From assembly GCA_905178155.1 (NCBI GenBank), contig CAJINV010000013.1, positions 2,050,281 through 2,114,280 on the forward strand: 64,000 bases of DNA, written 5' to 3'. A model generated the notes under the pieces. The model was not told the DNA's origin. It ran no database searches and saw only the letters and a program-made list of their open reading frames with translations. The position numbers and the translations under genes are program-made. This DNA comes from Amoebophrya sp. A120. Lineage: Eukaryota; Protista; Dinoflagellata. Every line of letters begins with the position of its first letter. Within the stretch, counting starts at the first letter, position 1. This document shows, piece after piece, positions 1 to 64,000 of the stretch.

Positions 1-1087
1 ACCTCCTGCAAGACATGTAAAATTTGTCATGTAAAGGAACTTCCTTCAACATGATTTATCAAAATTCAAAAAGGTACTTGCTTCCAAAATTATACTTAGC
101 CGATCGATTCTTTTCACACCCGAAGTTCGATTTAGTAAATTATCGATCCTCTACTTTGCACTGGATATATATATTTGGATGAAAGTAGCTTACAAAGAAG
201 ATGAAGTTGCCTTGCCCTTGCCTTTATTGATTATCACAAAAACGGACAGGAAAGTAGCTCCAGTGGCTACTCCGCCTGGTCGCTTGACGGGCAACCGCAA
301 CCCTCAGGGGAGTTGTAGTCATAATCAATATGGTACAACCCCTGCATGTGCCGCAACAGCGCCGGCAGCTTCTTCAAACACTAAAGGCAGGAGCCCGTAT
401 CGGTCTCGCAGAAAGAGAACGCGACTGCAGAGCCATTTTCGTTTTTTCCATATTGAGATCCGCCGCACCCCATGATCACGCAACGGCGGACTCATGAGGC
501 TGCGCGTCCCTCGTTCCCCTAATGTACTTCTTCGATCTTCTATTTGGAAGGCATAAAAAAACTAAAACGCGCGATGAGCAGATAGAGAAATTATCTTTTT
601 TAATTCAATACACGATCCTCGCGATTCAACGCACTTTTGATGGTGCGTCGGTAGATCGTCTTTTTTCTTTTGCTGGTAGATCTGGTGTATTAACTATCCT
701 CTTTATAAACTTTTCACTTTTACTTTTTTACTGTGTCTTCCTGTTCCTCTTCCTGCAATAATGCGAATCTTCCGAATCAATCTGCTACATACATTCATCT
801 CCACGCCTTCACAGAGGCACAGCGCAAAATGTCGATGAAAAGTCAAATCCATGCGGCCGCCTATGTCTTCTATTCCAAGAATTTGAGTTTTTCAGTGGCA
901 CAATTATCGGAAACTCCTGACATTTATCGTATTATCCGGAAGACGAGAGAAAACTCTTCCTTGCTTGTAAGGAGGCGAGCGGAAAACTCTTCTGAGCGGC
1001 TCCTCACTAGCAGGTACTTATTTGTTTGGGCGCCGGCAATGCCGGCCGCCACATTATCGCCTTTGTACCGCTACATGACATCGCGCA

Positions 1088-1951
1088 TTATGGTCTTTGA
1101 CCTAAGCCGCATTTCGCCGTGTAACTCTGTTTCATAGCACATAGCATATCTAGCCCAACAAGTTGGTCGTCGTACTTTCCAAGAGCGAAGAAGTCTCGTA
1201 CAAAGAGCTCGGGGGAGGAGTGGAGACGGTGGGGGCATTTTGTCCGCCGGGTCACGTCGAGGAGATTCAATTTGTTCCCGCCACTATCATTATGAAAACA
1301 CGGCCCAACATCTCATGCTCGTGCCCAAGAACAGATTTGCGGCAGTCGCGAAGTTCGAGGTCTCGAGATAGGATATTAGCCGTGTCAACTTCATCATCAT
1401 AAAACACGGAACGCCAGTCTTCCGCCCCCGCTGAGCCGCACGTCTGGACGACGCCGCTGCCACCACGATCGAAACGAGCTAAATGCTGCAAAAATTCCCG
1501 CTGTAAGGGTTTCAGCTTTTCGTCGAAGTGTTCCCCGTCACCATGCTCCAGTAAGTATCGGACCAGCACTGTCCTGCGGCGCATGTTTGCACTCCTGAGA
1601 CATCTTCACCTTCATTTCGGTATCAATTTGCAGGTACAGGACGCGAGAATTGCGCTCGTTGTATATATCGACCACCACTTGCTTCCCTGATACTTCTCTG
1701 GCCTCGTAGCGCAAGGTCTGGTTAGAATTGAGCAACTCGAGCAAAGGGTTTCTTGTTGGCGGCGGCGCATACGGAGACATCGTCCCCGCCATCGGTCGCA
1801 GTTCTGCACCAGAAGATGAAGAAGACGCTGTAAGTTTCGTCTTGACCGCTCCGACATGTCCCGAGAATGAAGCAAGAAGGGCGACGCAAAGTAGTCCGAC
1901 CCGGTGAGAAAAGTTACGCCCGGTTTTCGTCATTGTGGAGCAATGCGACAT
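1088..1951 (-). CDS. Hypothetical secreted protein in three abutting ORFs (possibly frameshifted or spliced)
   Basis: ORF 1538..1951 has a signal-peptide-like start (VGLLCVALLASFSGHVGA). Protein-like ORFs 1267..1584 and 1088..1270 follow with overlaps; junctions unresolved. Confidence 0.4.
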
Positions 1952-2932
1952 GATGGTGCTAATTTAAGAATATAGCACAGTCTTTATTTGCAGGCTCTCT
2001 TGCAAATTGATATGGCTCGAAAAAGTTCTCTTCTGAGATCGATGGGCCCCAAGTGAAAAACGAAAAGTGGAGATGACCACGTTACTTAGAAGGGAGCTCG
2101 TTGTCCGACGTGTAAGTCAGTGTATCTAGATAACTAGATGCACAGCTCAGTAAAATACTGGTATGTAGCTCTTACTTTCCGGAGTCTTCCTTGATAAAGT
2201 AAGATACAGAAGCGCACCAGTTTGTTGTTCTTTTACGAGGAAAACAAGCAAAAGGAAAGTCGAGACGTTGATAGGTGTAATTCTAGTCAGGATCAAAATG
2301 CTATGTACGACTGCACAATGGAGACCTGCACTGATCGACACAATAAACAATCAGAGTCGAGGAGATCGACACCTTGGGAAACCGAAAATTGATGTTTTGT
2401 AAAAATTCTTCATCTTCACTGACTTGCCAACCGATAGAAACAATTTTTTGGTCCTCACCGATGACTTCGCCCGCTGATCCATTTTTTTGATTTCATTTTT
2501 GTTGAGTACAGCAGTGAATAAGTTCTTCGCGAATGATCCATCACGATCTTAACGATATTTTCTTTCTGTTCCCGCACCGAATTTTTGATCCCGAAAAGAT
2601 TTTTTTTTCTAATCTTGCTCAGCCATCCCATGGCAGACGAAATCCAAGCATCAATCTGTCACTGAAAGCCTGGGCGCTTCTCTGCGGGCCGTGAAGAAGA
2701 TCACAGAACTATGCAACCACGAGTGGAATGAACAGTCTCATTTCTTAGGCCAGTCGTGAGTGGCCACAAAGGAAAAGGATCTCTTGGTATTATCATGGTC
2801 GTGGGCTCCCTGAGCCAGTAAACAAAACACATTACTCGTCAACATCTGTTAAACTACAAAGAACAGAAACGTTATTTTTGTCGCTTTTTATAAAAGAAAT
2901 GCATTTCGCCGATTATCGACTGAATCTCCTCC

Positions 2933-5511
2933 TTATTTTTTCCCATCTCCCAGTGCTTCTCGCAATTTCTTTACTGATTTCTTCACTTGTTTCCCCGCCG
3001 CCGCGGTTTTCCTCGTCTTCTTCGGCAGCTTTGCCTTCTTCTTCCCCGCGCCGACGGTACTGTCCGACCTACTCTTCATTTTCGACGTCGATATATCAAC
3101 TACACCAGTCTCGTTCTCAAAGGTCTCCCCGCCGCGAGGATCGCGGTACGAGGTATTTTCAACAGGCACTGAAATGCTGGCCTTCAGGTTCTTTTTCTTC
3201 ATCTTCTTCTTTGACGATTTCGATCCTGACACTCCCATACCCGTATTGGAGATGATAGCAACAGATCCAGATGCTGCCCCCTGCTGGTGTTTTTCTTTTT
3301 TTTGATCTTGCGCTCGGAAAGGCGACGAAGCACACTGCGCAGCGGCGGTGGATAAACCTACTTTCGGGTTTAGGGTTCTTTTCTTCAAAACCCGAGACGA
3401 CAAATCCTCGTCTCCGCTATCAGAGTGAAGAAGAACTCCCCTTTTTTTCCTCATTTGGCATTGTGAACAATAATAAATTCCGAGCAGCAATAAAAACAGT
3501 ACATGGCCCCATATTTATACATATGTGGTCGTGCAGTCATAGAATTACAAATTCACGACGCCCGGAGCGTCGTTCAGTTTGGGCTTGTTCCAGAATATCA
3601 ATATTAATTTGTTCTCATACAAGCACGGCCACAAGGCTGCTCTGGCAGGACACGATTTCTTGGCACTTTCGCATGACAAATGAGGGGGAGAAGGAGGTGT
3701 GCTGCACCCTCATATCCGACCGTGTCGATTGTGAAGTTGACTGCTTGCAGTGGCGGGGTGGAAGATGACGAGGAGGAGGAGATAGTTGTACAACCAGGCT
3801 CACGCATTTTTAATCCTTTCCCTCCCAACATGGTCTGGTCCTCAGGAACCGGCTCTCCTTCGTCATCGCTGCAGCCTCCAAGTGGTTGTAGTCGATGATG
3901 TGACCTATGATCTACAACTTCCTGATTCATCCCGGTCCTTTCCGCTGTCGTCAAAAACCCCGCTTTTTTGCTGCCACCAGCGCTGATCTCCGCCTCGTGA
4001 GGACTTAAAAATACTGGGTGATGAACAGCCTCTCCTTCATCGCTGTCGCTGAGACATGCGGATTGCGGTTTCATCTGCAGTTCTACTACTTTCGCAGAAG
4101 TGTCGTGGTGGTGCGAATTGTTCTCGTGCTCCGCCCCAGATTTTCCTGCTTCCCGAGGACCCGGATGCACGAGTCCAGAAGTAGTTCCAGATGCGGACGT
4201 TGGTGCGACCACTTCCCCACGACGACCACTTCCCCACGAAATGCCTTCTGCGTCTCTGCTCGGACCTGTAGCATCACGAACACGAACATGATGATCAGCA
4301 GGGCAAATTACATTTTTACCACGCGGCGTGGTACTTGCAGCTTTATCAACAAGACCGTCCTTTTCCGCTCTTCTGTCGCGGCCACTAGTAGCCTCCTCGG
4401 TTGTCATCTGCCAACGACGAAAAATGTTCACGACTTTTTTATTACTTCTCTTGTTCATGATGTTCCTCTGGAGGTCAACAACATCCCCCTGTCGCACTGT
4501 GTTTTCCTTCTTGTGGGATATCTTGTTCGTCTCTCTTTTGCAGGTGGTGTCAATCGCAACCGATGATGACTTCAATTTCTGCGTACTAGTATGAAGATCT
4601 TCCCGCTTGTCCTCATTTGGCGCCCTTTTCTTACTCCGCTCAGCCTCGTCCAGTGCTGCCGCGTTTTTTAGTCTCTGTGCCTTGTCCCTGAGGAAACTTA
4701 TCGATCCTCCTGCGGCTCCCGGACGAACGGCGCCCCGTGTAGAAGAAGTCTTTGTGCTGATTGATGTACTAGACATTGTTCCAGCACCTAAGCGGTTGAA
4801 ACGGCGAGAATCTTCATTCACTGCAGAAATATTAAGCCCAAGTTTGTCAAAGAGACTCGCCATCAGAGCCAGGCATGTCGTGCAGTACGGGAGGAAGAAC
4901 GTGTGCGCGATTTGGTTCGACAAGGCTCTCACGGCCGTGAAAATGGCAGTCTTGAGTCGAGTTTTCTGCCTCGCCAGCATGATCTGCCGATAATCATGCA
5001 GCTCTTGTTCATCTCCGTCTGCGGGTGTTGCTGGTGCACTATCAGGATCCGGATCTTCAGAACTTGTTGTGCCTCTAAGATTTTTAGACGCTACTATTTC
5101 TGTTTCCCCCCGTTGTAGCTGTGTGGGGGCCATAATCGTTTTCATCTTGTTCATCATCGTCCCTTTTTCTGTCGTAGCAATATTTCTACCCAGAAGTTTG
5201 TACACCCGTAGTAGACGCGTGTAGATCGGCTGCCTTCGGTGCTGCGCGCGCGAGCGGTATAGGAGACGGCCCAGGACGTCCAGGTCCGGCTGAATAGAGG
5301 CCTGGGTCACGTCGTCCAGGATGAACAACATGATGTCCGACGGACCACAACCAGGAGGACTTCGACTTCTCCGCTGCCCTGCAGCTTGCTCTCCGTCTTG
5401 TTCAACTTCAAACACAGAACTACTTTGTCGCGTAGTACGACCGCTCCTCACCGGCTCTGGCTTCGTAAGAAACGAAGAAGAAGACGACCCTCCGCCTGGT
5501 GCCATCGTCAT
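2933..5511 (-). CDS. NEPRO/RMP1-like protein (RNase MRP-associated N-terminal domain) with long low-complexity, Lys-rich C-terminus
   Basis: ORF 3604..5511 has DVLGRLLYRSRAQHRRQPIYTRLLRVYKLL and HTFFLPYCTTCLALMASL, resembling the two conserved blocks of the NEPRO/Rmp1 N-terminal domain (judged by eye). Lys-rich ORF 2933..3490 is probably the last exon. Confidence 0.55.
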
Positions 5512-6819
5512 GATTTATTCGGTTTTGTGGTCCGATGTCTCAATCCTGATTGTATCAAAGAAGGACAGCAGAAGAGTAAGGCAACAATCAACCGTAAAAT
5601 AAAAAAATCCTTGCTGCAACACTTAGTGAAACTTTCTATGTTCTTCTCGCAACAAGGAGAGGCGCATTGATTCTTTCGACCGCGCAGCCAAGGACCGTAT
5701 AACAACCACCTTCGAGGAGGAGGAGTCTCAGGGGATCACAACTACTTACATCTTCAATTACTGTCTCTGTGTCGTCGTGAATCATCGTCCTGAACTCTAT
5801 TGGAGAGCGGCGATCATGAAATGATAAGCAAGACATATTGACACTACGTGGTGGACCAGATCATGTTGCGATCACGGTATCTTTATGATGTTTTTATTCA
5901 CTTTCCTCCAAATCCAACTTTTCGATTTGTTCACATAGTACACGATCAGTAAGGGCGAGGAAGCAGGCGTCATTTCATTCCGGAAGAAAATTGCTGAGAT
6001 TTGCGATTTCGATGCTCCACCATAACGTCGATGTTGCTTCTTCTCGAGAGAGCTTTATTTCTACTCACGAATCAAAGCAGCGGCAGGAAGGATTACTTAG
6101 ACTCATTTCTGCACGCTGATACGAAGATCTTGTTCCGGATTCGGTTCCGGAAGCAGCTGCTCCCGAGATGAAGCTGCAAACGTCTATTTCTATATATACT
6201 TTCGGTCTGATTTTTTCGAACTTCTTTTCAGAGTATTTTGCAGAACGAAGTCACTGAAGTACATATCTAGAGCCCTACTTTTCTACAGCCTAGATCCTAG
6301 GCACCTAGACCTACACGTTTCCGATGAACTCAATAATTTTACTGCAGCTCTTGCTTTTCTTGAAATGTCACTTTTATCTAGAGCTGTGGGCGACCCACCG
6401 TCGAGATTTTTCTCTTCCATGTTGACAACCGCATGCACTCTTTGAGGTACAGGAGATCTCCACATTCACAACTTGACCGTACGGAGGGAAGATGATTTTC
6501 ATTTTTTTTTGTCAACGCGACTGCTCATCTGTCATAGAAAAAAACTCCAATGTTCTTACTTTTGATTCTGAACAGTACAGCATCTCCCCCTCCCTTGCAC
6601 ACGTGCAGGCAGGGTACCAAGGAATGCGTGCTTTTGGTACTAGCAAGTCACCATTATTTAATATCGGCGCTTTCTTCATGCTCCTATCCACGTCCTGCAG
6701 GAGGACGTGGAAATGAACAACGCAGCTGCATCTTCAGCAATTCCTTTATTCCCCCCCCCACCTTTTACCGCGCCGCAAGGAGCTTTGTTAGTCTGGTTCA
6801 CATCAATTTCAGAAAAGGT

Positions 6820-8323
6820 CTACGATTGAGAATTTGGCATCGGCTCAGACATGGGCTCTTCTACGCTGTCGTGGTTCGACGTGCTCACGCTGTTGTTCGC
6901 ACTGCCTAGGGGTGGACTCAAGTGCATCTCTTCGTCCTCTTCCTCCTCGTCCCCGTGCGGTACTTCCCCAACATCGTCGTCGACCAAGAAGTCGGGGTCG
7001 ACGCCACTGCCGTTCTCGACGTGATTCAGCTCGTCGTGGTCTCCGAATAAATGCTGGCTAAAGCCGCGCACGGAGCTTGAGTAGTCGCTTTCGCTTTCAC
7101 TGGAGCTACTGGACTCCTCCATCAGAGAGATACCGCCTATCAAATGTAAAAATGTCTGGGTCTGGAAGAATGCAAATCTGAAGCATGCAAAAATCTGTGT
7201 TGCATGATTACCAAGAGTCGTCCAGCTTTGACCAAGTCGGGAGGGAGTTTCTAATGCAGGATAGACATGAGAAAGATCGCACAGAATCTGCCATGCTAGG
7301 TCCTGCATTCCAGACCTCATGGGTCATGGAAAATCTGCATGACAATTCGCGCATTCTTCCAGACCCAGACATTTTTACACTTGACACCGCCGACGTGATG
7401 CTGATTCTTGTGCGGCTTCGGCGACCACATCGGAGCAGACGACCTTGTTCCAGCATTCACCTGTGCCGCGCTTGTTTGGTAGTTGTAATTATTGCTGGGT
7501 ACGTAATTGTGCATCAGAAAGGAGGCGCGCCGGTCCGCTTTTCGCATGGCGACGCGCGTGTGCCTGGCGGCGAGGGACTTGCGCAGGGATTCCTTGGCCT
7601 GAGAGGTGGTCTTGACGGCGAACGGGAGCAGAAGAAACCAGGAAACCGCGGCGGCCACCAGCGTGCCCTCCCACCCGAGCACTTTATGGGGTGTCAGAAG
7701 CGAAATCGACAAAAATTGGAGGACTGATTTGCCATGCAAAGAGAGGGATACCAGTTGCAGACCAGTTGCAGACAGTTTGTTTCTAAGTGGCCGCGCATGA
7801 CACACTTTGGCAGCATCGAAATCCAATTTATCATGCTGTTTGGGCAGAGAAGCTGCTTTTGTCATGTAAACCTCGAGCCCTTCTAAACACGCTTTTACTT
7901 ACTTACAATCGGCGTCACTTGCCACCGCCGCTCGCAAGACAGGCAGTTTGCGCTTTGGATTTTCTGCATTTTGCAGATTAAAATTTCAACTTTGTCAATT
8001 TCGATTCTGACACTTCCATACACCTCCGTGATCACATACTCCGCAAACGCCGCGAGGAAGTTGACCCAGTCGACCCAGACGCGCAGAAACGCGAGCACCC
8101 CGTAGAAAAATTCGTGTTGCGCCTGCGGCCTCAACCGGCTCGAATCCGGCGGGAGCAGGGTGGCGTAGTGGTAGACCAAGCCGCCGGAGAGCTCCCGCAG
8201 GGCATGCTGGGCCGCGATGGTTTCCATCAGCGTGTACGTGCTCACGACCCAGCTGCACAAAGCAAAACCGGCGAGCTTTCTCAGCCGGGACACGCGCGTC
8301 AAGCTGCTTCGCGTATGCAACAA
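6820..8323 (-). CDS. Hypothetical membrane protein with acidic C-terminus, split by two introner elements; 5' end may extend upstream
   Basis: ORFs 7895..8323, 7317..7865 and 6820..7320 join in frame (YVITEV|LGWEGTL and HHVGG|ISLMEE) after removing 341 and 254 nt; several hydrophobic segments. Confidence 0.7.
7138..7386. mobile_element. Introner element, family A
   Basis: TIR tatcaaatgtaaaaatgtctgggtctggaagaa / ttcttccagacccagacatttttacacttgaca; TSD ccgcc at 7133-7137 and 7387-7391; very similar to 37083-37344 but 13 bp shorter; GC-AG ends possible. Confidence 0.95.
7685..8020. mobile_element. Introner element, family D
   Basis: TIR tatggggtgtcagaagcgaaatcgacaaa / tttgtcaatttcgattctgacacttccata; TSD cactt/cacct; homologous to 33810-34116 in the opposite orientation. 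Confidence 0.9.
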
Positions 8324-9819
8324 GATAGAACTGCTTTGGAGAAGCGTTCGCCCTCGTATCCGTTGTATTTTTGGGTCGTCGAAACGTACTTACTTACTAG
8401 TACAACTAGGCGTGCTCTCTTATCGACGGAGGAGGTTCTTCCATGGGGCCACTAATATAGAAGCCATAGAAAAATCCTCTAGTACTAGAACAATCATCAT
8501 GGTCATCGTCATGATGAGTGGCTTTTTTACGGATATTATCGACTTGTCCTCCTGCGAGGAGCTATCAAAAGTAGTGGTATGCAAAAATGGACTGTTCTAC
8601 ACTATACGAACGAGTTGCTCATCTTCTCCTCATCAGACAATAAATCGAGGGATACCGCTCGAGCTGTGACAATTTGGATTCCAGGTCTGCAAGCAGTGCC
8701 GCCAGGGAATTCTTATCGAGGGCTTCTGCGGGTGTCGTGGAGGTCATCATCCCGCTGGTCGCCACTGCTGCGCCATTGGCTATACTAGTGCGGAGCATGA
8801 TGTTGACCTGGGCTTCGATAAATGACGTGTCAACAGACAAAGTGAGTTTCTACGTTAGATTGCTTTCTACGTGATTGAAATGGAGGACCGCCTTCTCCAA
8901 CTCGGAATAAAAGTTACTTAGTTAGTAGCCCCGATCTGCTCCTTCAAGTACGTAGACTGCCGCCATCACATTGGAAGAGGTACTGAAAACTAGGTGGATG
9001 TCAGCGGGTATTGAAAATCATAATCTACTTCGAGCAACATAGATACACCAGCTCCCGTGATAGCCGAGGAACATCAGAGGCCAGAATTGCCACCGACTTT
9101 CTGGTTAAGTAACATTACACAACTTTATACGCAACTCCTGTTGTAGTGATCTTCGAATGGACAAGGACTTGTTTCGGCACCAAAACGTCAAGAAGTGCGA
9201 CAATGCTGCATAGAGATAATTGCGATTGTTTTTCTCTGAACAAAAATATGATAAAGCACTTAAGCTTCGTCTTTCTCCTTCACCAGCAAATTAGTATCGA
9301 TTCTCGTGGTCCCTAATAAAAAATTGAGAACTTAGCATAGGCACTGATAGTGTACCTTCACTGCCTCATAATTCCTTCGACAGAGTTCAATGAGATAGTT
9401 AGCGGTACAATCGTATTCTGTTTTCTTCATCTATCGACATTGACGTACTCGTTGAGGCGTCCAACATCACGACGAACCCATGATAATGGGCATTAGATGC
9501 AACCGAAATGTGCACTCTGTGGCAGAAAAAAGGAAAATTAGTCATGGGTCGGTCCTCTCGGTGCGCTATTATGATATTAGGGCTGCGGCGTCGACACGAA
9601 GAAGTAACTTCTATTTTCCAAATTATCGTAAATAGGAACAAACAACAACAAACGAATCCAGCGATCAAAATTCAGGACACTAGAAACAAATCTGAGATGT
9701 CCCTCATGAATACTGAATATATAATTTTCAAACTCCGGACCTGCCACCTGGAACTGGTCCGCCCGATAGAAAGTAGAAGACGCCGACGTTGGTCGAAATG
9801 AAGTACATATTCATATCAA

Positions 9820-15502
<5,683 letters not shown>

Positions 15503-15512
15503 TTCAAACTTT

Positions 15513-15916
15513 TATTGTGAGGAAAAATCCCCCCTCCCCATATTGAAAGCGCGTCCAGCTGAAAATCTGTGATGCAGATTTGTCGCCACTAATCCTGTCT
15601 GTCTTGCATGCAGGCAAATCCAGAGAATCCGCCGCAATATCCCTGTGGTTTGTGATGCTGTTGGGCCTACACCATCGACGTTTTTCATGCTATGATGCTG
15701 TTGGGCCTACACCGTCGACGTTTTTCATGCTATGATGCTGTTGGGACTACACCATCGACGTTTTTCATGCTAAGCGCTTAAGCCAAAACCCCTCGGCTCA
15801 GGCTTAGCATATCATGCCTGCAGTCCTCCACTGCAAGACAAATCTGATTTGTGTACTGAAATCCAGCAACAGAAACTTCTTTTCGATATGGGGTAGGGGC
15901 ATTTTTCATTGTAATA
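15513..15916. mobile_element. TIR element, family B, 10 nt upstream of the proposed ADSS start codon
   Basis: TIR tattgtgaggaaaaatcccccctccccatattgaaa / tttcgatatggggtaggggcatttttcattgtaata; TSD acttt; internal 40-bp unit repeated 3 times (15653-15772). Confidence 0.92.
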
Positions 15917-16299
15917 ACTTTCGTTGCAAAAATTGTCTCTCGACGTCCTAGTACATCAAGTACAACTTCGGCAAAATGCTAGAATGCGTAGTTCTTGATG
16001 AAGGTGCTGTTCTTCTTGCAGCTAGTTCGCTGTATCAGCGGCCGTGCAAGCAGCAACATGATTCTCTTTCGATATATGAATGTGAAGCTGTTTGTACTGT
16101 TAGTTGTTGACACCGACGTCACTCGATCTCGTCGACGCAGTGAAAAATACCTTAGATAGTGGCTGGTCAAAAATTCCAGATGCAGATTGATACCACTTTT
16201 TCTACAACCGAGTAGCGAGAAGAAATCGATCTGAGAAGTCGTGGTCCATGTTCATGGCCATGATCCTGCTTATGGCTTTGTAGTGCGACCCTCTGGAAC

Positions 16300-16740
16300 T
16301 GTGCGGGAGATCCGGAGAATGCGCCTTCTCTTGTTTGAAGCCGGGCAAGGCAGGCCACGGCGCCGCACCGCTCGCGCCTGCGACGAAAATCAACTTCGCA
16401 TCGATTTTTGCAAATTTGCCCGCGTTTGCTGCGGAAAACCCGGACATTGCGCCTTCTCCTGTGTGAGTGAGGCGGTTCGTTGCAGATCACGCCGCCACAC
16501 CGTTTGCGCCTTGCTTCTCCCGTTTGAGTGAGGCGTTTCGCTGTAGGCCACAGCGCCACACCGTTTGCGCCTTGCTTCTCCCGTTTGAATGAGGCGTTTC
16601 GCTGTAGGCCACAGCGCCACACCGCCTGAGGCGAGAATGAGTTTCGCATCGATTTTGGCAAATTGGCCAGCGTTTGCTGTTTCATTTTGTGCGAAAAATC
16701 CGGAAAATGCGCCTTTTCCTGCTTGAGGCGGGCCGCGGCA
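16300..16740. repeat. Degenerate tandem repeat (~120-130 bp units plus a 61-bp duplication)
   Basis: 61-bp duplication at 16500-16621; ttcgcatcgatttt at ~16395 and ~16643; core gattttggcaaattggccagcgt resembles the 18.5-kb and 30.5-kb arrays. Confidence 0.75.
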
Positions 16741-17098
16741 GGCCTGCACAGCCTTGGTGCTGGTGGAACTCATATTTTTGTTTACCCTTCTAGATGAAGA
16801 TGAACACAGAGCAAAGTAAAACTGTCTGAACAGGACGAACCCAGTAGTACCAGTAAGCCCTCTACTAGGACAGCTTGCAAATCCAAAGCACCATCGTGTT
16901 CTTTTTCAGGCTCCGTTCGTTCTTCTACGCACAGGTGCCACGCACAGATGCAACAAACATCACATGCAGCTACACCTATTTCCACATAAAAATGTAGTCG
17001 CTAAATAATTTGATAGTTTGATCAAGAACAAGTCCCCGGTCTTCGTCAACATCAAAGGGGGCAGAGCCGGACCTTGTCTTCAACTAAAAATAGGATCT

Positions 17099-18052
17099 TC
17101 AGGCACTGTGCGTCGCCAGCAAGTGCTGCTTGAGGCATGCGAGAGGGTTTGCTTTGTACTCCGGGATTTTCACGATTGTGTTGTGGTAGGCAATCTTGGT
17201 TTCCTGGTCTTCGATGCGTTTCGCCGTTTTCTTGTCGTCCTTGGTCAGCTTAGCGGTTTGCTGTTTCAACAACTTCTTCTTGCTCTGCTGCGCGGAGTGT
17301 TGTCGCAAAGCAGCTCCAATCACGCTATCCTGAGGAAAACACGTGCGTCCCCTGTCCATACTTGCCACGCAAATCCGCATGCCCAAACTGTGTGCCATGC
17401 GGAGCTCCTCATAAAAGGCATATTCTATCTATGTACTACCTGAAAATTCGTCATGCTCCAATCAGGAGAAGGAACTCGATTTGGTGTGATGCGAGTCAGA
17501 CACGACGAAGTACACTAGTTGTAATGCAAAACGGCCGAAACTTTAACTTCCTGGCTTGTGTAGCGAGTCTACCACCTTGACTATCAGGCGGGGAGGACGA
17601 CGTCGTTTTTGCTAAGGATACACGCCTGTGCGCTGTTTCAGTAGACCGCGGGCCCCCGCAGGAGGTGGACGGCTCACGACAGTACGCTTCTTCTTTTGCA
17701 AGGTCGTGTTGTTCGCCAAAACAGCACGTGTGGTTGTGCGCTGGCTTCTTCCCGCAGCAGAGGCACGATTGTGCTGCTTGTTCAATGTTGTCGCCGTTCC
17801 GGATTCTTGGTCTCCTGCTTCTGAGTCGATTTGTTCCTCCGATTCTGATCCTGACCCCAAGGTCGTATCATGATCCACCTCGTCATCTTTTATGCGCTGC
17901 TGCTGTATGCGCTGCATTTTTTTCGCCAGTTTTTGTTTCTCCTTTCGCGGCAGCTTCTTCCAAGAATCATGGGCGAGAGAGGCCGAGTCGCTCTTTTTCA
18001 CCGTCAACAGCCGATTGGCGTGAACGGCGCCGGTTCGAAGCCGCTTGCCCAT
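17099..18052 (-). CDS. SLX9/FAM207A-like ribosome biogenesis protein, 2 exons
   Basis: ORFs 17612..18052 and 17099..17398 join in frame (QRTGV|IGAALRQ). C-terminal IVKIPEYKANPLACLKQHL resembles the SLX9/FAM207A motif (by eye); basic N-terminus. Confidence 0.6.
17326..17620. mobile_element. Introner element, family G
   Basis: TIR tatcctgaggaaaacacgt / acgtcgtttttgctaaggata; TSD cacgc on both sides; an internal block matches 12212-12393 in reverse orientation. Confidence 0.9.
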
Positions 18053-18479
18053 TTTTCTTTGTATAATCGTGAGTGAAAAATGATCAAATTCCTGCGTGCA
18101 GAGATATAGAATTCTACCAGTTCACATCACACCTGGAGAAATGAGCATAGTAGATGTGGTTGTTGATCTTGATCTACTAGACCTGGGTGATCAACAACAT
18201 GATGGCTGCCAAAATTTTTGAAGGAGCCAATCCATTTGGGTGTTGTTTCTTCACAGAGCAAGACATAAAATTTTCACCGCGCGACCAGCGCTTGGGGATT
18301 GGGATCTCCATGCTTTTTCGAGTGCTTTCTTTGTTGCTTCTGTCGAAGACGAAAAAGAACTCTGCATTGATCTTTTTGTTTTTGCGCGTGACTGAGCCTG
18401 AAAAAACTTCGAAAAATCGGCTAAGACGCCGAATCAGAATTTGAATTTCGTTTCGATTTTTTTTTTAGAAAGTTGGTCA

Positions 18480-19790
18480 GCAATTCACTCCGCAAAATTG
18501 CCGGGAAAGGCGCAAAGCATGCCTTCCAGCGTTGGAGAAAGAACGGCACCGAGAGAGCACGGCTGAGACGCAACAGGATTTTGGATTGATTTTGGAAAAT
18601 TGGCCAGCACTTCACCCTGCGAAATTGCTGAAAAAACTTGAAAAATAAGCCTACCAGCATTGAGGACGGTACCCAGAGCGCAGCTGAGACGAAACAGGCT
18701 TTTGAGGCGATTTTAAAATAAAATGGGCCAGCCGTCCAATCTTCAAACCTTTCGAAAAAGTCGCAAAATAAGCCTGCCCGCGTTGGAGGACGGTACCCAG
18801 AACGCGGCTGAAACGAAACAGAGTTTCGGGTTTTAGAAAAATGGCCAGCGACATGAAAAAATGGCATCGCTCATGCTGTGTCGCTGTGCATCACACGCTA
18901 TTCTTGAAATAAATGCTGCTACAGAAAACTTTTGCAAGACACACTTCCACATTCGGGGCCGCTTTTCACTATGGTATCCTTGCCTCCAGCTTTTGTTCCA
19001 ATATGGACTTGAAAAAAAAACGCCAAATGGATCGCCCAACGCTGAGCTACCGCTTGGCTTCCATGCGGTACCCAGAGCGCGGCTGAGACGAAGTTGGATT
19101 TTGGGTCGATTTTTGAAAATTGGCCAGCGTCCGACACTAAAAAATTGCCGAAAAAGTCGGAAAATATGCCTGCACGCGTTTGAGGACGGTACCCAGGGCG
19201 CGGCTGAGACGAAACAAGATTTTGGGGCGAATGATTTTTGGAAAATTGGCCAGAACTCGCCAAATGGATCGCCCAACACTGAGCTACCGCTTGGCTTCCA
19301 TGCGAGCGGTACCCAGAGCGCGGCTGAGACGAAGTTGGATTTTGGGTCGATCTCGATTTCTGAAAATTGGCCAGCGTTCCACATTAAAAAATTGCCGAAA
19401 AAGCCGAAAAATATGCCTGCCCGCGTTTGAGGACGTTACCCAGGGCGCGGCTGAGACGAAACAAGATTTTGGGGCGAATGATTTTGGAAAATTGGCCAGA
19501 ACTCGCCAAATGGATCGCCCAACGCTGAGCTACCGCTTGGCTTCCATGCGGTACCCAGAGCGCGGCTGAGACGAAGTTGGATTTTGGGTCGATTTTCGAA
19601 AATTGGCCTGCGTTCCACACTAAGAAATTGCCGAAAAAGTCGAAAAATATGCCTGGCCGCGTTTGAGGACGGTACCCAGGGCGCGGCTGAGACGAAACAA
19701 GGTTTTGGGGCGAACGATTTTGGAAAATTGGCCAGAACTTTACAGTCGAAAATTGCCGGAAAAAGCCGAAAAATAAGCCTCAAAGATATC
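18480..19790. repeat. Intergenic satellite, ~120-bp monomers arranged as A/B dimers
   Basis: ggtacccag(a/g)gcgcggctgagacgaa...gatttt(g)gaaaattggccag recurs about every 120 bp (gctgagacg at ~19082, 19203, 19323, 19450, 19565, 19686); interrupted at ~18860-19020. Confidence 0.93.
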
Positions 19791-22770
19791 GGCCCACGTG
19801 ACGCCGTCACACGCTAGCCGGGCTCAGCGCAGCAGTCAGGCAATGCTATCCACCACGTCGACGACGGTTTCCGTTTGTCAGAAGTTCACAGAGGAGATAG
19901 AGGACGGCACTATCGGCCCTGCAATGTAGAACTTTATCAGAAATTGCGGCTTTCTCGGAACTGAAGTACATCGATTCTTCGACTAGTGTCGGAACACCAG
20001 TGACCAGGCCACTAATGAGGAGCCCCGCGCAAGACATCTCAAGTCCAAGACCTATCTTTATGAAAAGCACAAGGAGGACGGCGCAGTAGAACAAAATCGA
20101 TTTTCTTTTTCTCTTCAAACCATCGACCCAAAGCGAAAGCCTGTTCTGCTGGTCCTACTTTGACTCTGTGCGAGTGCACCGCCTCATTTTTCCCACAGCA
20201 CGCAATGATACTGCAGCTGCGAGTGGGGGTACATACTTTGTCTCGTAGAGCTAGAGATAAAGTCCAGGTGTTTTTTCCGGCGGCGTGATTTACTTACCAG
20301 TTTGAAGCTGAGCTTCTTCTACTTTCGGCCGCTGCATGTAGAAGTACTTGCAAGAAGATCGACATCACGTAGGTCCTTGTATCGATAGTCTTTTCTTTGC
20401 TCGCTACTTAAACAACACTTCTGTAGATGCAGCAACATTCAAAGCTGCTGTGTCTTTCGAGTTAGTAGTAAGTACCCTTCCGAACGAATAAAGGCTGTTG
20501 TTGTTTTGTAGTGTAATACGTACTATTTTCGCTTGTGAGTTCGTTGTGAAGTAATCAGGAGAGGTCAGGTGTACGACGACGAACTACCTAGAGTTGTTGA
20601 GTGATTTTAAATTCAGAGTTATTCAGTCCAGCGGCTGTGCTTATTTCCAAAAAAAGTCACGACCTTTGTACTGATCAGCTATCGATTGATGGAGAGTCGA
20701 TAGATCCGATGAGCGTAGCAGCCACATGCTATAGGAGGCCTGTAGAAGAACCACTAAAAGAATGTAAGTAGAGTGAAAAAAGAACCGAAGTTGAAGCTTG
20801 CACTGTACAACAGCCTGGGGGCTGTCCATGTCCATATGGACGAGCGGCAGGGGAATATTAGTAAGATGGCAAGGTTTATTCTAGCGATGACGTTTTTTCT
20901 GGTGTGCTACCTGCCGGGTTAAGTCGTCCTCTTCTACCGCTCCTCTGTTTATTCTATTATTACCGCTACTACTAGGAAATAATTAATTATTCTCTGGCTG
21001 CCACTCTTCCTGTCCCTGTTGATACTCAAACCGTGTAGCACTTGTTGGAACTTATCAACTTCTTCCGTCAACATTTCTTGCTCTTCATCTCCCTGGCTCG
21101 TGACTATCAGATTTGTTTATTGTTCCGCTTTGCCACTGCGATTCGGCAGGGGCCGCGGACGAAACGCTTCTCGTAGTTCTCGGGCGTACCAACTGCTATC
21201 TTTATTGCCCATATTTCAGCTCATCTTGCCGCGAACTACGTAAAGTACTTTTTTTCTTATTGCGGCAACTATTCTATAAAGTCAAAATGTATGCCGCTAC
21301 ATAAAAACATTTCCGAACTTTCTTGTAATTGCTGTGTCTAGTTCTCGCTTTTAAAAAATGGAAGGACGCGGGGAGAGGTGTGTAATATCTTCAGTACAGT
21401 TGTTTTACGGTGTCCAGCCGTACCTGACAGACAAAAACTCAAACTCCACAGGAACTGCCGACTCAATAAATTCATAATCTTCTCAAGCATGATTTGCTGC
21501 GTTCTGTTCCTGCCTGAATCACATCGTCAGGCCTCCACGGACCCTGCTTGTAGTACTGCGCGCTCGTCGTGGTCATGCGGATATTTAAAGCCTTCGCGGT
21601 TAATGTACGTCAACCTTAACTAAAGTAAGTTCCATACCATGCTGATGAGTGAGGCAAAAACATCGCACAGCAGGTCTATATTGAAAACTAAAATCCAAAA
21701 GGAGAAGGTCTATGGTGCGGTGACTCACACGTCTGTCTGCTTTCAAAAAAAAACCTCGCAGTCCCATACCAATAGTACTGAAGAATAAACACCAAGCTTG
21801 AAGATAATATGTTTGATGTCGACTAAGTTCCATAGAAAGAAGTGTACGTCCCGTCAGCCTCATAGCTCCTCGTTTGTGACCTCCTTCACCATAAAACGAG
21901 GTAGGGCAACCAACTCGTATCTCCCTCGACCCCCATAGAGTGGTCTCAGCCGCCAAGCTGAGCGAAAGACACGCATCGGCTTGGATCGGCTGAGACCACA
22001 TCGTGTTGAATATGAATACAGAAATAAAGAATTTGTTTCAAAGTGGGAGTTGTAAGTGTAAGTGTTGATGTAGTACTACGTATATTTTTGTACTCCAGGG
22101 CAACAACACATCGTGTTCGCGTGGACGATGATCTGAAAAAGGCACGGCCCTGCTACGCGACAAGCGCGGTCCCGGTCGCCTTACGATCTATGAAAGGCCG
22201 TGCGGTCCACGTCCTGCTGTATTTTCGATAGAACTGGTTCTCCTGCTGCCAGCCATTGGAGGGTGAATATACGAGTCCTCTCCCATTTGCTCCTTGCATA
22301 ATCCGTTAATAAACCATAAAAAAAATCTCGATGAAATCGTTTGTTAGTTGAATTGAATAGGTTAGTAAAAAGTGTTGTTGAAATTCCGTAAAACAAAAAG
22401 TGATACATTACTTTTCCGTACAAATTCCGTAAATGTCGTTTTTCTCAAGTGTGCCGGCGTGCTTTCTGATCGTGATCCCTTCAACAAAAGTTAAGCATAG
22501 AATCTTCTCAACAAGGGCTTAAGAACTGTGTGGCGACCACCTCCTTGCCAAAAAAAAGACTACAAGCACTGCATTCGTGGCACTCAATACAATCTTGGCA
22601 CTTCGGCTCGCGATTTGTCGTCCTCGGTAAAAATAATCATAAGTAACGGTAAAACACAAAAAAGTCATTTTCGTGTCAGCAAAAAGACGTCGTACTTTTT
22701 TTTCGTCTAATTTTCAACATGATTATATATAAGTACTTTTTTCATTACACGACGTTGTTCATATAGTTAC

Positions 22771-24530
22771 TTACTCCACTGAGTTCCAGAAGTCCAGCGT
22801 GGACGTTGTGAGGGCGTTGTCCCGTTCCTTGCTTCGTATCTCCTGTATCGCCAAGGAAAGAAAAATCTAGCTGTGCACACTTGCTTTTTATTACAAGCAT
22901 TCTGCTCCGGCTCCGTACCTTGTCTTTACAATGTCCTTTGCCGTTTCAGCAGCACCGGGACCGGCCGAGACTTGTTTATAGAAAAACCTCTCCATTCCCA
23001 GTTCTTCTTCACGACAGGAAAATGCAAAAAAAGCTGCAAGAAGGACGCACTCACATGCAAAAAATCTTAAAAATGCGTACTGACTGCGTACGAAAGCTGC
23101 TTCTGCAGAGATTTCATGATGACAAGGGCGCAGCTCGAATTTCTGAAGCGACGCTTATTTCCGTCTGATAGCCTGTGCTTCGTATTCCTGGGAGAGCGCC
23201 GCTATGTCCACGTTTGCCATGTCGATTATCTCCGCTTCTGTAGATCAATTTCAATTTTAGTTTGTGACCAACATAACGGCGGATTCTTCTTCTTGCAGTT
23301 ACAACAGGGATCGGATTGGACCATAGCATACCACCAGAGGACCCAGAGTAGTTCATTTTATGCTCACTTTCTCCTCGTCGATTAAGTTTGAATAGTGCTA
23401 AAGCAATGGCTCATCTTGTTTTTCACAACTTTGTACAAAATCTACCGTCCGGCTCGGCCATCGGGTCTACTCCCATCTCCTCTTCCTCGGTGTATTGCTC
23501 TTCGTAGTCGTTATTGTAATAACTTCTCTGCTATCAAATGCAAAAGTGTCTGGGTCTGGAAGAATGCCCGATTTGTCATGCATTTTTCGCATGAGGCCTG
23601 ATGCCTGTAATGCATGTTCTAGCAACACAGATTTTTAGAGGGCTTCCTAATGCCTGTTCCGCATGAGAAATGCCCTCTCCGCGTAACACAAACTGGAGTC
23701 CTGTTGCTGGTCATGCAATACAGATTTTCATTTTTTTGGAATCCAAAGACAGCATTACAAGTTGCAATCTTCCAGACCCAGACATTTTTGCAATCCATAT
23801 CTGCTGCTTCCCGCCCTTGCCGCCACCGCTTTCTGATTTAAGACGAGAAATGGAACAGATTTTTGCTCAAAGTAGTTTGTGATACAATTACAAATGCACG
23901 GTGATTTTGTTTTTGATCCCGAAATATTATACCCGACTTTTTTCATTCTGAACCTTCAATCTAAAACGCAAGCAATACTTCCTTTCCCCTTCCCTCCTTT
24001 GCCGCCGCCTTTGTTGTTGCCTTTTGACTGCTTCCCGCCCTTGCCGCCCCCGCCCTTGCCACCTCCTGATTTCCCGCCTGATTATATTGGTAGAGATACA
24101 TCAGCTTTACATTTTGAAACAAACTAAAAGTAAAACTAAATGTCGCCAAAACCGGCATGACTTCCCGGCGGAAGTCTTGTTCTTTGCAAAGGCAAAGAAA
24201 TCCTTGTACTAGTTGGTCACAACTATTGCCAGCAAAAGGAAAATCTTAGTAAGCTCTAACCTTGCTCTCCTGCCTCCACGACGTCAAAAAGTTTTAGTGC
24301 TAACTGTGGATGAAAAATCGCTTACAACTGAAAAAACATTCCATACCGAAATCATTTTTGCCTCCTTTTCCGCCACCGCCGCCGCCCTTGTTATTTTGCT
24401 TTCCCATCGACTGTGACTTGCCGCCTTGACTGTTGCCATACTTGCCGCTGTTGCCCTTGCCGCCGCCACCCATGTTCATCTTCATCTTTCCCTGGTCGTG
24501 GTAACCGCCGCCATAGTCCTGGTACACCAT
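22771..24530 (-). CDS. Multi-exon protein with Gly/Lys-rich (GGKG) N-terminus; 3' end not determined
   Basis: MVYQDYGGGY...GGGGKGNSGKYG exon, SGGKSGGGKGGGGKGGKQSKG exon at ~23980-24080, GGKQQ|RSYYNNDYEEQY junction across the 23532 element, GTAAGT donor near 22774. Confidence 0.6.
23532..23799. mobile_element. Introner element, family A
   Basis: TIR tatcaaatgcaaaagtgtctgggtctggaaga / tcttccagacccagacatttttgcaatccata; TSD tctgc on both sides. Confidence 0.95.
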
Positions 24531-26487
24531 CTTGTCGCTACTTGCTGTTTCGACGAGGATTCCAGCACTGGATATGCTAGGTTTTTAGCAGCTCCTGCTC
24601 ACGGGTGTGTATTAACAGTACGCCTTCTATGACGGCTTTTGCTCGAAAGCCAAAGGCCGCAGCGCAGAGCTCCTATCGACGACCCAGGACAACTACACGT
24701 AGGATATGGCGCAACAGGTCCGCTCTCTATTTTTGCCTTGGTCCTCGTGCCCAGAACTGTCTTCCGAAGGGAGACTGCTTGTTTCCGTGTGGTACCACCT
24801 GAAAATTCGTGAAAAAGCTTGTTTGTCCAACAAAAAATGCTTATGTATAAGAGAAGTATGATTCCGTCTAAAAGCGGTTTGGATGTGCTGCTCCTAACTT
24901 GACTTATATCGAGCATCTCACATCCTCGCAATCTGAACGACGTGCCAGTACTCGATTTCGATTTTCGGAGAACACATTTTCTCAGTGTCTTAAGTTCTTC
25001 CCGTTAAAAACAACAAAAAATAGAGTACGCCCCTAGAAGTACCTGGTCCTATGATTCCTGGGTTGAATCAGTAACACGCTCGGCCCTGGCGCTCTTGAGT
25101 GTTAAAGTTGAAAACAATCCACCAAGACAGTCAGAAGATTGATCCTCTCGACCACGAACAGCTGCGGCGTCCGAGCGCTGCAACTAGGAAGGGAAGGTCG
25201 GGAGTGCAAATCGTCCTCTCCACGACAAATAAGTCGACCCGCCTGAAGATCAGGAGTTCTTGATTGTTCCCGCGCACGTTGCGAAGTTTGGTCCTCGTCT
25301 CGGTCTTGCTCGCTGATGGACCGGTGTGGTCGTGATGTTGTGCTTTGCTGACTGCTTGGCGGAGCGACTTCTTAACTCTGCTTCAAGAAAAACCGCCCAA
25401 ATGATTGGCGAGATGGAGGGGTGGTCAGTTGCGCCGTGCGACGTCTCGTCTCCGTGATTCTGATTCTTGCGGATGCCGAAATTACAAAAGCAGCAGCTGC
25501 AAGAATTATACGCAGTCTGAAGAGTTGATGTCTGTTGCTGAACAAACTTTAATCTTCCGTATGGTCAGCCTGAACTTGGTGTGCTTTTCGCAGAACTACT
25601 AGTACTACAACAGAAGAACCTTGTCCACCACCCTAAAGAACTCGACTGGCTTTTCAATTCATAATATTGTGTCCTCTCGGAAATGAGATGAACAACACTT
25701 CCGAAGATACAAGATAGAAGGAGGAATTTACTCCAATCCGGAGCGGTGGAAACGAACGGCACAAAAGTGTTCCAAAAACGCAGGATCTTCTCGTGGCTAG
25801 TAAATGCTTTCTATCTTTCTGGTGTCCCGCCTTGGACCAGTAGTTCTTGTGATGGCTTTGGCTATTGTCTAAAGTATACGTTTTGTTCTAGAAAAAGCAC
25901 TACTTCTGCGCCCAACAACTACAGATTATTTCGAAGTACAACAGCTGCACGGTGCTTGTTCGTTCCTGAATGTTTGTCGTGTTAGTTGGTGTTGATGATG
26001 TTCCGCATAAAACAATCTTCGAAAAGCACAAGCATGTCCCTACGTCGTACAACATATGAATCGGCGCCATAACAATAAACGCCTCTACTTTAGTGTGATG
26101 CATACTTGCATTTACGTACCAGGCGTGGTGCTACGTGTCATGCTAGATGAACTAGAAGTATGTTTCTGTGGAATCCTCTATCGATTACTTACTTATGTGA
26201 GAGCCAGCACTTGTTGTACTTGTTTCATCCTACTACTTGTGCACCGGTTCATCTTCTTTCTAGATACTTACTTACGCTGTATTGCGCACCACCAATTGGA
26301 GCCGCTTTTTGGATAATGAGATCGAGCGGCGCCTTGCCAATAAAAGTAGCTATTACAGTTTACAGTTTACAGTGTTCGCGTTTAGTACGCGAGACTTCTA
26401 CTCAAAATGAGGAGTCTATTTGAGGAACTTCACCGTGAAGAACCTCTTGATTTCAATTTCAGAACAAATTCTTTCCTTTCTTCGACT

Positions 26488-27192
26488 TCATTGTGCGAGA
26501 CCCCCGAGCGGCGGGGCGGGGGCCTCAGCTCGCTGCGCGCGTTGCGCCCGGATGGCGTCGACCCGCTCGCGATAGTTCGCAAGCACGTCCTTGCGGGCTT
26601 GCTGTGCGGCCTCCAGCGCCTCCTCGGCCGTTGCGGACAATTCCGGGTCGACCACTTTGCTCAGTGGGTAGGTCTCCCCGTCGTCGTCCATCTTCACTCG
26701 GACCGTCACTAACAGCTTCTGCGTTTTCTTGTTGTAAGTGACCCCCGCCGGGAGGGACTTGCTTGCCCCCCGCAGCTCGAGCGCCTGCTTGACCCGCGGC
26801 GGGGTGTCATTGTGCTTGCGCTTTGGCAGCGGTCTTTGTGGCTGCGGTGGCGGGGGCGGGGGTGCAAACGCCGCCGCAAACTTTTCCTCTGTGGCCTGCT
26901 GCTGGTTGACTCGCATGTGGATGAACGCGAGGCGGAGTGAGCCAAGCTTCTTCGGCCTAAGCGAGTTTGTTCGGAGACAGGGGATGCACGCACACCTGAT
27001 CTCGCGGATCCGCCAGCTGCGGGGGCGGGGCAACGTGGAGTCCGCGTACAGCTCGGGCAGGTTCGGAAGGTCCGGCGTGATGTCGAAGTCCGACCAGCTG
27101 CAGACCTCTCGTGACTTCAGTCCGACCAGATGCTACAAGTGAGATCTTCAAGGACTACTTACACAGAGCTGCGCTGCGCGCCAGGGCGTCAT
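26488..27192 (-). CDS. GC-rich gene with a putative AP2-like DNA-binding domain
   Basis: LPAGVTYNKKTQKLLVTVRVK...AEEALEAAQQARK fits the AP2 pattern GVxYxK + beta strands + EEA..AA..R helix (by eye). Frame is open from 27132; possible 30-nt GT-AG intron at 27133-27162 and ATG at 27192. Confidence 0.45.
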
Positions 27193-28441
27193 CCACAGCT
27201 CCGGTTAAATAAAATGGAGTTGTAGTACCTCCGTACTCCTTTCATTGCTGCTTTATCAGTGATTCAGCCATCTGCGGGAGCAGTCGCGGAGGAGAGGACG
27301 AGAACTTTTTCTTTACACTTATATATTTGTCACGTTCTTGCAATGTTGCGAGAGATCTTTCGCTTCTGACTGGAAACAGTAACAGGAACCACAACTACAT
27401 TGATTCATTAATCTATCGCCGGCGAGGACGAGAACACAAGCCAATGGCGTGGACGCGCAGCACCGTAGTTTTCATCTGGCTACGTGCAGTCAGTCTACTC
27501 GGTCGCTAGTTGTGCCAGTGGTTGATGTTTGCTGATATTGTCATGAACATGAAGACCGGTGGTCACTACAGAAGCAAGTCTTCCATTACCAATGTTTCTG
27601 AGCATTTTTTCATACAAGTGAAGCTTCGAAAATATTAAAGGTGATTTGTTCGAGACCACGCTCTCAACATCACCACAAGTCGCTTTGGTACAAGGAAAAA
27701 CACCGAAACTCAAATTCTACAGGGACAATACTGTTGATGAAAAGGTTTTTCTTTTGGAGCCAAAGATAAACAGAGAAAAATCTAGCGATACGGTACGAAT
27801 GAGATATTAGCATGATTGATGCATCAACGCAAACAATGGTATAAAATTCAGGTGGCTACTTATCAATCTTTCGTGGGCACCAGTGCAGCTGCACTTCGTC
27901 AACCCAATCTCAAAAAGCACATTGGATTTGGATGTTGAAACAAAATTAAGTATAAAACATCACGCGCGCGGGCACGTCTTAGCTGCATTAGCATTTTCAA
28001 ACAATTTTCTCGTCGACATGTCGGCATCATTATCAAATGCCTCTAACTTTTTCGGCGAGTTTTATTGATTTGGTTAGTTTACTACTTCTTCTATCCTTGT
28101 TGCCTTTGGTTACAGTTATCCGAGCTGTTACCGTTCTCTTTCTGCTCGAGAAAATATATGATGCACAGGCATTCAACTATACTTCCATGTGATGACGCAA
28201 ACGTCTCGTGCTCGTCTCTGACGTGCAGTAAAGTAAATTTCGGTCACCACTAATACTTTTTTTGCGTGCCATCTAGGGCACGGCCCAGCTCTTGTGGAGA
28301 TGATGGTAAAATAATTTTGCCTTCTACCAGTTGTTTCATTTTCACAACGTGCCTCGCATGGCTTGTTCTATGCGTGTCATTCATTTTGGATTCCGCAATA
28401 AACGCTATCGTTACCTAAGCCGTACAACACCTTCTCTCCTC

Positions 28442-31400
28442 TCAACACGCATCCACAAAATCGCTAAAGGAGACCCGGCCCAGACGCGTGATCTCGTGGA
28501 GTGCCAGCTTGAAGAATTCGTAAGTGAGCCCCTCGCGAATGCTCACCCCGTGGCTCGCGTACCGCCTATGCACTGCAAAAGCATCGCACTCGTAATTTGA
28601 TTTTATACAGATTGCAATTGTTGTGCGACGGAAATGATCCATCATCATCATCATCATGATCATCATCATCACGTAGTAGACACCCGCCCCCACTTCAATT
28701 TGCATGACAAACTCCTCTATTTTTCAGAAAAAGACTGTCACGCAAGTGATACTAAGTACTGAAACCAGCACGACTGTTTTGATGCAATGCGTAGGTCCAC
28801 TGTTGCTGCAGCACCATCTGCTGGTCAAAAATTTTGATAAGCTGCTGCTCCGTGAGATCGCAGACATCCAGCTCGTTCAAGAAAGTTGGGAAAATTCTCC
28901 GAACCATGATCGATTCGTACATCCCATTCTGCTTCCCCGCGGTGGTTTTCTGGCCTTGACAGGCCGCAATAAAGACCTTCTGGAGAATGCCGTCGGTCAC
29001 TTCCTGTTTTCGAAGTTTCATACAAAAATAAAAAGAAAATTTCGGGCTTCGTATACATAGTCTTTCTGCTGCTCCGCAAGAGCCCGTAGTAAGGAGCGTG
29101 ATCAAAATTATTGATTCAATCGGTGAAGTGTGAGAACATCAGGGGAGGCTCCCTTCTTCATCATAGGAAATAAGACATCGCATAAAAGTACTTCTTATTT
29201 TCAAGAACCAAAAACAAAATTCTTACCTCCGCAGTCGGGCCTTCGTTTGGCGCGAATCCGTTCAGGCCATTGCTGTTTCCATACTGGCCATTTCTACCAT
29301 GCCGACCGGTCGCTCCATTCTCGCCACCGAAGCCCCAACCGAGGCGGTCGAAGTCTTTCCTTTGTCATGCGGAAAGGCGCGCCCTTTACGCCGGTTTGCG
29401 CAGCCATAATCAATCGAATCCGTGGTACTTAGCAAAGAATAAGAAATGCATCACGATTCTTCGGATAGTAAGCATAAAAGGATAAAAGCGCGACGAGGTA
29501 GTGCTTTTTAAGTAAGTACTTCCTCCAAGGTGATGTTAGAGAGATGCCAGTGTCTTGCTTTCGAACCCAACAAACACACATGCAAGAGCAAAAATGTTAG
29601 ACATGCAAATCACAGTTCTTGGCAGAGAAATTTGATGAAAGGCGTGACCAATAGTCTTTTCCGCGCAAGCCGTTTGGTGCCTTGAATTCGCTTCGATATG
29701 CCGAAACGGTTCCGGAATTCCTCATCGGACAAAGTTTCGCCCGTGTTATCAACTGTAAAAGTGTCTGGGTCTGGAAGATTGCCAGGTTTGTCATGCACAT
29801 TTTGCATGACTCCTGATGTCTGTGATGCATGTCCTAGCATCACAGATTTTGTGAGGCTTTCCTGATGCCTATACCGCATAACAAATGCTCTTTCCGTGTA
29901 GCAAAACTTGGACTCTCTTTGCTGCTCATGCAATACAGATTTTTTTAGAATCCAAAATCAGCATGACAAGTTGGATTCTTCCAGACCCAGACATTTTTGC
30001 ATTTGATACGTGTCTCGGTTCACCCAATTCCCATTTTCGTCCAGATACCACTATCAGGCACAAAAAAGCAGGCAGGTCACATCTGTATTGCAAAAATAAA
30101 TACTAAAAAACCTGCATATCCATAACAGCGTGCTATGGCTGTGTATCTATTTTTGCATTATGCCCTGCCTGCTTTTTTCTCTGGGATAACCACCCGTCGG
30201 GAACCGCGTTTTCGTTCTCCATTTTTTCCAGAAATCTGCGCCTCTATTACAATGAAAAATGCCCCCACCCCAGAAGCATTGCAAACCCTTCCAATGAAAA
30301 CACTCGCCCGCTTGCATGTATTAACATCACAGATTTGGAATCGTGAATAGCGAAAATTTGTATCGCAAAAGATCCCTGCAGGAGCGGCGATCGTCATGCA
30401 AGCGATGCTCCTGTATACGACCACTAGACTCTGCATCCGGAGTGCCCAATTGTAAAACGCATGAAAAAAATGAAAAGTCCCTGTTTCGACGGCTGAGGGC
30501 CGGCAGGTAGTGGGCGCAGGCGTTTGAAACGAAAAAAAAAATCCGCCTGTTTTGAAAATAGATAGCCACCGTCCTGTTGTTGCAAAACGCATGAAAAGAA
30601 TGAAAGGTCCCTGCTTTCACGGCTGAGAACTGGCAGGTAGTGGGCGCAGGCGTTCGAGACGAAAAAAAAAAATCAGCCGATTTTGAAAAAATGGCCAGCG
30701 TCCTGTTCTTGTAAAACGCATGAAAAAAATGAAAAATCCCTGCTTTGACGGCTGAGGACCGGCAGGTAGTGGGCGCAGGCCGCTGAGACGAAAAAAACAA
30801 CTTACCCGATTTTGAAAAAATGGCCAGCGTCCTGTTCTTGTAAAAATCCCTGCTTTCACGGCTGAGGACCGGCAGGTAGTGGGCGCAGGCCGCTGAGACG
30901 AAAAAAACAACTTACCCGATTTTGAAAAAATGGCCAGCGTCCTGTTCTTTTAAAACGCATGAAAAAAATGAAAAATCCCTGCTTTCACGGCTGAGGACCG
31001 GCAGGTAGTGGGCGCAGGCCGCTGAGACGAAAAAACCAACTTACCCGATTTTGAAAAAATGGCCAGCGTCCTTTTCTTGTAAAACGCATGAAAAAAATGA
31101 AAAATCCCTGCTTTCACGGCTGAGGACCGGCAGGTAGTGGGCGCAGGCCGCTGAGACGAAAAAAAAAACTTACCCGATTTTGAAAAAATAGCCAGCGTCC
31201 TGTTGTTGCAAAACGCATGAAAAAAATGAAAAGTCCCTGCTTTCACGGCTGAGGACCGGCAGGTAGTGGGCGCAGGCGGCTGAGACGAAAGAAAGAACTT
31301 AGCCGATTTTGAAAAAATGGCCAGCGTAATGTTCTTGCAAAACGCATGAAAAAAATGAAAAATACCTGCTTTCACGGCTGACGGCCGGCAGGTAGTGGGC

Positions 31401-34400
31401 GCAGGCGGCTGAGACGAAAAAAACAACTTACACGATTTTGAAAAAATGGCCAGCGTCCTGTTCTTGTAAAAAGCATGAAAAAAATGAAAAATCCCTGCTT
31501 TCACGGCTGAGGACCGGCAGGTAGTGGGCGCAGGCCGCTGACACGAAAAAAACAACTTACCCGATTTTGAAAAAATGGCCAGCGTCCTTTTCTTGTAAAA
31601 CGCATGAAAAAAATGAAAAGTCCCTGCTTTCACGGCTGAGGACCGGCAGGTAGTGGGCGCAGGCCGCTGAGACGAAAAAAAAAACTTACCCGATTTTGAA
31701 AAAATAGCCAGCGTCCTGTTGTTGCAAAACGCATGAAAAAAATGAAAAGTCCCTGCTTTCACGGCTGAGGACCGGCAGGTAGTGGGCGCAGGCGGCTGAG
31801 ACGAAAGAAAAAACTTAGCCGATTTTGAAAAAATGGCCAGCGTAATGTTCTTGCAAAACGCATGAAAAAAATGAAAACTCCCTGCTTTCACGGCTGAGGA
31901 CCGGCAGGTAGTGGGCGCAGGCGGCTGAGACGAAAAAAAAACTCAGCCACTTTAGTCGTACCATAGTCCTCCTTTCATGCATGCCAAAAAGTTTTCACTT
32001 GAAAACTTCGCATCACAAATTATTCCAACTTTCGGGGTTGGGGCATTTTTCACTGTGATAGCCTCGCCTCGTTCTTCGTCATGGTCGGATCTGCCGTGCC
32101 CGTCCAGCCCTGGTAGGGGTATGCAAGAAAAAAAACTGTGTAAGTGTAACTTTGTGTTGCAGACGTTGCAATACAATTACACTTGTCATGCTGGATGTGC
32201 ATCAAAGGCTATTTTCATACGCGTTTTCGCGTACTGCCTCCGCATGACAGGTTTTCTCTGTCATGCAAAACAAATCTGTGATGCTGTTCCCGCAAAAAAA
32301 GTTACAGTATACACACTTTTTTTCTTGGATAAGAGGAGAGTACTCTCGAATATCGAGACAGCAGACTAGATTATTCGGTTCTTGCAAATTGCACGACACA
32401 AAAATCCTGGGTTCCTTGACGAACCAGCTGTAGGCAGATGAACTGATTGAATTTCACCGACGTAAAAAGCGGGAGAAAGTTTGTTCAAACTTAGTTCTCA
32501 ATAAGAACATCATCATCAAGTAAAAAAATACTTTGACATATGCAAAGGCGTTATCCCCGAGATTTTTGACCAAGGAGTTCGAATTTCGCAGGCTGCCACC
32601 TTCTTCGTCCGCTCCGATCGGGTTCCCGTCCTCGTCCAGCAGCTCGCCGTTCGGCCCGTACCTCCGGTTTTTATTCCCATTCAACCCGTCGTGGTTGTAC
32701 CCCCCTCCACTCCCATCCGCGGAACCTCCGTACCCGTTGCCGGCAAAGCCGTCGCCCGACCCGTTGCTGCCCGTGCGGATTTTGTAGCCGTCCTCCTCGC
32801 AGTCGTAGTAGCCGTCTTCGTCCCCGTTGCCCGGTCCGCCGAACCGGCCGGACCCGTTCAGCGATCCGTTGCGGTCACTCCCCCGCGTGCCATTGCGGGA
32901 GGATCCGTCCTTCGATATCGCAAGGAAAAATCCCCCCTCCCCATAATGAAGAGGTAGGTTTTCGAAAATTTGTGTTGCTGATTTGCGCCTTAGTTCTGTC
33001 CTCTCAGTTGTGTTGCTGATTTGAGGTCACAAATCACGTTTGTGTTGCAAGAAGACAAGGGCAGCAGCTTCCGTCCCATTATGGAGCCGGTTTGTCATGC
33101 TGTTGAGCCAACATCACGGACGCTTTTCATGCTAAGCGCCTAAGTCAAAGCCTCTCTACTCAGGCTTGATATGGGTCTCCAGTCCTCTTTAGCAAGACAA
33201 ATTTGTGTACTCAAATACTGCATCACATCAAATTTCGTTTTCGATATGGGGTGGGGGAATTTTTCTTTTTGATATTCGAGCCCGCGTGGGCATTTTCTGG
33301 GTCGTTCGGGTCGAACTTGTATCAATTGCAAATTATCGATCTGTGTCTGTTGTATGAGTGCAGATATTAATTTGGGTTTGGCATGCTGGTGCTTTTGCAT
33401 GAACCAGAAGGCCTGGCCTGCAAGTCCTAGCATCACATCACGCCTTGCAAAGTGAGGAGGTGCCCCGAAATAAATGCATAATCCGCATGAAAAAGTTCCT
33501 CTACTTTTGTATGCCAAGTTCCTTTAGGCAGCCTTAGCCTTTGCTGTTCATGCATAACGGAGTTTGTATTTTGTGGTGCTTTAATACTTCTGCGTGATCA
33601 TGCATTGCAGTCTTTCAGACCCAGATCTTCGACATTTGCAATGCATAACGCGCTACCGTACCGGCTGTTCCTGCCCTTGCCGTTTTTCCCTCCGTTTTTG
33701 TTCTGCGCCTTCTTCGTGCTCCCCAGAAACTCCTTTACATCGACATTGCCATCCTCATCTGTGTCGATGGCCTTGTAGATTTCCTCCGCAGAGCCACCGA
33801 ATAAAAAGTTATGGAAGTGTCAGAGTCGAAATTGACAAAATCGAAATAATTTGCCATGCATAAAGTGGATTCCAGTGCGGACCCAGTTTCTACGTGGCGC
33901 ATGACAAATTCTGGTGGTGCCTAAATACAGTTTGCAATGCTGTTGAGGCAAAGAAGACTGATTCTCTCATGCTGCTTTAGCAGTTCGAGCTCTAGCCCCG
34001 AACAGGCTTACAATCGGCCTCACTTGCCTGCTCTGCAACACACGTACCTCGCGTCATGCATTTTACGCATTGCAAATGATTTCAACTGTGACGATTTCGA
34101 TCCTCACACATTCATAAAAGTCGATCGTGTCGTAGTCGGGCCAGATTTTCGGCAAAATCATGTTGAGGCCGGAGGACAGCTCGATGTAGGCGAGGCTTCC
34201 GTTATGAGAGTGCATAAAGCGATCCCCCGACCCCGTGCCCGTGCGCTCCTAATTTGTCATGAAAAGTAGAACCAAATAGATCCACTGGTTGTCTTGAAGT
34301 AGTCTCCACATGATAGATGACATCAAGTGTCGGAAAAAAACACAAAAAGTACGCTTACGCATAAATCTGTGTGCAGATTATTGTCATGCGAAAGCTACAT

Positions 34401-35380
34401 CTGGGACACTGCTTCTGTTGCGAATCTTGCGCTCCAACTGAGAAAAAGGGGGACGAGCTGTGCACTCTCATAGCCGTTGGCGTTGAAGTCGAAGAACTGA
34501 AAGGCGCGCCGAAGCGTCTTGTACTTCATAGTCAGGAAATACCTGGAGTAGAGTGGCGGTATACAGTCTGTCCTCTATGGAGCAGCCACGGCTTCTTTTC
34601 GAAACAGCTCTATTTGTTTTCGCAAGAACTACCCAATAATACCCATGCCCCACGAGAAGGTCCGTCGTCCGACCTGCTCGTGCGTGGGAGCGGCAGGTGG
34701 GAAGCAGAAAAGCAACCACGACAACCGCAGAGGGCAAATTCCCATGGCCCGGCGCCCAATGCAGCGCTTGTTCTTAGCGCAGTTTTTCGAGTAGTACGCT
34801 TTCATGCCTTCAACGAAAAGCCTATTACTTGAGCTGTATATATTGCAATGTAAAATCAACTTTACTAGAAGCTACACACCTACCTCATGGCTCCCGCTGG
34901 GCTGCTGTCGTCTACTTTCCGCGCTTTTATAGCCGCGTCGAACTCGCCTAGAAACGTGGCCATTGTCCTATCACAATGAAAAATGCCCCCACCCCAGAAC
35001 TTCAACTTCACAGCTATTGCTATTGCAAAGCTTTCCAAGGGACACATTCCCCATCTTTTACATGTTTCAGCATCACAAGCTTTCGATTCTGAATAGCTAA
35101 AATTTGTGCTGCACAAGAGCCCCGGAACAGCCGGGCCTGTTATGTAAAAGATGCCCTGCTCGCCTGGACTCTGCATCAGAAAGACTCGCAAGAACCCTTT
35201 CATGCGAGACAAACAGTTTCCATTTGGAAAGATCTTTGCATCAGAAACATTTCCAACTTCGGGGTAGAAGGGGCACTTTTCAGTGTAATATGTTCGCAAC
35301 AGCTTTACCTTCGCTCGCTCCGGCCCAAGCATAACCACGCGGTCCCCCCGTTGCGCGTTTCGCTTTGCGCGTTCGAACTC
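28442..35380 (-). CDS. EF-hand-containing multi-exon protein; probably the 3' half of the large gene upstream, ends uncertain
   Basis: Spliced exons give RRAFQFFDFNANG|SLAYIEL and IYKAIDTDEDGNVDVKEFL (canonical EF-hand loops), Gly/Asn-rich exon ~32545-32915, NEAR|RRFLEKMENENAVPDGW|YLDENGNWVNRDT|GETLSDEEF. Confidence 0.75.
28567..28793. mobile_element. Introner element, family C (eroded TSD)
   Basis: TIR tatgcactgcaaaagcatcgcactcgta / gatgcaatgcgta, similar to 43099-43256; lies between protein-like exons. Confidence 0.7.
29747..30008. mobile_element. Introner element, family A
   Basis: TIR tatcaactgtaaaagtgtctgggtctggaaga / tcttccagacccagacatttttgcatttgata; TSD cgtgt; removal gives VNRDT|GETL. 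Confidence 0.95.
30052..30188. mobile_element. Introner element, family F
   Basis: TIR tatcaggcacaaaaaagcaggcagg / cctgcctgcttttttctctgggata; TSD accac; removal gives PDGW|YLDE. Confidence 0.9.
30245..32060. mobile_element. Introner element, family B subgroup, expanded to 1.8 kb by an internal satellite
   Basis: TIR tattacaatgaaaaatgcccccacccc / ggggttggggcatttttcactgtgata; TSD gcctc; flanks are homologous to the 322-bp copy at 34969-35290. Confidence 0.92.
30454..31945. repeat. 129-bp satellite, about 12 units, with a 4-unit higher-order repeat
   Basis: Unit starts (aaaacgcatgaaaaaaatgaaaa) at 30454, 30584, 30713, 30842 (deleted), 30952, 31081, 31210, 31339, 31468, 31597, 31726, 31855. Confidence 0.97.
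32120..32331. mobile_element. Introner element, family E
   Basis: TIR tatgcaagaaaaaaaactgtgtaagtgtaac / gttacagtatacacactttttttcttggata; TSD agggg/agagg. Confidence 0.85.
32916..33274. mobile_element. Introner element, family B
   Basis: TIR tatcgcaaggaaaaatcccccctccccata / tatggggtgggggaatttttctttttgata; TSD ttcga; removal gives HAGSK|DGSSR. Confidence 0.93.
33320..33647. mobile_element. Degenerate introner element, family A-like
   Basis: TIR tatcaattgcaaat / cagacccagatcttcgacatttgcaatgcata; eroded TSD acttg/acgcg. Confidence 0.7.
33810..34116. mobile_element. Introner element, family D
   Basis: TIR tatggaagtgtcagagtcgaaat / atttcgatcctcacacattcata; TSD aaagt; removal gives DTIDF|LFGGSAEEIYKAIDTDEDG. 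Confidence 0.92.
34203..34472. mobile_element. Introner element, family H, inserted in an EF-hand loop
   Basis: Perfect 12-bp TIR tatgagagtgca / tgcactctcata; TSD tccgt/gccgt; removal of 275 nt rebuilds DFNANGSLAYIE. Confidence 0.92.
34969..35290. mobile_element. Introner element, family B subgroup
   Basis: TIR tatcacaatgaaaaatgcccccacccc / ggggcacttttcagtgtaata; TSD tgtcc/tgttc; 327-nt removal is in frame. Confidence 0.9.
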
Positions 35381-35384
35381 GTGC

Positions 35385-35675
35385 TATGCATCGCAAATAT
35401 GGCTGGAGGGTCTGGAAAGTTGTCACGCTTGGCTAACAGGAAAGAAAAATCAGCTATGCTTGTTCGCTGCCCTAGAGCGTCGCTTTCATTTTGTGCTGCA
35501 TGAAAGTGTCACTCACGTTCCGAAACACAAACACGCAGTCGCTTAATAGGAACTACTTGTCAAGTACATACAACCACGTGGCCTTGATGTAATGTGAATA
35601 TTGGACTTGTTCAAGAACATCTATCATTGCAGTATAACTTCATTCCCGGCCCGGACTACATATTTGCAATCGATA
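35385..35675. mobile_element. Degenerate introner element, family A-like
   Basis: TIR tatgcatcgcaaatatg / catatttgcaatcgata; eroded TSD cgtgc/cacgc. Confidence 0.7.
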
Positions 35676-35971
35676 CACGCTCAATCGACGCAATCTCCTC
35701 CTCCACGAATTCCTTCTTTTGCAGCCGGGTTTTCAAATATAAGAGCGCACAACGCCCCCATCCCTTCCCTGAAGTGCATAACGAGCCGCATCACAAATTG
35801 CCTATTACTTACACGCGGAGCTTCTACATGAAGACTAAATTCGCGCACGGGGTGTCGTGCGAGCAGTTTCTGGGCGGCTTCCGAAATTTCTATAACCTGT
35901 GGTCATGCAGCAAAGCGCGCCAAAACAAGGAAGGGCTTGGCCGCTAGTGTAGTCGTTCGCATTCTGCGACA

Positions 35972-38900
35972 TCACAGATCATGAGGAAGTGGAGGGGAAG
36001 TTGTGCACTCCGATATCGGCCTCGGCGGCGGCTCGGGGATCGTGAAGCTGGACCGTTTCGCGGTGCAGCGAGGCAATCCAGCCGGCTGTGACGATCGTCG
36101 ATTTGGGGGCGCGCCCGTCGCACCTCCGTGGTCCGCCGTGGCTGTGGCTGCGCCGCCGACCGCCGCAGAAACCGCCGCCCCTTCCTCGTTTTTGGAAGCC
36201 GGACTGCTGCCGCTGCTGTGCCCCTTCAAGCTCCGCCTGGCTCCCGGATGGTCCTCCATGTGGTGGTCCGCAGCGCTACTACTTCCCGTCTCGTCGGAAT
36301 CTGGTAGGATTCGATTTTGTCTTCGCCGTGAAGGCGCTAGTACTCACAACTGAGTATGTATTTCTCATGATATTACCCTTTCACTATGCAGCCTATGTTT
36401 TAGGTGCATCATGAAGCCCATTTCTTCATAAGTACTCAGACCGATCAATCATTATTCAGAAAAAAACCTCGTCCTACTAGGCGGGATCAGCTGTTGTACT
36501 AAGTACCTGCCGGCGTGACTTGGTTTTCCAAGTCCTCTGGTCTCGGGCCCAAAACGCCCTGCCCGGGCACGAGCTCGTCTTCCTGCACGATGAGCTTGAG
36601 CAAGTTCCCCACGGCCGCCGCCGCGGCGTCCACGCTGCGCTGCAACGTCGGGTCGTTTCGCGCCGCGGCTTCGACCCCGTCCTTCAGGTGCACGACGGCG
36701 GTCCCGGATGGTTTCGCTAGAGCCTCGCCCTCAGTTGTGTGACCATTGGTCCCACCTGCAGCAGCTCCCGCGTTCAGAATCCCGGAGGAAGAAGAGGCGT
36801 TTCCGTTATCCACAGCCTGGTGCGGCAGCTCGTGCTCCGCCTCTCCCCCTGCTGGGTGTCCGAAAAGATTCGCGGCGGGCAAGTGGTGCAAGCCGGCGGA
36901 TTTGATCGCGGCCACGTGGTCCGATCCAACCGAGCCGACGGAGACCCGGCGGACCGGTTCGTTGCTCATCGACCGGTTCGTGACCGACCCCGGCAAAGGC
37001 TCCGCGTCGTTGTTGTAATTATCTGTCTCCTTCGAGCCGATTTGGATGACCGAGACCCGGCGTCGCCGTTCCACGCTCGCTTTATCAAATGTAAAAGTGT
37101 CTGGGTCTGGAAGAATGCAACTTGTCATGCTAAATCTGAAGCATGCAAAAATCTGTGTTGCATGATTACCAAAAGTCGTCCAGTTTTGACCAAGTCGGGA
37201 GGGCGTTTCTCATGCAGGATAGGCATGAGAGACTTCGCACAGAACCTGTCATGCTAGGTCCTGCATTCCAGACCTCATGGGTCATGGAAAAGCAACATGA
37301 CAAGTCGCGCATTCTTCCAGACCCAGACATTTTTGCATTTGATACGCTTCCCGCGCAGACGACAAATTCATCTCCCGCTCTCCCCGCGCGCTGTTGGCCG
37401 TGTTCTGTTGTGCTGTTGAAGACAATGTGACCGAGGGCCGCCGGGAGATGGAATTCACTTCTTCCGGGAGCGCCAGCAGCTGCTTCGACAGACGTGGCGT
37501 GTTCTGTTTCGAGGCATTGGACGAGGCGGGCAGTTGCTGCGACGAAGAATGTTGCTGCTGCGAAAATTTCTGCAGACTCTCCGCCAAATCTTCCGTGTTG
37601 TTCAAACTGGGACGGCGACTGCTGTTCCCCGTGAAAGCCGGGAAAATGTTGATGCTCAGATCGTTCTTTTGCAGTCCTCCTACCGCACTTTTCGTCGAGT
37701 CCGGGAACTCGACCTCCTGCGGGGGCAAAACCAGCGTTGTGGTGGAAGACAAACCCAGCGACGGTCGGTGCTTCAGCTGTCTCGTCCGAGCTTTCGAATT
37801 TTCAACCTCGACGTGTTGACCTGCGCCGGGCTTATTGGACTGCGACTGCGGCAGGGTCGTCGTGGTCTCTATTGACTCATTCTGATTTATTGTCCTATTT
37901 GCATCACTCCTGGAAGATGATGACATGGCATCTCCTCCATCGATCTGCGTTATTTTGATCTGGAAGGCTGAACGTGCTGCCCCAGCCGCTGAAGTAGATG
38001 CTCCTTCTCGTTCTTCACTGGGAACAATACAGCAGCTGTCTTGCTGCGTAGTAGAAACGTCCTCGCCGACCTCCAGAGAATGGGAATTCGTCGCCACCCC
38101 AACCGTTGTGCTGTTGTCCTGGTCCTCCTCGTGCAGCGCACTTGTTACCTCTGCTCGTCCTCCAATTTCAGTTTTTCTACTGCTGTCCGTTTCCAAGACC
38201 GCACCTCCACGTAATATAACCGGAGGCTGCTCCAGCTGCATACCAGGAGCACCACGCCTCACCGGACTGCCACCGCTCGTTACACCCCCGCCGGGAAGCG
38301 CGGGCCGCATCGGACTGGCGGTCAAAACTCCGTCTAAGGAGTTGCTGCTCACGACGGAATGAAAATCACCTCCTGCTGGAGCAGCTGCGCCGACGTCCTC
38401 GCCTGCTGCACTCGGGACTTGCATTTTTGGCGAACTTCTCGGCTGTTCCTGAATACTGGGAAAGGAGAAATCTGTAATGCTGGTCCACTTTAGGGACGTC
38501 GCCGTCGTGCTCATGGAGCCGGAAGACTGCGGCGGCTGCTGGCTGTTGTTGCAAAGTAGACTGGCGTTCACCTGCGATTTGGATTTGGAAATGTCGTCAA
38601 ACGCGCCCAGAATGTTGGAGGACCGGTCGTTCTTCAGCTCCTTTGACGGTGAGCTCAGCGATGCGATGGTCATGGGCGGCCCGGACGGCAGGATCTCCAC
38701 CGGTTGGGAATACTGCTGCCGACTCAGCGACTGCCGCCGCGGGGGCGAGGGCTTAGAGGATGTGTTTTGTCCCAATGCAAAATTTTGGGCGGTGCTCGTG
38801 GTGGTGGAAGTGGTTACCGCCGACTGGTTGTCGTCGAAACTCGTGTGCGGCTCCACGGGCTCGATGTCTTGCATCACTCGAGAGGAGGGACCACGTGACG

Positions 38901-41900
38901 GTCTTGTCGCGTTTTGGTTCTTTTGCTTCGTCGCATCTTCTTCTTCCGAAGATGACGACGCGACCGTCGTGGACTGCTCCGCGGTCAGTGTCGACGGACC
39001 GGGCGCCGCTAGAACAGACTGGTCTCGTCGTCCTTTTTCGCCTGATATTACCGCACCTGCTCCTTGATGACGACCTCTTTCCGCATCGCTCTGACTAGTA
39101 CTGCTTCCCCCGCCCCCGTCGGCCTGACAATCGTGAGTTTTGTTCTTATCTGCAGCCACGTCGTCAGTACCGAAAGCCAGTCTCTCCTGCTTTAATACCG
39201 GGGAAGTAGACGAGGAAACTTCGGTAGTACCACCTACGATGTTCTGGCTCTTGTCTGCGGCTGCAAACAGCTCCCGGCCCGCAACCATCAGATCCAAGAC
39301 CGGCGACCCCGAGCCGAGGCCGTTGTACGTCAACGCGTTTGCGTCCAGATGGTTACCTTGATGGTCTGGATTGGACACGAAGTTCGACGCACCGTGCTCG
39401 AAATTTTGGTCCCCACCTCCAAACATGCCCCCAGCCGCTGCTCTGTCGGTCAAACCGCTGTTGTTTGCGTGCGCGAAGAGTTTGTTCGCCAGCGACTTGT
39501 GCAGCGAGTGGTCCTTGTGCTTGTTCAGCATGTCAGGAAACAACACGCGCATCGAGGAGTTCTTGGGCGGAGACCGAACCCCGGGCAAGGAGTTGCGGTG
39601 CTGCGGTCCAGCTCCAATTGCGTGTCGTTGGCCGCGATCCGCTTCCAGTCCGACCCTGTGATTGCCCAAGAACTGCTCGTGGTCTCGAAGCGATGATTCT
39701 ACGTCGTTCGGGAACATTGGAGAGAAGTGGGAGGAGAAGTCAATCTTGCTCATGGCCTGCTCCAAACCCTTGCTGACGTCTTCTACATTCATCGAGGACC
39801 CACTTGCTGCCGTTGCCGCCCCGTCCACCTGCAGAAAGTTTTGGCGCTCCTCGTGTGGTCCATTATTTGAGGAAGTCTGATTGACATTTGTTCCCCGCCG
39901 GACCAAGTGCGCGTGCTGGGTGTTGGTGTTGGCTTCATCAAGAAGAAAAATCCCCCCTTCCCATATGAAGGTCGCGCCCGGAGGGCGATATTGGTAACCA
40001 AATGCGTGCGCGAAATTCTAACCAGCGCGAAAGCCTAACCAGCCGCGCGGCGAAAGCGCGGCCCTGCGGGCCGCGCTTTGGCGCTATTTATTTTTGATTA
40101 CAGTCCCACTCCTTCTTCTGCAAGCCCCCTGCATGAGAAACTGGCCCCCTGGCCAGGAAGGTATCATCTGGGTCATCGGGGGCTTCCGGATTCGCATTCA
40201 AAGCTTATCGCAGGAGCCTGCGGGCCGCCGCGGGCTCCACCACTTCCCCGCGGCCCTAAAGGGCCGCGGACAACTACTGTCGCCCGCGGCGGCCCGCAGG
40301 CTCCTGCGATAAGCATTGAAGGCGAAATCCGGTCTGCTATTTCGCAGCGGGGCATCCTCTCTAGCCCCCTGCGTGACAAACTGGCCGCCTGGCCAGGAAG
40401 GTATGCGGAAAGCCGAAAACCCGCGAACCCTTCCGGGCAACCAAAATCGGCCATTTCAGACGCGGCGGAGGTCCCGAATTGGTGCTCACAACCCCGGCCA
40501 AATCGGGATTTTGGGACATGCCTCCGCCCGCTTGTAGTGCGTTTTTTTTTCCCAATCGCGATGGTACGGCGCAAGCGCGCGCCCGCCGGACCGCCCTTGG
40601 CGGCCAGTTTGTAAGCCTGCCGAGGGTTCTCGATTTTTTTCAATTTTCGCTCTTTTTTCTGGTTCTTAGGTGGCCGAAGGGCTCTGGACATTTTCACCGC
40701 CCGCAGATGACTGGCAGTTTTGAAGCCTGCGGAGGGATTGCGCTTTTGCGCAATTTTTCATCTTTTTTCATTTTTCAAGTGGCCCGGGCGACCTGCACAT
40801 TTTTACCGCCCGCATCTGTCTGGCAGTTTTCAAGCCTGCGGAGGGATTGCGCTTTTGCGCAATTTTTCATCTTTTTTCATTTTCCAAGTGGCCCGGGCGA
40901 CCTGCACATTTTTACCGCCCGCATCTGACTGGCAGTTTTCAAGCCTGCGGAGGGATTGCGCTTTTGCGCAATTTTTCATCTTTTTTCATTTTTCAAGTGG
41001 CCCGGGCGACCTGCACATTTTTACCGCCCGCATCTGTCTGGCAGTTTTCAAGCCTGCGGAGGGATTGCGCTTTTGCGCAATTTTTCATCTTTTTTCATTT
41101 TCCCAGTGGCCCGGGTGATCTGGACAAAATCCGACGATTGCTTCCGCCCACGTTATGAAGCAAATTTTTGCCATTTTTTTCCAACTTTTTCCAGTTACGA
41201 AGCGGCCCAAGGCTTCCGAACAGGTCGCGGGCCTGCTTCTCCAACGCAGCTGGCCAGCGGGCGGAGCAAAAAATAGTCCGTGTCTTTTTCAGATATCAAG
41301 TGGGCCAAACCGCAAAAATGCTCTTTTTTAACCTTCTCCCGCTTGGTTTCTCCCATTTTTGCGACATTTTTGACCTCCTGGCCATTTTCCCATCTGGTCC
41401 GCTTTTTTTCCCTTCTCCCGCTTCATTTCTGGCCATTTCCCTGACCTTCACGCCTCCCGGCGGTTGCCCTATATGGTAACGGCAACTGCCTTCGCGCTGC
41501 GTTTGCTAAAGCAATATCGCAAGCGCGCAGAGCGCGCGCGCCGGCTTCGTGGGCCGGCGCGCGCTCTGCGCGCGCGCGCGCACGCATTTGGTTACCAGAT
41601 CATGTGACGCAGATTCGTCGCCACAAAACATCAGCTTCGTCTTGCAGAAACGAAGCGGAGGCGCATGCTAGGCTTGTCTCGGTTTCTATATGTCAGCAAG
41701 ATAGATGTTTCTGCTGGTGGCTAAAACTCATTACAGATAGCCCGCTCAGTGCGTCGCTTCGCTCGTGCTTCATCAACGAAAGTATGCAATACAGGGGCAT
41801 TTGCACACACAAATCAGCAACGCAAGTTTCCTTGTGGTGCATTGTCGATATGGGGTGGGCTTTTTTCCTTGCGATAGGTTTCGTTATATCGCTCCATCAA

Positions 41901-44900
41901 ATCGATCATGGGCGACTGGATTGGGCGAATCGAGGCCTTCGGCAGCCCGGCGGGCCGCAGTTTGTAGGTGATCCCCGTTTTCTGGTTCGTGTAGGATCCC
42001 GTGGAGGTCGCGCTCGTGTTGGTCATCGGTGATTGGTTGTTGATGTGGTCAAGCGAGGTTGTACTAGGACTGTTGCCGAACTGGAACTTGTTCGAATGCT
42101 TTTTCGTCCTTCTTGGCTGCGAGGAACGGGCCGCTCCTGCACCATCCGTAGTTGCACCAGCTAGGCCTGTTGATCCATTCTCGCTGTAGGCCATCGCCCC
42201 GTTTGCCCACTCCGACCCTGCGGGCCGGCCGTCCGGCCGCTCCAGTTGGATGCCCGCGCGGGCCCAGGAGGGGACCGCGTGCATTTCCGGTTCGTCCTCC
42301 GTCTGGGATGAAAACGGGTCGTGTTGCGCATCAAGGTTGGTGCGGTCTTGCATTTTCGGTTGTGGTTCTTGCGGGGGAAGAACTACGCTGTCCTCAACTA
42401 CACTCGCGGTTCCTGTGCTAATGTTCCCACCGGGGGCCGCGGGCCCGACGTATTGCCACGACGACCCGGATGAAGATGAACCACTCCCGGCCGCTGCTGC
42501 AGTCGTGCTGGCCGCGTGGTCCAGCACGACTGGGTCTTGCACGACATTGGCGTTCAGAACTGGTGGGAGGGAAAATTCCCGGCGATCTCTCTCGGTGTCA
42601 GCGGAGGATGAAAAGTCGATCCGCCGCCGCCTTCGCGGAACCTCGCCAGCAGAAGTCATATCTTCTGTTGTACTATCGAACAGACCGCCGTGATTGTTGC
42701 TGTTTCTCCTCCAAGAACCTCGGCCTGCTGCTCCAGCGGCCCCTTCTAAATCGTGGAAGTCGACCGATCGGGAGTGCAACGCAGTCGCGTCGTCGTCCCA
42801 AAGCGCCGACTGCAGGTGGCTAGCTGCACCGGGCGAGTTGAAAAACTCGACACTGTTGCCACCGTTTAAACTGTCGAACTCGAAACTCGTATTTTGATTT
42901 TCCTTGTCCTGGGTCGTGGTGGAAAAGTAGCTGCTGGTCGCCCAAAACTTGCTGTTGTTGTAGTTCGCGGCCCCCTTCGGCCGTCGCGACTTGCTCCCGC
43001 GCATCCGGTTCATCTGCTCCTTGTGCTGCTTGGTCAGCCCCAGGTGGTACTCGAAGGTGCGCGCCGTCTGGTGGCTGTTGTTGACGAAATTCGTGCTGTA
43101 TGCCTTGCAAAAGTGTCGCACTCGTACTAGTTTTTGCAATGCCGTATGACAAATCTACTTTCCTACCTGAACCAGCACGTACCTTATCTTCAAAAATTTG
43201 GGAAAATAAATGCCAGTGCAACTCCTACGAGCAGTGCGATACTTTTGCAATGCGTATGCTGGTTAAGGAATTGATCCCCATCATGGAGTTCGCCCGGCTA
43301 CTCATCATTTTCCCTTTCGTCCGAGTACTCACCGGCCCGCGTTGCTTCACCGGTGACCAGGATTGGGTAACCCACGGCTGGTTAAAGTCATCGTGGTCGA
43401 CGGACGCGTCGTTCGCGTTGTTGTGCAGCTGCTCAGCACTGTTCCCAGCTGCCCCGGTCTCCCGAAACCGGTCAGAGTCATCCCGGGTAGTCCAGATTTT
43501 CGACGTGGCTTCCTCCCGATGCAGGTCGTGGTCGAAGATGTCTTTATTATTGTCCTGACTCGTGTAAAACCCGCCGCAGAAGGTCGCGCGCTTGCTCGGA
43601 TTCGCACCGGTGTTCTTGCTATGATTCAACTGGTTGGAGTTCCCGGGCTGCTCCAGCGGATCGACGTAAAAAGAAGTCGGCTTATTGATATCCGGCAGGA
43701 AGTGTAGGCTCGGTGGGGCGATAGTTGTGATCGGCGCCGCGACCTATTGCAAGGAAAAATAAATCCCCCCTCCCCATATCTATAATTGATCAGAACGAAA
43801 TTTACTCTGATGCGCAATTTGCGTACATAGAGCGATCATTTCTTGGTATTGCTAGAAGGCGAACAAGAGACACACCTGCGCGCAACCATTTGCAGGAAGT
43901 TTGCCATGCTATAATTTCGCGCTTGCAGTTGCAGCTTCTTGTCATGCTGAAGCCGCAAGGCTTTCGCTTTCCCGCGCCAGCCAGCAAGACCGTCCGCATC
44001 TCTTTCCTCCTAGCATGCAAACGCGATTTCGGAAGAGCGCAAATGAAATAAGGCCACAGAAATCTCCATTTCAGGTATGGGGAAGAGAAATTTGTGATTT
44101 TCATACGACCGCGACGGGCTTCTGGCTTGCTGCCTGGTGGAATGGATCGCGATGATCATAATGTGGATCAACGTCCTCTTTGTTGCTACTAAATGCCTGA
44201 CTGGTCGTGGCATTTGCCTGGCTGGTGTTGACCCACGAACCACTGCCCTCGTTCCACGTATTCCGGTACGAGTTTTTGTTTTGGATTTTGTGCGCAATGC
44301 TGGAAAATTTCTCCTCGCGATGAGTGGGCGATATCCACCTGCACAACTCCTCTCGTCCCTTTCCTCATTTCTTGAACAGCATGAGCAACAACCGCAACAC
44401 AGTAGCAATGGCACAAATCGGTTGATTGAGCTTAAAAGGGTAGGTACTACTGCTTTAGGTTCCAGAATATCTTCCCTTCTGCAGACAGTGCTCAGTAGAG
44501 GCAGGATGTTATTCCGGATTTCGATAATTTGGCAGATATTGCATCAAAAATGAAGGGGAAGGGGAGTTGTGCAATCTCATAGTCGACGACGTTGACGTCG
44601 AATACTGTTGGTACTGCTGCTCGACGGGGGCCATGCGGAACATGTCGTCCGTAATACTCTGCTTTTTCTTACCTGAGTGACAGAGTGAAAACAATTGATA
44701 CTATTTGCGGCCGTAACATCTACATCATTCTTTCCCATAGCAATCTTTGTTCGTTCTCTTGTTTCAGTAGAAACAAGAAATTACATCAATCTGGCTGTAG
44801 AACTACTCCATCTACGCATGGCATACTTGATTTCAATCAAAGTTCTTTATTGAAAAGCCCAAACAGAATACGTCTTATCTGTCCGAGGTCCCGAATCTTT

Positions 44901-45987
44901 TCGTCAATCCGCCTCCGCCGTAGCGACATCTCCCGTCTTTGCAGCGCAAACCGCTTTTGCGTGGTGGCCAGGGTTTTCTGTTCGGGTGACCGAAAAAAGG
45001 ACTGGTCTGTGTTGGAGAAATCCTGGTCCGGGTTGGGAAAATTGAAAAACTCGCTGTCCTTCAGGTCGGCAAAGTCCACGGAGAAATCATCCAGGTTCTG
45101 GGACCTTTCGTTCGAAAACTTGGACTATCAAATGTAAAAGTGTCTGGGTCTGGAAACTTGTGATGCTGAGTGGCGTAGCATGAGGAGGCCTCAAGTGCTG
45201 GCTCAGCATGACAAATTTCTGAGCTTGTAGATGTTGCCTATTCTGCATGACAAATTGCGTCTCCGCATGACAGAAAAATGCTGCTCTTGCGCAACGTGCA
45301 TGACAGATTTAAGAGTCATGCCAGACAAGCATGACAAACATGCATTCTTCCAGACCCAGACATTTTTACATTTGATATGGACCAGTGCGAGCTCTGCGTC
45401 GTCGACAACATCTGGTGATTGTGCTCGTAGTTACTGTTTCTCGTTCCCGTGCGTGACCAGTTTGAGTTGTTGGCCGTGCCGTTGCGCGTACCGCTGGTGC
45501 CAATCCGACTGTTGTTGCCCGTGCTGTTGGCTCCGTGATTTGATGTTGTAGCTCCACCTCGACCGCCTCTAGTGTGCATAGCTCCACCTCCACCGCTGAA
45601 GTCGAAGCCCGGCGCCGGCCACTCTTCCCCGGTTCCAGTCTCGTCCAAGTCTCTGCTGTCGAAAAGCATTGCTTGGTCGAAGTCATCCAGCTCTTCGTCT
45701 TGAGTCTGCGAGTAGCTCATCATTTGCGATCGCGAATTCGGGTCGTGTTCGTCGAGAAAGGGGCGCGTTTGCTTGTTCAGCGAGTCGCTGTTCCCGTTGT
45801 AGGTTTCCAGCTTCGCCGCCCGCCCGGTGGTTTTGTGGTTTTTCGACCGCTTCTTCTTCCCCGCCTTGAAGCCGGGCACGTCCGGCAAAATCAGGGGCGG
45901 GGGGTTGTAATAATCAGACGACATGCTGCTGTAGTTGTGCTGCGGTTCCACTTGGTCCGCCGCAACGGCCGTCGACCCAGAGGACAT
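35972..45987 (-). CDS. Very large low-complexity (Ser/Gly/Asn-rich) protein, multi-exon; linkage at 44.3-44.8 kb unresolved
   Basis: In-frame joins after element plus TSD removal: HWS|KFSNE (45126), KPVAV|AAPI (43745), LTS|TNF (43099), YNET|NTNTQH (39936), AREA|SVERR (37083); includes the 874-aa and 441-aa ORFs. Confidence 0.75.
37083..37344. mobile_element. Introner element, family A
   Basis: TIR tatcaaatgtaaaagtgtctgggtctggaagaatgc / gcattcttccagacccagacatttttgcatttgata; TSD cgctt. Confidence 0.96.
39992..41597. mobile_element. Nested non-autonomous element with 21-bp TIRs, GC-rich hairpins and internal satellite
   Basis: Perfect TIR tggtaaccaaatgcgtgcgcg at 39992-40012 and 41577-41597; hairpins at ~40053-40079, 40203-40314 and ~41523-41573; no clear TSD. 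Confidence 0.88.
40694..41115. repeat. 109-bp tandem repeat, about 4 copies
   Basis: aagcctgcggagggattgcgc at 40723, 40832, 40941, 41050. Confidence 0.97.
43099..43256. mobile_element. Introner element, family C
   Basis: TIR tatgccttgcaaaagtgtcgcact / agtgcgatacttttgcaatgcgta; TSD tgctg; 163-nt removal restores the frame. Confidence 0.94.
43745..44105. mobile_element. Introner element, family B, with GT-AG ends possible
   Basis: TIR tattgcaaggaaaaataaatcccccctccccatatc / ggtatggggaagagaaatttgtgattttcata; TSD cgacc (GGTCG on the sense strand). Confidence 0.9.
45126..45377. mobile_element. Introner element, family A TIRs with a different interior
   Basis: TIR tatcaaatgtaaaagtgtctgggtctggaa / ttccagacccagacatttttacatttgata; TSD tggac. 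Confidence 0.95.
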
Positions 45988-47693
45988 GGCAATGGGAATG
46001 GCTGAAGATGAGAGAACTACTTTTTAATATTTCTTCTCTCCGATTCTTGCGGTTGTTCCGTTCCTGTTTTTTCAGCTCAGGGCAGCACCAAGACCTTTTC
46101 CCTGCGGTCCTTGAGTAGTATGTTGCACTGGGCCAGTTGATTCACCGTCCTCTTTCTTGTCCTGGTCCTCCTCCTCGACCGTCCTTTACAACCAAGATGC
46201 AGCTGCACAACTTTTCTTTCCTGGCGAGCAAAAGATGTTCGGCAGACGTGGAAGAACAAGAACAAGTGGTTAGACTCCAAAAAATAACGAATTATTTGCG
46301 GGAACAAGAATCGCAACTAGGCGAAGTTGACCGCTTGCGTTTCCAGATTCAGGCAGAGAGTGGCAAATTTGTACAGAAGTTGCAGATCGTCGTGCACCAG
46401 AGCAATATCGTTGCGCCGGTTGTCAATATTTCGGGGATTCAAGATCACGTATATCCTGAGTAAAACCGTCCCAACCCCAGCAGACCCGTCGTGCAAATTT
46501 CAATGCTCAGGTTCAGGATGCTTCTCAAGTGACACCCCACATGAGAAGCATTTTGTAGCTGTATTCCGTTTCCGAAAGAGTCTGCCATGCTCGACGAATT
46601 AGGCCGCTGAGCAAGTGGCTTCCTTATGAGCCCAAGCTCGCCTGTCACGACGAAGCTGCCTGGGTGGTCATGCGTACTCACTACCTTTAAGGCTACTTGC
46701 GGATTGGTCTAAATAACAGAGTTGCAAAATCAATGCCGATCTTGTACTATCTGTGGGGTCCTCAACCACGCGGGGGGATGATTTCTAAGGAGGATATTAT
46801 GCTGACCGTCTTCATGCTCATCGTGCTCGTCCGCGGTCAAAGGTGCAGCTTGTGCCTGCAGTGCATCTTCTAGCAGAAGCAGCCCAGGTCCTCGCGGTCC
46901 ATGACTTGAGTTCATACAATACGCGTGGCAAAAATACAATGCCACGGTGATTTCAAACAGGACACAATAAAAGGAAAGGGCGTACAGGTCCATGCTTATA
47001 ATTTTCAATATCAGCCAGTGGCGTATTTATTGCGCGACGATCATGCTTTGCTCATGCATCTTCTTGACCACACACTACGCATATTTCATCGATTTCGAAT
47101 GCGAAGCCGTAGACGGAAACTCACGTGTTTTTCGCTCTGATTCCGTCGCAATCACCGTCCGCCACGTGGACTAGAGCGTACTTAGTTACAGAGCTGCTCT
47201 TCAGTCAAGCGGTCCAGCTGCTCTCAAGGAGATTTGGAGAAACCGAATCAGATAGTTAGAGACTCTCCAACTGAACGAGTACTATTATTTTCGATGCTAA
47301 GACTGAATATGTACTTTGCAGCGCTCTGTTTCGAAAATAGCAATAGGTACCCGCTCTCGAAAACATCACTGCAAGGAGACGCAGAGGCATGCAACGATGA
47401 ACTGCTGCGGCCTACTACTAGAGCGAGAGTGAGTCCTTGTATGTTCTTGTTGCGCTTTACCTTGGTGCCACACGACGAGGATACAAAAGAAACGCGACTA
47501 CGAATCCCCATCCTGTCCATCGAGAAACTAAACTTAATGCGCAGTGTCGTAGCTGGGTTTGCACCACTTGCGTCCTCGACGAGAATTTTCGACTTCTACG
47601 CACACCACTCAATACACACGCTCACACGCTACCTGTACAATAGCAATACACACGGTCACACACAGCAATAAGTAGTTTGGAGGCGGGGAGTTT

Positions 47694-47767
47694 CTGGTAT
47701 TGTTAGGCACTGTCTTGAGACCGGTTCAACGCGTCGTCCCCTCCTGCGGCGGGACCAGGGGCTTTGG
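47694..47767. repeat. 74-bp dispersed copy of 51727-51800
   Basis: ctggtattg(t/g)taggcactgtcttgagaccggttcaacgcgtc(g/c)tcccctcctgcggcgggaccaggggctttgg; 2 mismatches. Confidence 0.95.
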
Positions 47768-48786
47768 CGCGTACTATCAAGCGAAAACTTCTTTTCTTTT
47801 GTGCTGCAGTTCCCATACTTAGCGAACAACGTCTCAAGAGGCGAACACGGATCCTGAAGGTGCCTGGGCCTCCCTAAATGGGGGAGGGGTCGACTTAGAG
47901 TGCTCCGGCGGGCACTGTTACTATGCTCCTGATAGCAGCAGCGATGCGTCTTCGCTACTAGCGTCGTGTTGATTCATTGTATATTTATACCACGGTCTTT
48001 CGATGGCTGTGACAGGCTACAAGCGAGCCTGATGCCACTTTCATCGTGCATCCTGCTCTCTAGCGGATGCTGCTGCCTGTGCTTGCAGGAACAGTGTACT
48101 TTTACCAAACCGAACTACTATCTCATTAGCAGCTTTGTTGGTCTCCGACAAAAACGCAGCGGATGAATGTATTCTGTTCGGAGCTGTCGCCTTAAAATGT
48201 CCTTAGCAAAAAGCGCACTTAGAACTCTTCCATGAATTACGGAGGGCGGAGTGCATCACTTGGTCACCTCCGAGCATGTAAGTATTTCCAAGTCCGTGCC
48301 TTCTTTGGTATGATCGAGGTTGCATAGTATTCACCCCGAGCTGGCGGCTGTTCATCATTCATCAAGCTGCACTCCTGTCTCCTCTTGAGCAGGAGAGTTC
48401 TCCGTAGGAGATAATTGCTGCCCACACACAACGATGGACGGTGGAGTACAACTACATCTTTTGGCCGCGTTCGCCGTGATAAAAAAGTACTATATTGCTC
48501 CAAGCAAGATCACTTCACGTAAGACGCCAGCTCGCGCCCTAGTTGGAGTAGTTGGAGTTGTGTCTTTAAAACATCATACACATGCGCTGCGCCTGCGCAT
48601 CACCAACATCGTAGGTGCACAATGATTATTATACACCATCATACATTGTGTCCTTCTCGTCACTCTAGGGCACTTGGATTCTATCTGGGATTCTATCTTG
48701 GATGCTGTCTTGGATTCTATCTTAGCGCGCTCGCGCATTTTGAGCGCATTGCGGGCAATCACGCGATCGCGTACATGCAGCATCAA

Positions 48787-49341
48787 TTAAATGCTCCGCT
48801 GTGAGTCTGGTCTTGCATCAGAACTGCTGCGCTGACCAGTTGTCTGTCCCTCCTTGCGGGCACGCTGTTCATGTCTTCGCCGACGCTGTTCATTTCTTCG
48901 GGCACTTCGCAAAAACAGATTTTTCGCAGAAATCATTTGCCGCGGTCGGTCGGCCGGGTGCTCTCGCATTCCGGTCACGCCGGTCGCATCGGGCTTGTCT
49001 TCTGACCGCGGCGGCGCGCCCGCAGTGAGCGGGAGGCGCACCCGCGAAGTCTTGTTCTTCACAGAATCTATCTGCATCACCTCCGTTAGACCAAAAGTAA
49101 CTCGCCTTTGTTGTCTTGGCACGTTGGTGTTTCTTTCTAGGTCTTCAGCAGAAGTGGCAGAATGGTTAGAATCAATAGAGGGTCCGGTCGGCGCAGCCAC
49201 ACTCGAGGAACCCGAAGCCGCCGGATCCATATTCACACGCAGCCCGAATACATTGAGCACTTCTCCTTGCAGAGACAAAGCCTGCAACATAAGCAGAACC
49301 AGGCGAGCGCGGACCATTTTGTAAATGAAAGTGAAGGACAA
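48787..49341 (-). CDS. Hypothetical secreted protein (may continue in downstream exons)
   Basis: Signal-peptide-like MVRARLVLLMLQALSLQGEVLNVFG; includes RRVTF, an RVxF-like motif; basic C-terminus. Confidence 0.55.
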   Translation of the reverse strand: MSFTFIYKMVRARLVLLMLQALSLQGEVLNVFGLRVNMDPAASGSSSVAAPTGPSIDSNHSATSAEDLERNTNVPRQQRRVTFGLTEVMQIDSVKNKTSRVRLPLTAGAPPRSEDKPDATGVTGMREHPADRPRQMISAKNLFLRSARRNEQRRRRHEQRARKEGQTTGQRSSSDARPDSQRSI

Positions 49342-51717
49342 GTGTTATTTGGAGTAGAACTGAACTTGCACTGCGCTGTTGGAGTCAAATCGTGCTGACG
49401 GATTGACGTACTTAATCCAGCGATCTGGCGTTTCTGTGTTGCAAAGCGAGAAAAAAAAGTCGTGGAGGTGAAAGTTTTCAATTTACTTAAATACTGTCGT
49501 AATGATATAGAACTTATGTGGTCGAAATCTGTTGCGATAATACGCGTTGTAGTTGTAGAAGTTTTTGTACTGAGATGATAGAAGGCTGATGTTTTTTGAG
49601 AGCAGTTTTTTTCGCTTTAATCACGGGAATAGAATGAAAGGAGTTGGGGGGTTTTCTGCTTGATAGACCGGAAAATTTTTCGCCCGGATCCTTCGACTTC
49701 CAAACTTTTTCCATGATCCTCCGCAACACATTTTGGAACCGACAGCACTAATACAAAAACCGATCTCGGATGACCAACCGAACTGGATCGCTTTGAGGAG
49801 AGTCGTGAGAGGTGCTTTATTCCGCAACTACATTAGCTACACGTTACTCGCTTGACATCTACATCTTCAATAGGCGCAGCTGGTGTCTTCGATCGACCTT
49901 CAAGCACACAGGATTCCGTGGTCTTTCCGTATCAATTGATTGACAAATTGTCTCTCACACAGTTGTGCTCTCGTCTTATGATCGATTCAGAATGAATTCG
50001 AATAGATTTTGCTCGCATCATCTTCCACGAGAGATGAAAACCGATCTCCAGGACCGACCTGCGTGTGATCCGCCTGACAGGCCGCTTCTCACTATTCATT
50101 TATTTTGGCAACCCCTACACACACCACTCCGAGGCTGAACGAAACTTGCCGTGTTGAACTCAATGAAGATTTTTTTTGCTTACACAGGACGCAGAAACAA
50201 ATTCCAGACTGGATGTGGAGAATTCCGAAAATTCCAATAAGTACTACTGTGCGTGGTGAAAAATGACACTGTTCATCGAATTTTGACAAATTGACCAGCG
50301 ACGTCCGAGGACATTTGCTCTTTGCACGGAAATTGCGAAAAAATAAGCGTCTTCCGTTGCAGGCGCGCTAGGCTACGGCTTACCGCGGCTGACCGCCACC
50401 CCGACCGTTGCTTCTGTTGCTGCGCCGGCCCTTCAAATGAGGGGGGACGTTGTGCATTCTAATACACTCGCAGTCGACTACATAGCTGCAACCAGAGGTG
50501 GACACGCACAATTTCTTGCCGATGGCGCCACCAAGCAATTCCAATTGTTGATGCCGACGAGATCCTCTGTGCTATAATAACTAATTCAGGGCTGGTCTCA
50601 GGAGTCGGAGGACACAGGGGGGTGTTCTTGTATCCCGCTCCAGCAATTCCTCGCGCAGAGCGACATCAAGATCAACCCGAAGCCTCTCTGCCGCATAATC
50701 GAAAAAACCGAATGAATGAATTCTGACTAGTACTTGTCACATTCCAAGGTGGAATGTAGTGATCCAGCACGACTTACCTACAATCTTAATCGAAAAGCAA
50801 GAGCAACTAGCTGTCGACTTACTTCATGGATGAAGCGTCGATCGCGACAAAGGTTCATTTTTCTAGCGTTCTATGAAAATAATCTGAAAAATGCGGTACT
50901 TATGTTATTTATCAATGGACGGGCAGCACGACATCGTGGCCGTGCCGGCGAAAATCGTCCGTAAGAGTCATAAGTCGTGACAGTGAATGCCATTGCTATA
51001 CAAATAAATACACCCACTTTTGATTCAAAAAGTACTAAGGTCAGCAAAGTAGTAGTGATTGACCGGAAGATGAGGCGGCTGTCTTCTACTAAGTATGCGA
51101 CAGTCACAAGTAGAGACCAGAAGATTTTTGCTACTGGCGTGGTCGTCCACACCAAAACAAAGTGAATGATGTGAAAAGCCTTTCACTCGTCGCACTTGCT
51201 TAGAGGTTGGGTTTTTCGTTTTCCCCAACACGCTCCGCCACGATGGCGACGGCCGCCGCGACGGCGACAGCCACGCGCTCTCCGCGTCGGCCGTAAAATG
51301 GTAAAAATCACTGTGCCTCGTAATATTGATTTAGGTATTTTCTGCCCCTTCCACAGATGTGAATGTGAAAAGAAAAACTCTATCAATCTTCCTGTGAGTA
51401 TGCGATCCAGCACTTAGCAGCAACAGAATTCATGATGTCCAAAACTGAATACACGAAGATCTGCTCAGCACAGGAGAGCCACTTCGTTCTACCTAGCAAC
51501 CACATAGTCGCACGTACAACTACTTCTAGCAAAGTGTAGCTATTAACCTTGAAGACCATGTGCAGAAAACGTACTCTCTTGTCCTCGAGCACACATAAAA
51601 TAGGCAGTCGGTAGGTGATGAAGATTCTGATTCACGACGTCGACGTTCACACACACGCCAATATTAAGTAGTTTCGTTTTATTCCTTTCTGTCGATGGAA
51701 TTGGAGGCGGGCACCTT

Positions 51718-54700
51718 CTACTGAAACTGGTATTGGTAGGCACTGTCTTGAGACCGGTTCAACGCGTCCTCCCCTCCTGCGGCGGGACCAGGGGCTTTGG
51801 GTCGGCGACTGCGCGGTGCAGAGCTGCTGATGGGTGCAGTGTCCAGCGATGCTTGAGTCAGTGGGATTCCAACGGACGCATTCATCTCCCGCTCCAGCGC
51901 TTTCTTTTTCTCCCTCCGCTCCGTCTCGTCCTTCCGCTTTTGCTTAATTTCTTCCTCTTCCCTCTGCATTCGCTCCTCTAACTCGATCCGTTCTTTCTCC
52001 TGCTTCTCCCGCAGTTGCCTCTGGATTCGGTCCTTTTCCTGGCGGTACTTTTGAAGCTGTCGCCCCTGTTCTTTCAAATACCGTCCTTCTTCCTTTTCCT
52101 CCTCGAGTGTCAGCACCGTGACTATCCAACGTAGAATATCCGCATACAACATGGGCTTGAGGACCTTGTGGGATTGCTGGACATGCGGTTGATCGAGGTA
52201 GTCCATGTACTCTCGCCTTGCTTGTAGCAGCTGCCGGACGAGGCCGTAGTCGCTCTCGCTCTGCGGGGCTTCCCAGAGCCGAGCCTCTGTCCATTTCCTC
52301 GCTAACACACTCTTCCAGTGCGTACAGCTCTGGTGCGAGAGTATGGCACTACCGTCCGCAGAAAAATTTTCATTCATCCAGAAATCGAACAACTTGAGCT
52401 GGGCGTTCACAGGAAGGTTGCGGTCGACGGTGAAATTTTCGCCGGTCATCGTGGTCAGCCCCGACATTTGTGAATCAACATCGCCGTCATCCGAGTCCGA
52501 CCCTGCATCCGATTCCTCCTCCACCATCAGCTGCTCCTCCTCCTCGTCGCCCTTCTCATTCTGATTCCACTCCACAGAATTCGCGATGTTGTGGTACAGC
52601 TGGGTAATGATGGGCCCCGTTCCTTCGACTACCCCACAGGGGAAGCGTTGCTCGTCTGCAGCTTGTGTGTAAAAAAAGTAGGGGTTCCGGTTTTTGAAAT
52701 CGAAATTCAACCGGTTGCCCTCTTCGTACTCGACCGCAAACTGCCCTAGGTTTCTTCGCTCCCCCGTGCTGCGCTTCACACCAATCGGATTCTCCTGCGG
52801 CATGTACTTGGACTCGTGGTTTTTGCTGCGTTTATTGGGCCTGTAGTTGTTCTCGTTGTTGGCGCACGTAGAAGTCCTCTCGTCCTGCTCGGGGTTGTCG
52901 GACAAACTGCTGCACAGTTGATCTCCCTCGTCGCGGCCCTGCTCATTTTTAATGACCAGGGAGGACCGATTTTTGTCGTCGCGCCAGGCTGAATGATCAT
53001 TATCTTCTTGGTTTTTGTCCCAGGAAACCCATTTATCTTCGTCGTAGTCCTTGTTCCAATCTGATGACTTTGAAGATGACGACCAGGAATTGTTGTAGTT
53101 GTTTCCGCCTTTCTTCTTGCTACTCTCCCATTTGTTGGACGACCAGGAGCCGTGGCCGTTGCCCCACTTATTGCTGTTACCGCCCTCGCCCCAGGTCGTG
53201 GTGGAACTGGAAGACGAGGATTTCATATTTGTTCCCGAGTTGGTGTAGTCATGGTTGCTGTTTTTCGTCCACGATCCTGTGCCCCAGTTCTTGTCGTTGT
53301 GGTCCTCTTTTTCAACATCTCTGTGGTCGTCCGCACTCCACGATCCTGTCCCGGCGCCCCAAGGGGATTTCTTATTTTTGTTCGTTCCCCAAGAAGAAGA
53401 CGCCTTGTTGTCCTTCTTTTTCCAATCTGGCTGCTGCTCGTCCCTGTCCCACTTGCTCGAGTCATACGACTTGTTGCTGGAGTTCTTATTCCAGGACGAA
53501 TTGCGACTGTAGTCTTCGTTGAATTTTTCGCCGCTCGCGGAGCAGTTGTCCTGCGCCTCGTGGTCCTCTTTCTCGACGACAAACTCTTCCTCCTCCTCCT
53601 CCTGCGTTGGCAGCAGCACGCCGGGTTTAATATTTTTGGCCCTAGAAGTTGTTGTAGTCGTTGTCGTGGCGGTTATCATTTTGCTAGAAGAACAAGAAGT
53701 ACTACCCGTCTTAGAAGCAGCTGCTGGTGCTGCTGTTGCAGTGGTGCCATGATTTGTTCTATCGGCGCAGGAGCCCCCGGCACCAGCGACCGAATTGGCT
53801 TTCGCTTTCCCCTCAGCGCCGATCGGGTTCTCCATATTGTCGCTGACGCACGAGGCCCGAGGACTAGGAACCATTTTTCTTTTGCGTTGCTGCTCATCAA
53901 CATCCGGTGAGAAGGATCTTCGTGTGCTGTGGACGATCACCGTGGCTGGCGTTGGCGGATCCTCGTCCACCTCGCTGTTCGGGCCGCGCTGCGGAGTAGA
54001 TGAAGAAGGACCAGACGTGGGCGATTTTTTATTTCTAGTTTCTTGGTGCCCGACGTCCTCTGCAGCTGTACCTATTTTCTTCTTCGTCTTTTTCTCTGGT
54101 TGTAGCTTCGCGGAGATCCCGCCCATGGCGCTCATCCAGTCGTCATCCAGGTCCGCCTATGCGATACAAATATGTCGTCCGAGTCTGGAAACTTGTGATG
54201 CTGGTTGGAGAAAGACGAGCACGCCTCAACAATTTTTGGCTGTCAAGTGCATGACACGTTAACGTTTTGGAGATTGATACTGTAGCGTTGCATGACAGAA
54301 CAAAAGGTCTTGGGTACTAGTAACTTGCTCATGCTAGCAGAGCATGACAAACCCTGCACCTTTCCAGAGGACCCAGAGGACATACTTATTTGCAGTGCGT
54401 ACCGCCACGCCACTGAACAGAGAGTTCTTCCCCTTGGTCTGCAGCAGCGAACTTTGTCAAGCAAAAAAGTGTTAACGTTAACGGTTTTGGGGCATTGCAC
54501 TCACGCATGACAGATTTTCGCTATCATGCATGCTAGGAAATACAAATTTGGGCATCAGTTCTCGTGCATGCCTGGATACTAAATTCCGTTAACGTTTAAC
54601 ACTTTGTCGTGTGATAAACTTTGCCATTCCTTCATGGAGAGCTTCCCGTTGGAATTCCCCGCCCGGTCCAACAGTTGCATCATCGTGTTCATTAGATCCG

Positions 54701-57700
54701 AACAAGAGTGGTCTTGCTCGGGCTTCAGGATGACCGGAACATCCCCCTCTCTGGTGGTCGCGACGTCCTTGATTCTTTCGTCGGAAACAGCAGGTATATT
54801 TTCGGAAACCTTCGGCGCAGAAGCGGCATCGAACTCTTTATTTCGCTCCTCAGTGCAGTTCGTCTTGTAGTTCTCACCAAAAGTTGTAGGACCGCCCGAA
54901 GCAGTAGGAGGCGGACGAGAAGGATGAACTGACGTGGGCAATCCTCCTCGTGCTGCAACCTCTTTGGAGGAGTTGAGGACCTCTTCCCTAGAAGTACTAG
55001 ACGCTGATTTTTGTTTTTCTTTTTTCTCTTGTTTTTTCGGAATATCGTCGTCGTCAATGTCGTCAATGTCGTCCAAGTCAAAGAATTTGCTCATTTTCCG
55101 CTCCGCCGAGGTCAGACTCACGTCACTGGGTTCTCGTTTTTGTACCTCATTGCCGTTGTTCACGACCTCCTCGTCCTTTGCAAACAAACTTAAATCGATC
55201 AGGTCCACGCTCTTCGCCTGGAGCCCCGCCAGCTGTTCCTGCTCCTGTAGCTGTTGAGCGGCAATTGTAATAGTAGTCGCTGCCCCGGCTGCTCTCCCCG
55301 GAGTCGACGTGACCGCTAGGTTCATATCGGAGATGTCGGAGAGATTGTCGTCGTCCTTGTCGTTCTCTTCAATAGCTCCGTCAACAGGAGCAGGTGGAAG
55401 ATCTTCAAGCCTTTCATCGTGTTGATGTCCATTTTTTTTCTGCGACGCCACCAATCCGGCGTCAGCACCGACCCGTCCGTGGTGCTGGTCTATAATCTTC
55501 GCAACATCCTCATCATCCTCATCACTTTCGTCTTTCAGAATGTCGTCGATTTCTCGGATAGGGGGAGCTCCTAATGCAGCAGGAGTGCTGGTGCTAACAA
55601 TATTCTTCGTTGGCAGCTCAACCGGCGTACTTTTTAGCTGTTGCTGTAGTTCCCTCCCGTCATGATCTGCAGCCCCGCGGCCACACATTTCCAAATCGAT
55701 CAAGTTTTGCAAATCGTAGCAGCTGTCAGCCCCACCGTCGCTCGGCACCGGTGGTGGTTCCTTTCCTTTCGGCTCCTGATTATGTGCAGGCGAAGGAGAT
55801 GCTCCTCGTCCTCGCGGGGGTGGTCCACCTCCCATCAACAGTGACATGATATCCTCCTCGGTGGCGTAGACCACCGTGTTCTCAACAACCTCGGTTACTT
55901 GCTCAATGTTTTTCGTTGCTGCTAAAATCGAAGAGGGGCCTTCTTGTTGTACTTGTGCTCCTTCTTGTGCTCCTTGCGAGATTTCAGCTCCACGAGAACA
56001 ATCTTGTTCACCCCGCCCTGGAGGTGTCGCAGCACCCAGAAGATCCACCTCTTGTCCCTGCTCCTCCGTAGTTGGTCCAGACCCAGAGGGTAGTTCTTTT
56101 GCTGCGGCCTCTTCGTCCTTTACTGCTTCACTACAAGAACTTTCGCCAGGTTTCATATTTTCACGACTTCCAGCAGCAACATCTGCATTTGCAGTAGATG
56201 ACGCGGCTGCACCAAGATCCTCGTTTTTACCCTCCTCCTGCTCCTCCCCTTCTCGGTCCGCCTCGGCGCGGCACTCGGATAATTCGTCGCTGCTGTAGGA
56301 AGAAATCTCGTCGTTGGCAATGCGCGACTTGTGCACCGCCCACCCGAATTTGTCGCGCTGGACAGCAGAGCAGACCTCGATTTCCATTTGAGGATCTAGA
56401 ACTTCGTCGTCCTTTTTCAGTCGCGCGTTTAGAGCATCTTGCTGCGCATCGCTCTCCAGAAGGTCATGCTGGGGAGCTGGGATCTGGAAGGATTTTTGAT
56501 AAATATTTTTTATCGGGTTCTTTGCAAGGAGAACTCATTCACTTTCGTGTTGACGTATCACAAAACTCATGCGCATAAACAACGATACACATTGAGTAGA
56601 TTCACTAAGATTGCACTACTACACTGATCCCGATTGTGATCTATCATATAATCCATGTGCTGACCAAACCTACCCAGAAAAATGAAAACGATTTAAACTC
56701 TTGAGTTACCTTCTGCCCCACATCCAGTGTCTCGTCGGTCATTTTCATCAAGAAGTCCGATTCATTGTCAAAGAGTTGCCCCTCGGATTTTTGTGCGATA
56801 TTCGTCTCATCCGAATCTTTTTCTACCTCGATGGCGCCAGACCTTTTTCCATTTCGCGCTTCGCAGTCCACCAAAGCGGACGACGCGTTTGAAAAAGCCG
56901 ACTCCTTTGATCCTCCAGGCCCTTGCCCATTCGCATTCACTGCGGCCTCCGTGGCGGTAGTGGCTTTCGAAGGCTGTAGTTCCACCTCCGCGTGCACTTG
57001 TTTTTCTTCCTGCGACGGCTTCACCACGTCAACAGCTCTTTCTGCGGAAGTTTGCTGGTGCGCAGCAGAAGAAGTCCCACGATCTTCTTCAAATGCGGCC
57101 GATTTGCTGGTGTAGTTGTAGTCTTCACCAGCTTCGTTTTTCGCTTCATCTTTCGTGCAGTTGTAATTATAGTAGCTGTCAGAAGCGGATGATGTCCCTC
57201 GGTAGTTATTGTTGTAGCTAGAATTGTACTCAGTCTTGCTGTTTGTCTTGTAGTTGTGGTATGATGAAGTACCACTTCCGTGTTCCGTGTCTGCGTTGTT
57301 TTCCTGGTCCCTGTCGTAGGAAAAATGATCTTTCTTGTTGTAATAATCGCTATCGAAGCTCCCGCCATTTTTCCAGCCGGAGTCGTTGTTGTAGCCAGCG
57401 CTTTCGTTTTTGTAGGAGCTGCTGTAGTTGTCATCATTATGTCCCTTGCCATGAGGATATCCACTTGACTTTTTGCCTTTTGATGTTCCCTTGTAGTTAT
57501 TCTTGTTGGCAACATCATGATACCCGCTTTTGGACGTGGTGCCCGAGGACTTCTTGTGAGTACCCGCTTTCGCTTGTTTCGTCCCGCCACCACACTCTCC
57601 ATCTGGTCGCACGTACCACGACGAACCGTCCTTATCTTCGCTGTTATTCGTCGTGTTGCTGCTATTTTTGTTGTGGTAATTTTGGTCATCATGCTTCCAT

Positions 57701-60700
57701 CCAGATGATGACGTGCTGCCGTACTTGTACTCATCGTGCTGTTGCCCCCCCTGCCCACGGCCCTGTCCGGCGTAGCTCCCGTCGTGGTCGTACCAAGAGC
57801 TGCTGCCAGAGTTGTCGTCGTTGTCTCCAGCAGACGACGACGCACCATTTGATGCGTCTTTGTTGTTATTTCGGTTGTAGTAGTTGTTATTATCATTTCC
57901 TTGTTGGCTATAATAACCTCCACTAGAATAATTACGGTCGTTCTCGCCATAATTGTCATTGTTGTAGTTGCTCGACGAGGCAGACGTCCACGTTTTAGTA
58001 TTCACGTTGCTACTTCCCCCGTAGCTGTTGTCTGCCGCCCCCGACGACGATGCACCGCTGCCCTTGTAATTGTTCTGCTTCTGCGTGTAGTCGATCCTGT
58101 TGTTCTGCGTGTAGTCAATCTTGTCTCCCCGGTTGCTGAAATTATTGTTGCTGTTCGCGTTTATATTGTTGTGGTAGTTTTTGTCATCAGGAGTCGGGGT
58201 CGAGCTGTTGTAATTACTAAAATTATTGCCGTCAGGAGCATAATTCATCCCCGACACGCTACCGGTACCACCACCCGTCCGGGCGTTTGGATGCACGTAC
58301 CTGTTTTCGCCTCCGCTGGGCAGCTTCTTGTCGAGGTAGCCGCGGCCCGACTGCTGCTTTTCTGCGCTCGCACGCCAGTCGTCGCTGCTCAAAACGCGTG
58401 CAGTGCGGGAGCTGCTCGCCGTCGGCAGAGGACCGCGGCTTTTTGATGTTGTATTGGTCCCCGATGAACTGTGAGCAGTGGTCGAAAAAGTTGTAGTGGT
58501 ACCGCTACCATATCAAAATGAAAAATCCCCCCTCCCCATATTGAAACGTAAATTTCTGCTGCTGGATTTGTGTACACAAATCAGCCCTGTCTTGCAACGA
58601 GGCACTGCAGGCAAAGCCTCAGTCTGCGTAGGGCTGTTTCTGTGTAGGTGCTTAGCATAGCAGAGACATTCGATGTAGGCATAACAGGATTACAAATCGC
58701 CGGCATAAAGCGGCGGACTCTTTGCATTTGCCCCCTTGCAAGAGCGATTTGTGGTCACAAATCAGCATCACAAATTTTTAGCAGCATGCCTTTTCAGTAT
58801 GGGGTGGAGGGGGGATTTTTCCCTACGATATACCACTACTAATCCCAATCCCGTACACCGCCGCCACCGCCACAAATTCCTTCTTCGAGTCGTTGCCCCG
58901 GGATTTCGGATTGCGCGCCAGCTCGAACTCCCAGCACTGGCCCTTTGCGAACCTTTTCGCATGGTTGTCGCCCCAGAAGTGGACCCGGTGGTCCACATCC
59001 GCGAGTAAAATCCCGTGGTCGCAAAGCAGGTTCTTCGACCGCAGTAGTGCGACTTTTCCGTACTTTATATGGTAAGGAAAAATGAATCCCCCCTCTCCAC
59101 ATCGACAAGGCATGATCCTTCTGAAAATTTGCAGAGCTGATTTGTGGCCGCAGAAGATCATGGCGGCTGTCTTGCAAGTAGAAGGCAAATCTAGAATGTC
59201 CGCCGCATTATGGTAAGTACGCAGGCAGATTGTGACTCTGCTAGACCCACAGGGCGGCAGACGTCTGGCATGCAGCTAAGTGGCGACCGCAGAACATTTT
59301 CCCTGCCCAGGCTTTGTATCTACTTCCTGCATTCCGCCACTGAAAGACAAAGCTGCATTTTGATATGGGGAGGAGGGATTTTTCCGCACAATACTTTCCC
59401 TCCCGGATTTCCCCATGGTGCCAGTACATTGCCTCCACCACTTCGCCACGGAGCCGCTCCCGAATGCGGAAAGCTTCCTCGAGCGGCAGCGCCGCCTCTT
59501 CCTTGGGCGGAATTAGCCCGCTGACGTCTTTCTGCTGCTGGCGCAACGTGGCCAGAGCCAGCATCTCCAACGGGCTCGTCCCTTGCTGAAACTCCGCACT
59601 TACCGCCTTGAAGTAGAGAATCTTCGTAGTTGTTGTTTGTAGTTCCTGCTGTTCACCAAAAATACCAGTCGTCGGAGTAGAAAAAGAAAAATCCGCACTG
59701 GCACTACTACTCTGCAGTTGTACGATCTCCACCTCTGCCTCGGCTAATTTGAAGCTAAACTTCTGCCCCATTTGGAACTTATCAATGCCGCTCCGCCGCA
59801 TCACGTCCGACCAGTGCAACAGCACGCTGCCAAGAAAGTCCTTCGGCGCAATCAGCACCGCGTACTCCGTGGAACCAGACGACTCATTTTTCCCCCCGTG
59901 CACCGACTCCACGACCCCCTCGAGCCGTTCCTGCAGCGCGCACAGCTCCGCCTTTGTCCGGGTTCCGGGAAACAGATCCGCTGCAGCCGCTGCTGGAGTC
60001 GTGGTTGTACTTTTACTGTTGCAGTTATTTGTACTTCCTGGCGCCGTTTTCATTGAAGTCGCGCACTTATCGGCGGGCGAACCGTCCTGCTCGATGTCTC
60101 CTTTAGCGGAAGCAGCGACATCAGCCACAGCGTTTTTATTGCTGTCAGGAAGACAATCATCTAGTAACGAAGCACCGGACGAAACACCAGAGTCGTTGAT
60201 CGCCAACATGTTCATAATATCCGCACCAGTGGAAGTGCCACAACCTCCTGAGCATCCTGATTCATCCTGCGTTGCCAGAATCTTCTTGTTCCCGATTGTA
60301 GAAGAAGTAGAAGTGACCACAAGCTTCTCCGACGACGTAGCCGCATCTTTATCTTTTTCTAAAGATAAAGAATTGTTCATCGCGGACGAGGAGCTACTAA
60401 ACACTTTCGGCTCCTGTGGCATGCGCTTCACCACCTGCTGCACGGTGGTGCTGATGGGTTCGTGCGGGGTCTTGCCACCGCCGCCCCCCGGGCTGCTGTG
60501 CAAACTGTTACAACTGTCGGCTTCATCTTGGTTGGGTGACACGAACTGCTCCAGCGAATCGTGCTGAGAACAATGAGAGGACCCAGCAGAATCGAACTCA
60601 TCCTTGTTTCCACGAAGTACAGAACCCATCGTGGTGGTCCCCCTCTGGTCAGGGGACGCGCAGGACCGCTCTTCCACGGCTTCCACCAATTTCTGTTCTT

Positions 60701-62899
60701 CATCTCCTTCATCAGGACTATCGCGCTTGATGTCCTCTTCTCGTTCTTGATGTCCCACGTCGCGGGAAGATCTTGCGGCCTCGTTACTGGTTGCGTCGAG
60801 GTGGACCTGCTCCGCTGTGCTTACGTTTATTTTTCCTTCTTGTTTCTTATTCTGCTGCTGGTCGTCCGGCTGCTCCTGGTCTCCCGCCCCGGGTTCGTTT
60901 TTGTATTTGTTGAGTGCCAGGGTTTTCTGCTTCTGCTGCTTCAGGTCTAGATCCCGTTGGCTCATCAGCCCAGCTGTTTGTCGCTTCGGAACTACAGCAC
61001 CTCTTGTTGTTCCGCTCTGCTGCTGTTGTTCCGAAGTAGATTTACTCGCTCGACCGATACCTACCGTTCTGTTTCCCGGCGTCGGTGGGGAATAGGCAAC
61101 CGTGGAATTGGAGCTGTTCGGCGGGCCGACGGCGGTGCTCGTGTTGCTCGACATATTCTTCGTGTTGTAGTTGTAGCGTTGCCCGCTATACTGCTGCTGC
61201 CCGGGCACCGGAGGGGGCACCCGGCTATTAACTCCGCTGCCATTGCTCGTACTATGTGAGCCGCTCCGCATGTGATTACTATATCCGGTGGTCGTCGTGT
61301 CCCGATAGTTGCTGTTGCCGGTCGTGCCATTACCCGCCCTAACGGTTGTATTGGTAAACGACGCATTGGATGGGGGAGAAATTTGATGGTACTGGTTATT
61401 GACGGGCGCCCGGGGTTGTGCGGGTGCCGGCAGACTCGTGTAGTGCAGCCTCATGTTCTCGTCTACAGTCTCCGTATGGAAGTGCAGAAACAAGCGCTAT
61501 TCCTGTAGCTGCAATACTTGCAAAATAAATGCACATCGTTGCCTCAGTCTTGATGCCAACAGTTCTCATCCATCTCTTGCATGCCATTGCCACGCAGCTA
61601 GAGATCTACCTTGCTTTGTAGGAAGACGTCAGCTCCAAGCAGTACGTAGAAATGCTACAATTACAGCACGATTTCCTTTCCGTATTTTCTCCGATACTGG
61701 ATGGACCCGTCTGTTCCCGGTTATGAAATGGCAAAATTCTGTAGACTTTAAGATAGCATATCTCTTGAATATTTTGCTGCAAATTTGATTTAGTGATGTG
61801 GTCGTATCGGAGATGATTCTTGTTTGCATGGAACGAGGCAGGAGCAAGAGCAACGCGAACAACACGCCCAGGATACCGGTTTCACATAAGCCTATATCGA
61901 AGCTCAAAGCCGCTGCCGCTCCTGCAGAATTGTAAACCCAGCAACATTGGAACAAACTCGAATTTTTTTTTCATGACGTTTATTACTTCACAACGTCTAC
62001 AAGCATTTGTAGTGCGCGGAGGCCGCACCAGACGAGCGTCGCAATTTCATAGCAGCTGCACTTCGACGCTGCCGCACGACGACATGTGTACGTACTCGCG
62101 ACGGTATTCGCTGTTGACAAGCAGATTTGGGTAAGAGCAAGAGTTCCCCTGTGGCGGAGGGGGGGGCCGCGGAGGAAGGTTGTATGAAAACAAAAACGAG
62201 GACGAAACCAAAGAAACTTCTCCTTCTTTCTGCTCATACGAAACCTACAGCACTACTAGTGACTTTGCTACTAGAAGAAGACTTTTGATGACGCGAACTG
62301 ACGGGAAGTCAAGCGTCTACTTAAAGATGGCAATAACTTCACCGAGACCTGCGTATGAACAATAACCCTCGCTTTTTTTCAATTTCAAGTTCCCAAAGTT
62401 AAAGTCTACAGAATTTATTAGCAAGCGATAGCTGCAGCTGCATCAGGTTGTTCGGAGCCATTTGCTGCTGCTGAACCCGCAATTGCTGCTGCTGTTGCCT
62501 TTGCTGCAAAAGCTGCTGCTCGATGATTTGCTGGCGCTGCTGCGACGCGGCCATTTGCTGGTGCTGTTGCTGCTGCAGGTGGAAGTGCTGTTGGTGCTGC
62601 ATCATGTTCACCGAATTTTGCTGCTGCTGCTGCTGCATGAGGTGCTGCTGGTGTTGCATCATCATCGGCTGCTGCGGCTGCATGGTCATCGGAGAAGAAT
62701 ATTGCAGTTGATGCCCCCCGCCTTGCTGACCCACAGGACCCATGTTGCTCCCGACGCCCATGTTGTCGTAGCCCCCGCCTGCTTGGTGTTGGTAAGTACT
62801 CGTCGACATGGGATCGAAGTACAGGTCCGGTACTACTTGCTGAGTCGGAGGGGAGACGAATTGCTCACCCGGGTAGTTGTAATGCTGATTCGAGTTCAT
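51718..62899 (-). CDS. Very large protein: Q-rich N-terminus, two cold-shock/OB-fold-like segments, N/Y/S-rich, acidic and W-repeat regions, coiled-coil C-terminus
   Basis: ORFs of 750, 582, 602 and 805 aa. In-frame joins across elements 59068 (REGKY|GKVAL), 58511 (ISSG|SGTT), 54455 and 54158 (WQS|SLLQTKGKNSLFSGVA|DLDDDW). Links at ~56.6 kb and 61.5-62.4 kb are inferred, not resolved. Confidence 0.7.
54158..54401. mobile_element. Introner element, diverged family A
   Basis: TIR tatgcgatacaaatatgtc / tatttgcagtgcgta; TSD ccgcc; interior related to the 45126 copy; GC-AG ends possible. Confidence 0.88.
54455..54616. mobile_element. Introner element, family E
   Basis: TIR tgtcaagcaaaaaagtgttaacgttaacgg / ccgttaacgtttaacactttgtcgtgtgata; TSD aactt. 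Confidence 0.88.
58511..58830. mobile_element. Introner element, family B
   Basis: TIR tatcaaaatgaaaaatcccccctccccatattgaaa / ttttcagtatggggtggaggggggatttttccctacgata; TSD tacca. Confidence 0.94.
59068..59393. mobile_element. Introner element, family B
   Basis: TIR tatggtaaggaaaaatgaatccccc / gatatggggaggagggatttttccgcacaata; TSD cttta/ctttc; 331-nt removal restores the frame. Confidence 0.9.
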
Positions 62900-64000
62900 T
62901 TTTCGGTCGGTTTTCGAAAAAAAGCTGGCTCAACTTTCTTCAAAAGCGGAGACTGTTGACGTCCTCGTCGACCTGGCGGGATTATGTGTTCCTGTTCGTT
63001 CGGTACTGTATCACTTTCACTTTCATTTAGAAGCAACTTCTTGCACCAGCTGCAGCTCGTCGAAAAATCATGCCGCTTGTCTCTAGTACAACTACTTCAC
63101 CGCCGGTGTTACATAGAAGAAGAAGAATCAATGATGCGGGATAGTTACTTACTCGTATTTCGTTTTCGGAAACGAAAAATCTTACCTGTATGTTTCGATC
63201 CTAGTCCAGTCGATTCTGCTTTTCAACAATCCGCCGACTTCTTTCTGCACGATGTGTCGATGGTGGCAGATTTTCCCAGGTGAAGTGCAGTTTTGCTTTT
63301 CCGGCTGCCGCTGGCTGCTTTTGGTGTATCACCTGGCCGGTTGGAAGTCGTGTTTCCCTACCGTGTTTCGCACCCAGTAAGAAACGTTTGGCAAAACAGT
63401 ACCTGGTGTGATACGAGTAAAATGCTTTATCACGAGCACCATCTCATTCACGGCATAACAGATAATTCACACCCCCACTCGTTAGATAGATGATGACCAC
63501 GCTCAACGTAACATCGACCATAGCATTTTTTCCACATTGAAAATGATTTTCACACATGAATTTGTATTTGATCCTACCTTCTATTTTTCCCCTAAATGCC
63601 GTGCCGTGATTCTCCTCTGATTCTGCCGCAGAAACAACTTTTCAAGATCCCAAGCAAACGCTTTCCGGGTTTGGCGGACTAGAAGCACCTCCAAGGATCA
63701 GTTTCGCGATTTGTACTTACCAAGGTCGCATCAGCTCTGCCATGCGGAACTTGCACACACGAGAAGCAGATGACCTTGCTTCCAAAACTCTACCAAAGCA
63801 AAACCTCTAGCAAAAGCAGACACACCTTGCACGATACACGTGCTGCAGCACGCCTAGAAACACAACTCATTTTCTTTGGATTTTGCGTAGGCATCAAAGG
63901 TACTTACCTCCTATGTTTCCCCTTCACTTCCTCTTTATTTTCTCTTCCGCTTTACAAGCAAAATTTCCGACTGTGGTAGCGCGCGACGCGGCGATCGATT

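Follow-up and report, generated by a model that had tools for sequence, protein, structure and literature searches.

In Amoebophrya sp. A120, transposon-like elements interrupt coding sequence and yet are missing from transcripts: at which bases are they cut out, and what does the removal machinery read? Non-canonical introns make up over 60% of the total in Amoebophrya, and the paper that first described them settled neither where they begin and end nor how they are removed (Farhat et al., 2021; PMC7789003). The window analyzed here is a 64,000-nt stretch of DNA, and its A120 source was confirmed by a purA (adenylosuccinate synthetase) exon that is 100% identical to the named protein P0001.

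Transposon Anatomy of the Elements

At least 44 elements with terminal inverted repeats (TIRs), TAT…ATA ends and 5-bp target site duplications (TSDs) were counted in the window (Table 1), the list combining a blind 5-mer/inverted-repeat scan, an end-profile scan, RNA junctions and a relaxed scan. The blind scan returned 40 pairs of identical 5-mers beside inverted repeats. Seventeen of these have TAT, TGT or TAC ends, with 16-21 of 22 TIR positions matching, whereas three shuffled controls gave 4-5 weak pairs apiece and none with TA at both ends. A first-pass annotation had proposed TIR insertions with 5-bp TSDs, which this bears out with ends defined more exactly as TAT…ATA. Its count of over 25 elements, mostly in coding sequence, was real but too low, many older copies having been missed (purA holds 12, plus 3 nested). 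Among the 42 tabulated elements the 5' triplet is TAT in 37, TAC in 4 and TGT in 1, and the 3' triplet ATA in 38, ATG in 2 and ACA in 2. Their TSD copies are identical in 20 cases and differ at one site in 10, two sites in 8 and three sites in 4. Family A copies carry an exact 5-bp TSD in 27/31 cases and a 4- or 6-bp TSD in 0/31, and this family is present in both insertion orientations (27 vs 34). One element sits in a 5' UTR region (15513) and another within a GT-AG intron (10584). With TIRs, a constant TSD, no coding capacity and many dispersed copies, the elements have the properties of MITEs or other non-autonomous TIR transposons.

The inverted repeat of the window elements (TAT, seven loose bases, AAA in the end profile) fits the published A120 motif, TAT+7+AAA. 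The elements are the introner elements of Farhat et al. (2021), and the system is thus already known: the text on A120 and A25 describes, for the same organism, inverted repeats, direct repeats of 3-5 nt (5 bp in the legend to Fig. S19) and RNA-supported non-canonical introns (PMC7789003). The A120 families of Gozashti et al. (2025; PMC12130899) are likewise mostly TIR DNA elements of 150-350 bp with largely non-canonical sites, one of them having a 5-bp TSD by manual inspection. A MITE-like origin is shared with the introners of Micromonas and Aureococcus and the introns of Fritillaria borealis, as far as these are described in the sources used (PMC11282704, PMC9860276, PMC13326754). However, the algal introners bring one canonical splice site and recruit the second one from the TSD, whereas A120 elements need neither, and Fritillaria introns prefer certain terminal dinucleotides, whereas positions +1 and -4 to -1 are free in A120.

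Table 1. Positions of purA and of the TIR elements in the window, with TSD mismatches by site and the evidence for each.
Feature	Position	Strand	Evidence or remark
purA (adenylosuccinate synthetase), left end approximate	9800..15502	-	12 element introns, 4 GT-AG introns
Family A element, TSD identical	7138..7386	-	scan; transcript piece begins at 7386
TSD differs at 2	7685..8020	-	transcript omits 341 nt, register 2-5
Old, weak stem, TSD differs at 1, 5	8314..8654	-	transcript omits 346 nt, register 1-4
In purA, 3' end ATG, TSD differs at 5	9949..10122	-	joint 9944>10124, register 0-4
In purA, old, TSD differs at 4, 5; ends GT…CG	10200..10511	-	joint 10195>10513, unambiguous register 4
Nested in purA GT-AG intron	10584..10793	-	scan
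In purA, old, TSD differs at 2, 3, 4	10999..11176	-	joint 10993>11177, register 4-5
In purA, old, TSD differs at 2, 4, 5; ends GT…AT	11213..11412	-	joint 11208>11414, unambiguous register 4
In purA, splits TTGR/PRRCGW, TSD differs at 1, 4	11475..11720	-	joint 11469>11721, register 4-5
In purA, TSD identical	12212..12393	-	joint 12206>12394, 187 nt
In purA, TSD identical	12847..12967	-	joint 12841>12968, 126 nt
In purA, old, 3' end ACA, TSD differs at 2, 4	13031..13281	-	joint 13025>13282, register 4-5
In purA, outer, TSD differs at 3	13310..13821	-	joint 13303>13821, register 3-6
Inner, at 3' end of 13310-13821	13312..13466	-	scan; contig pieces end at 13466 (3 runs)
In purA, outer, after micro-exon, TSD differs at 5	13914..14541	-	joint 13913>14731, register 0-4
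Inner, nested within 13914-14541	13926..14232	-	end-profile scan; one run's piece ends at 14232
In purA, old, 5' end TAC, TSD differs at 3, 5	14846..15119	-	joint 14841>15121, register 3-4
In purA, family A, splits protein stretch, TSD differs at 1, 5	15170..15450	-	joint 15165>15452, register 1-4
Family B, directly upstream of purA start codon	15513..15916	-	scan (sequence only)
TSD identical	17326..17620	-	scan; transcript piece stops at 17320
Family A	23532..23799	-	scan
5' end TAC, TSD differs at 3, 4, 5	28567..28793	-	sequence
Family A	29747..30008	-	scan
TIR element	30052..30188	-	scan
1816 nt, packed with ~129-bp tandem array	30245..32060	-	scan
Relative of 10584	32120..32331	-	scan
Family B	32916..33274	-	scan
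TSD differs at 2, 3	33320..33647	-	sequence
Relative of 7685	33810..34116	-	scan
Within EF-hand-like loop, TSD differs at 5	34203..34472	-	sequence
Relative of 30245	34969..35290	-	scan
TSD differs at 3, 4	35385..35675	-	sequence
Candidate, old, strong stem, TSD differs at 3 sites	35738..36015	-	relaxed scan, folding
Family A, 88% identical to 7138	37083..37344	-	scan
1941 nt, ~109-bp tandem array, 3' end ATG	39936..41876	-	scan
5' end TAC	43099..43256	-	scan
GT-AG possible at register 1 only	43745..44105	-	scan
Candidate, old	44332..44581	-	relaxed scan, folding
Family A	45126..45377	-	scan
5' end TAC	54158..54401	-	end-profile scan
3' end ACA	54455..54616	-	scan
Family B, orientation opposite to 32916	58511..58830	-	scan
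Family B, TSD differs at 1	59068..59393	-	scan
Old, past the range of the first-pass annotation, TSD differs at 3 sites	61722..62430	-	scan (sequence only)

Transcript Junctions and a Single Register

The RNA evidence consists of transcript contigs from one sample, which drop minor isoforms (15 of 18 joints are listed). At all 14 elements with a readable junction, the contigs omit exactly the element plus 5 nt. Removal of an element with one TSD copy, as the first-pass annotation had claimed and proposed to check on transcripts, is what these junctions display, without GT-AG, and all 13 lengths that it quoted equal element plus 5. Mismatched TSD copies set the register: one base ahead of the 5' TIR and four bases beyond the 3' TIR are removed along with the element (N-TAT…ATA-NNNN; register 4). 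Among the 14 junctions, seven keep position 5 of the downstream TSD copy, five keep position 4 of the upstream copy, two are unambiguous because the TSD has decayed there, and none conflicts. GT-AG ends of the U2 type occur at register 4 in none of 42 window elements. At other loci, 80 of 85 decisive frame tests agree with removal of element plus 5 nt without GT-AG; a codon-preference test on 24 copies with mismatched TSDs from other loci did not discriminate between registers. Two raw RNA runs from 2026 gave no junctions; 14 reads of one and 9 of the other matched, and almost all of them continued into unlike sequence.

Within purA, transcripts from 4/4 runs lack all 12 elements precisely and encode a full-length conserved enzyme. 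Splicing at register 4 gives 434 aa and agrees better with P0004 than splicing at registers 0-3 does (355 identities vs 347-351), while register 5 gives a stop at codon 33; at element 14846..15119, register 5 would give a stop codon. The joint 13913>14731 has four micro-exon letters in between. The RNA-confirmed GT-AG introns of purA look ordinary. The public model P0001 retains element 9949..10122 and has a wrong C-terminus; the register supplies a rule for correcting such gene models. Conserved motifs and an EF-hand loop said to be rebuilt by removal were confirmed in sequence, the loop being only EF-hand-like: Pfam EF-hand matches for the neighbouring exon are weak and below the cut-off, and a homologue search with the gene found nothing.

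Could the junctions slide to conventional sites, or the loci be pseudogenes whose transcripts use GT-AG sites nearby? Four elements can indeed be slid through the TSD to GT-AG (43745) or GC-AG (7138, 30245, 54158), as the first-pass annotation noted, but only at registers that the RNA does not use. These readings are likely due to chance, because 7/233 copies from other loci have GT-AG at register 4, and base frequencies alone lead one to expect about 7. For purA this explanation is refuted by the precise splicing described above, and none of the 11 purA elements (of 12) for which this was computed has GT/GC-AG in an allowed register; for the window we give it almost no credence.

The single register for 14/14 junctions is new here, as are the dispensability of the TSD and the unequal variation of the two ends. 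The text of Farhat et al. describes splice sites whose position with respect to the hairpin varies, and treats the border as unknown (PMC7789003), and that of Gozashti et al. gives TSDs of 2-5 nt and three splice-site categories, with no single register among 19 of 58 A120 rows (PMC12130899). A search of the text of openly accessible literature found no statement of a fixed Amoebophrya register.

Signals at the Ends

The first-pass annotation held that removal reads the TSD and the TIR stem. Machinery that recognized both, for instance by aligning the two TSD copies, would account for a removed length that is always element plus 5 nt. However, TSD copies decay freely (22/70 sites, against 3/84 for the end triplets; Fisher p=3e-6), and the register stays the same where decay has reached 2-3 of the 5 sites, as in elements 10999 and 11213, where only 2/5 sites still match. 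TSD reading is largely refuted and we regard it as very unlikely. The case for the stem is divided. In 8/12 RNA-confirmed elements the predicted pairing between the two ends exceeds that of shuffles, but the terminal TAT:ATA pairs are predicted at P>0.5 in only 4/12, and elements 8314, 9949, 11475 and 13031 have little predicted end pairing and keep end motifs and register.

The two ends were also compared for variation in 233 strand-called metagenome copies from other loci, a test prompted by the window data, with strand calls from a codon model (on 38 window elements, 34 scored toward the true strand, 4 slightly negative and none beyond the calling cut-off). At TIR position 1, no 5' end is variant, against 9 rows (8 distinct) among the 3' ends (p=0.008); at position 3 there are 8 variants at 5' ends and 2 at 3' ends (p=0.11). 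Adding the window elements changes these counts to 0 vs 10 (p=0.002) and 12 vs 2 (p=0.013). Thus T at +2 is invariant whereas its mirror base is not (0 vs 8), and A at -7 has fewer variants than the base that mirrors it (2 vs 8). Since the biases at positions 1 and 3 are opposite in mutational direction, strand-biased mutation probably does not account for both, and the unequal variation points to reading of sequence. An AG in the TSD is not selected (18/233 copies), 216/233 copies cannot be GT/GC-AG at any register, and the bases around A at -7 do not match the U2-pairing consensus.

A Probable Relaxed Spliceosome and Its Alternatives

The introners are lost at their one register, probably through a relaxed spliceosome that would read U+2 together with a predicted branch A at -7 and then measure to the 3' cut. 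On this view the T that opens the TIR would act as the U of a GU donor, the branch nucleophile would be the A lying three bases in from the 3' end, and G+1 and the terminal AG would both be disregarded. U1 is reported as not detected and nearly all spliceosomal proteins as present; the TIR stem may help to unite the ends instead of U1. The U2 spliceosome of F. borealis is described as able to adapt to non-GT-AG ends (PMC11282704, PMC9860276, PMC13326754). Table S4 of Farhat et al. gives nine predominant sites for A120, every one with T at +2, and nine sites for A25, every one TT-NN, with inverted repeats starting TTA (PMC7789003), so U+2/A+3 recurs in a separate invasion. Strain AT5 is reported to have canonical introns. 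A120 elements may work like a U2-type intron, and we do not file them as canonical members. A at -7 is itself not invariant, varying in 2/233 copies. With the same gene's GT-AG introns ordinary, a spliceosomal reading would make the two modes share one machine.

A separate route of the euglenid type is a possibility of some weight, though not the one we favor: an endonuclease and ligase, or a second complex, would bind the paired ends, cut at a fixed distance from the stem and free circles. Euglenid non-conventional introns are described with paired ends, TSD-like repeats, a fixed spacing between stem and cut and no GT-AG (PMC12501133, PMC11282704), the Euglena ruler being 5'-N3CDG…CH'GN5-6|R with circular excised RNA (PMC12501133). 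The A120 elements share the fixed distance to the cuts and the dispensability of both G+1 and AG; stems are predicted in those same 8/12 elements. In contrast, their ends read N1-TAT…ATA-N4 where euglenids have N3-CDG…CHG-N5-6, a signature (N3-CDG…CHG-N5-6|R) that window elements lack, and circles are reported for euglenid introns (PMC12501133, PMC11282704). The four hardly paired elements keep their motifs and register, the 3' terminal A varies while its would-be partner, the 5' T, does not, and U+2/A+3 resemble a spliceosomal donor in both A120 and A25. The asymmetric variation suggests a relaxed spliceosome over a euglenid-type route. The fixed-spacing, paired-end geometry also recalls euglenid introns in its own right.

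Transcripts might instead copy element-free DNA. Ciliate IESs are an analogue for such DNA-level excision in expressing nuclei, and TA-type ends and transposon anatomy would suit it. Yet contigs of run X1, which may be the assembly's own source, span the elements gap-free, some transcript contigs (two records) have lost a GT-AG intron and retain an element, and the cut takes its polarity from the transcript, even though a family can be inserted in either orientation. We consider this explanation highly improbable.

Returning to the relaxed spliceosome, it may use a second splice code, N|UAU…A-U-A-NNNN|, that dispenses with G+1 and AG, relies on U+2 and the branch A at -7 alone and measures the 3' cut; we hold this stronger form tentatively. 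Both TIRs hold both signals, so a copy in either orientation and at any exonic site would become an intron, and since 1+4 of the 10 TSD letters leave with the element, the reading frame is restored. Were the code true, any TAT-ended TIR transposon with a 5-bp stagger would make a scar-free intron wherever it lands and whichever way it faces, and nested copies would be removed inside-out, twintron-like. The register rule would also explain how TIR elements invade exons without AG in the target. A single register makes exact, testable predictions: donor U+2, a branch at -7, and free bases at +1 and -4 to -1.

The shared ends, the 5-bp TSD and an internal CATG motif make a common mobiliser plausible, perhaps a single transposase with a 5-bp staggered cut. 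Pfam searches found no transposase in 17 window ORFs and no match in five internal ORFs of element 39936..41876, inspection and crude motifs found none in 221 locus ORFs, including long and unpaired elements, and the family A end pattern had no match in viral contigs. Farhat et al. (2021) also report finding none in A120 (PMC7789003). A candidate mobiliser is family 38 of Gozashti et al., which has TIRs and integrase-like homology (PMC12130899).

Element anatomy and relation to published introners

A blind search of the window for identical 5-mers flanking inverted repeats returned 40 pairs, of which 17 end in TAT/TGT/TAC; each shuffled control gave 4-5 weak pairs, none TA-ended at both ends. 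This supports the first-pass annotation's reading of the elements as terminal inverted repeat (TIR) insertions with 5-bp target-site duplications (TSDs); its elements were recovered by self-comparison and the blind search, and all 13 lengths it quoted equal element+5. Adding a profile scan, RNA junctions and a relaxed scan brings the total to 44 elements in the window, with TAT-N7-AAA ends plus mirror. All host genes read there lie on the minus strand. Two elements are nested in older elements and one lies within a GT-AG intron.

The feature is real. It belongs to an already described system, since a purA (adenylosuccinate synthetase) exon is 100% identical to P0001, a public protein named Amoebophrya sp. 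A120, and such introners are described in A120. That description gives inverted repeats of TAT, seven less-conserved nucleotides and three As, and direct repeats of 3-5 nt, which the Fig. S19 legend puts at 5 bp (Farhat et al., 2021; PMC7789003). TSD lengths and splice categories are mixed across the 19 of 58 A120 family rows covered from Gozashti (2025; PMC12130899). No fixed splice rule for Amoebophrya introners was found in the openly readable text of the literature searched.

Coordinates of features (window positions unless a metagenome locus is named)
Feature	Position	Observation
Joints, X3 contig	7680-8020; 8310-8655	extra element joints
Element	9949-10122	retained in P0001 (region 9903-10122), giving a wrong C-terminus; cut from transcripts, bringing back the conserved purA end absent from P0001
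Nested element	13312-13466	in 13310-13821
Nested element	13926-14232	in 13914-14541
purA micro-exon	14542-14550	8-9 nt, between GT-AG intron and element
Arrays in two long elements	30450-31948; 40605-41126	~129 and 109 bp units; element length from these, not a transposase gene
Tandem arrays	18437-19780; 16300-16744	outside listed elements
Possible very old elements	61498-61663; 22980-23170	seen by eye, decayed TSDs, outside count
Repeat, two copies	47694-47767; 51727-51800	74 bp, 97% identity; one near a long ORF's end
Metagenome loci L009; L023; L041	6001-7255; 6001-6800; 1-1143	family A ends, then interiors that are long and unrelated; these may be captured sequence, or the loci may hold longer elements truncated where the contig stops

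Removal from transcripts and the cut register

Contigs of runs X3-X6 (one sample) were compared with purA. The record's RNA label for them is a guess, but four GT-AG introns are missing from them. Each of the 15 purA joints listed, of 18 in all, appears in 4/4 runs. Three of them are GT-AG introns, one row combines a GT-AG intron with a micro-exon and an element, and the other 11 are element joints. Neighbouring pieces of a single X3 contig add two element joints. As the first pass had proposed, element plus one TSD copy is removed, with element+5 nt lost at 14/14 readable element joints. Contigs of run X1, which may be the assembly's own source, span the tested elements with no gaps. Removal happens at the RNA level, in a fixed register, independently of TSD identity and GT-AG.

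Mismatched TSD copies show which copy stays in the transcript. Position 5 is retained from the downstream copy in seven elements (8314, 9949, 10200, 11213, 13914, 14846, 15170, named by start) and position 4 from the upstream copy in five (10200, 10999, 11213, 11475, 13031), with zero slack at two joints and conflict in none of the 14 confirmed elements. The intron as cut is N + TAT…ATA + NNNN (register 4). Independently of the mismatches, purA spliced at register 4 yields 434 aa and the best match to orthologues; at register 5 a stop falls at codon 33. The 42 tabulated elements start with GT (16), AT (10), CT (8) or TT (8) and end in 12 different dinucleotides; 0/42 are GT-AG in this register, bearing out the claim of removal without GT-AG. 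In Table S4 of Farhat et al. (PMC7789003), all nine predominant sites of A120 carry T at +2, and the nine of A25 are all TT-NN.

Low-depth contig pieces that retain the outer element end exactly at 13466 in three runs, and at 14232 in one, which fits removal of the inner copy before the outer. X9 and X10 (2026 RNA runs) gave few reads, matching only element ends in 7138-8020 and then other sequence, which suggests that these families are also present, at other sites, in a related strain.

Copies in metagenome contigs

The exact end pattern of family A occurs in at least 151 stretches of the metagenome contigs scanned; the 80 matches listed come from one contig set, and 145 loci (598 kb) were taken. 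Insertion produces a 5-bp duplication: 27/31 paired family A copies have a TSD of exactly 5 bp, and none has one of 4 or 6 bp. Ignoring the first three end bases returned 331 pairs, against 2 in 294 kb of shuffles; 293 were kept after excluding those >1100 nt, with a weak TIR match or with >1 end-triplet change. The best deletion is element+5 in 80/85 decisive cases. The 293 copies split evenly by (length+5) mod 3 (102/94/97), and families occur in both orientations relative to the transcript (family A, 27 vs 34). A CATG-centred motif is ~16-fold enriched within elements.

What removal reads

Among the 14 confirmed elements, TSD copies differ at 22/70 sites vs 3/84 end-triplet sites off TAT/ATA (p=3e-6) with the register unchanged. 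The earlier claim that removal reads the TSD is not supported: a match between the two copies is not required. Ascertainment bias is limited, because RNA joints fixed 13/14 and motif scans had missed eight of these (8314 and seven purA elements). The companion claim for the stem is only partly supported. Predicted end-to-end pairing exceeds shuffles in 8/12 folded confirmed elements, but terminal triplets are predicted paired with P>0.5 in just 4/12; the TIR stem likely helps removal and does not look essential.

We lean towards a relaxed U2 spliceosome, in which the first T of the TIR would act as U+2, the A at -7 would be the branch point and the 3' cut position would be measured. G+1 and the terminal G of introns are known to contact each other, with which their joint loss here agrees. 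A euglenid-type route instead of the spliceosome is possible, with a smaller share of our confidence. No mobiliser was found among 17 window ORFs or in a crude motif search of 221 locus ORFs. The 233 strand-called copies show no enrichment of AG at TSD positions 3-4 (18/233). At TIR position 1 they have 0 variants at 5' ends, whereas their 3' ends have variants in 9 rows, from 8 distinct ends; at position 3 the counts are 8 vs 2. Window elements add 0 vs 2 and 4 vs 0, respectively.

Follow-up and report, generated by a model that had tools for sequence, protein, structure and literature searches.

Amoebophrya sp. A120 is a marine parasite. Its introners have been described as non-canonical, RNA-supported, MITE-like hairpin elements whose inverted repeats start with TAT followed by 7 nt and an A-run, and which carry direct repeats of 3-5 nt (Farhat et al., 2021; PMC7789003). 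The text of that paper presents splice sites as variable relative to the hairpin (1-5 nt) and without a clear signature, and concludes that introner removal should proceed by a mechanism different from the common machinery. The same source reports that U2, U4, U5, and U6 snRNAs are kept while U1 is undetected, that all but 6 of 89 spliceosomal proteins are kept, and that an IR/DR layout is common to 15% of canonical A120 introns. The question in this literature is how introns that lack GT-AG, about 65% of the A120 total, are removed without detectable U1. No discussion of element orientation was found in the text of Farhat et al. (PMC7789003), and PMC13326754 has nothing on either Amoebophrya or element orientation. 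Elsewhere, several introner classes of Polarella glacialis and the introners of Aureococcus anophagefferens form introns in both orientations, are spliceosomal, and have one boundary set in the TSD (Roy et al., 10.1101/2020.10.14.339549). Euglenid nonconventional introns are excised as full-length circles (review PMC11282704).

The window analysed here is a stretch of 64,000 nt of A120 genomic DNA, with exons that are 100% identical to A120 proteins P0001 (purA) and P0010. A de novo scan of the window gave 39 TIR-bounded matches, some of them redundant, versus 0-2 in three shuffles. The elements are short and have TIRs, a constant TSD length and many copies, as MITEs do; they form repeated families that are removed from transcript contigs, and they are the published A120 introners (PMC7789003). 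What is new is the rule for the cut register given below. The logo of 34 elements shows TAT at +2 to +4 and an A-run at +12 to +16, a result that is partly circular because the elements were found by their TAT/ATA ends; 18 of the 34 have a perfect 5-nt TSD. The host genes and the introners discussed are as follows.

9205..15502, minus strand: purA (adenylosuccinate synthetase; PF00709); the lower coordinate is a transcript contig end
6494..9034, minus strand: host of the introners at 7138, 7685, and 8314, 345 aa; extent given by transcript contigs
16859..18198, minus strand: SLX9-like host of the introner at 17326; extent given by transcript contigs
7138..7386: family A introner, orientation 1, perfect 5-nt TSD; skipped from 7131 to 7386
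15170..15450: family A introner, orientation 2, in purA; skipped from 15165 to 15452
23532..23799: putative family A introner, orientation 2, from a perfect TSD, an interior match and a stop if retained
29747..30008: putative family A introner, orientation 2, from a perfect TSD, an interior match and a stop if retained
37083..37344: putative family A introner, orientation 1, from a perfect TSD, an interior match and a frame test
45126..45377: probable divergent family A introner, nearer orientation 2; predicted removal of span+5 restores the frame
12212..12393: family G introner in purA; skipped from 12206 to 12394
17326..17620: family G-like introner, weakly inverted against 12212; skipped from 17320 to 17621
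7685..8020: family D introner, oriented as 33810; skipped from 7679 to 8021
33810..34116: putative family D introner, oriented as 7685, from an interior match
10200..10511: old introner with decayed TSD; joint 10195 to 10513 without a sliding repeat, fixing the register exactly
11213..11412: old introner with decayed TSD; joint 11208 to 11414 without a sliding repeat, fixing the register exactly
15513..15916: putative family C introner in orientation 1, a short way upstream of the purA start, from an interior match
32916..33274: putative family C introner, orientation 1, from an interior match
58511..58830: putative family C introner, orientation 2, from an inverted match; predicted removal of span+5 restores the frame

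The original prediction placed all host genes on the minus strand, and this holds for every named host, for those of 23532, 29747, and 33810 by codon score only. The spliced frame of purA, which carries the introners at 12212 and 15170, is intact, and the public purA model diverges from the transcript-derived product after residue 393. The spliced 345-aa minus-strand ORF of the host of 7138 and 7685 is identical to annotated P0010. Pfam gave no match for three of the four host exons searched, among them the one exon searched from the host of 7138, 7685, and 8314; for the host of 17326, SLX9 is matched weakly (E 2.6e-4), below the Pfam cut-off. At 37083, removal of span+5 leaves a frame of 1083 codons on the minus strand (204 on the plus strand) and retention gives a stop after 21 codons. 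No annotated protein was found around 33810 in a search limited to proteins up to 2000 aa.

To exclude the TIRs, interiors were compared after trimming 35 nt from each end. In family A, 7138 and 37083 match on the same strand (z 73), and both match 15170, 23532, and 29747 only as the reverse complement (z 32-52, versus 0.6-12.7 on the same strand), as had been predicted with 15170 placed at 15169. The elements at 45126 and 33320 group weakly with the set 15170, 23532, and 29747. The predicted inversion of family G, 12212-12393 versus 17326-17620, also stands, as a short and divergent match (local score 43, z 10, versus 19; global +31 versus -41; BLAST 44 nt at 82%). Family D had been called inverted as well, and this is ruled out by the same-strand match of the interiors of 7685 and 33810 (z 32 versus 0.9), together with a full-length plus-strand BLAST match. 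The inverted match probably arose because one TIR arm aligns to the other, as it does in same-orientation copies. A clearer inverted family had been missed: in family C, 58511 is inverted against 15513, 32916, and 59068 (z 17-37).

Both orientations of family A are removed from transcript contigs: 7138 and 15170 are skipped in the same runs. Both family G copies, 12212 and 17326, are likewise skipped in the same runs. The joint at 7138 removes 254 nt (contigs X1 and X2) and that at 15170 removes 286 nt, in each case span+5. The joints come from three genes and one sample, at window positions up to 18250, and most rows of joints carry the flag 'between: not known'; the RNA status of X1-X4 is a guess and not on record, and contig depth is no measure of splicing efficiency. 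Among the 14 and 9 reads of raw-read runs X7 and X8 that cover the window stretch, no joints were found. A hairpin with a direct repeat is a classic substrate for template-switch artefacts of reverse transcriptase. Since the introners have just this structure and X1 and X2 are only presumed to be RNA, the joints might be such artefacts, or removal might have taken place at the DNA level. We regard both as very improbable. Six joints with a repeat of 0-1 nt show the same register as the others, retention would put stops in purA and other hosts, and the purA protein read across the joints can be aligned with its A25 orthologue with a single 3-residue gap. GT-AG introns are likewise missing from the purA contig, and partial pieces retain outer introns, fitting stepwise RNA processing. 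Further, X5 and X6, which may be the source sample, contain 0.90-0.91 of the words of an intron-containing stretch.

A single register fits all joints, and it is the only one that does: the cut falls 1 nt ahead of the terminal TAT and 4 nt beyond the terminal ATA. Automatic TIR anchoring mis-set 6 of the 15 elements; anchors were set by eye and followed by an anchor-free grid test. In this grid, 15 out of 15 non-canonical joints fit (among the joints listed), with 86 of 90 motif bases, versus 10 of 15 for the next best register; these 15 joints served both to derive the register and to test it. All 10 joints that slide by no more than 3 nt fit. As 1+4 equals the TSD length, the pre-insertion exon is restored whatever the orientation or target sequence. 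Removal had been proposed to depend on symmetric features only. Removal signals do lie in the symmetric TIR ends, each arm supplying a donor-like NTAT and a U-tract on whichever strand is transcribed (in family A also TTGAT), but the cut itself is polar.

It could be argued that cryptic GT/GC-AG sites, different ones in each orientation, serve an ordinary spliceosome, as happens in P. glacialis and Aureococcus, where spliceosomal introners do work either way (10.1101/2020.10.14.339549); the joint at 7138 allows GC-AG. This explanation is contradicted by the other 14 of 15 joints, 15170 included, which have no GT/GC-AG register: the introners lack the canonical U2 pair of GT/GC donor and AG acceptor. 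We extended the comparison to 138 further family A copies from metagenome loci, for which no overlap with window exons was found. The TSD is a perfect 5 nt in 104 of the 138 (0-2 copies at each of 3, 4, and 6-9 nt, and 18 at 2 nt) and TAT/ATA ends are present in 117. A GY-AG pair is possible on either strand in 17 of the 104 perfect-TSD copies and in none of the remaining 87, the TSDs show no GT or AG enrichment, and among 90 strand-called copies every one of the 16 acceptor dinucleotides and each of the four bases at +1 is represented. Cryptic GT-AG sites are therefore ruled out by joint registers and metagenome copies together, and we give this explanation next to no weight. The original prediction had proposed a count of sense versus antisense insertions, which came to 36 versus 26 among 62 strand-called metagenome copies (p 0.25), with no significant bias; none of the 62 leaves the frame intact when the element is retained. 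Three long metagenome matches (L023, L055, and L100) are element matches.

Two candidate enzymes are considered for the cuts. A modified spliceosome that reads the element ends likely makes the one-register cuts in either orientation, and we lean modestly to this reading. Introners would have spread by a DNA-transposon route; their 5' arm would serve as a relaxed donor (N-U-A-U), their 3' arm may contribute a U-tract spanning -19 to -15, with position -7 or -5 as the branch adenosine, the acceptor would be set by distance and not by AG, and the TIR stem would merely help bring the element ends together. Such a spliceosome is consistent with the retained U2, U4, U5, and U6 and most spliceosomal proteins, with the IR/DR layout in canonical introns, and with Table S4 of Farhat et al., in which T is the second base in 9 out of 9 predominant A120 splice types (PMC7789003); U at +2 is present in 34 of 34 window elements. 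For A25, the same table suggests a TT start. The TIR introns of Fritillaria are also reported to be spliceosomal (review PMC11282704). Young copies have both ends inside predicted stems of about 21-37 bp, with TAT:ATA predicted to pair in 13 out of 14. Among the 9 older removed elements, pairing of TAT:ATA is not predicted in 7, and three show next to no end stem in the prediction; older copies without the predicted terminal pair keep the same register, which argues for the spliceosomal reading and against stem pairing alone.

The spliceosome normally requires G+1 and a terminal AG. Both are free in the introners, which counts against a spliceosome, as does the burial of both ends of young copies in predicted stems. 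No drift of +1 toward G was detected in older copies (7/16 versus 5/18, p 0.48). The branch-like TTGAT at -10 is present in 6 of 6 family A copies in both orientations and is limited to this family (T at -9 in 15 of 34 elements), and transposase recognition would account for the symmetric end motifs equally well. A separate, non-spliceosomal nuclease-ligase that reads the paired TIR end (TAT:ATA) and cuts with a 1/4 stagger is a possible but less probable alternative. It is closest to the idea in the original prediction and is of the kind suspected for euglenid nonconventional introns. The unconstrained +1 and acceptor and the strong predicted end stems of young copies would suit such an enzyme, cuts at a constant spacing from a motif that is conserved and paired recall the euglenid +4,+5/-7,-6 pair (PMC3935182), and Farhat et al. 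expect a mechanism unlike the common machinery (PMC7789003). The older removed elements with ends not predicted to pair speak against it. A bulge-helix-bulge substrate has a 4-bp central helix between the two cuts. We found this helix in 0-2 of 34 elements at six offsets, with 34-49 of 136 positions paired versus about 51 by chance. This geometry, which had been raised as a parallel for the introners, is ruled out, and its failure also weakens the nuclease-ligase. In the broadest form, which we think rather unlikely, A120 would process RNA by a second system, separate from the spliceosome, which removes any transposon with TAT...ATA ends by a 1/4 stagger matching the 5-nt TSD. No insertion would then harm the protein, in either orientation and at any target, and the system would be a general RNA-level transposon antidote that lets thousands of families invade exons.

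Removal in both orientations, as originally predicted, is thus borne out in transcript contigs; the mechanism drawn from it is supported in part, by the signals in the symmetric ends and the lack of cryptic sites, and of the three predicted inversions those of A and, weakly, G remain. The idea that spliceosomal introns can function in one orientation only fails in several P. glacialis classes and in Aureococcus (10.1101/2020.10.14.339549). Since dual-orientation introners are known in spliceosomal systems, orientation says nothing about the enzyme and is by itself of modest interest. The rule N-TAT...ATA-NNNN (cut after N and after NNNN) goes further: if it holds genome-wide, the published border variability reduces to a single positional code. 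Exact intron ends and candidate branch points can be predicted from it, so that spliceosome versus other enzyme is directly testable; the rule also explains how insertions need neither target sequence nor orientation; and it should correct gene models such as the public purA model.

Compared with the A120 introners of Farhat et al. (PMC7789003), these are the same elements in the same organism, with TAT-start repeats and border direct repeats; relative to the description there, our analysis gives a single register, a TSD of strictly 5 nt and nearly equal numbers in the two orientations. The P. glacialis and Aureococcus introners share TIR/TSD and both orientations with A120 (Roy et al., 10.1101/2020.10.14.339549), but they use GT/GC/GA donors, AG-type acceptors and particular TSDs, whereas A120 family A needs neither dinucleotide and does not carry or recruit near-canonical sites through the TSD. 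Classes 6, 8, and 10 of Roy et al. favour one orientation, unlike family A. Euglenids are a lineage unrelated to Amoebophrya. The analogy with their nonconventional introns holds in overall shape: non-canonical ends, direct repeats, a conserved, paired motif that lies a set distance from the cuts, and a stem joining the ends (Milanowski et al., PMC3935182), which in A120 is predicted in young copies and weak or absent in several old removed ones. It does not extend to motifs and junctions: euglenid introns have CA/TG at +4,+5/-7,-6 and pyrimidine/purine junctions, which the A120 logos lack, whereas A120 has TAT at +2 to +4, ATA at -7 to -5 and free junction bases. Fritillaria borealis, like A120, has TIR/TSD-derived non-canonical introns, reportedly removed by an adapted spliceosome (PMC11282704); its favoured ends are AG-AC and AG-AT, whereas in A120 the second base alone is fixed.

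When interiors of family members were compared with the TIRs trimmed, introner family A was found in two orientations: the elements starting at 7138 and 37083 match those at 15170, 23532 and 29747 as reverse complements (interior match score z 32-52). The original prediction, that one introner family lies both ways round, described a real feature but reported it partly wrongly. Its family G pair is inverted by a match that is short and divergent (z 10), and its family D pair is not, since the D copies point the same way (z 32 vs 0.9). A family absent from that prediction is clearly inverted (z 17-37), more clearly than family G; its members, known from sequence only, are:

15513-15916, introner, first orientation
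32916-33274, introner, first orientation
59068-59393, introner, first orientation
58511-58830, introner, opposite orientation

Family G copies contain a CAT microsatellite (12277-12310 and 28642-28675), and the copy at about 28567-28720 runs in the same direction as that at 12212.

The host genes do lie on the minus strand, as judged from homology or long restored frames, with 23532, 29747 and 33810 assigned from codon score only. The exon at 11974-12204 (minus) of the adenylosuccinate synthetase gene purA is 100% identical to the annotated A120 protein P0001 and 87% identical to A25, and a second exon of the window matches A120 protein P0010 at 100% identity, which identifies the window as A120 DNA. 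Four runs were compared with positions 6400-18250. X1 and X2 are transcript contigs from one sample, presumed RNA, and gave at least 18 usable joints (15 joint-table rows plus 3 taken from contig pieces whose record coordinates are continuous; the joint 13913 to 14731 was excluded for extra letters). X7 and X8, which consist of raw reads, supplied 14 and 9 reads there, none spanning a joint. Three of the 18 joints listed are GT-AG introns and 15 are non-canonical. The latter cover 7138 and 15170, both G copies and the D element at 7685, showing that both family A orientations are removed. When purA is joined at the observed joints, open frames of 69 and 363 residues result, and a single gap of 3 residues interrupts the alignment of the product to the A25 orthologue; the 345-residue product of the joined host of 7138 is identical to P0010. 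The joints are unlikely to stem from template switching or DNA-level loss, because six of them have just 0-1 nt of repeat and the reading frames require removal. Elements past 18250 were covered by the frame test only, in which frames become open again once the TAT...ATA span and 5 further nt (span+5) are deleted, and a stop is reached if the element stays; across 37083, this deletion yields a 1083-codon frame.

Several details of these genes were also observed. At 9944-10513, the public purA model P0001 diverges past residue 393 from the transcript-derived product, which there still agrees with A25; this divergence probably reflects mis-set non-canonical borders. An 8-nt purA micro-exon likely lies at 14543-14550, flanked on one side by a GT-AG intron and on the other by an introner containing a short A-like element that ends at 14232. 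Another introner (13312-13466) sits inside the 3' end of an older introner (13304-13820), and contig pieces stop at 13466 with 29 unaligned letters and retain the outer 5' border, which fits inner-first removal.

The removed piece equals span+5 at every joint (at 13303, after subtracting the nested element). Where TSD copies have diverged, the transcript reveals which letters stay, and the offset grid has a single solution for all joints: the 5' cut lies 1 nt ahead of TAT and the 3' cut 4 nt beyond ATA. This 1/4 register holds at 15/15 joints with 86/90 motif bases (next best cell 10/15) and at 10/10 joints sliding by at most 3 nt, and joints 10195 and 11208 pin it exactly; the rule was derived and tested on the same 15 joints in three genes. 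Indirect outside support comes from Table S4 of Farhat et al. 2021 (PMC7789003), where all nine predominant A120 splice types have T as the second base, as the rule implies. A cryptic GC-AG pair, in any register, occurs only at 7138 among the 15 non-canonical joints.

At least 135 metagenome loci matched the family A TIR motif in a scan; among the matches listed, 134 belong to a single assembly and L127 alone to another. They contain at least 138 distinct complete copies, known from metagenome DNA. Among the 138 copies listed, 104 have a perfect 5-nt TSD (0-2 at lengths 3, 4 and 6-9; 18 at length 2) and 97 allow an orientation call. With a codon-based strand caller that was right in 26/27 calls among 31 window elements, copies lying one way and the other number 36:26 in the 62 strand-called copies among matches listed (p 0.25), and 40:34, 28:25 and 23:16 at other thresholds. 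Independently of strand calls, 12/23 same-locus pairs listed are in opposite orientation. The 90 strand-called copies listed include each of the four +1 bases and each of the 16 acceptor dinucleotides, and 17 of the 104 perfect-TSD copies listed have a GT/GC-AG register on either strand. Of three removal lengths compared, span+5 comes out best in 45/62 copies listed, and retention disrupts the frame in 62/62, both orientations alike.

These introners have symmetric ends and a 5-nt TSD, and lie in either orientation, and a polar 1/4 cut removes them and makes the exon whole again; the responsible enzyme we can only infer. Young copies have predicted end stems of ~21-37 bp, with a TAT:ATA pair predicted in 13/14. 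This pair is absent from the prediction in 7/9 older removed copies, and three have almost no end stem, so a perfect stem is probably less important than the short motifs. At the 5' end each arm supplies NTAT, at the 3' end ATA and a T-tract (-19 to -15), and the family-specific motif TTGAT lies at -10 in family A in both orientations (6/6). The bulge-helix-bulge style processing originally suggested failed the geometry test. We lean slightly towards a modified spliceosome, which would remove introners using NTAT of the 5' arm as a relaxed donor and an acceptor set by distance. Spliceosomes normally require G+1 and AG, and both positions are free here; the branch-like motif is restricted to one family, and the symmetric motifs may serve the transposase. 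These points count against a modified spliceosome, and removal by a separate nuclease-ligase is a possible though less probable reading. A modified spliceosome is still favoured; A120 retains U2, U4, U5, U6 and an almost full set of spliceosomal proteins, with U1 undetected, and the introner layout is common to 15% of its canonical introns (PMC7789003).

Other elements were noted in the window. A perfect-TSD introner at 10584-10793 lies within a canonical GT-AG intron and matches 32120-32331 in family and orientation. The GT-AG intron at 12467-12637 has G-TAT followed after 7 nt by an A-run, and a 6-nt repeat; it thus looks like an old introner and is possibly one converted to canonical form. 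At 30245-32060, a 129-bp tandem array has expanded a perfect-TSD introner to 1.8 kb, with related units at 16375-16715 and 18461-19780. A large insertion (39930-41880) starts with a family-C-like TIR and contains palindromes (40191-40326, 41523-41573) and a 109-bp array. A 74-nt duplication (97% identity) lies at 47694-47767 and 51727-51800.

The elements themselves are already known, as the A120 introner elements of Farhat et al. 2021 (PMC7789003), where splice sites are called variable in the legend to Fig. 3, with 1-5 nt given in that to Fig. S23. In the accessible main text 'strand' has 0 occurrences and the 'orientation' passages concern gene blocks. The open-access text searched held no statement on A120 element orientation or fixed register, nor did the accessible parts of PMC12130899, PMC11282704, PMC11453091, PMC12005148 and PMC13326754 add any; features of euglenid introns, to which these introners had been likened, were taken from PMC3935182. 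The premise that a spliceosomal intron is bound to one orientation fails because introns are created in either orientation in P. glacialis and Aureococcus (10.1101/2020.10.14.339549) and one survey provided for opposite-orientation matches (PMC9860276). Introners of P. glacialis and Aureococcus retain near-canonical sites, whereas those of A120 are without them, and a simple positional splicing rule on this known element class is probably new.
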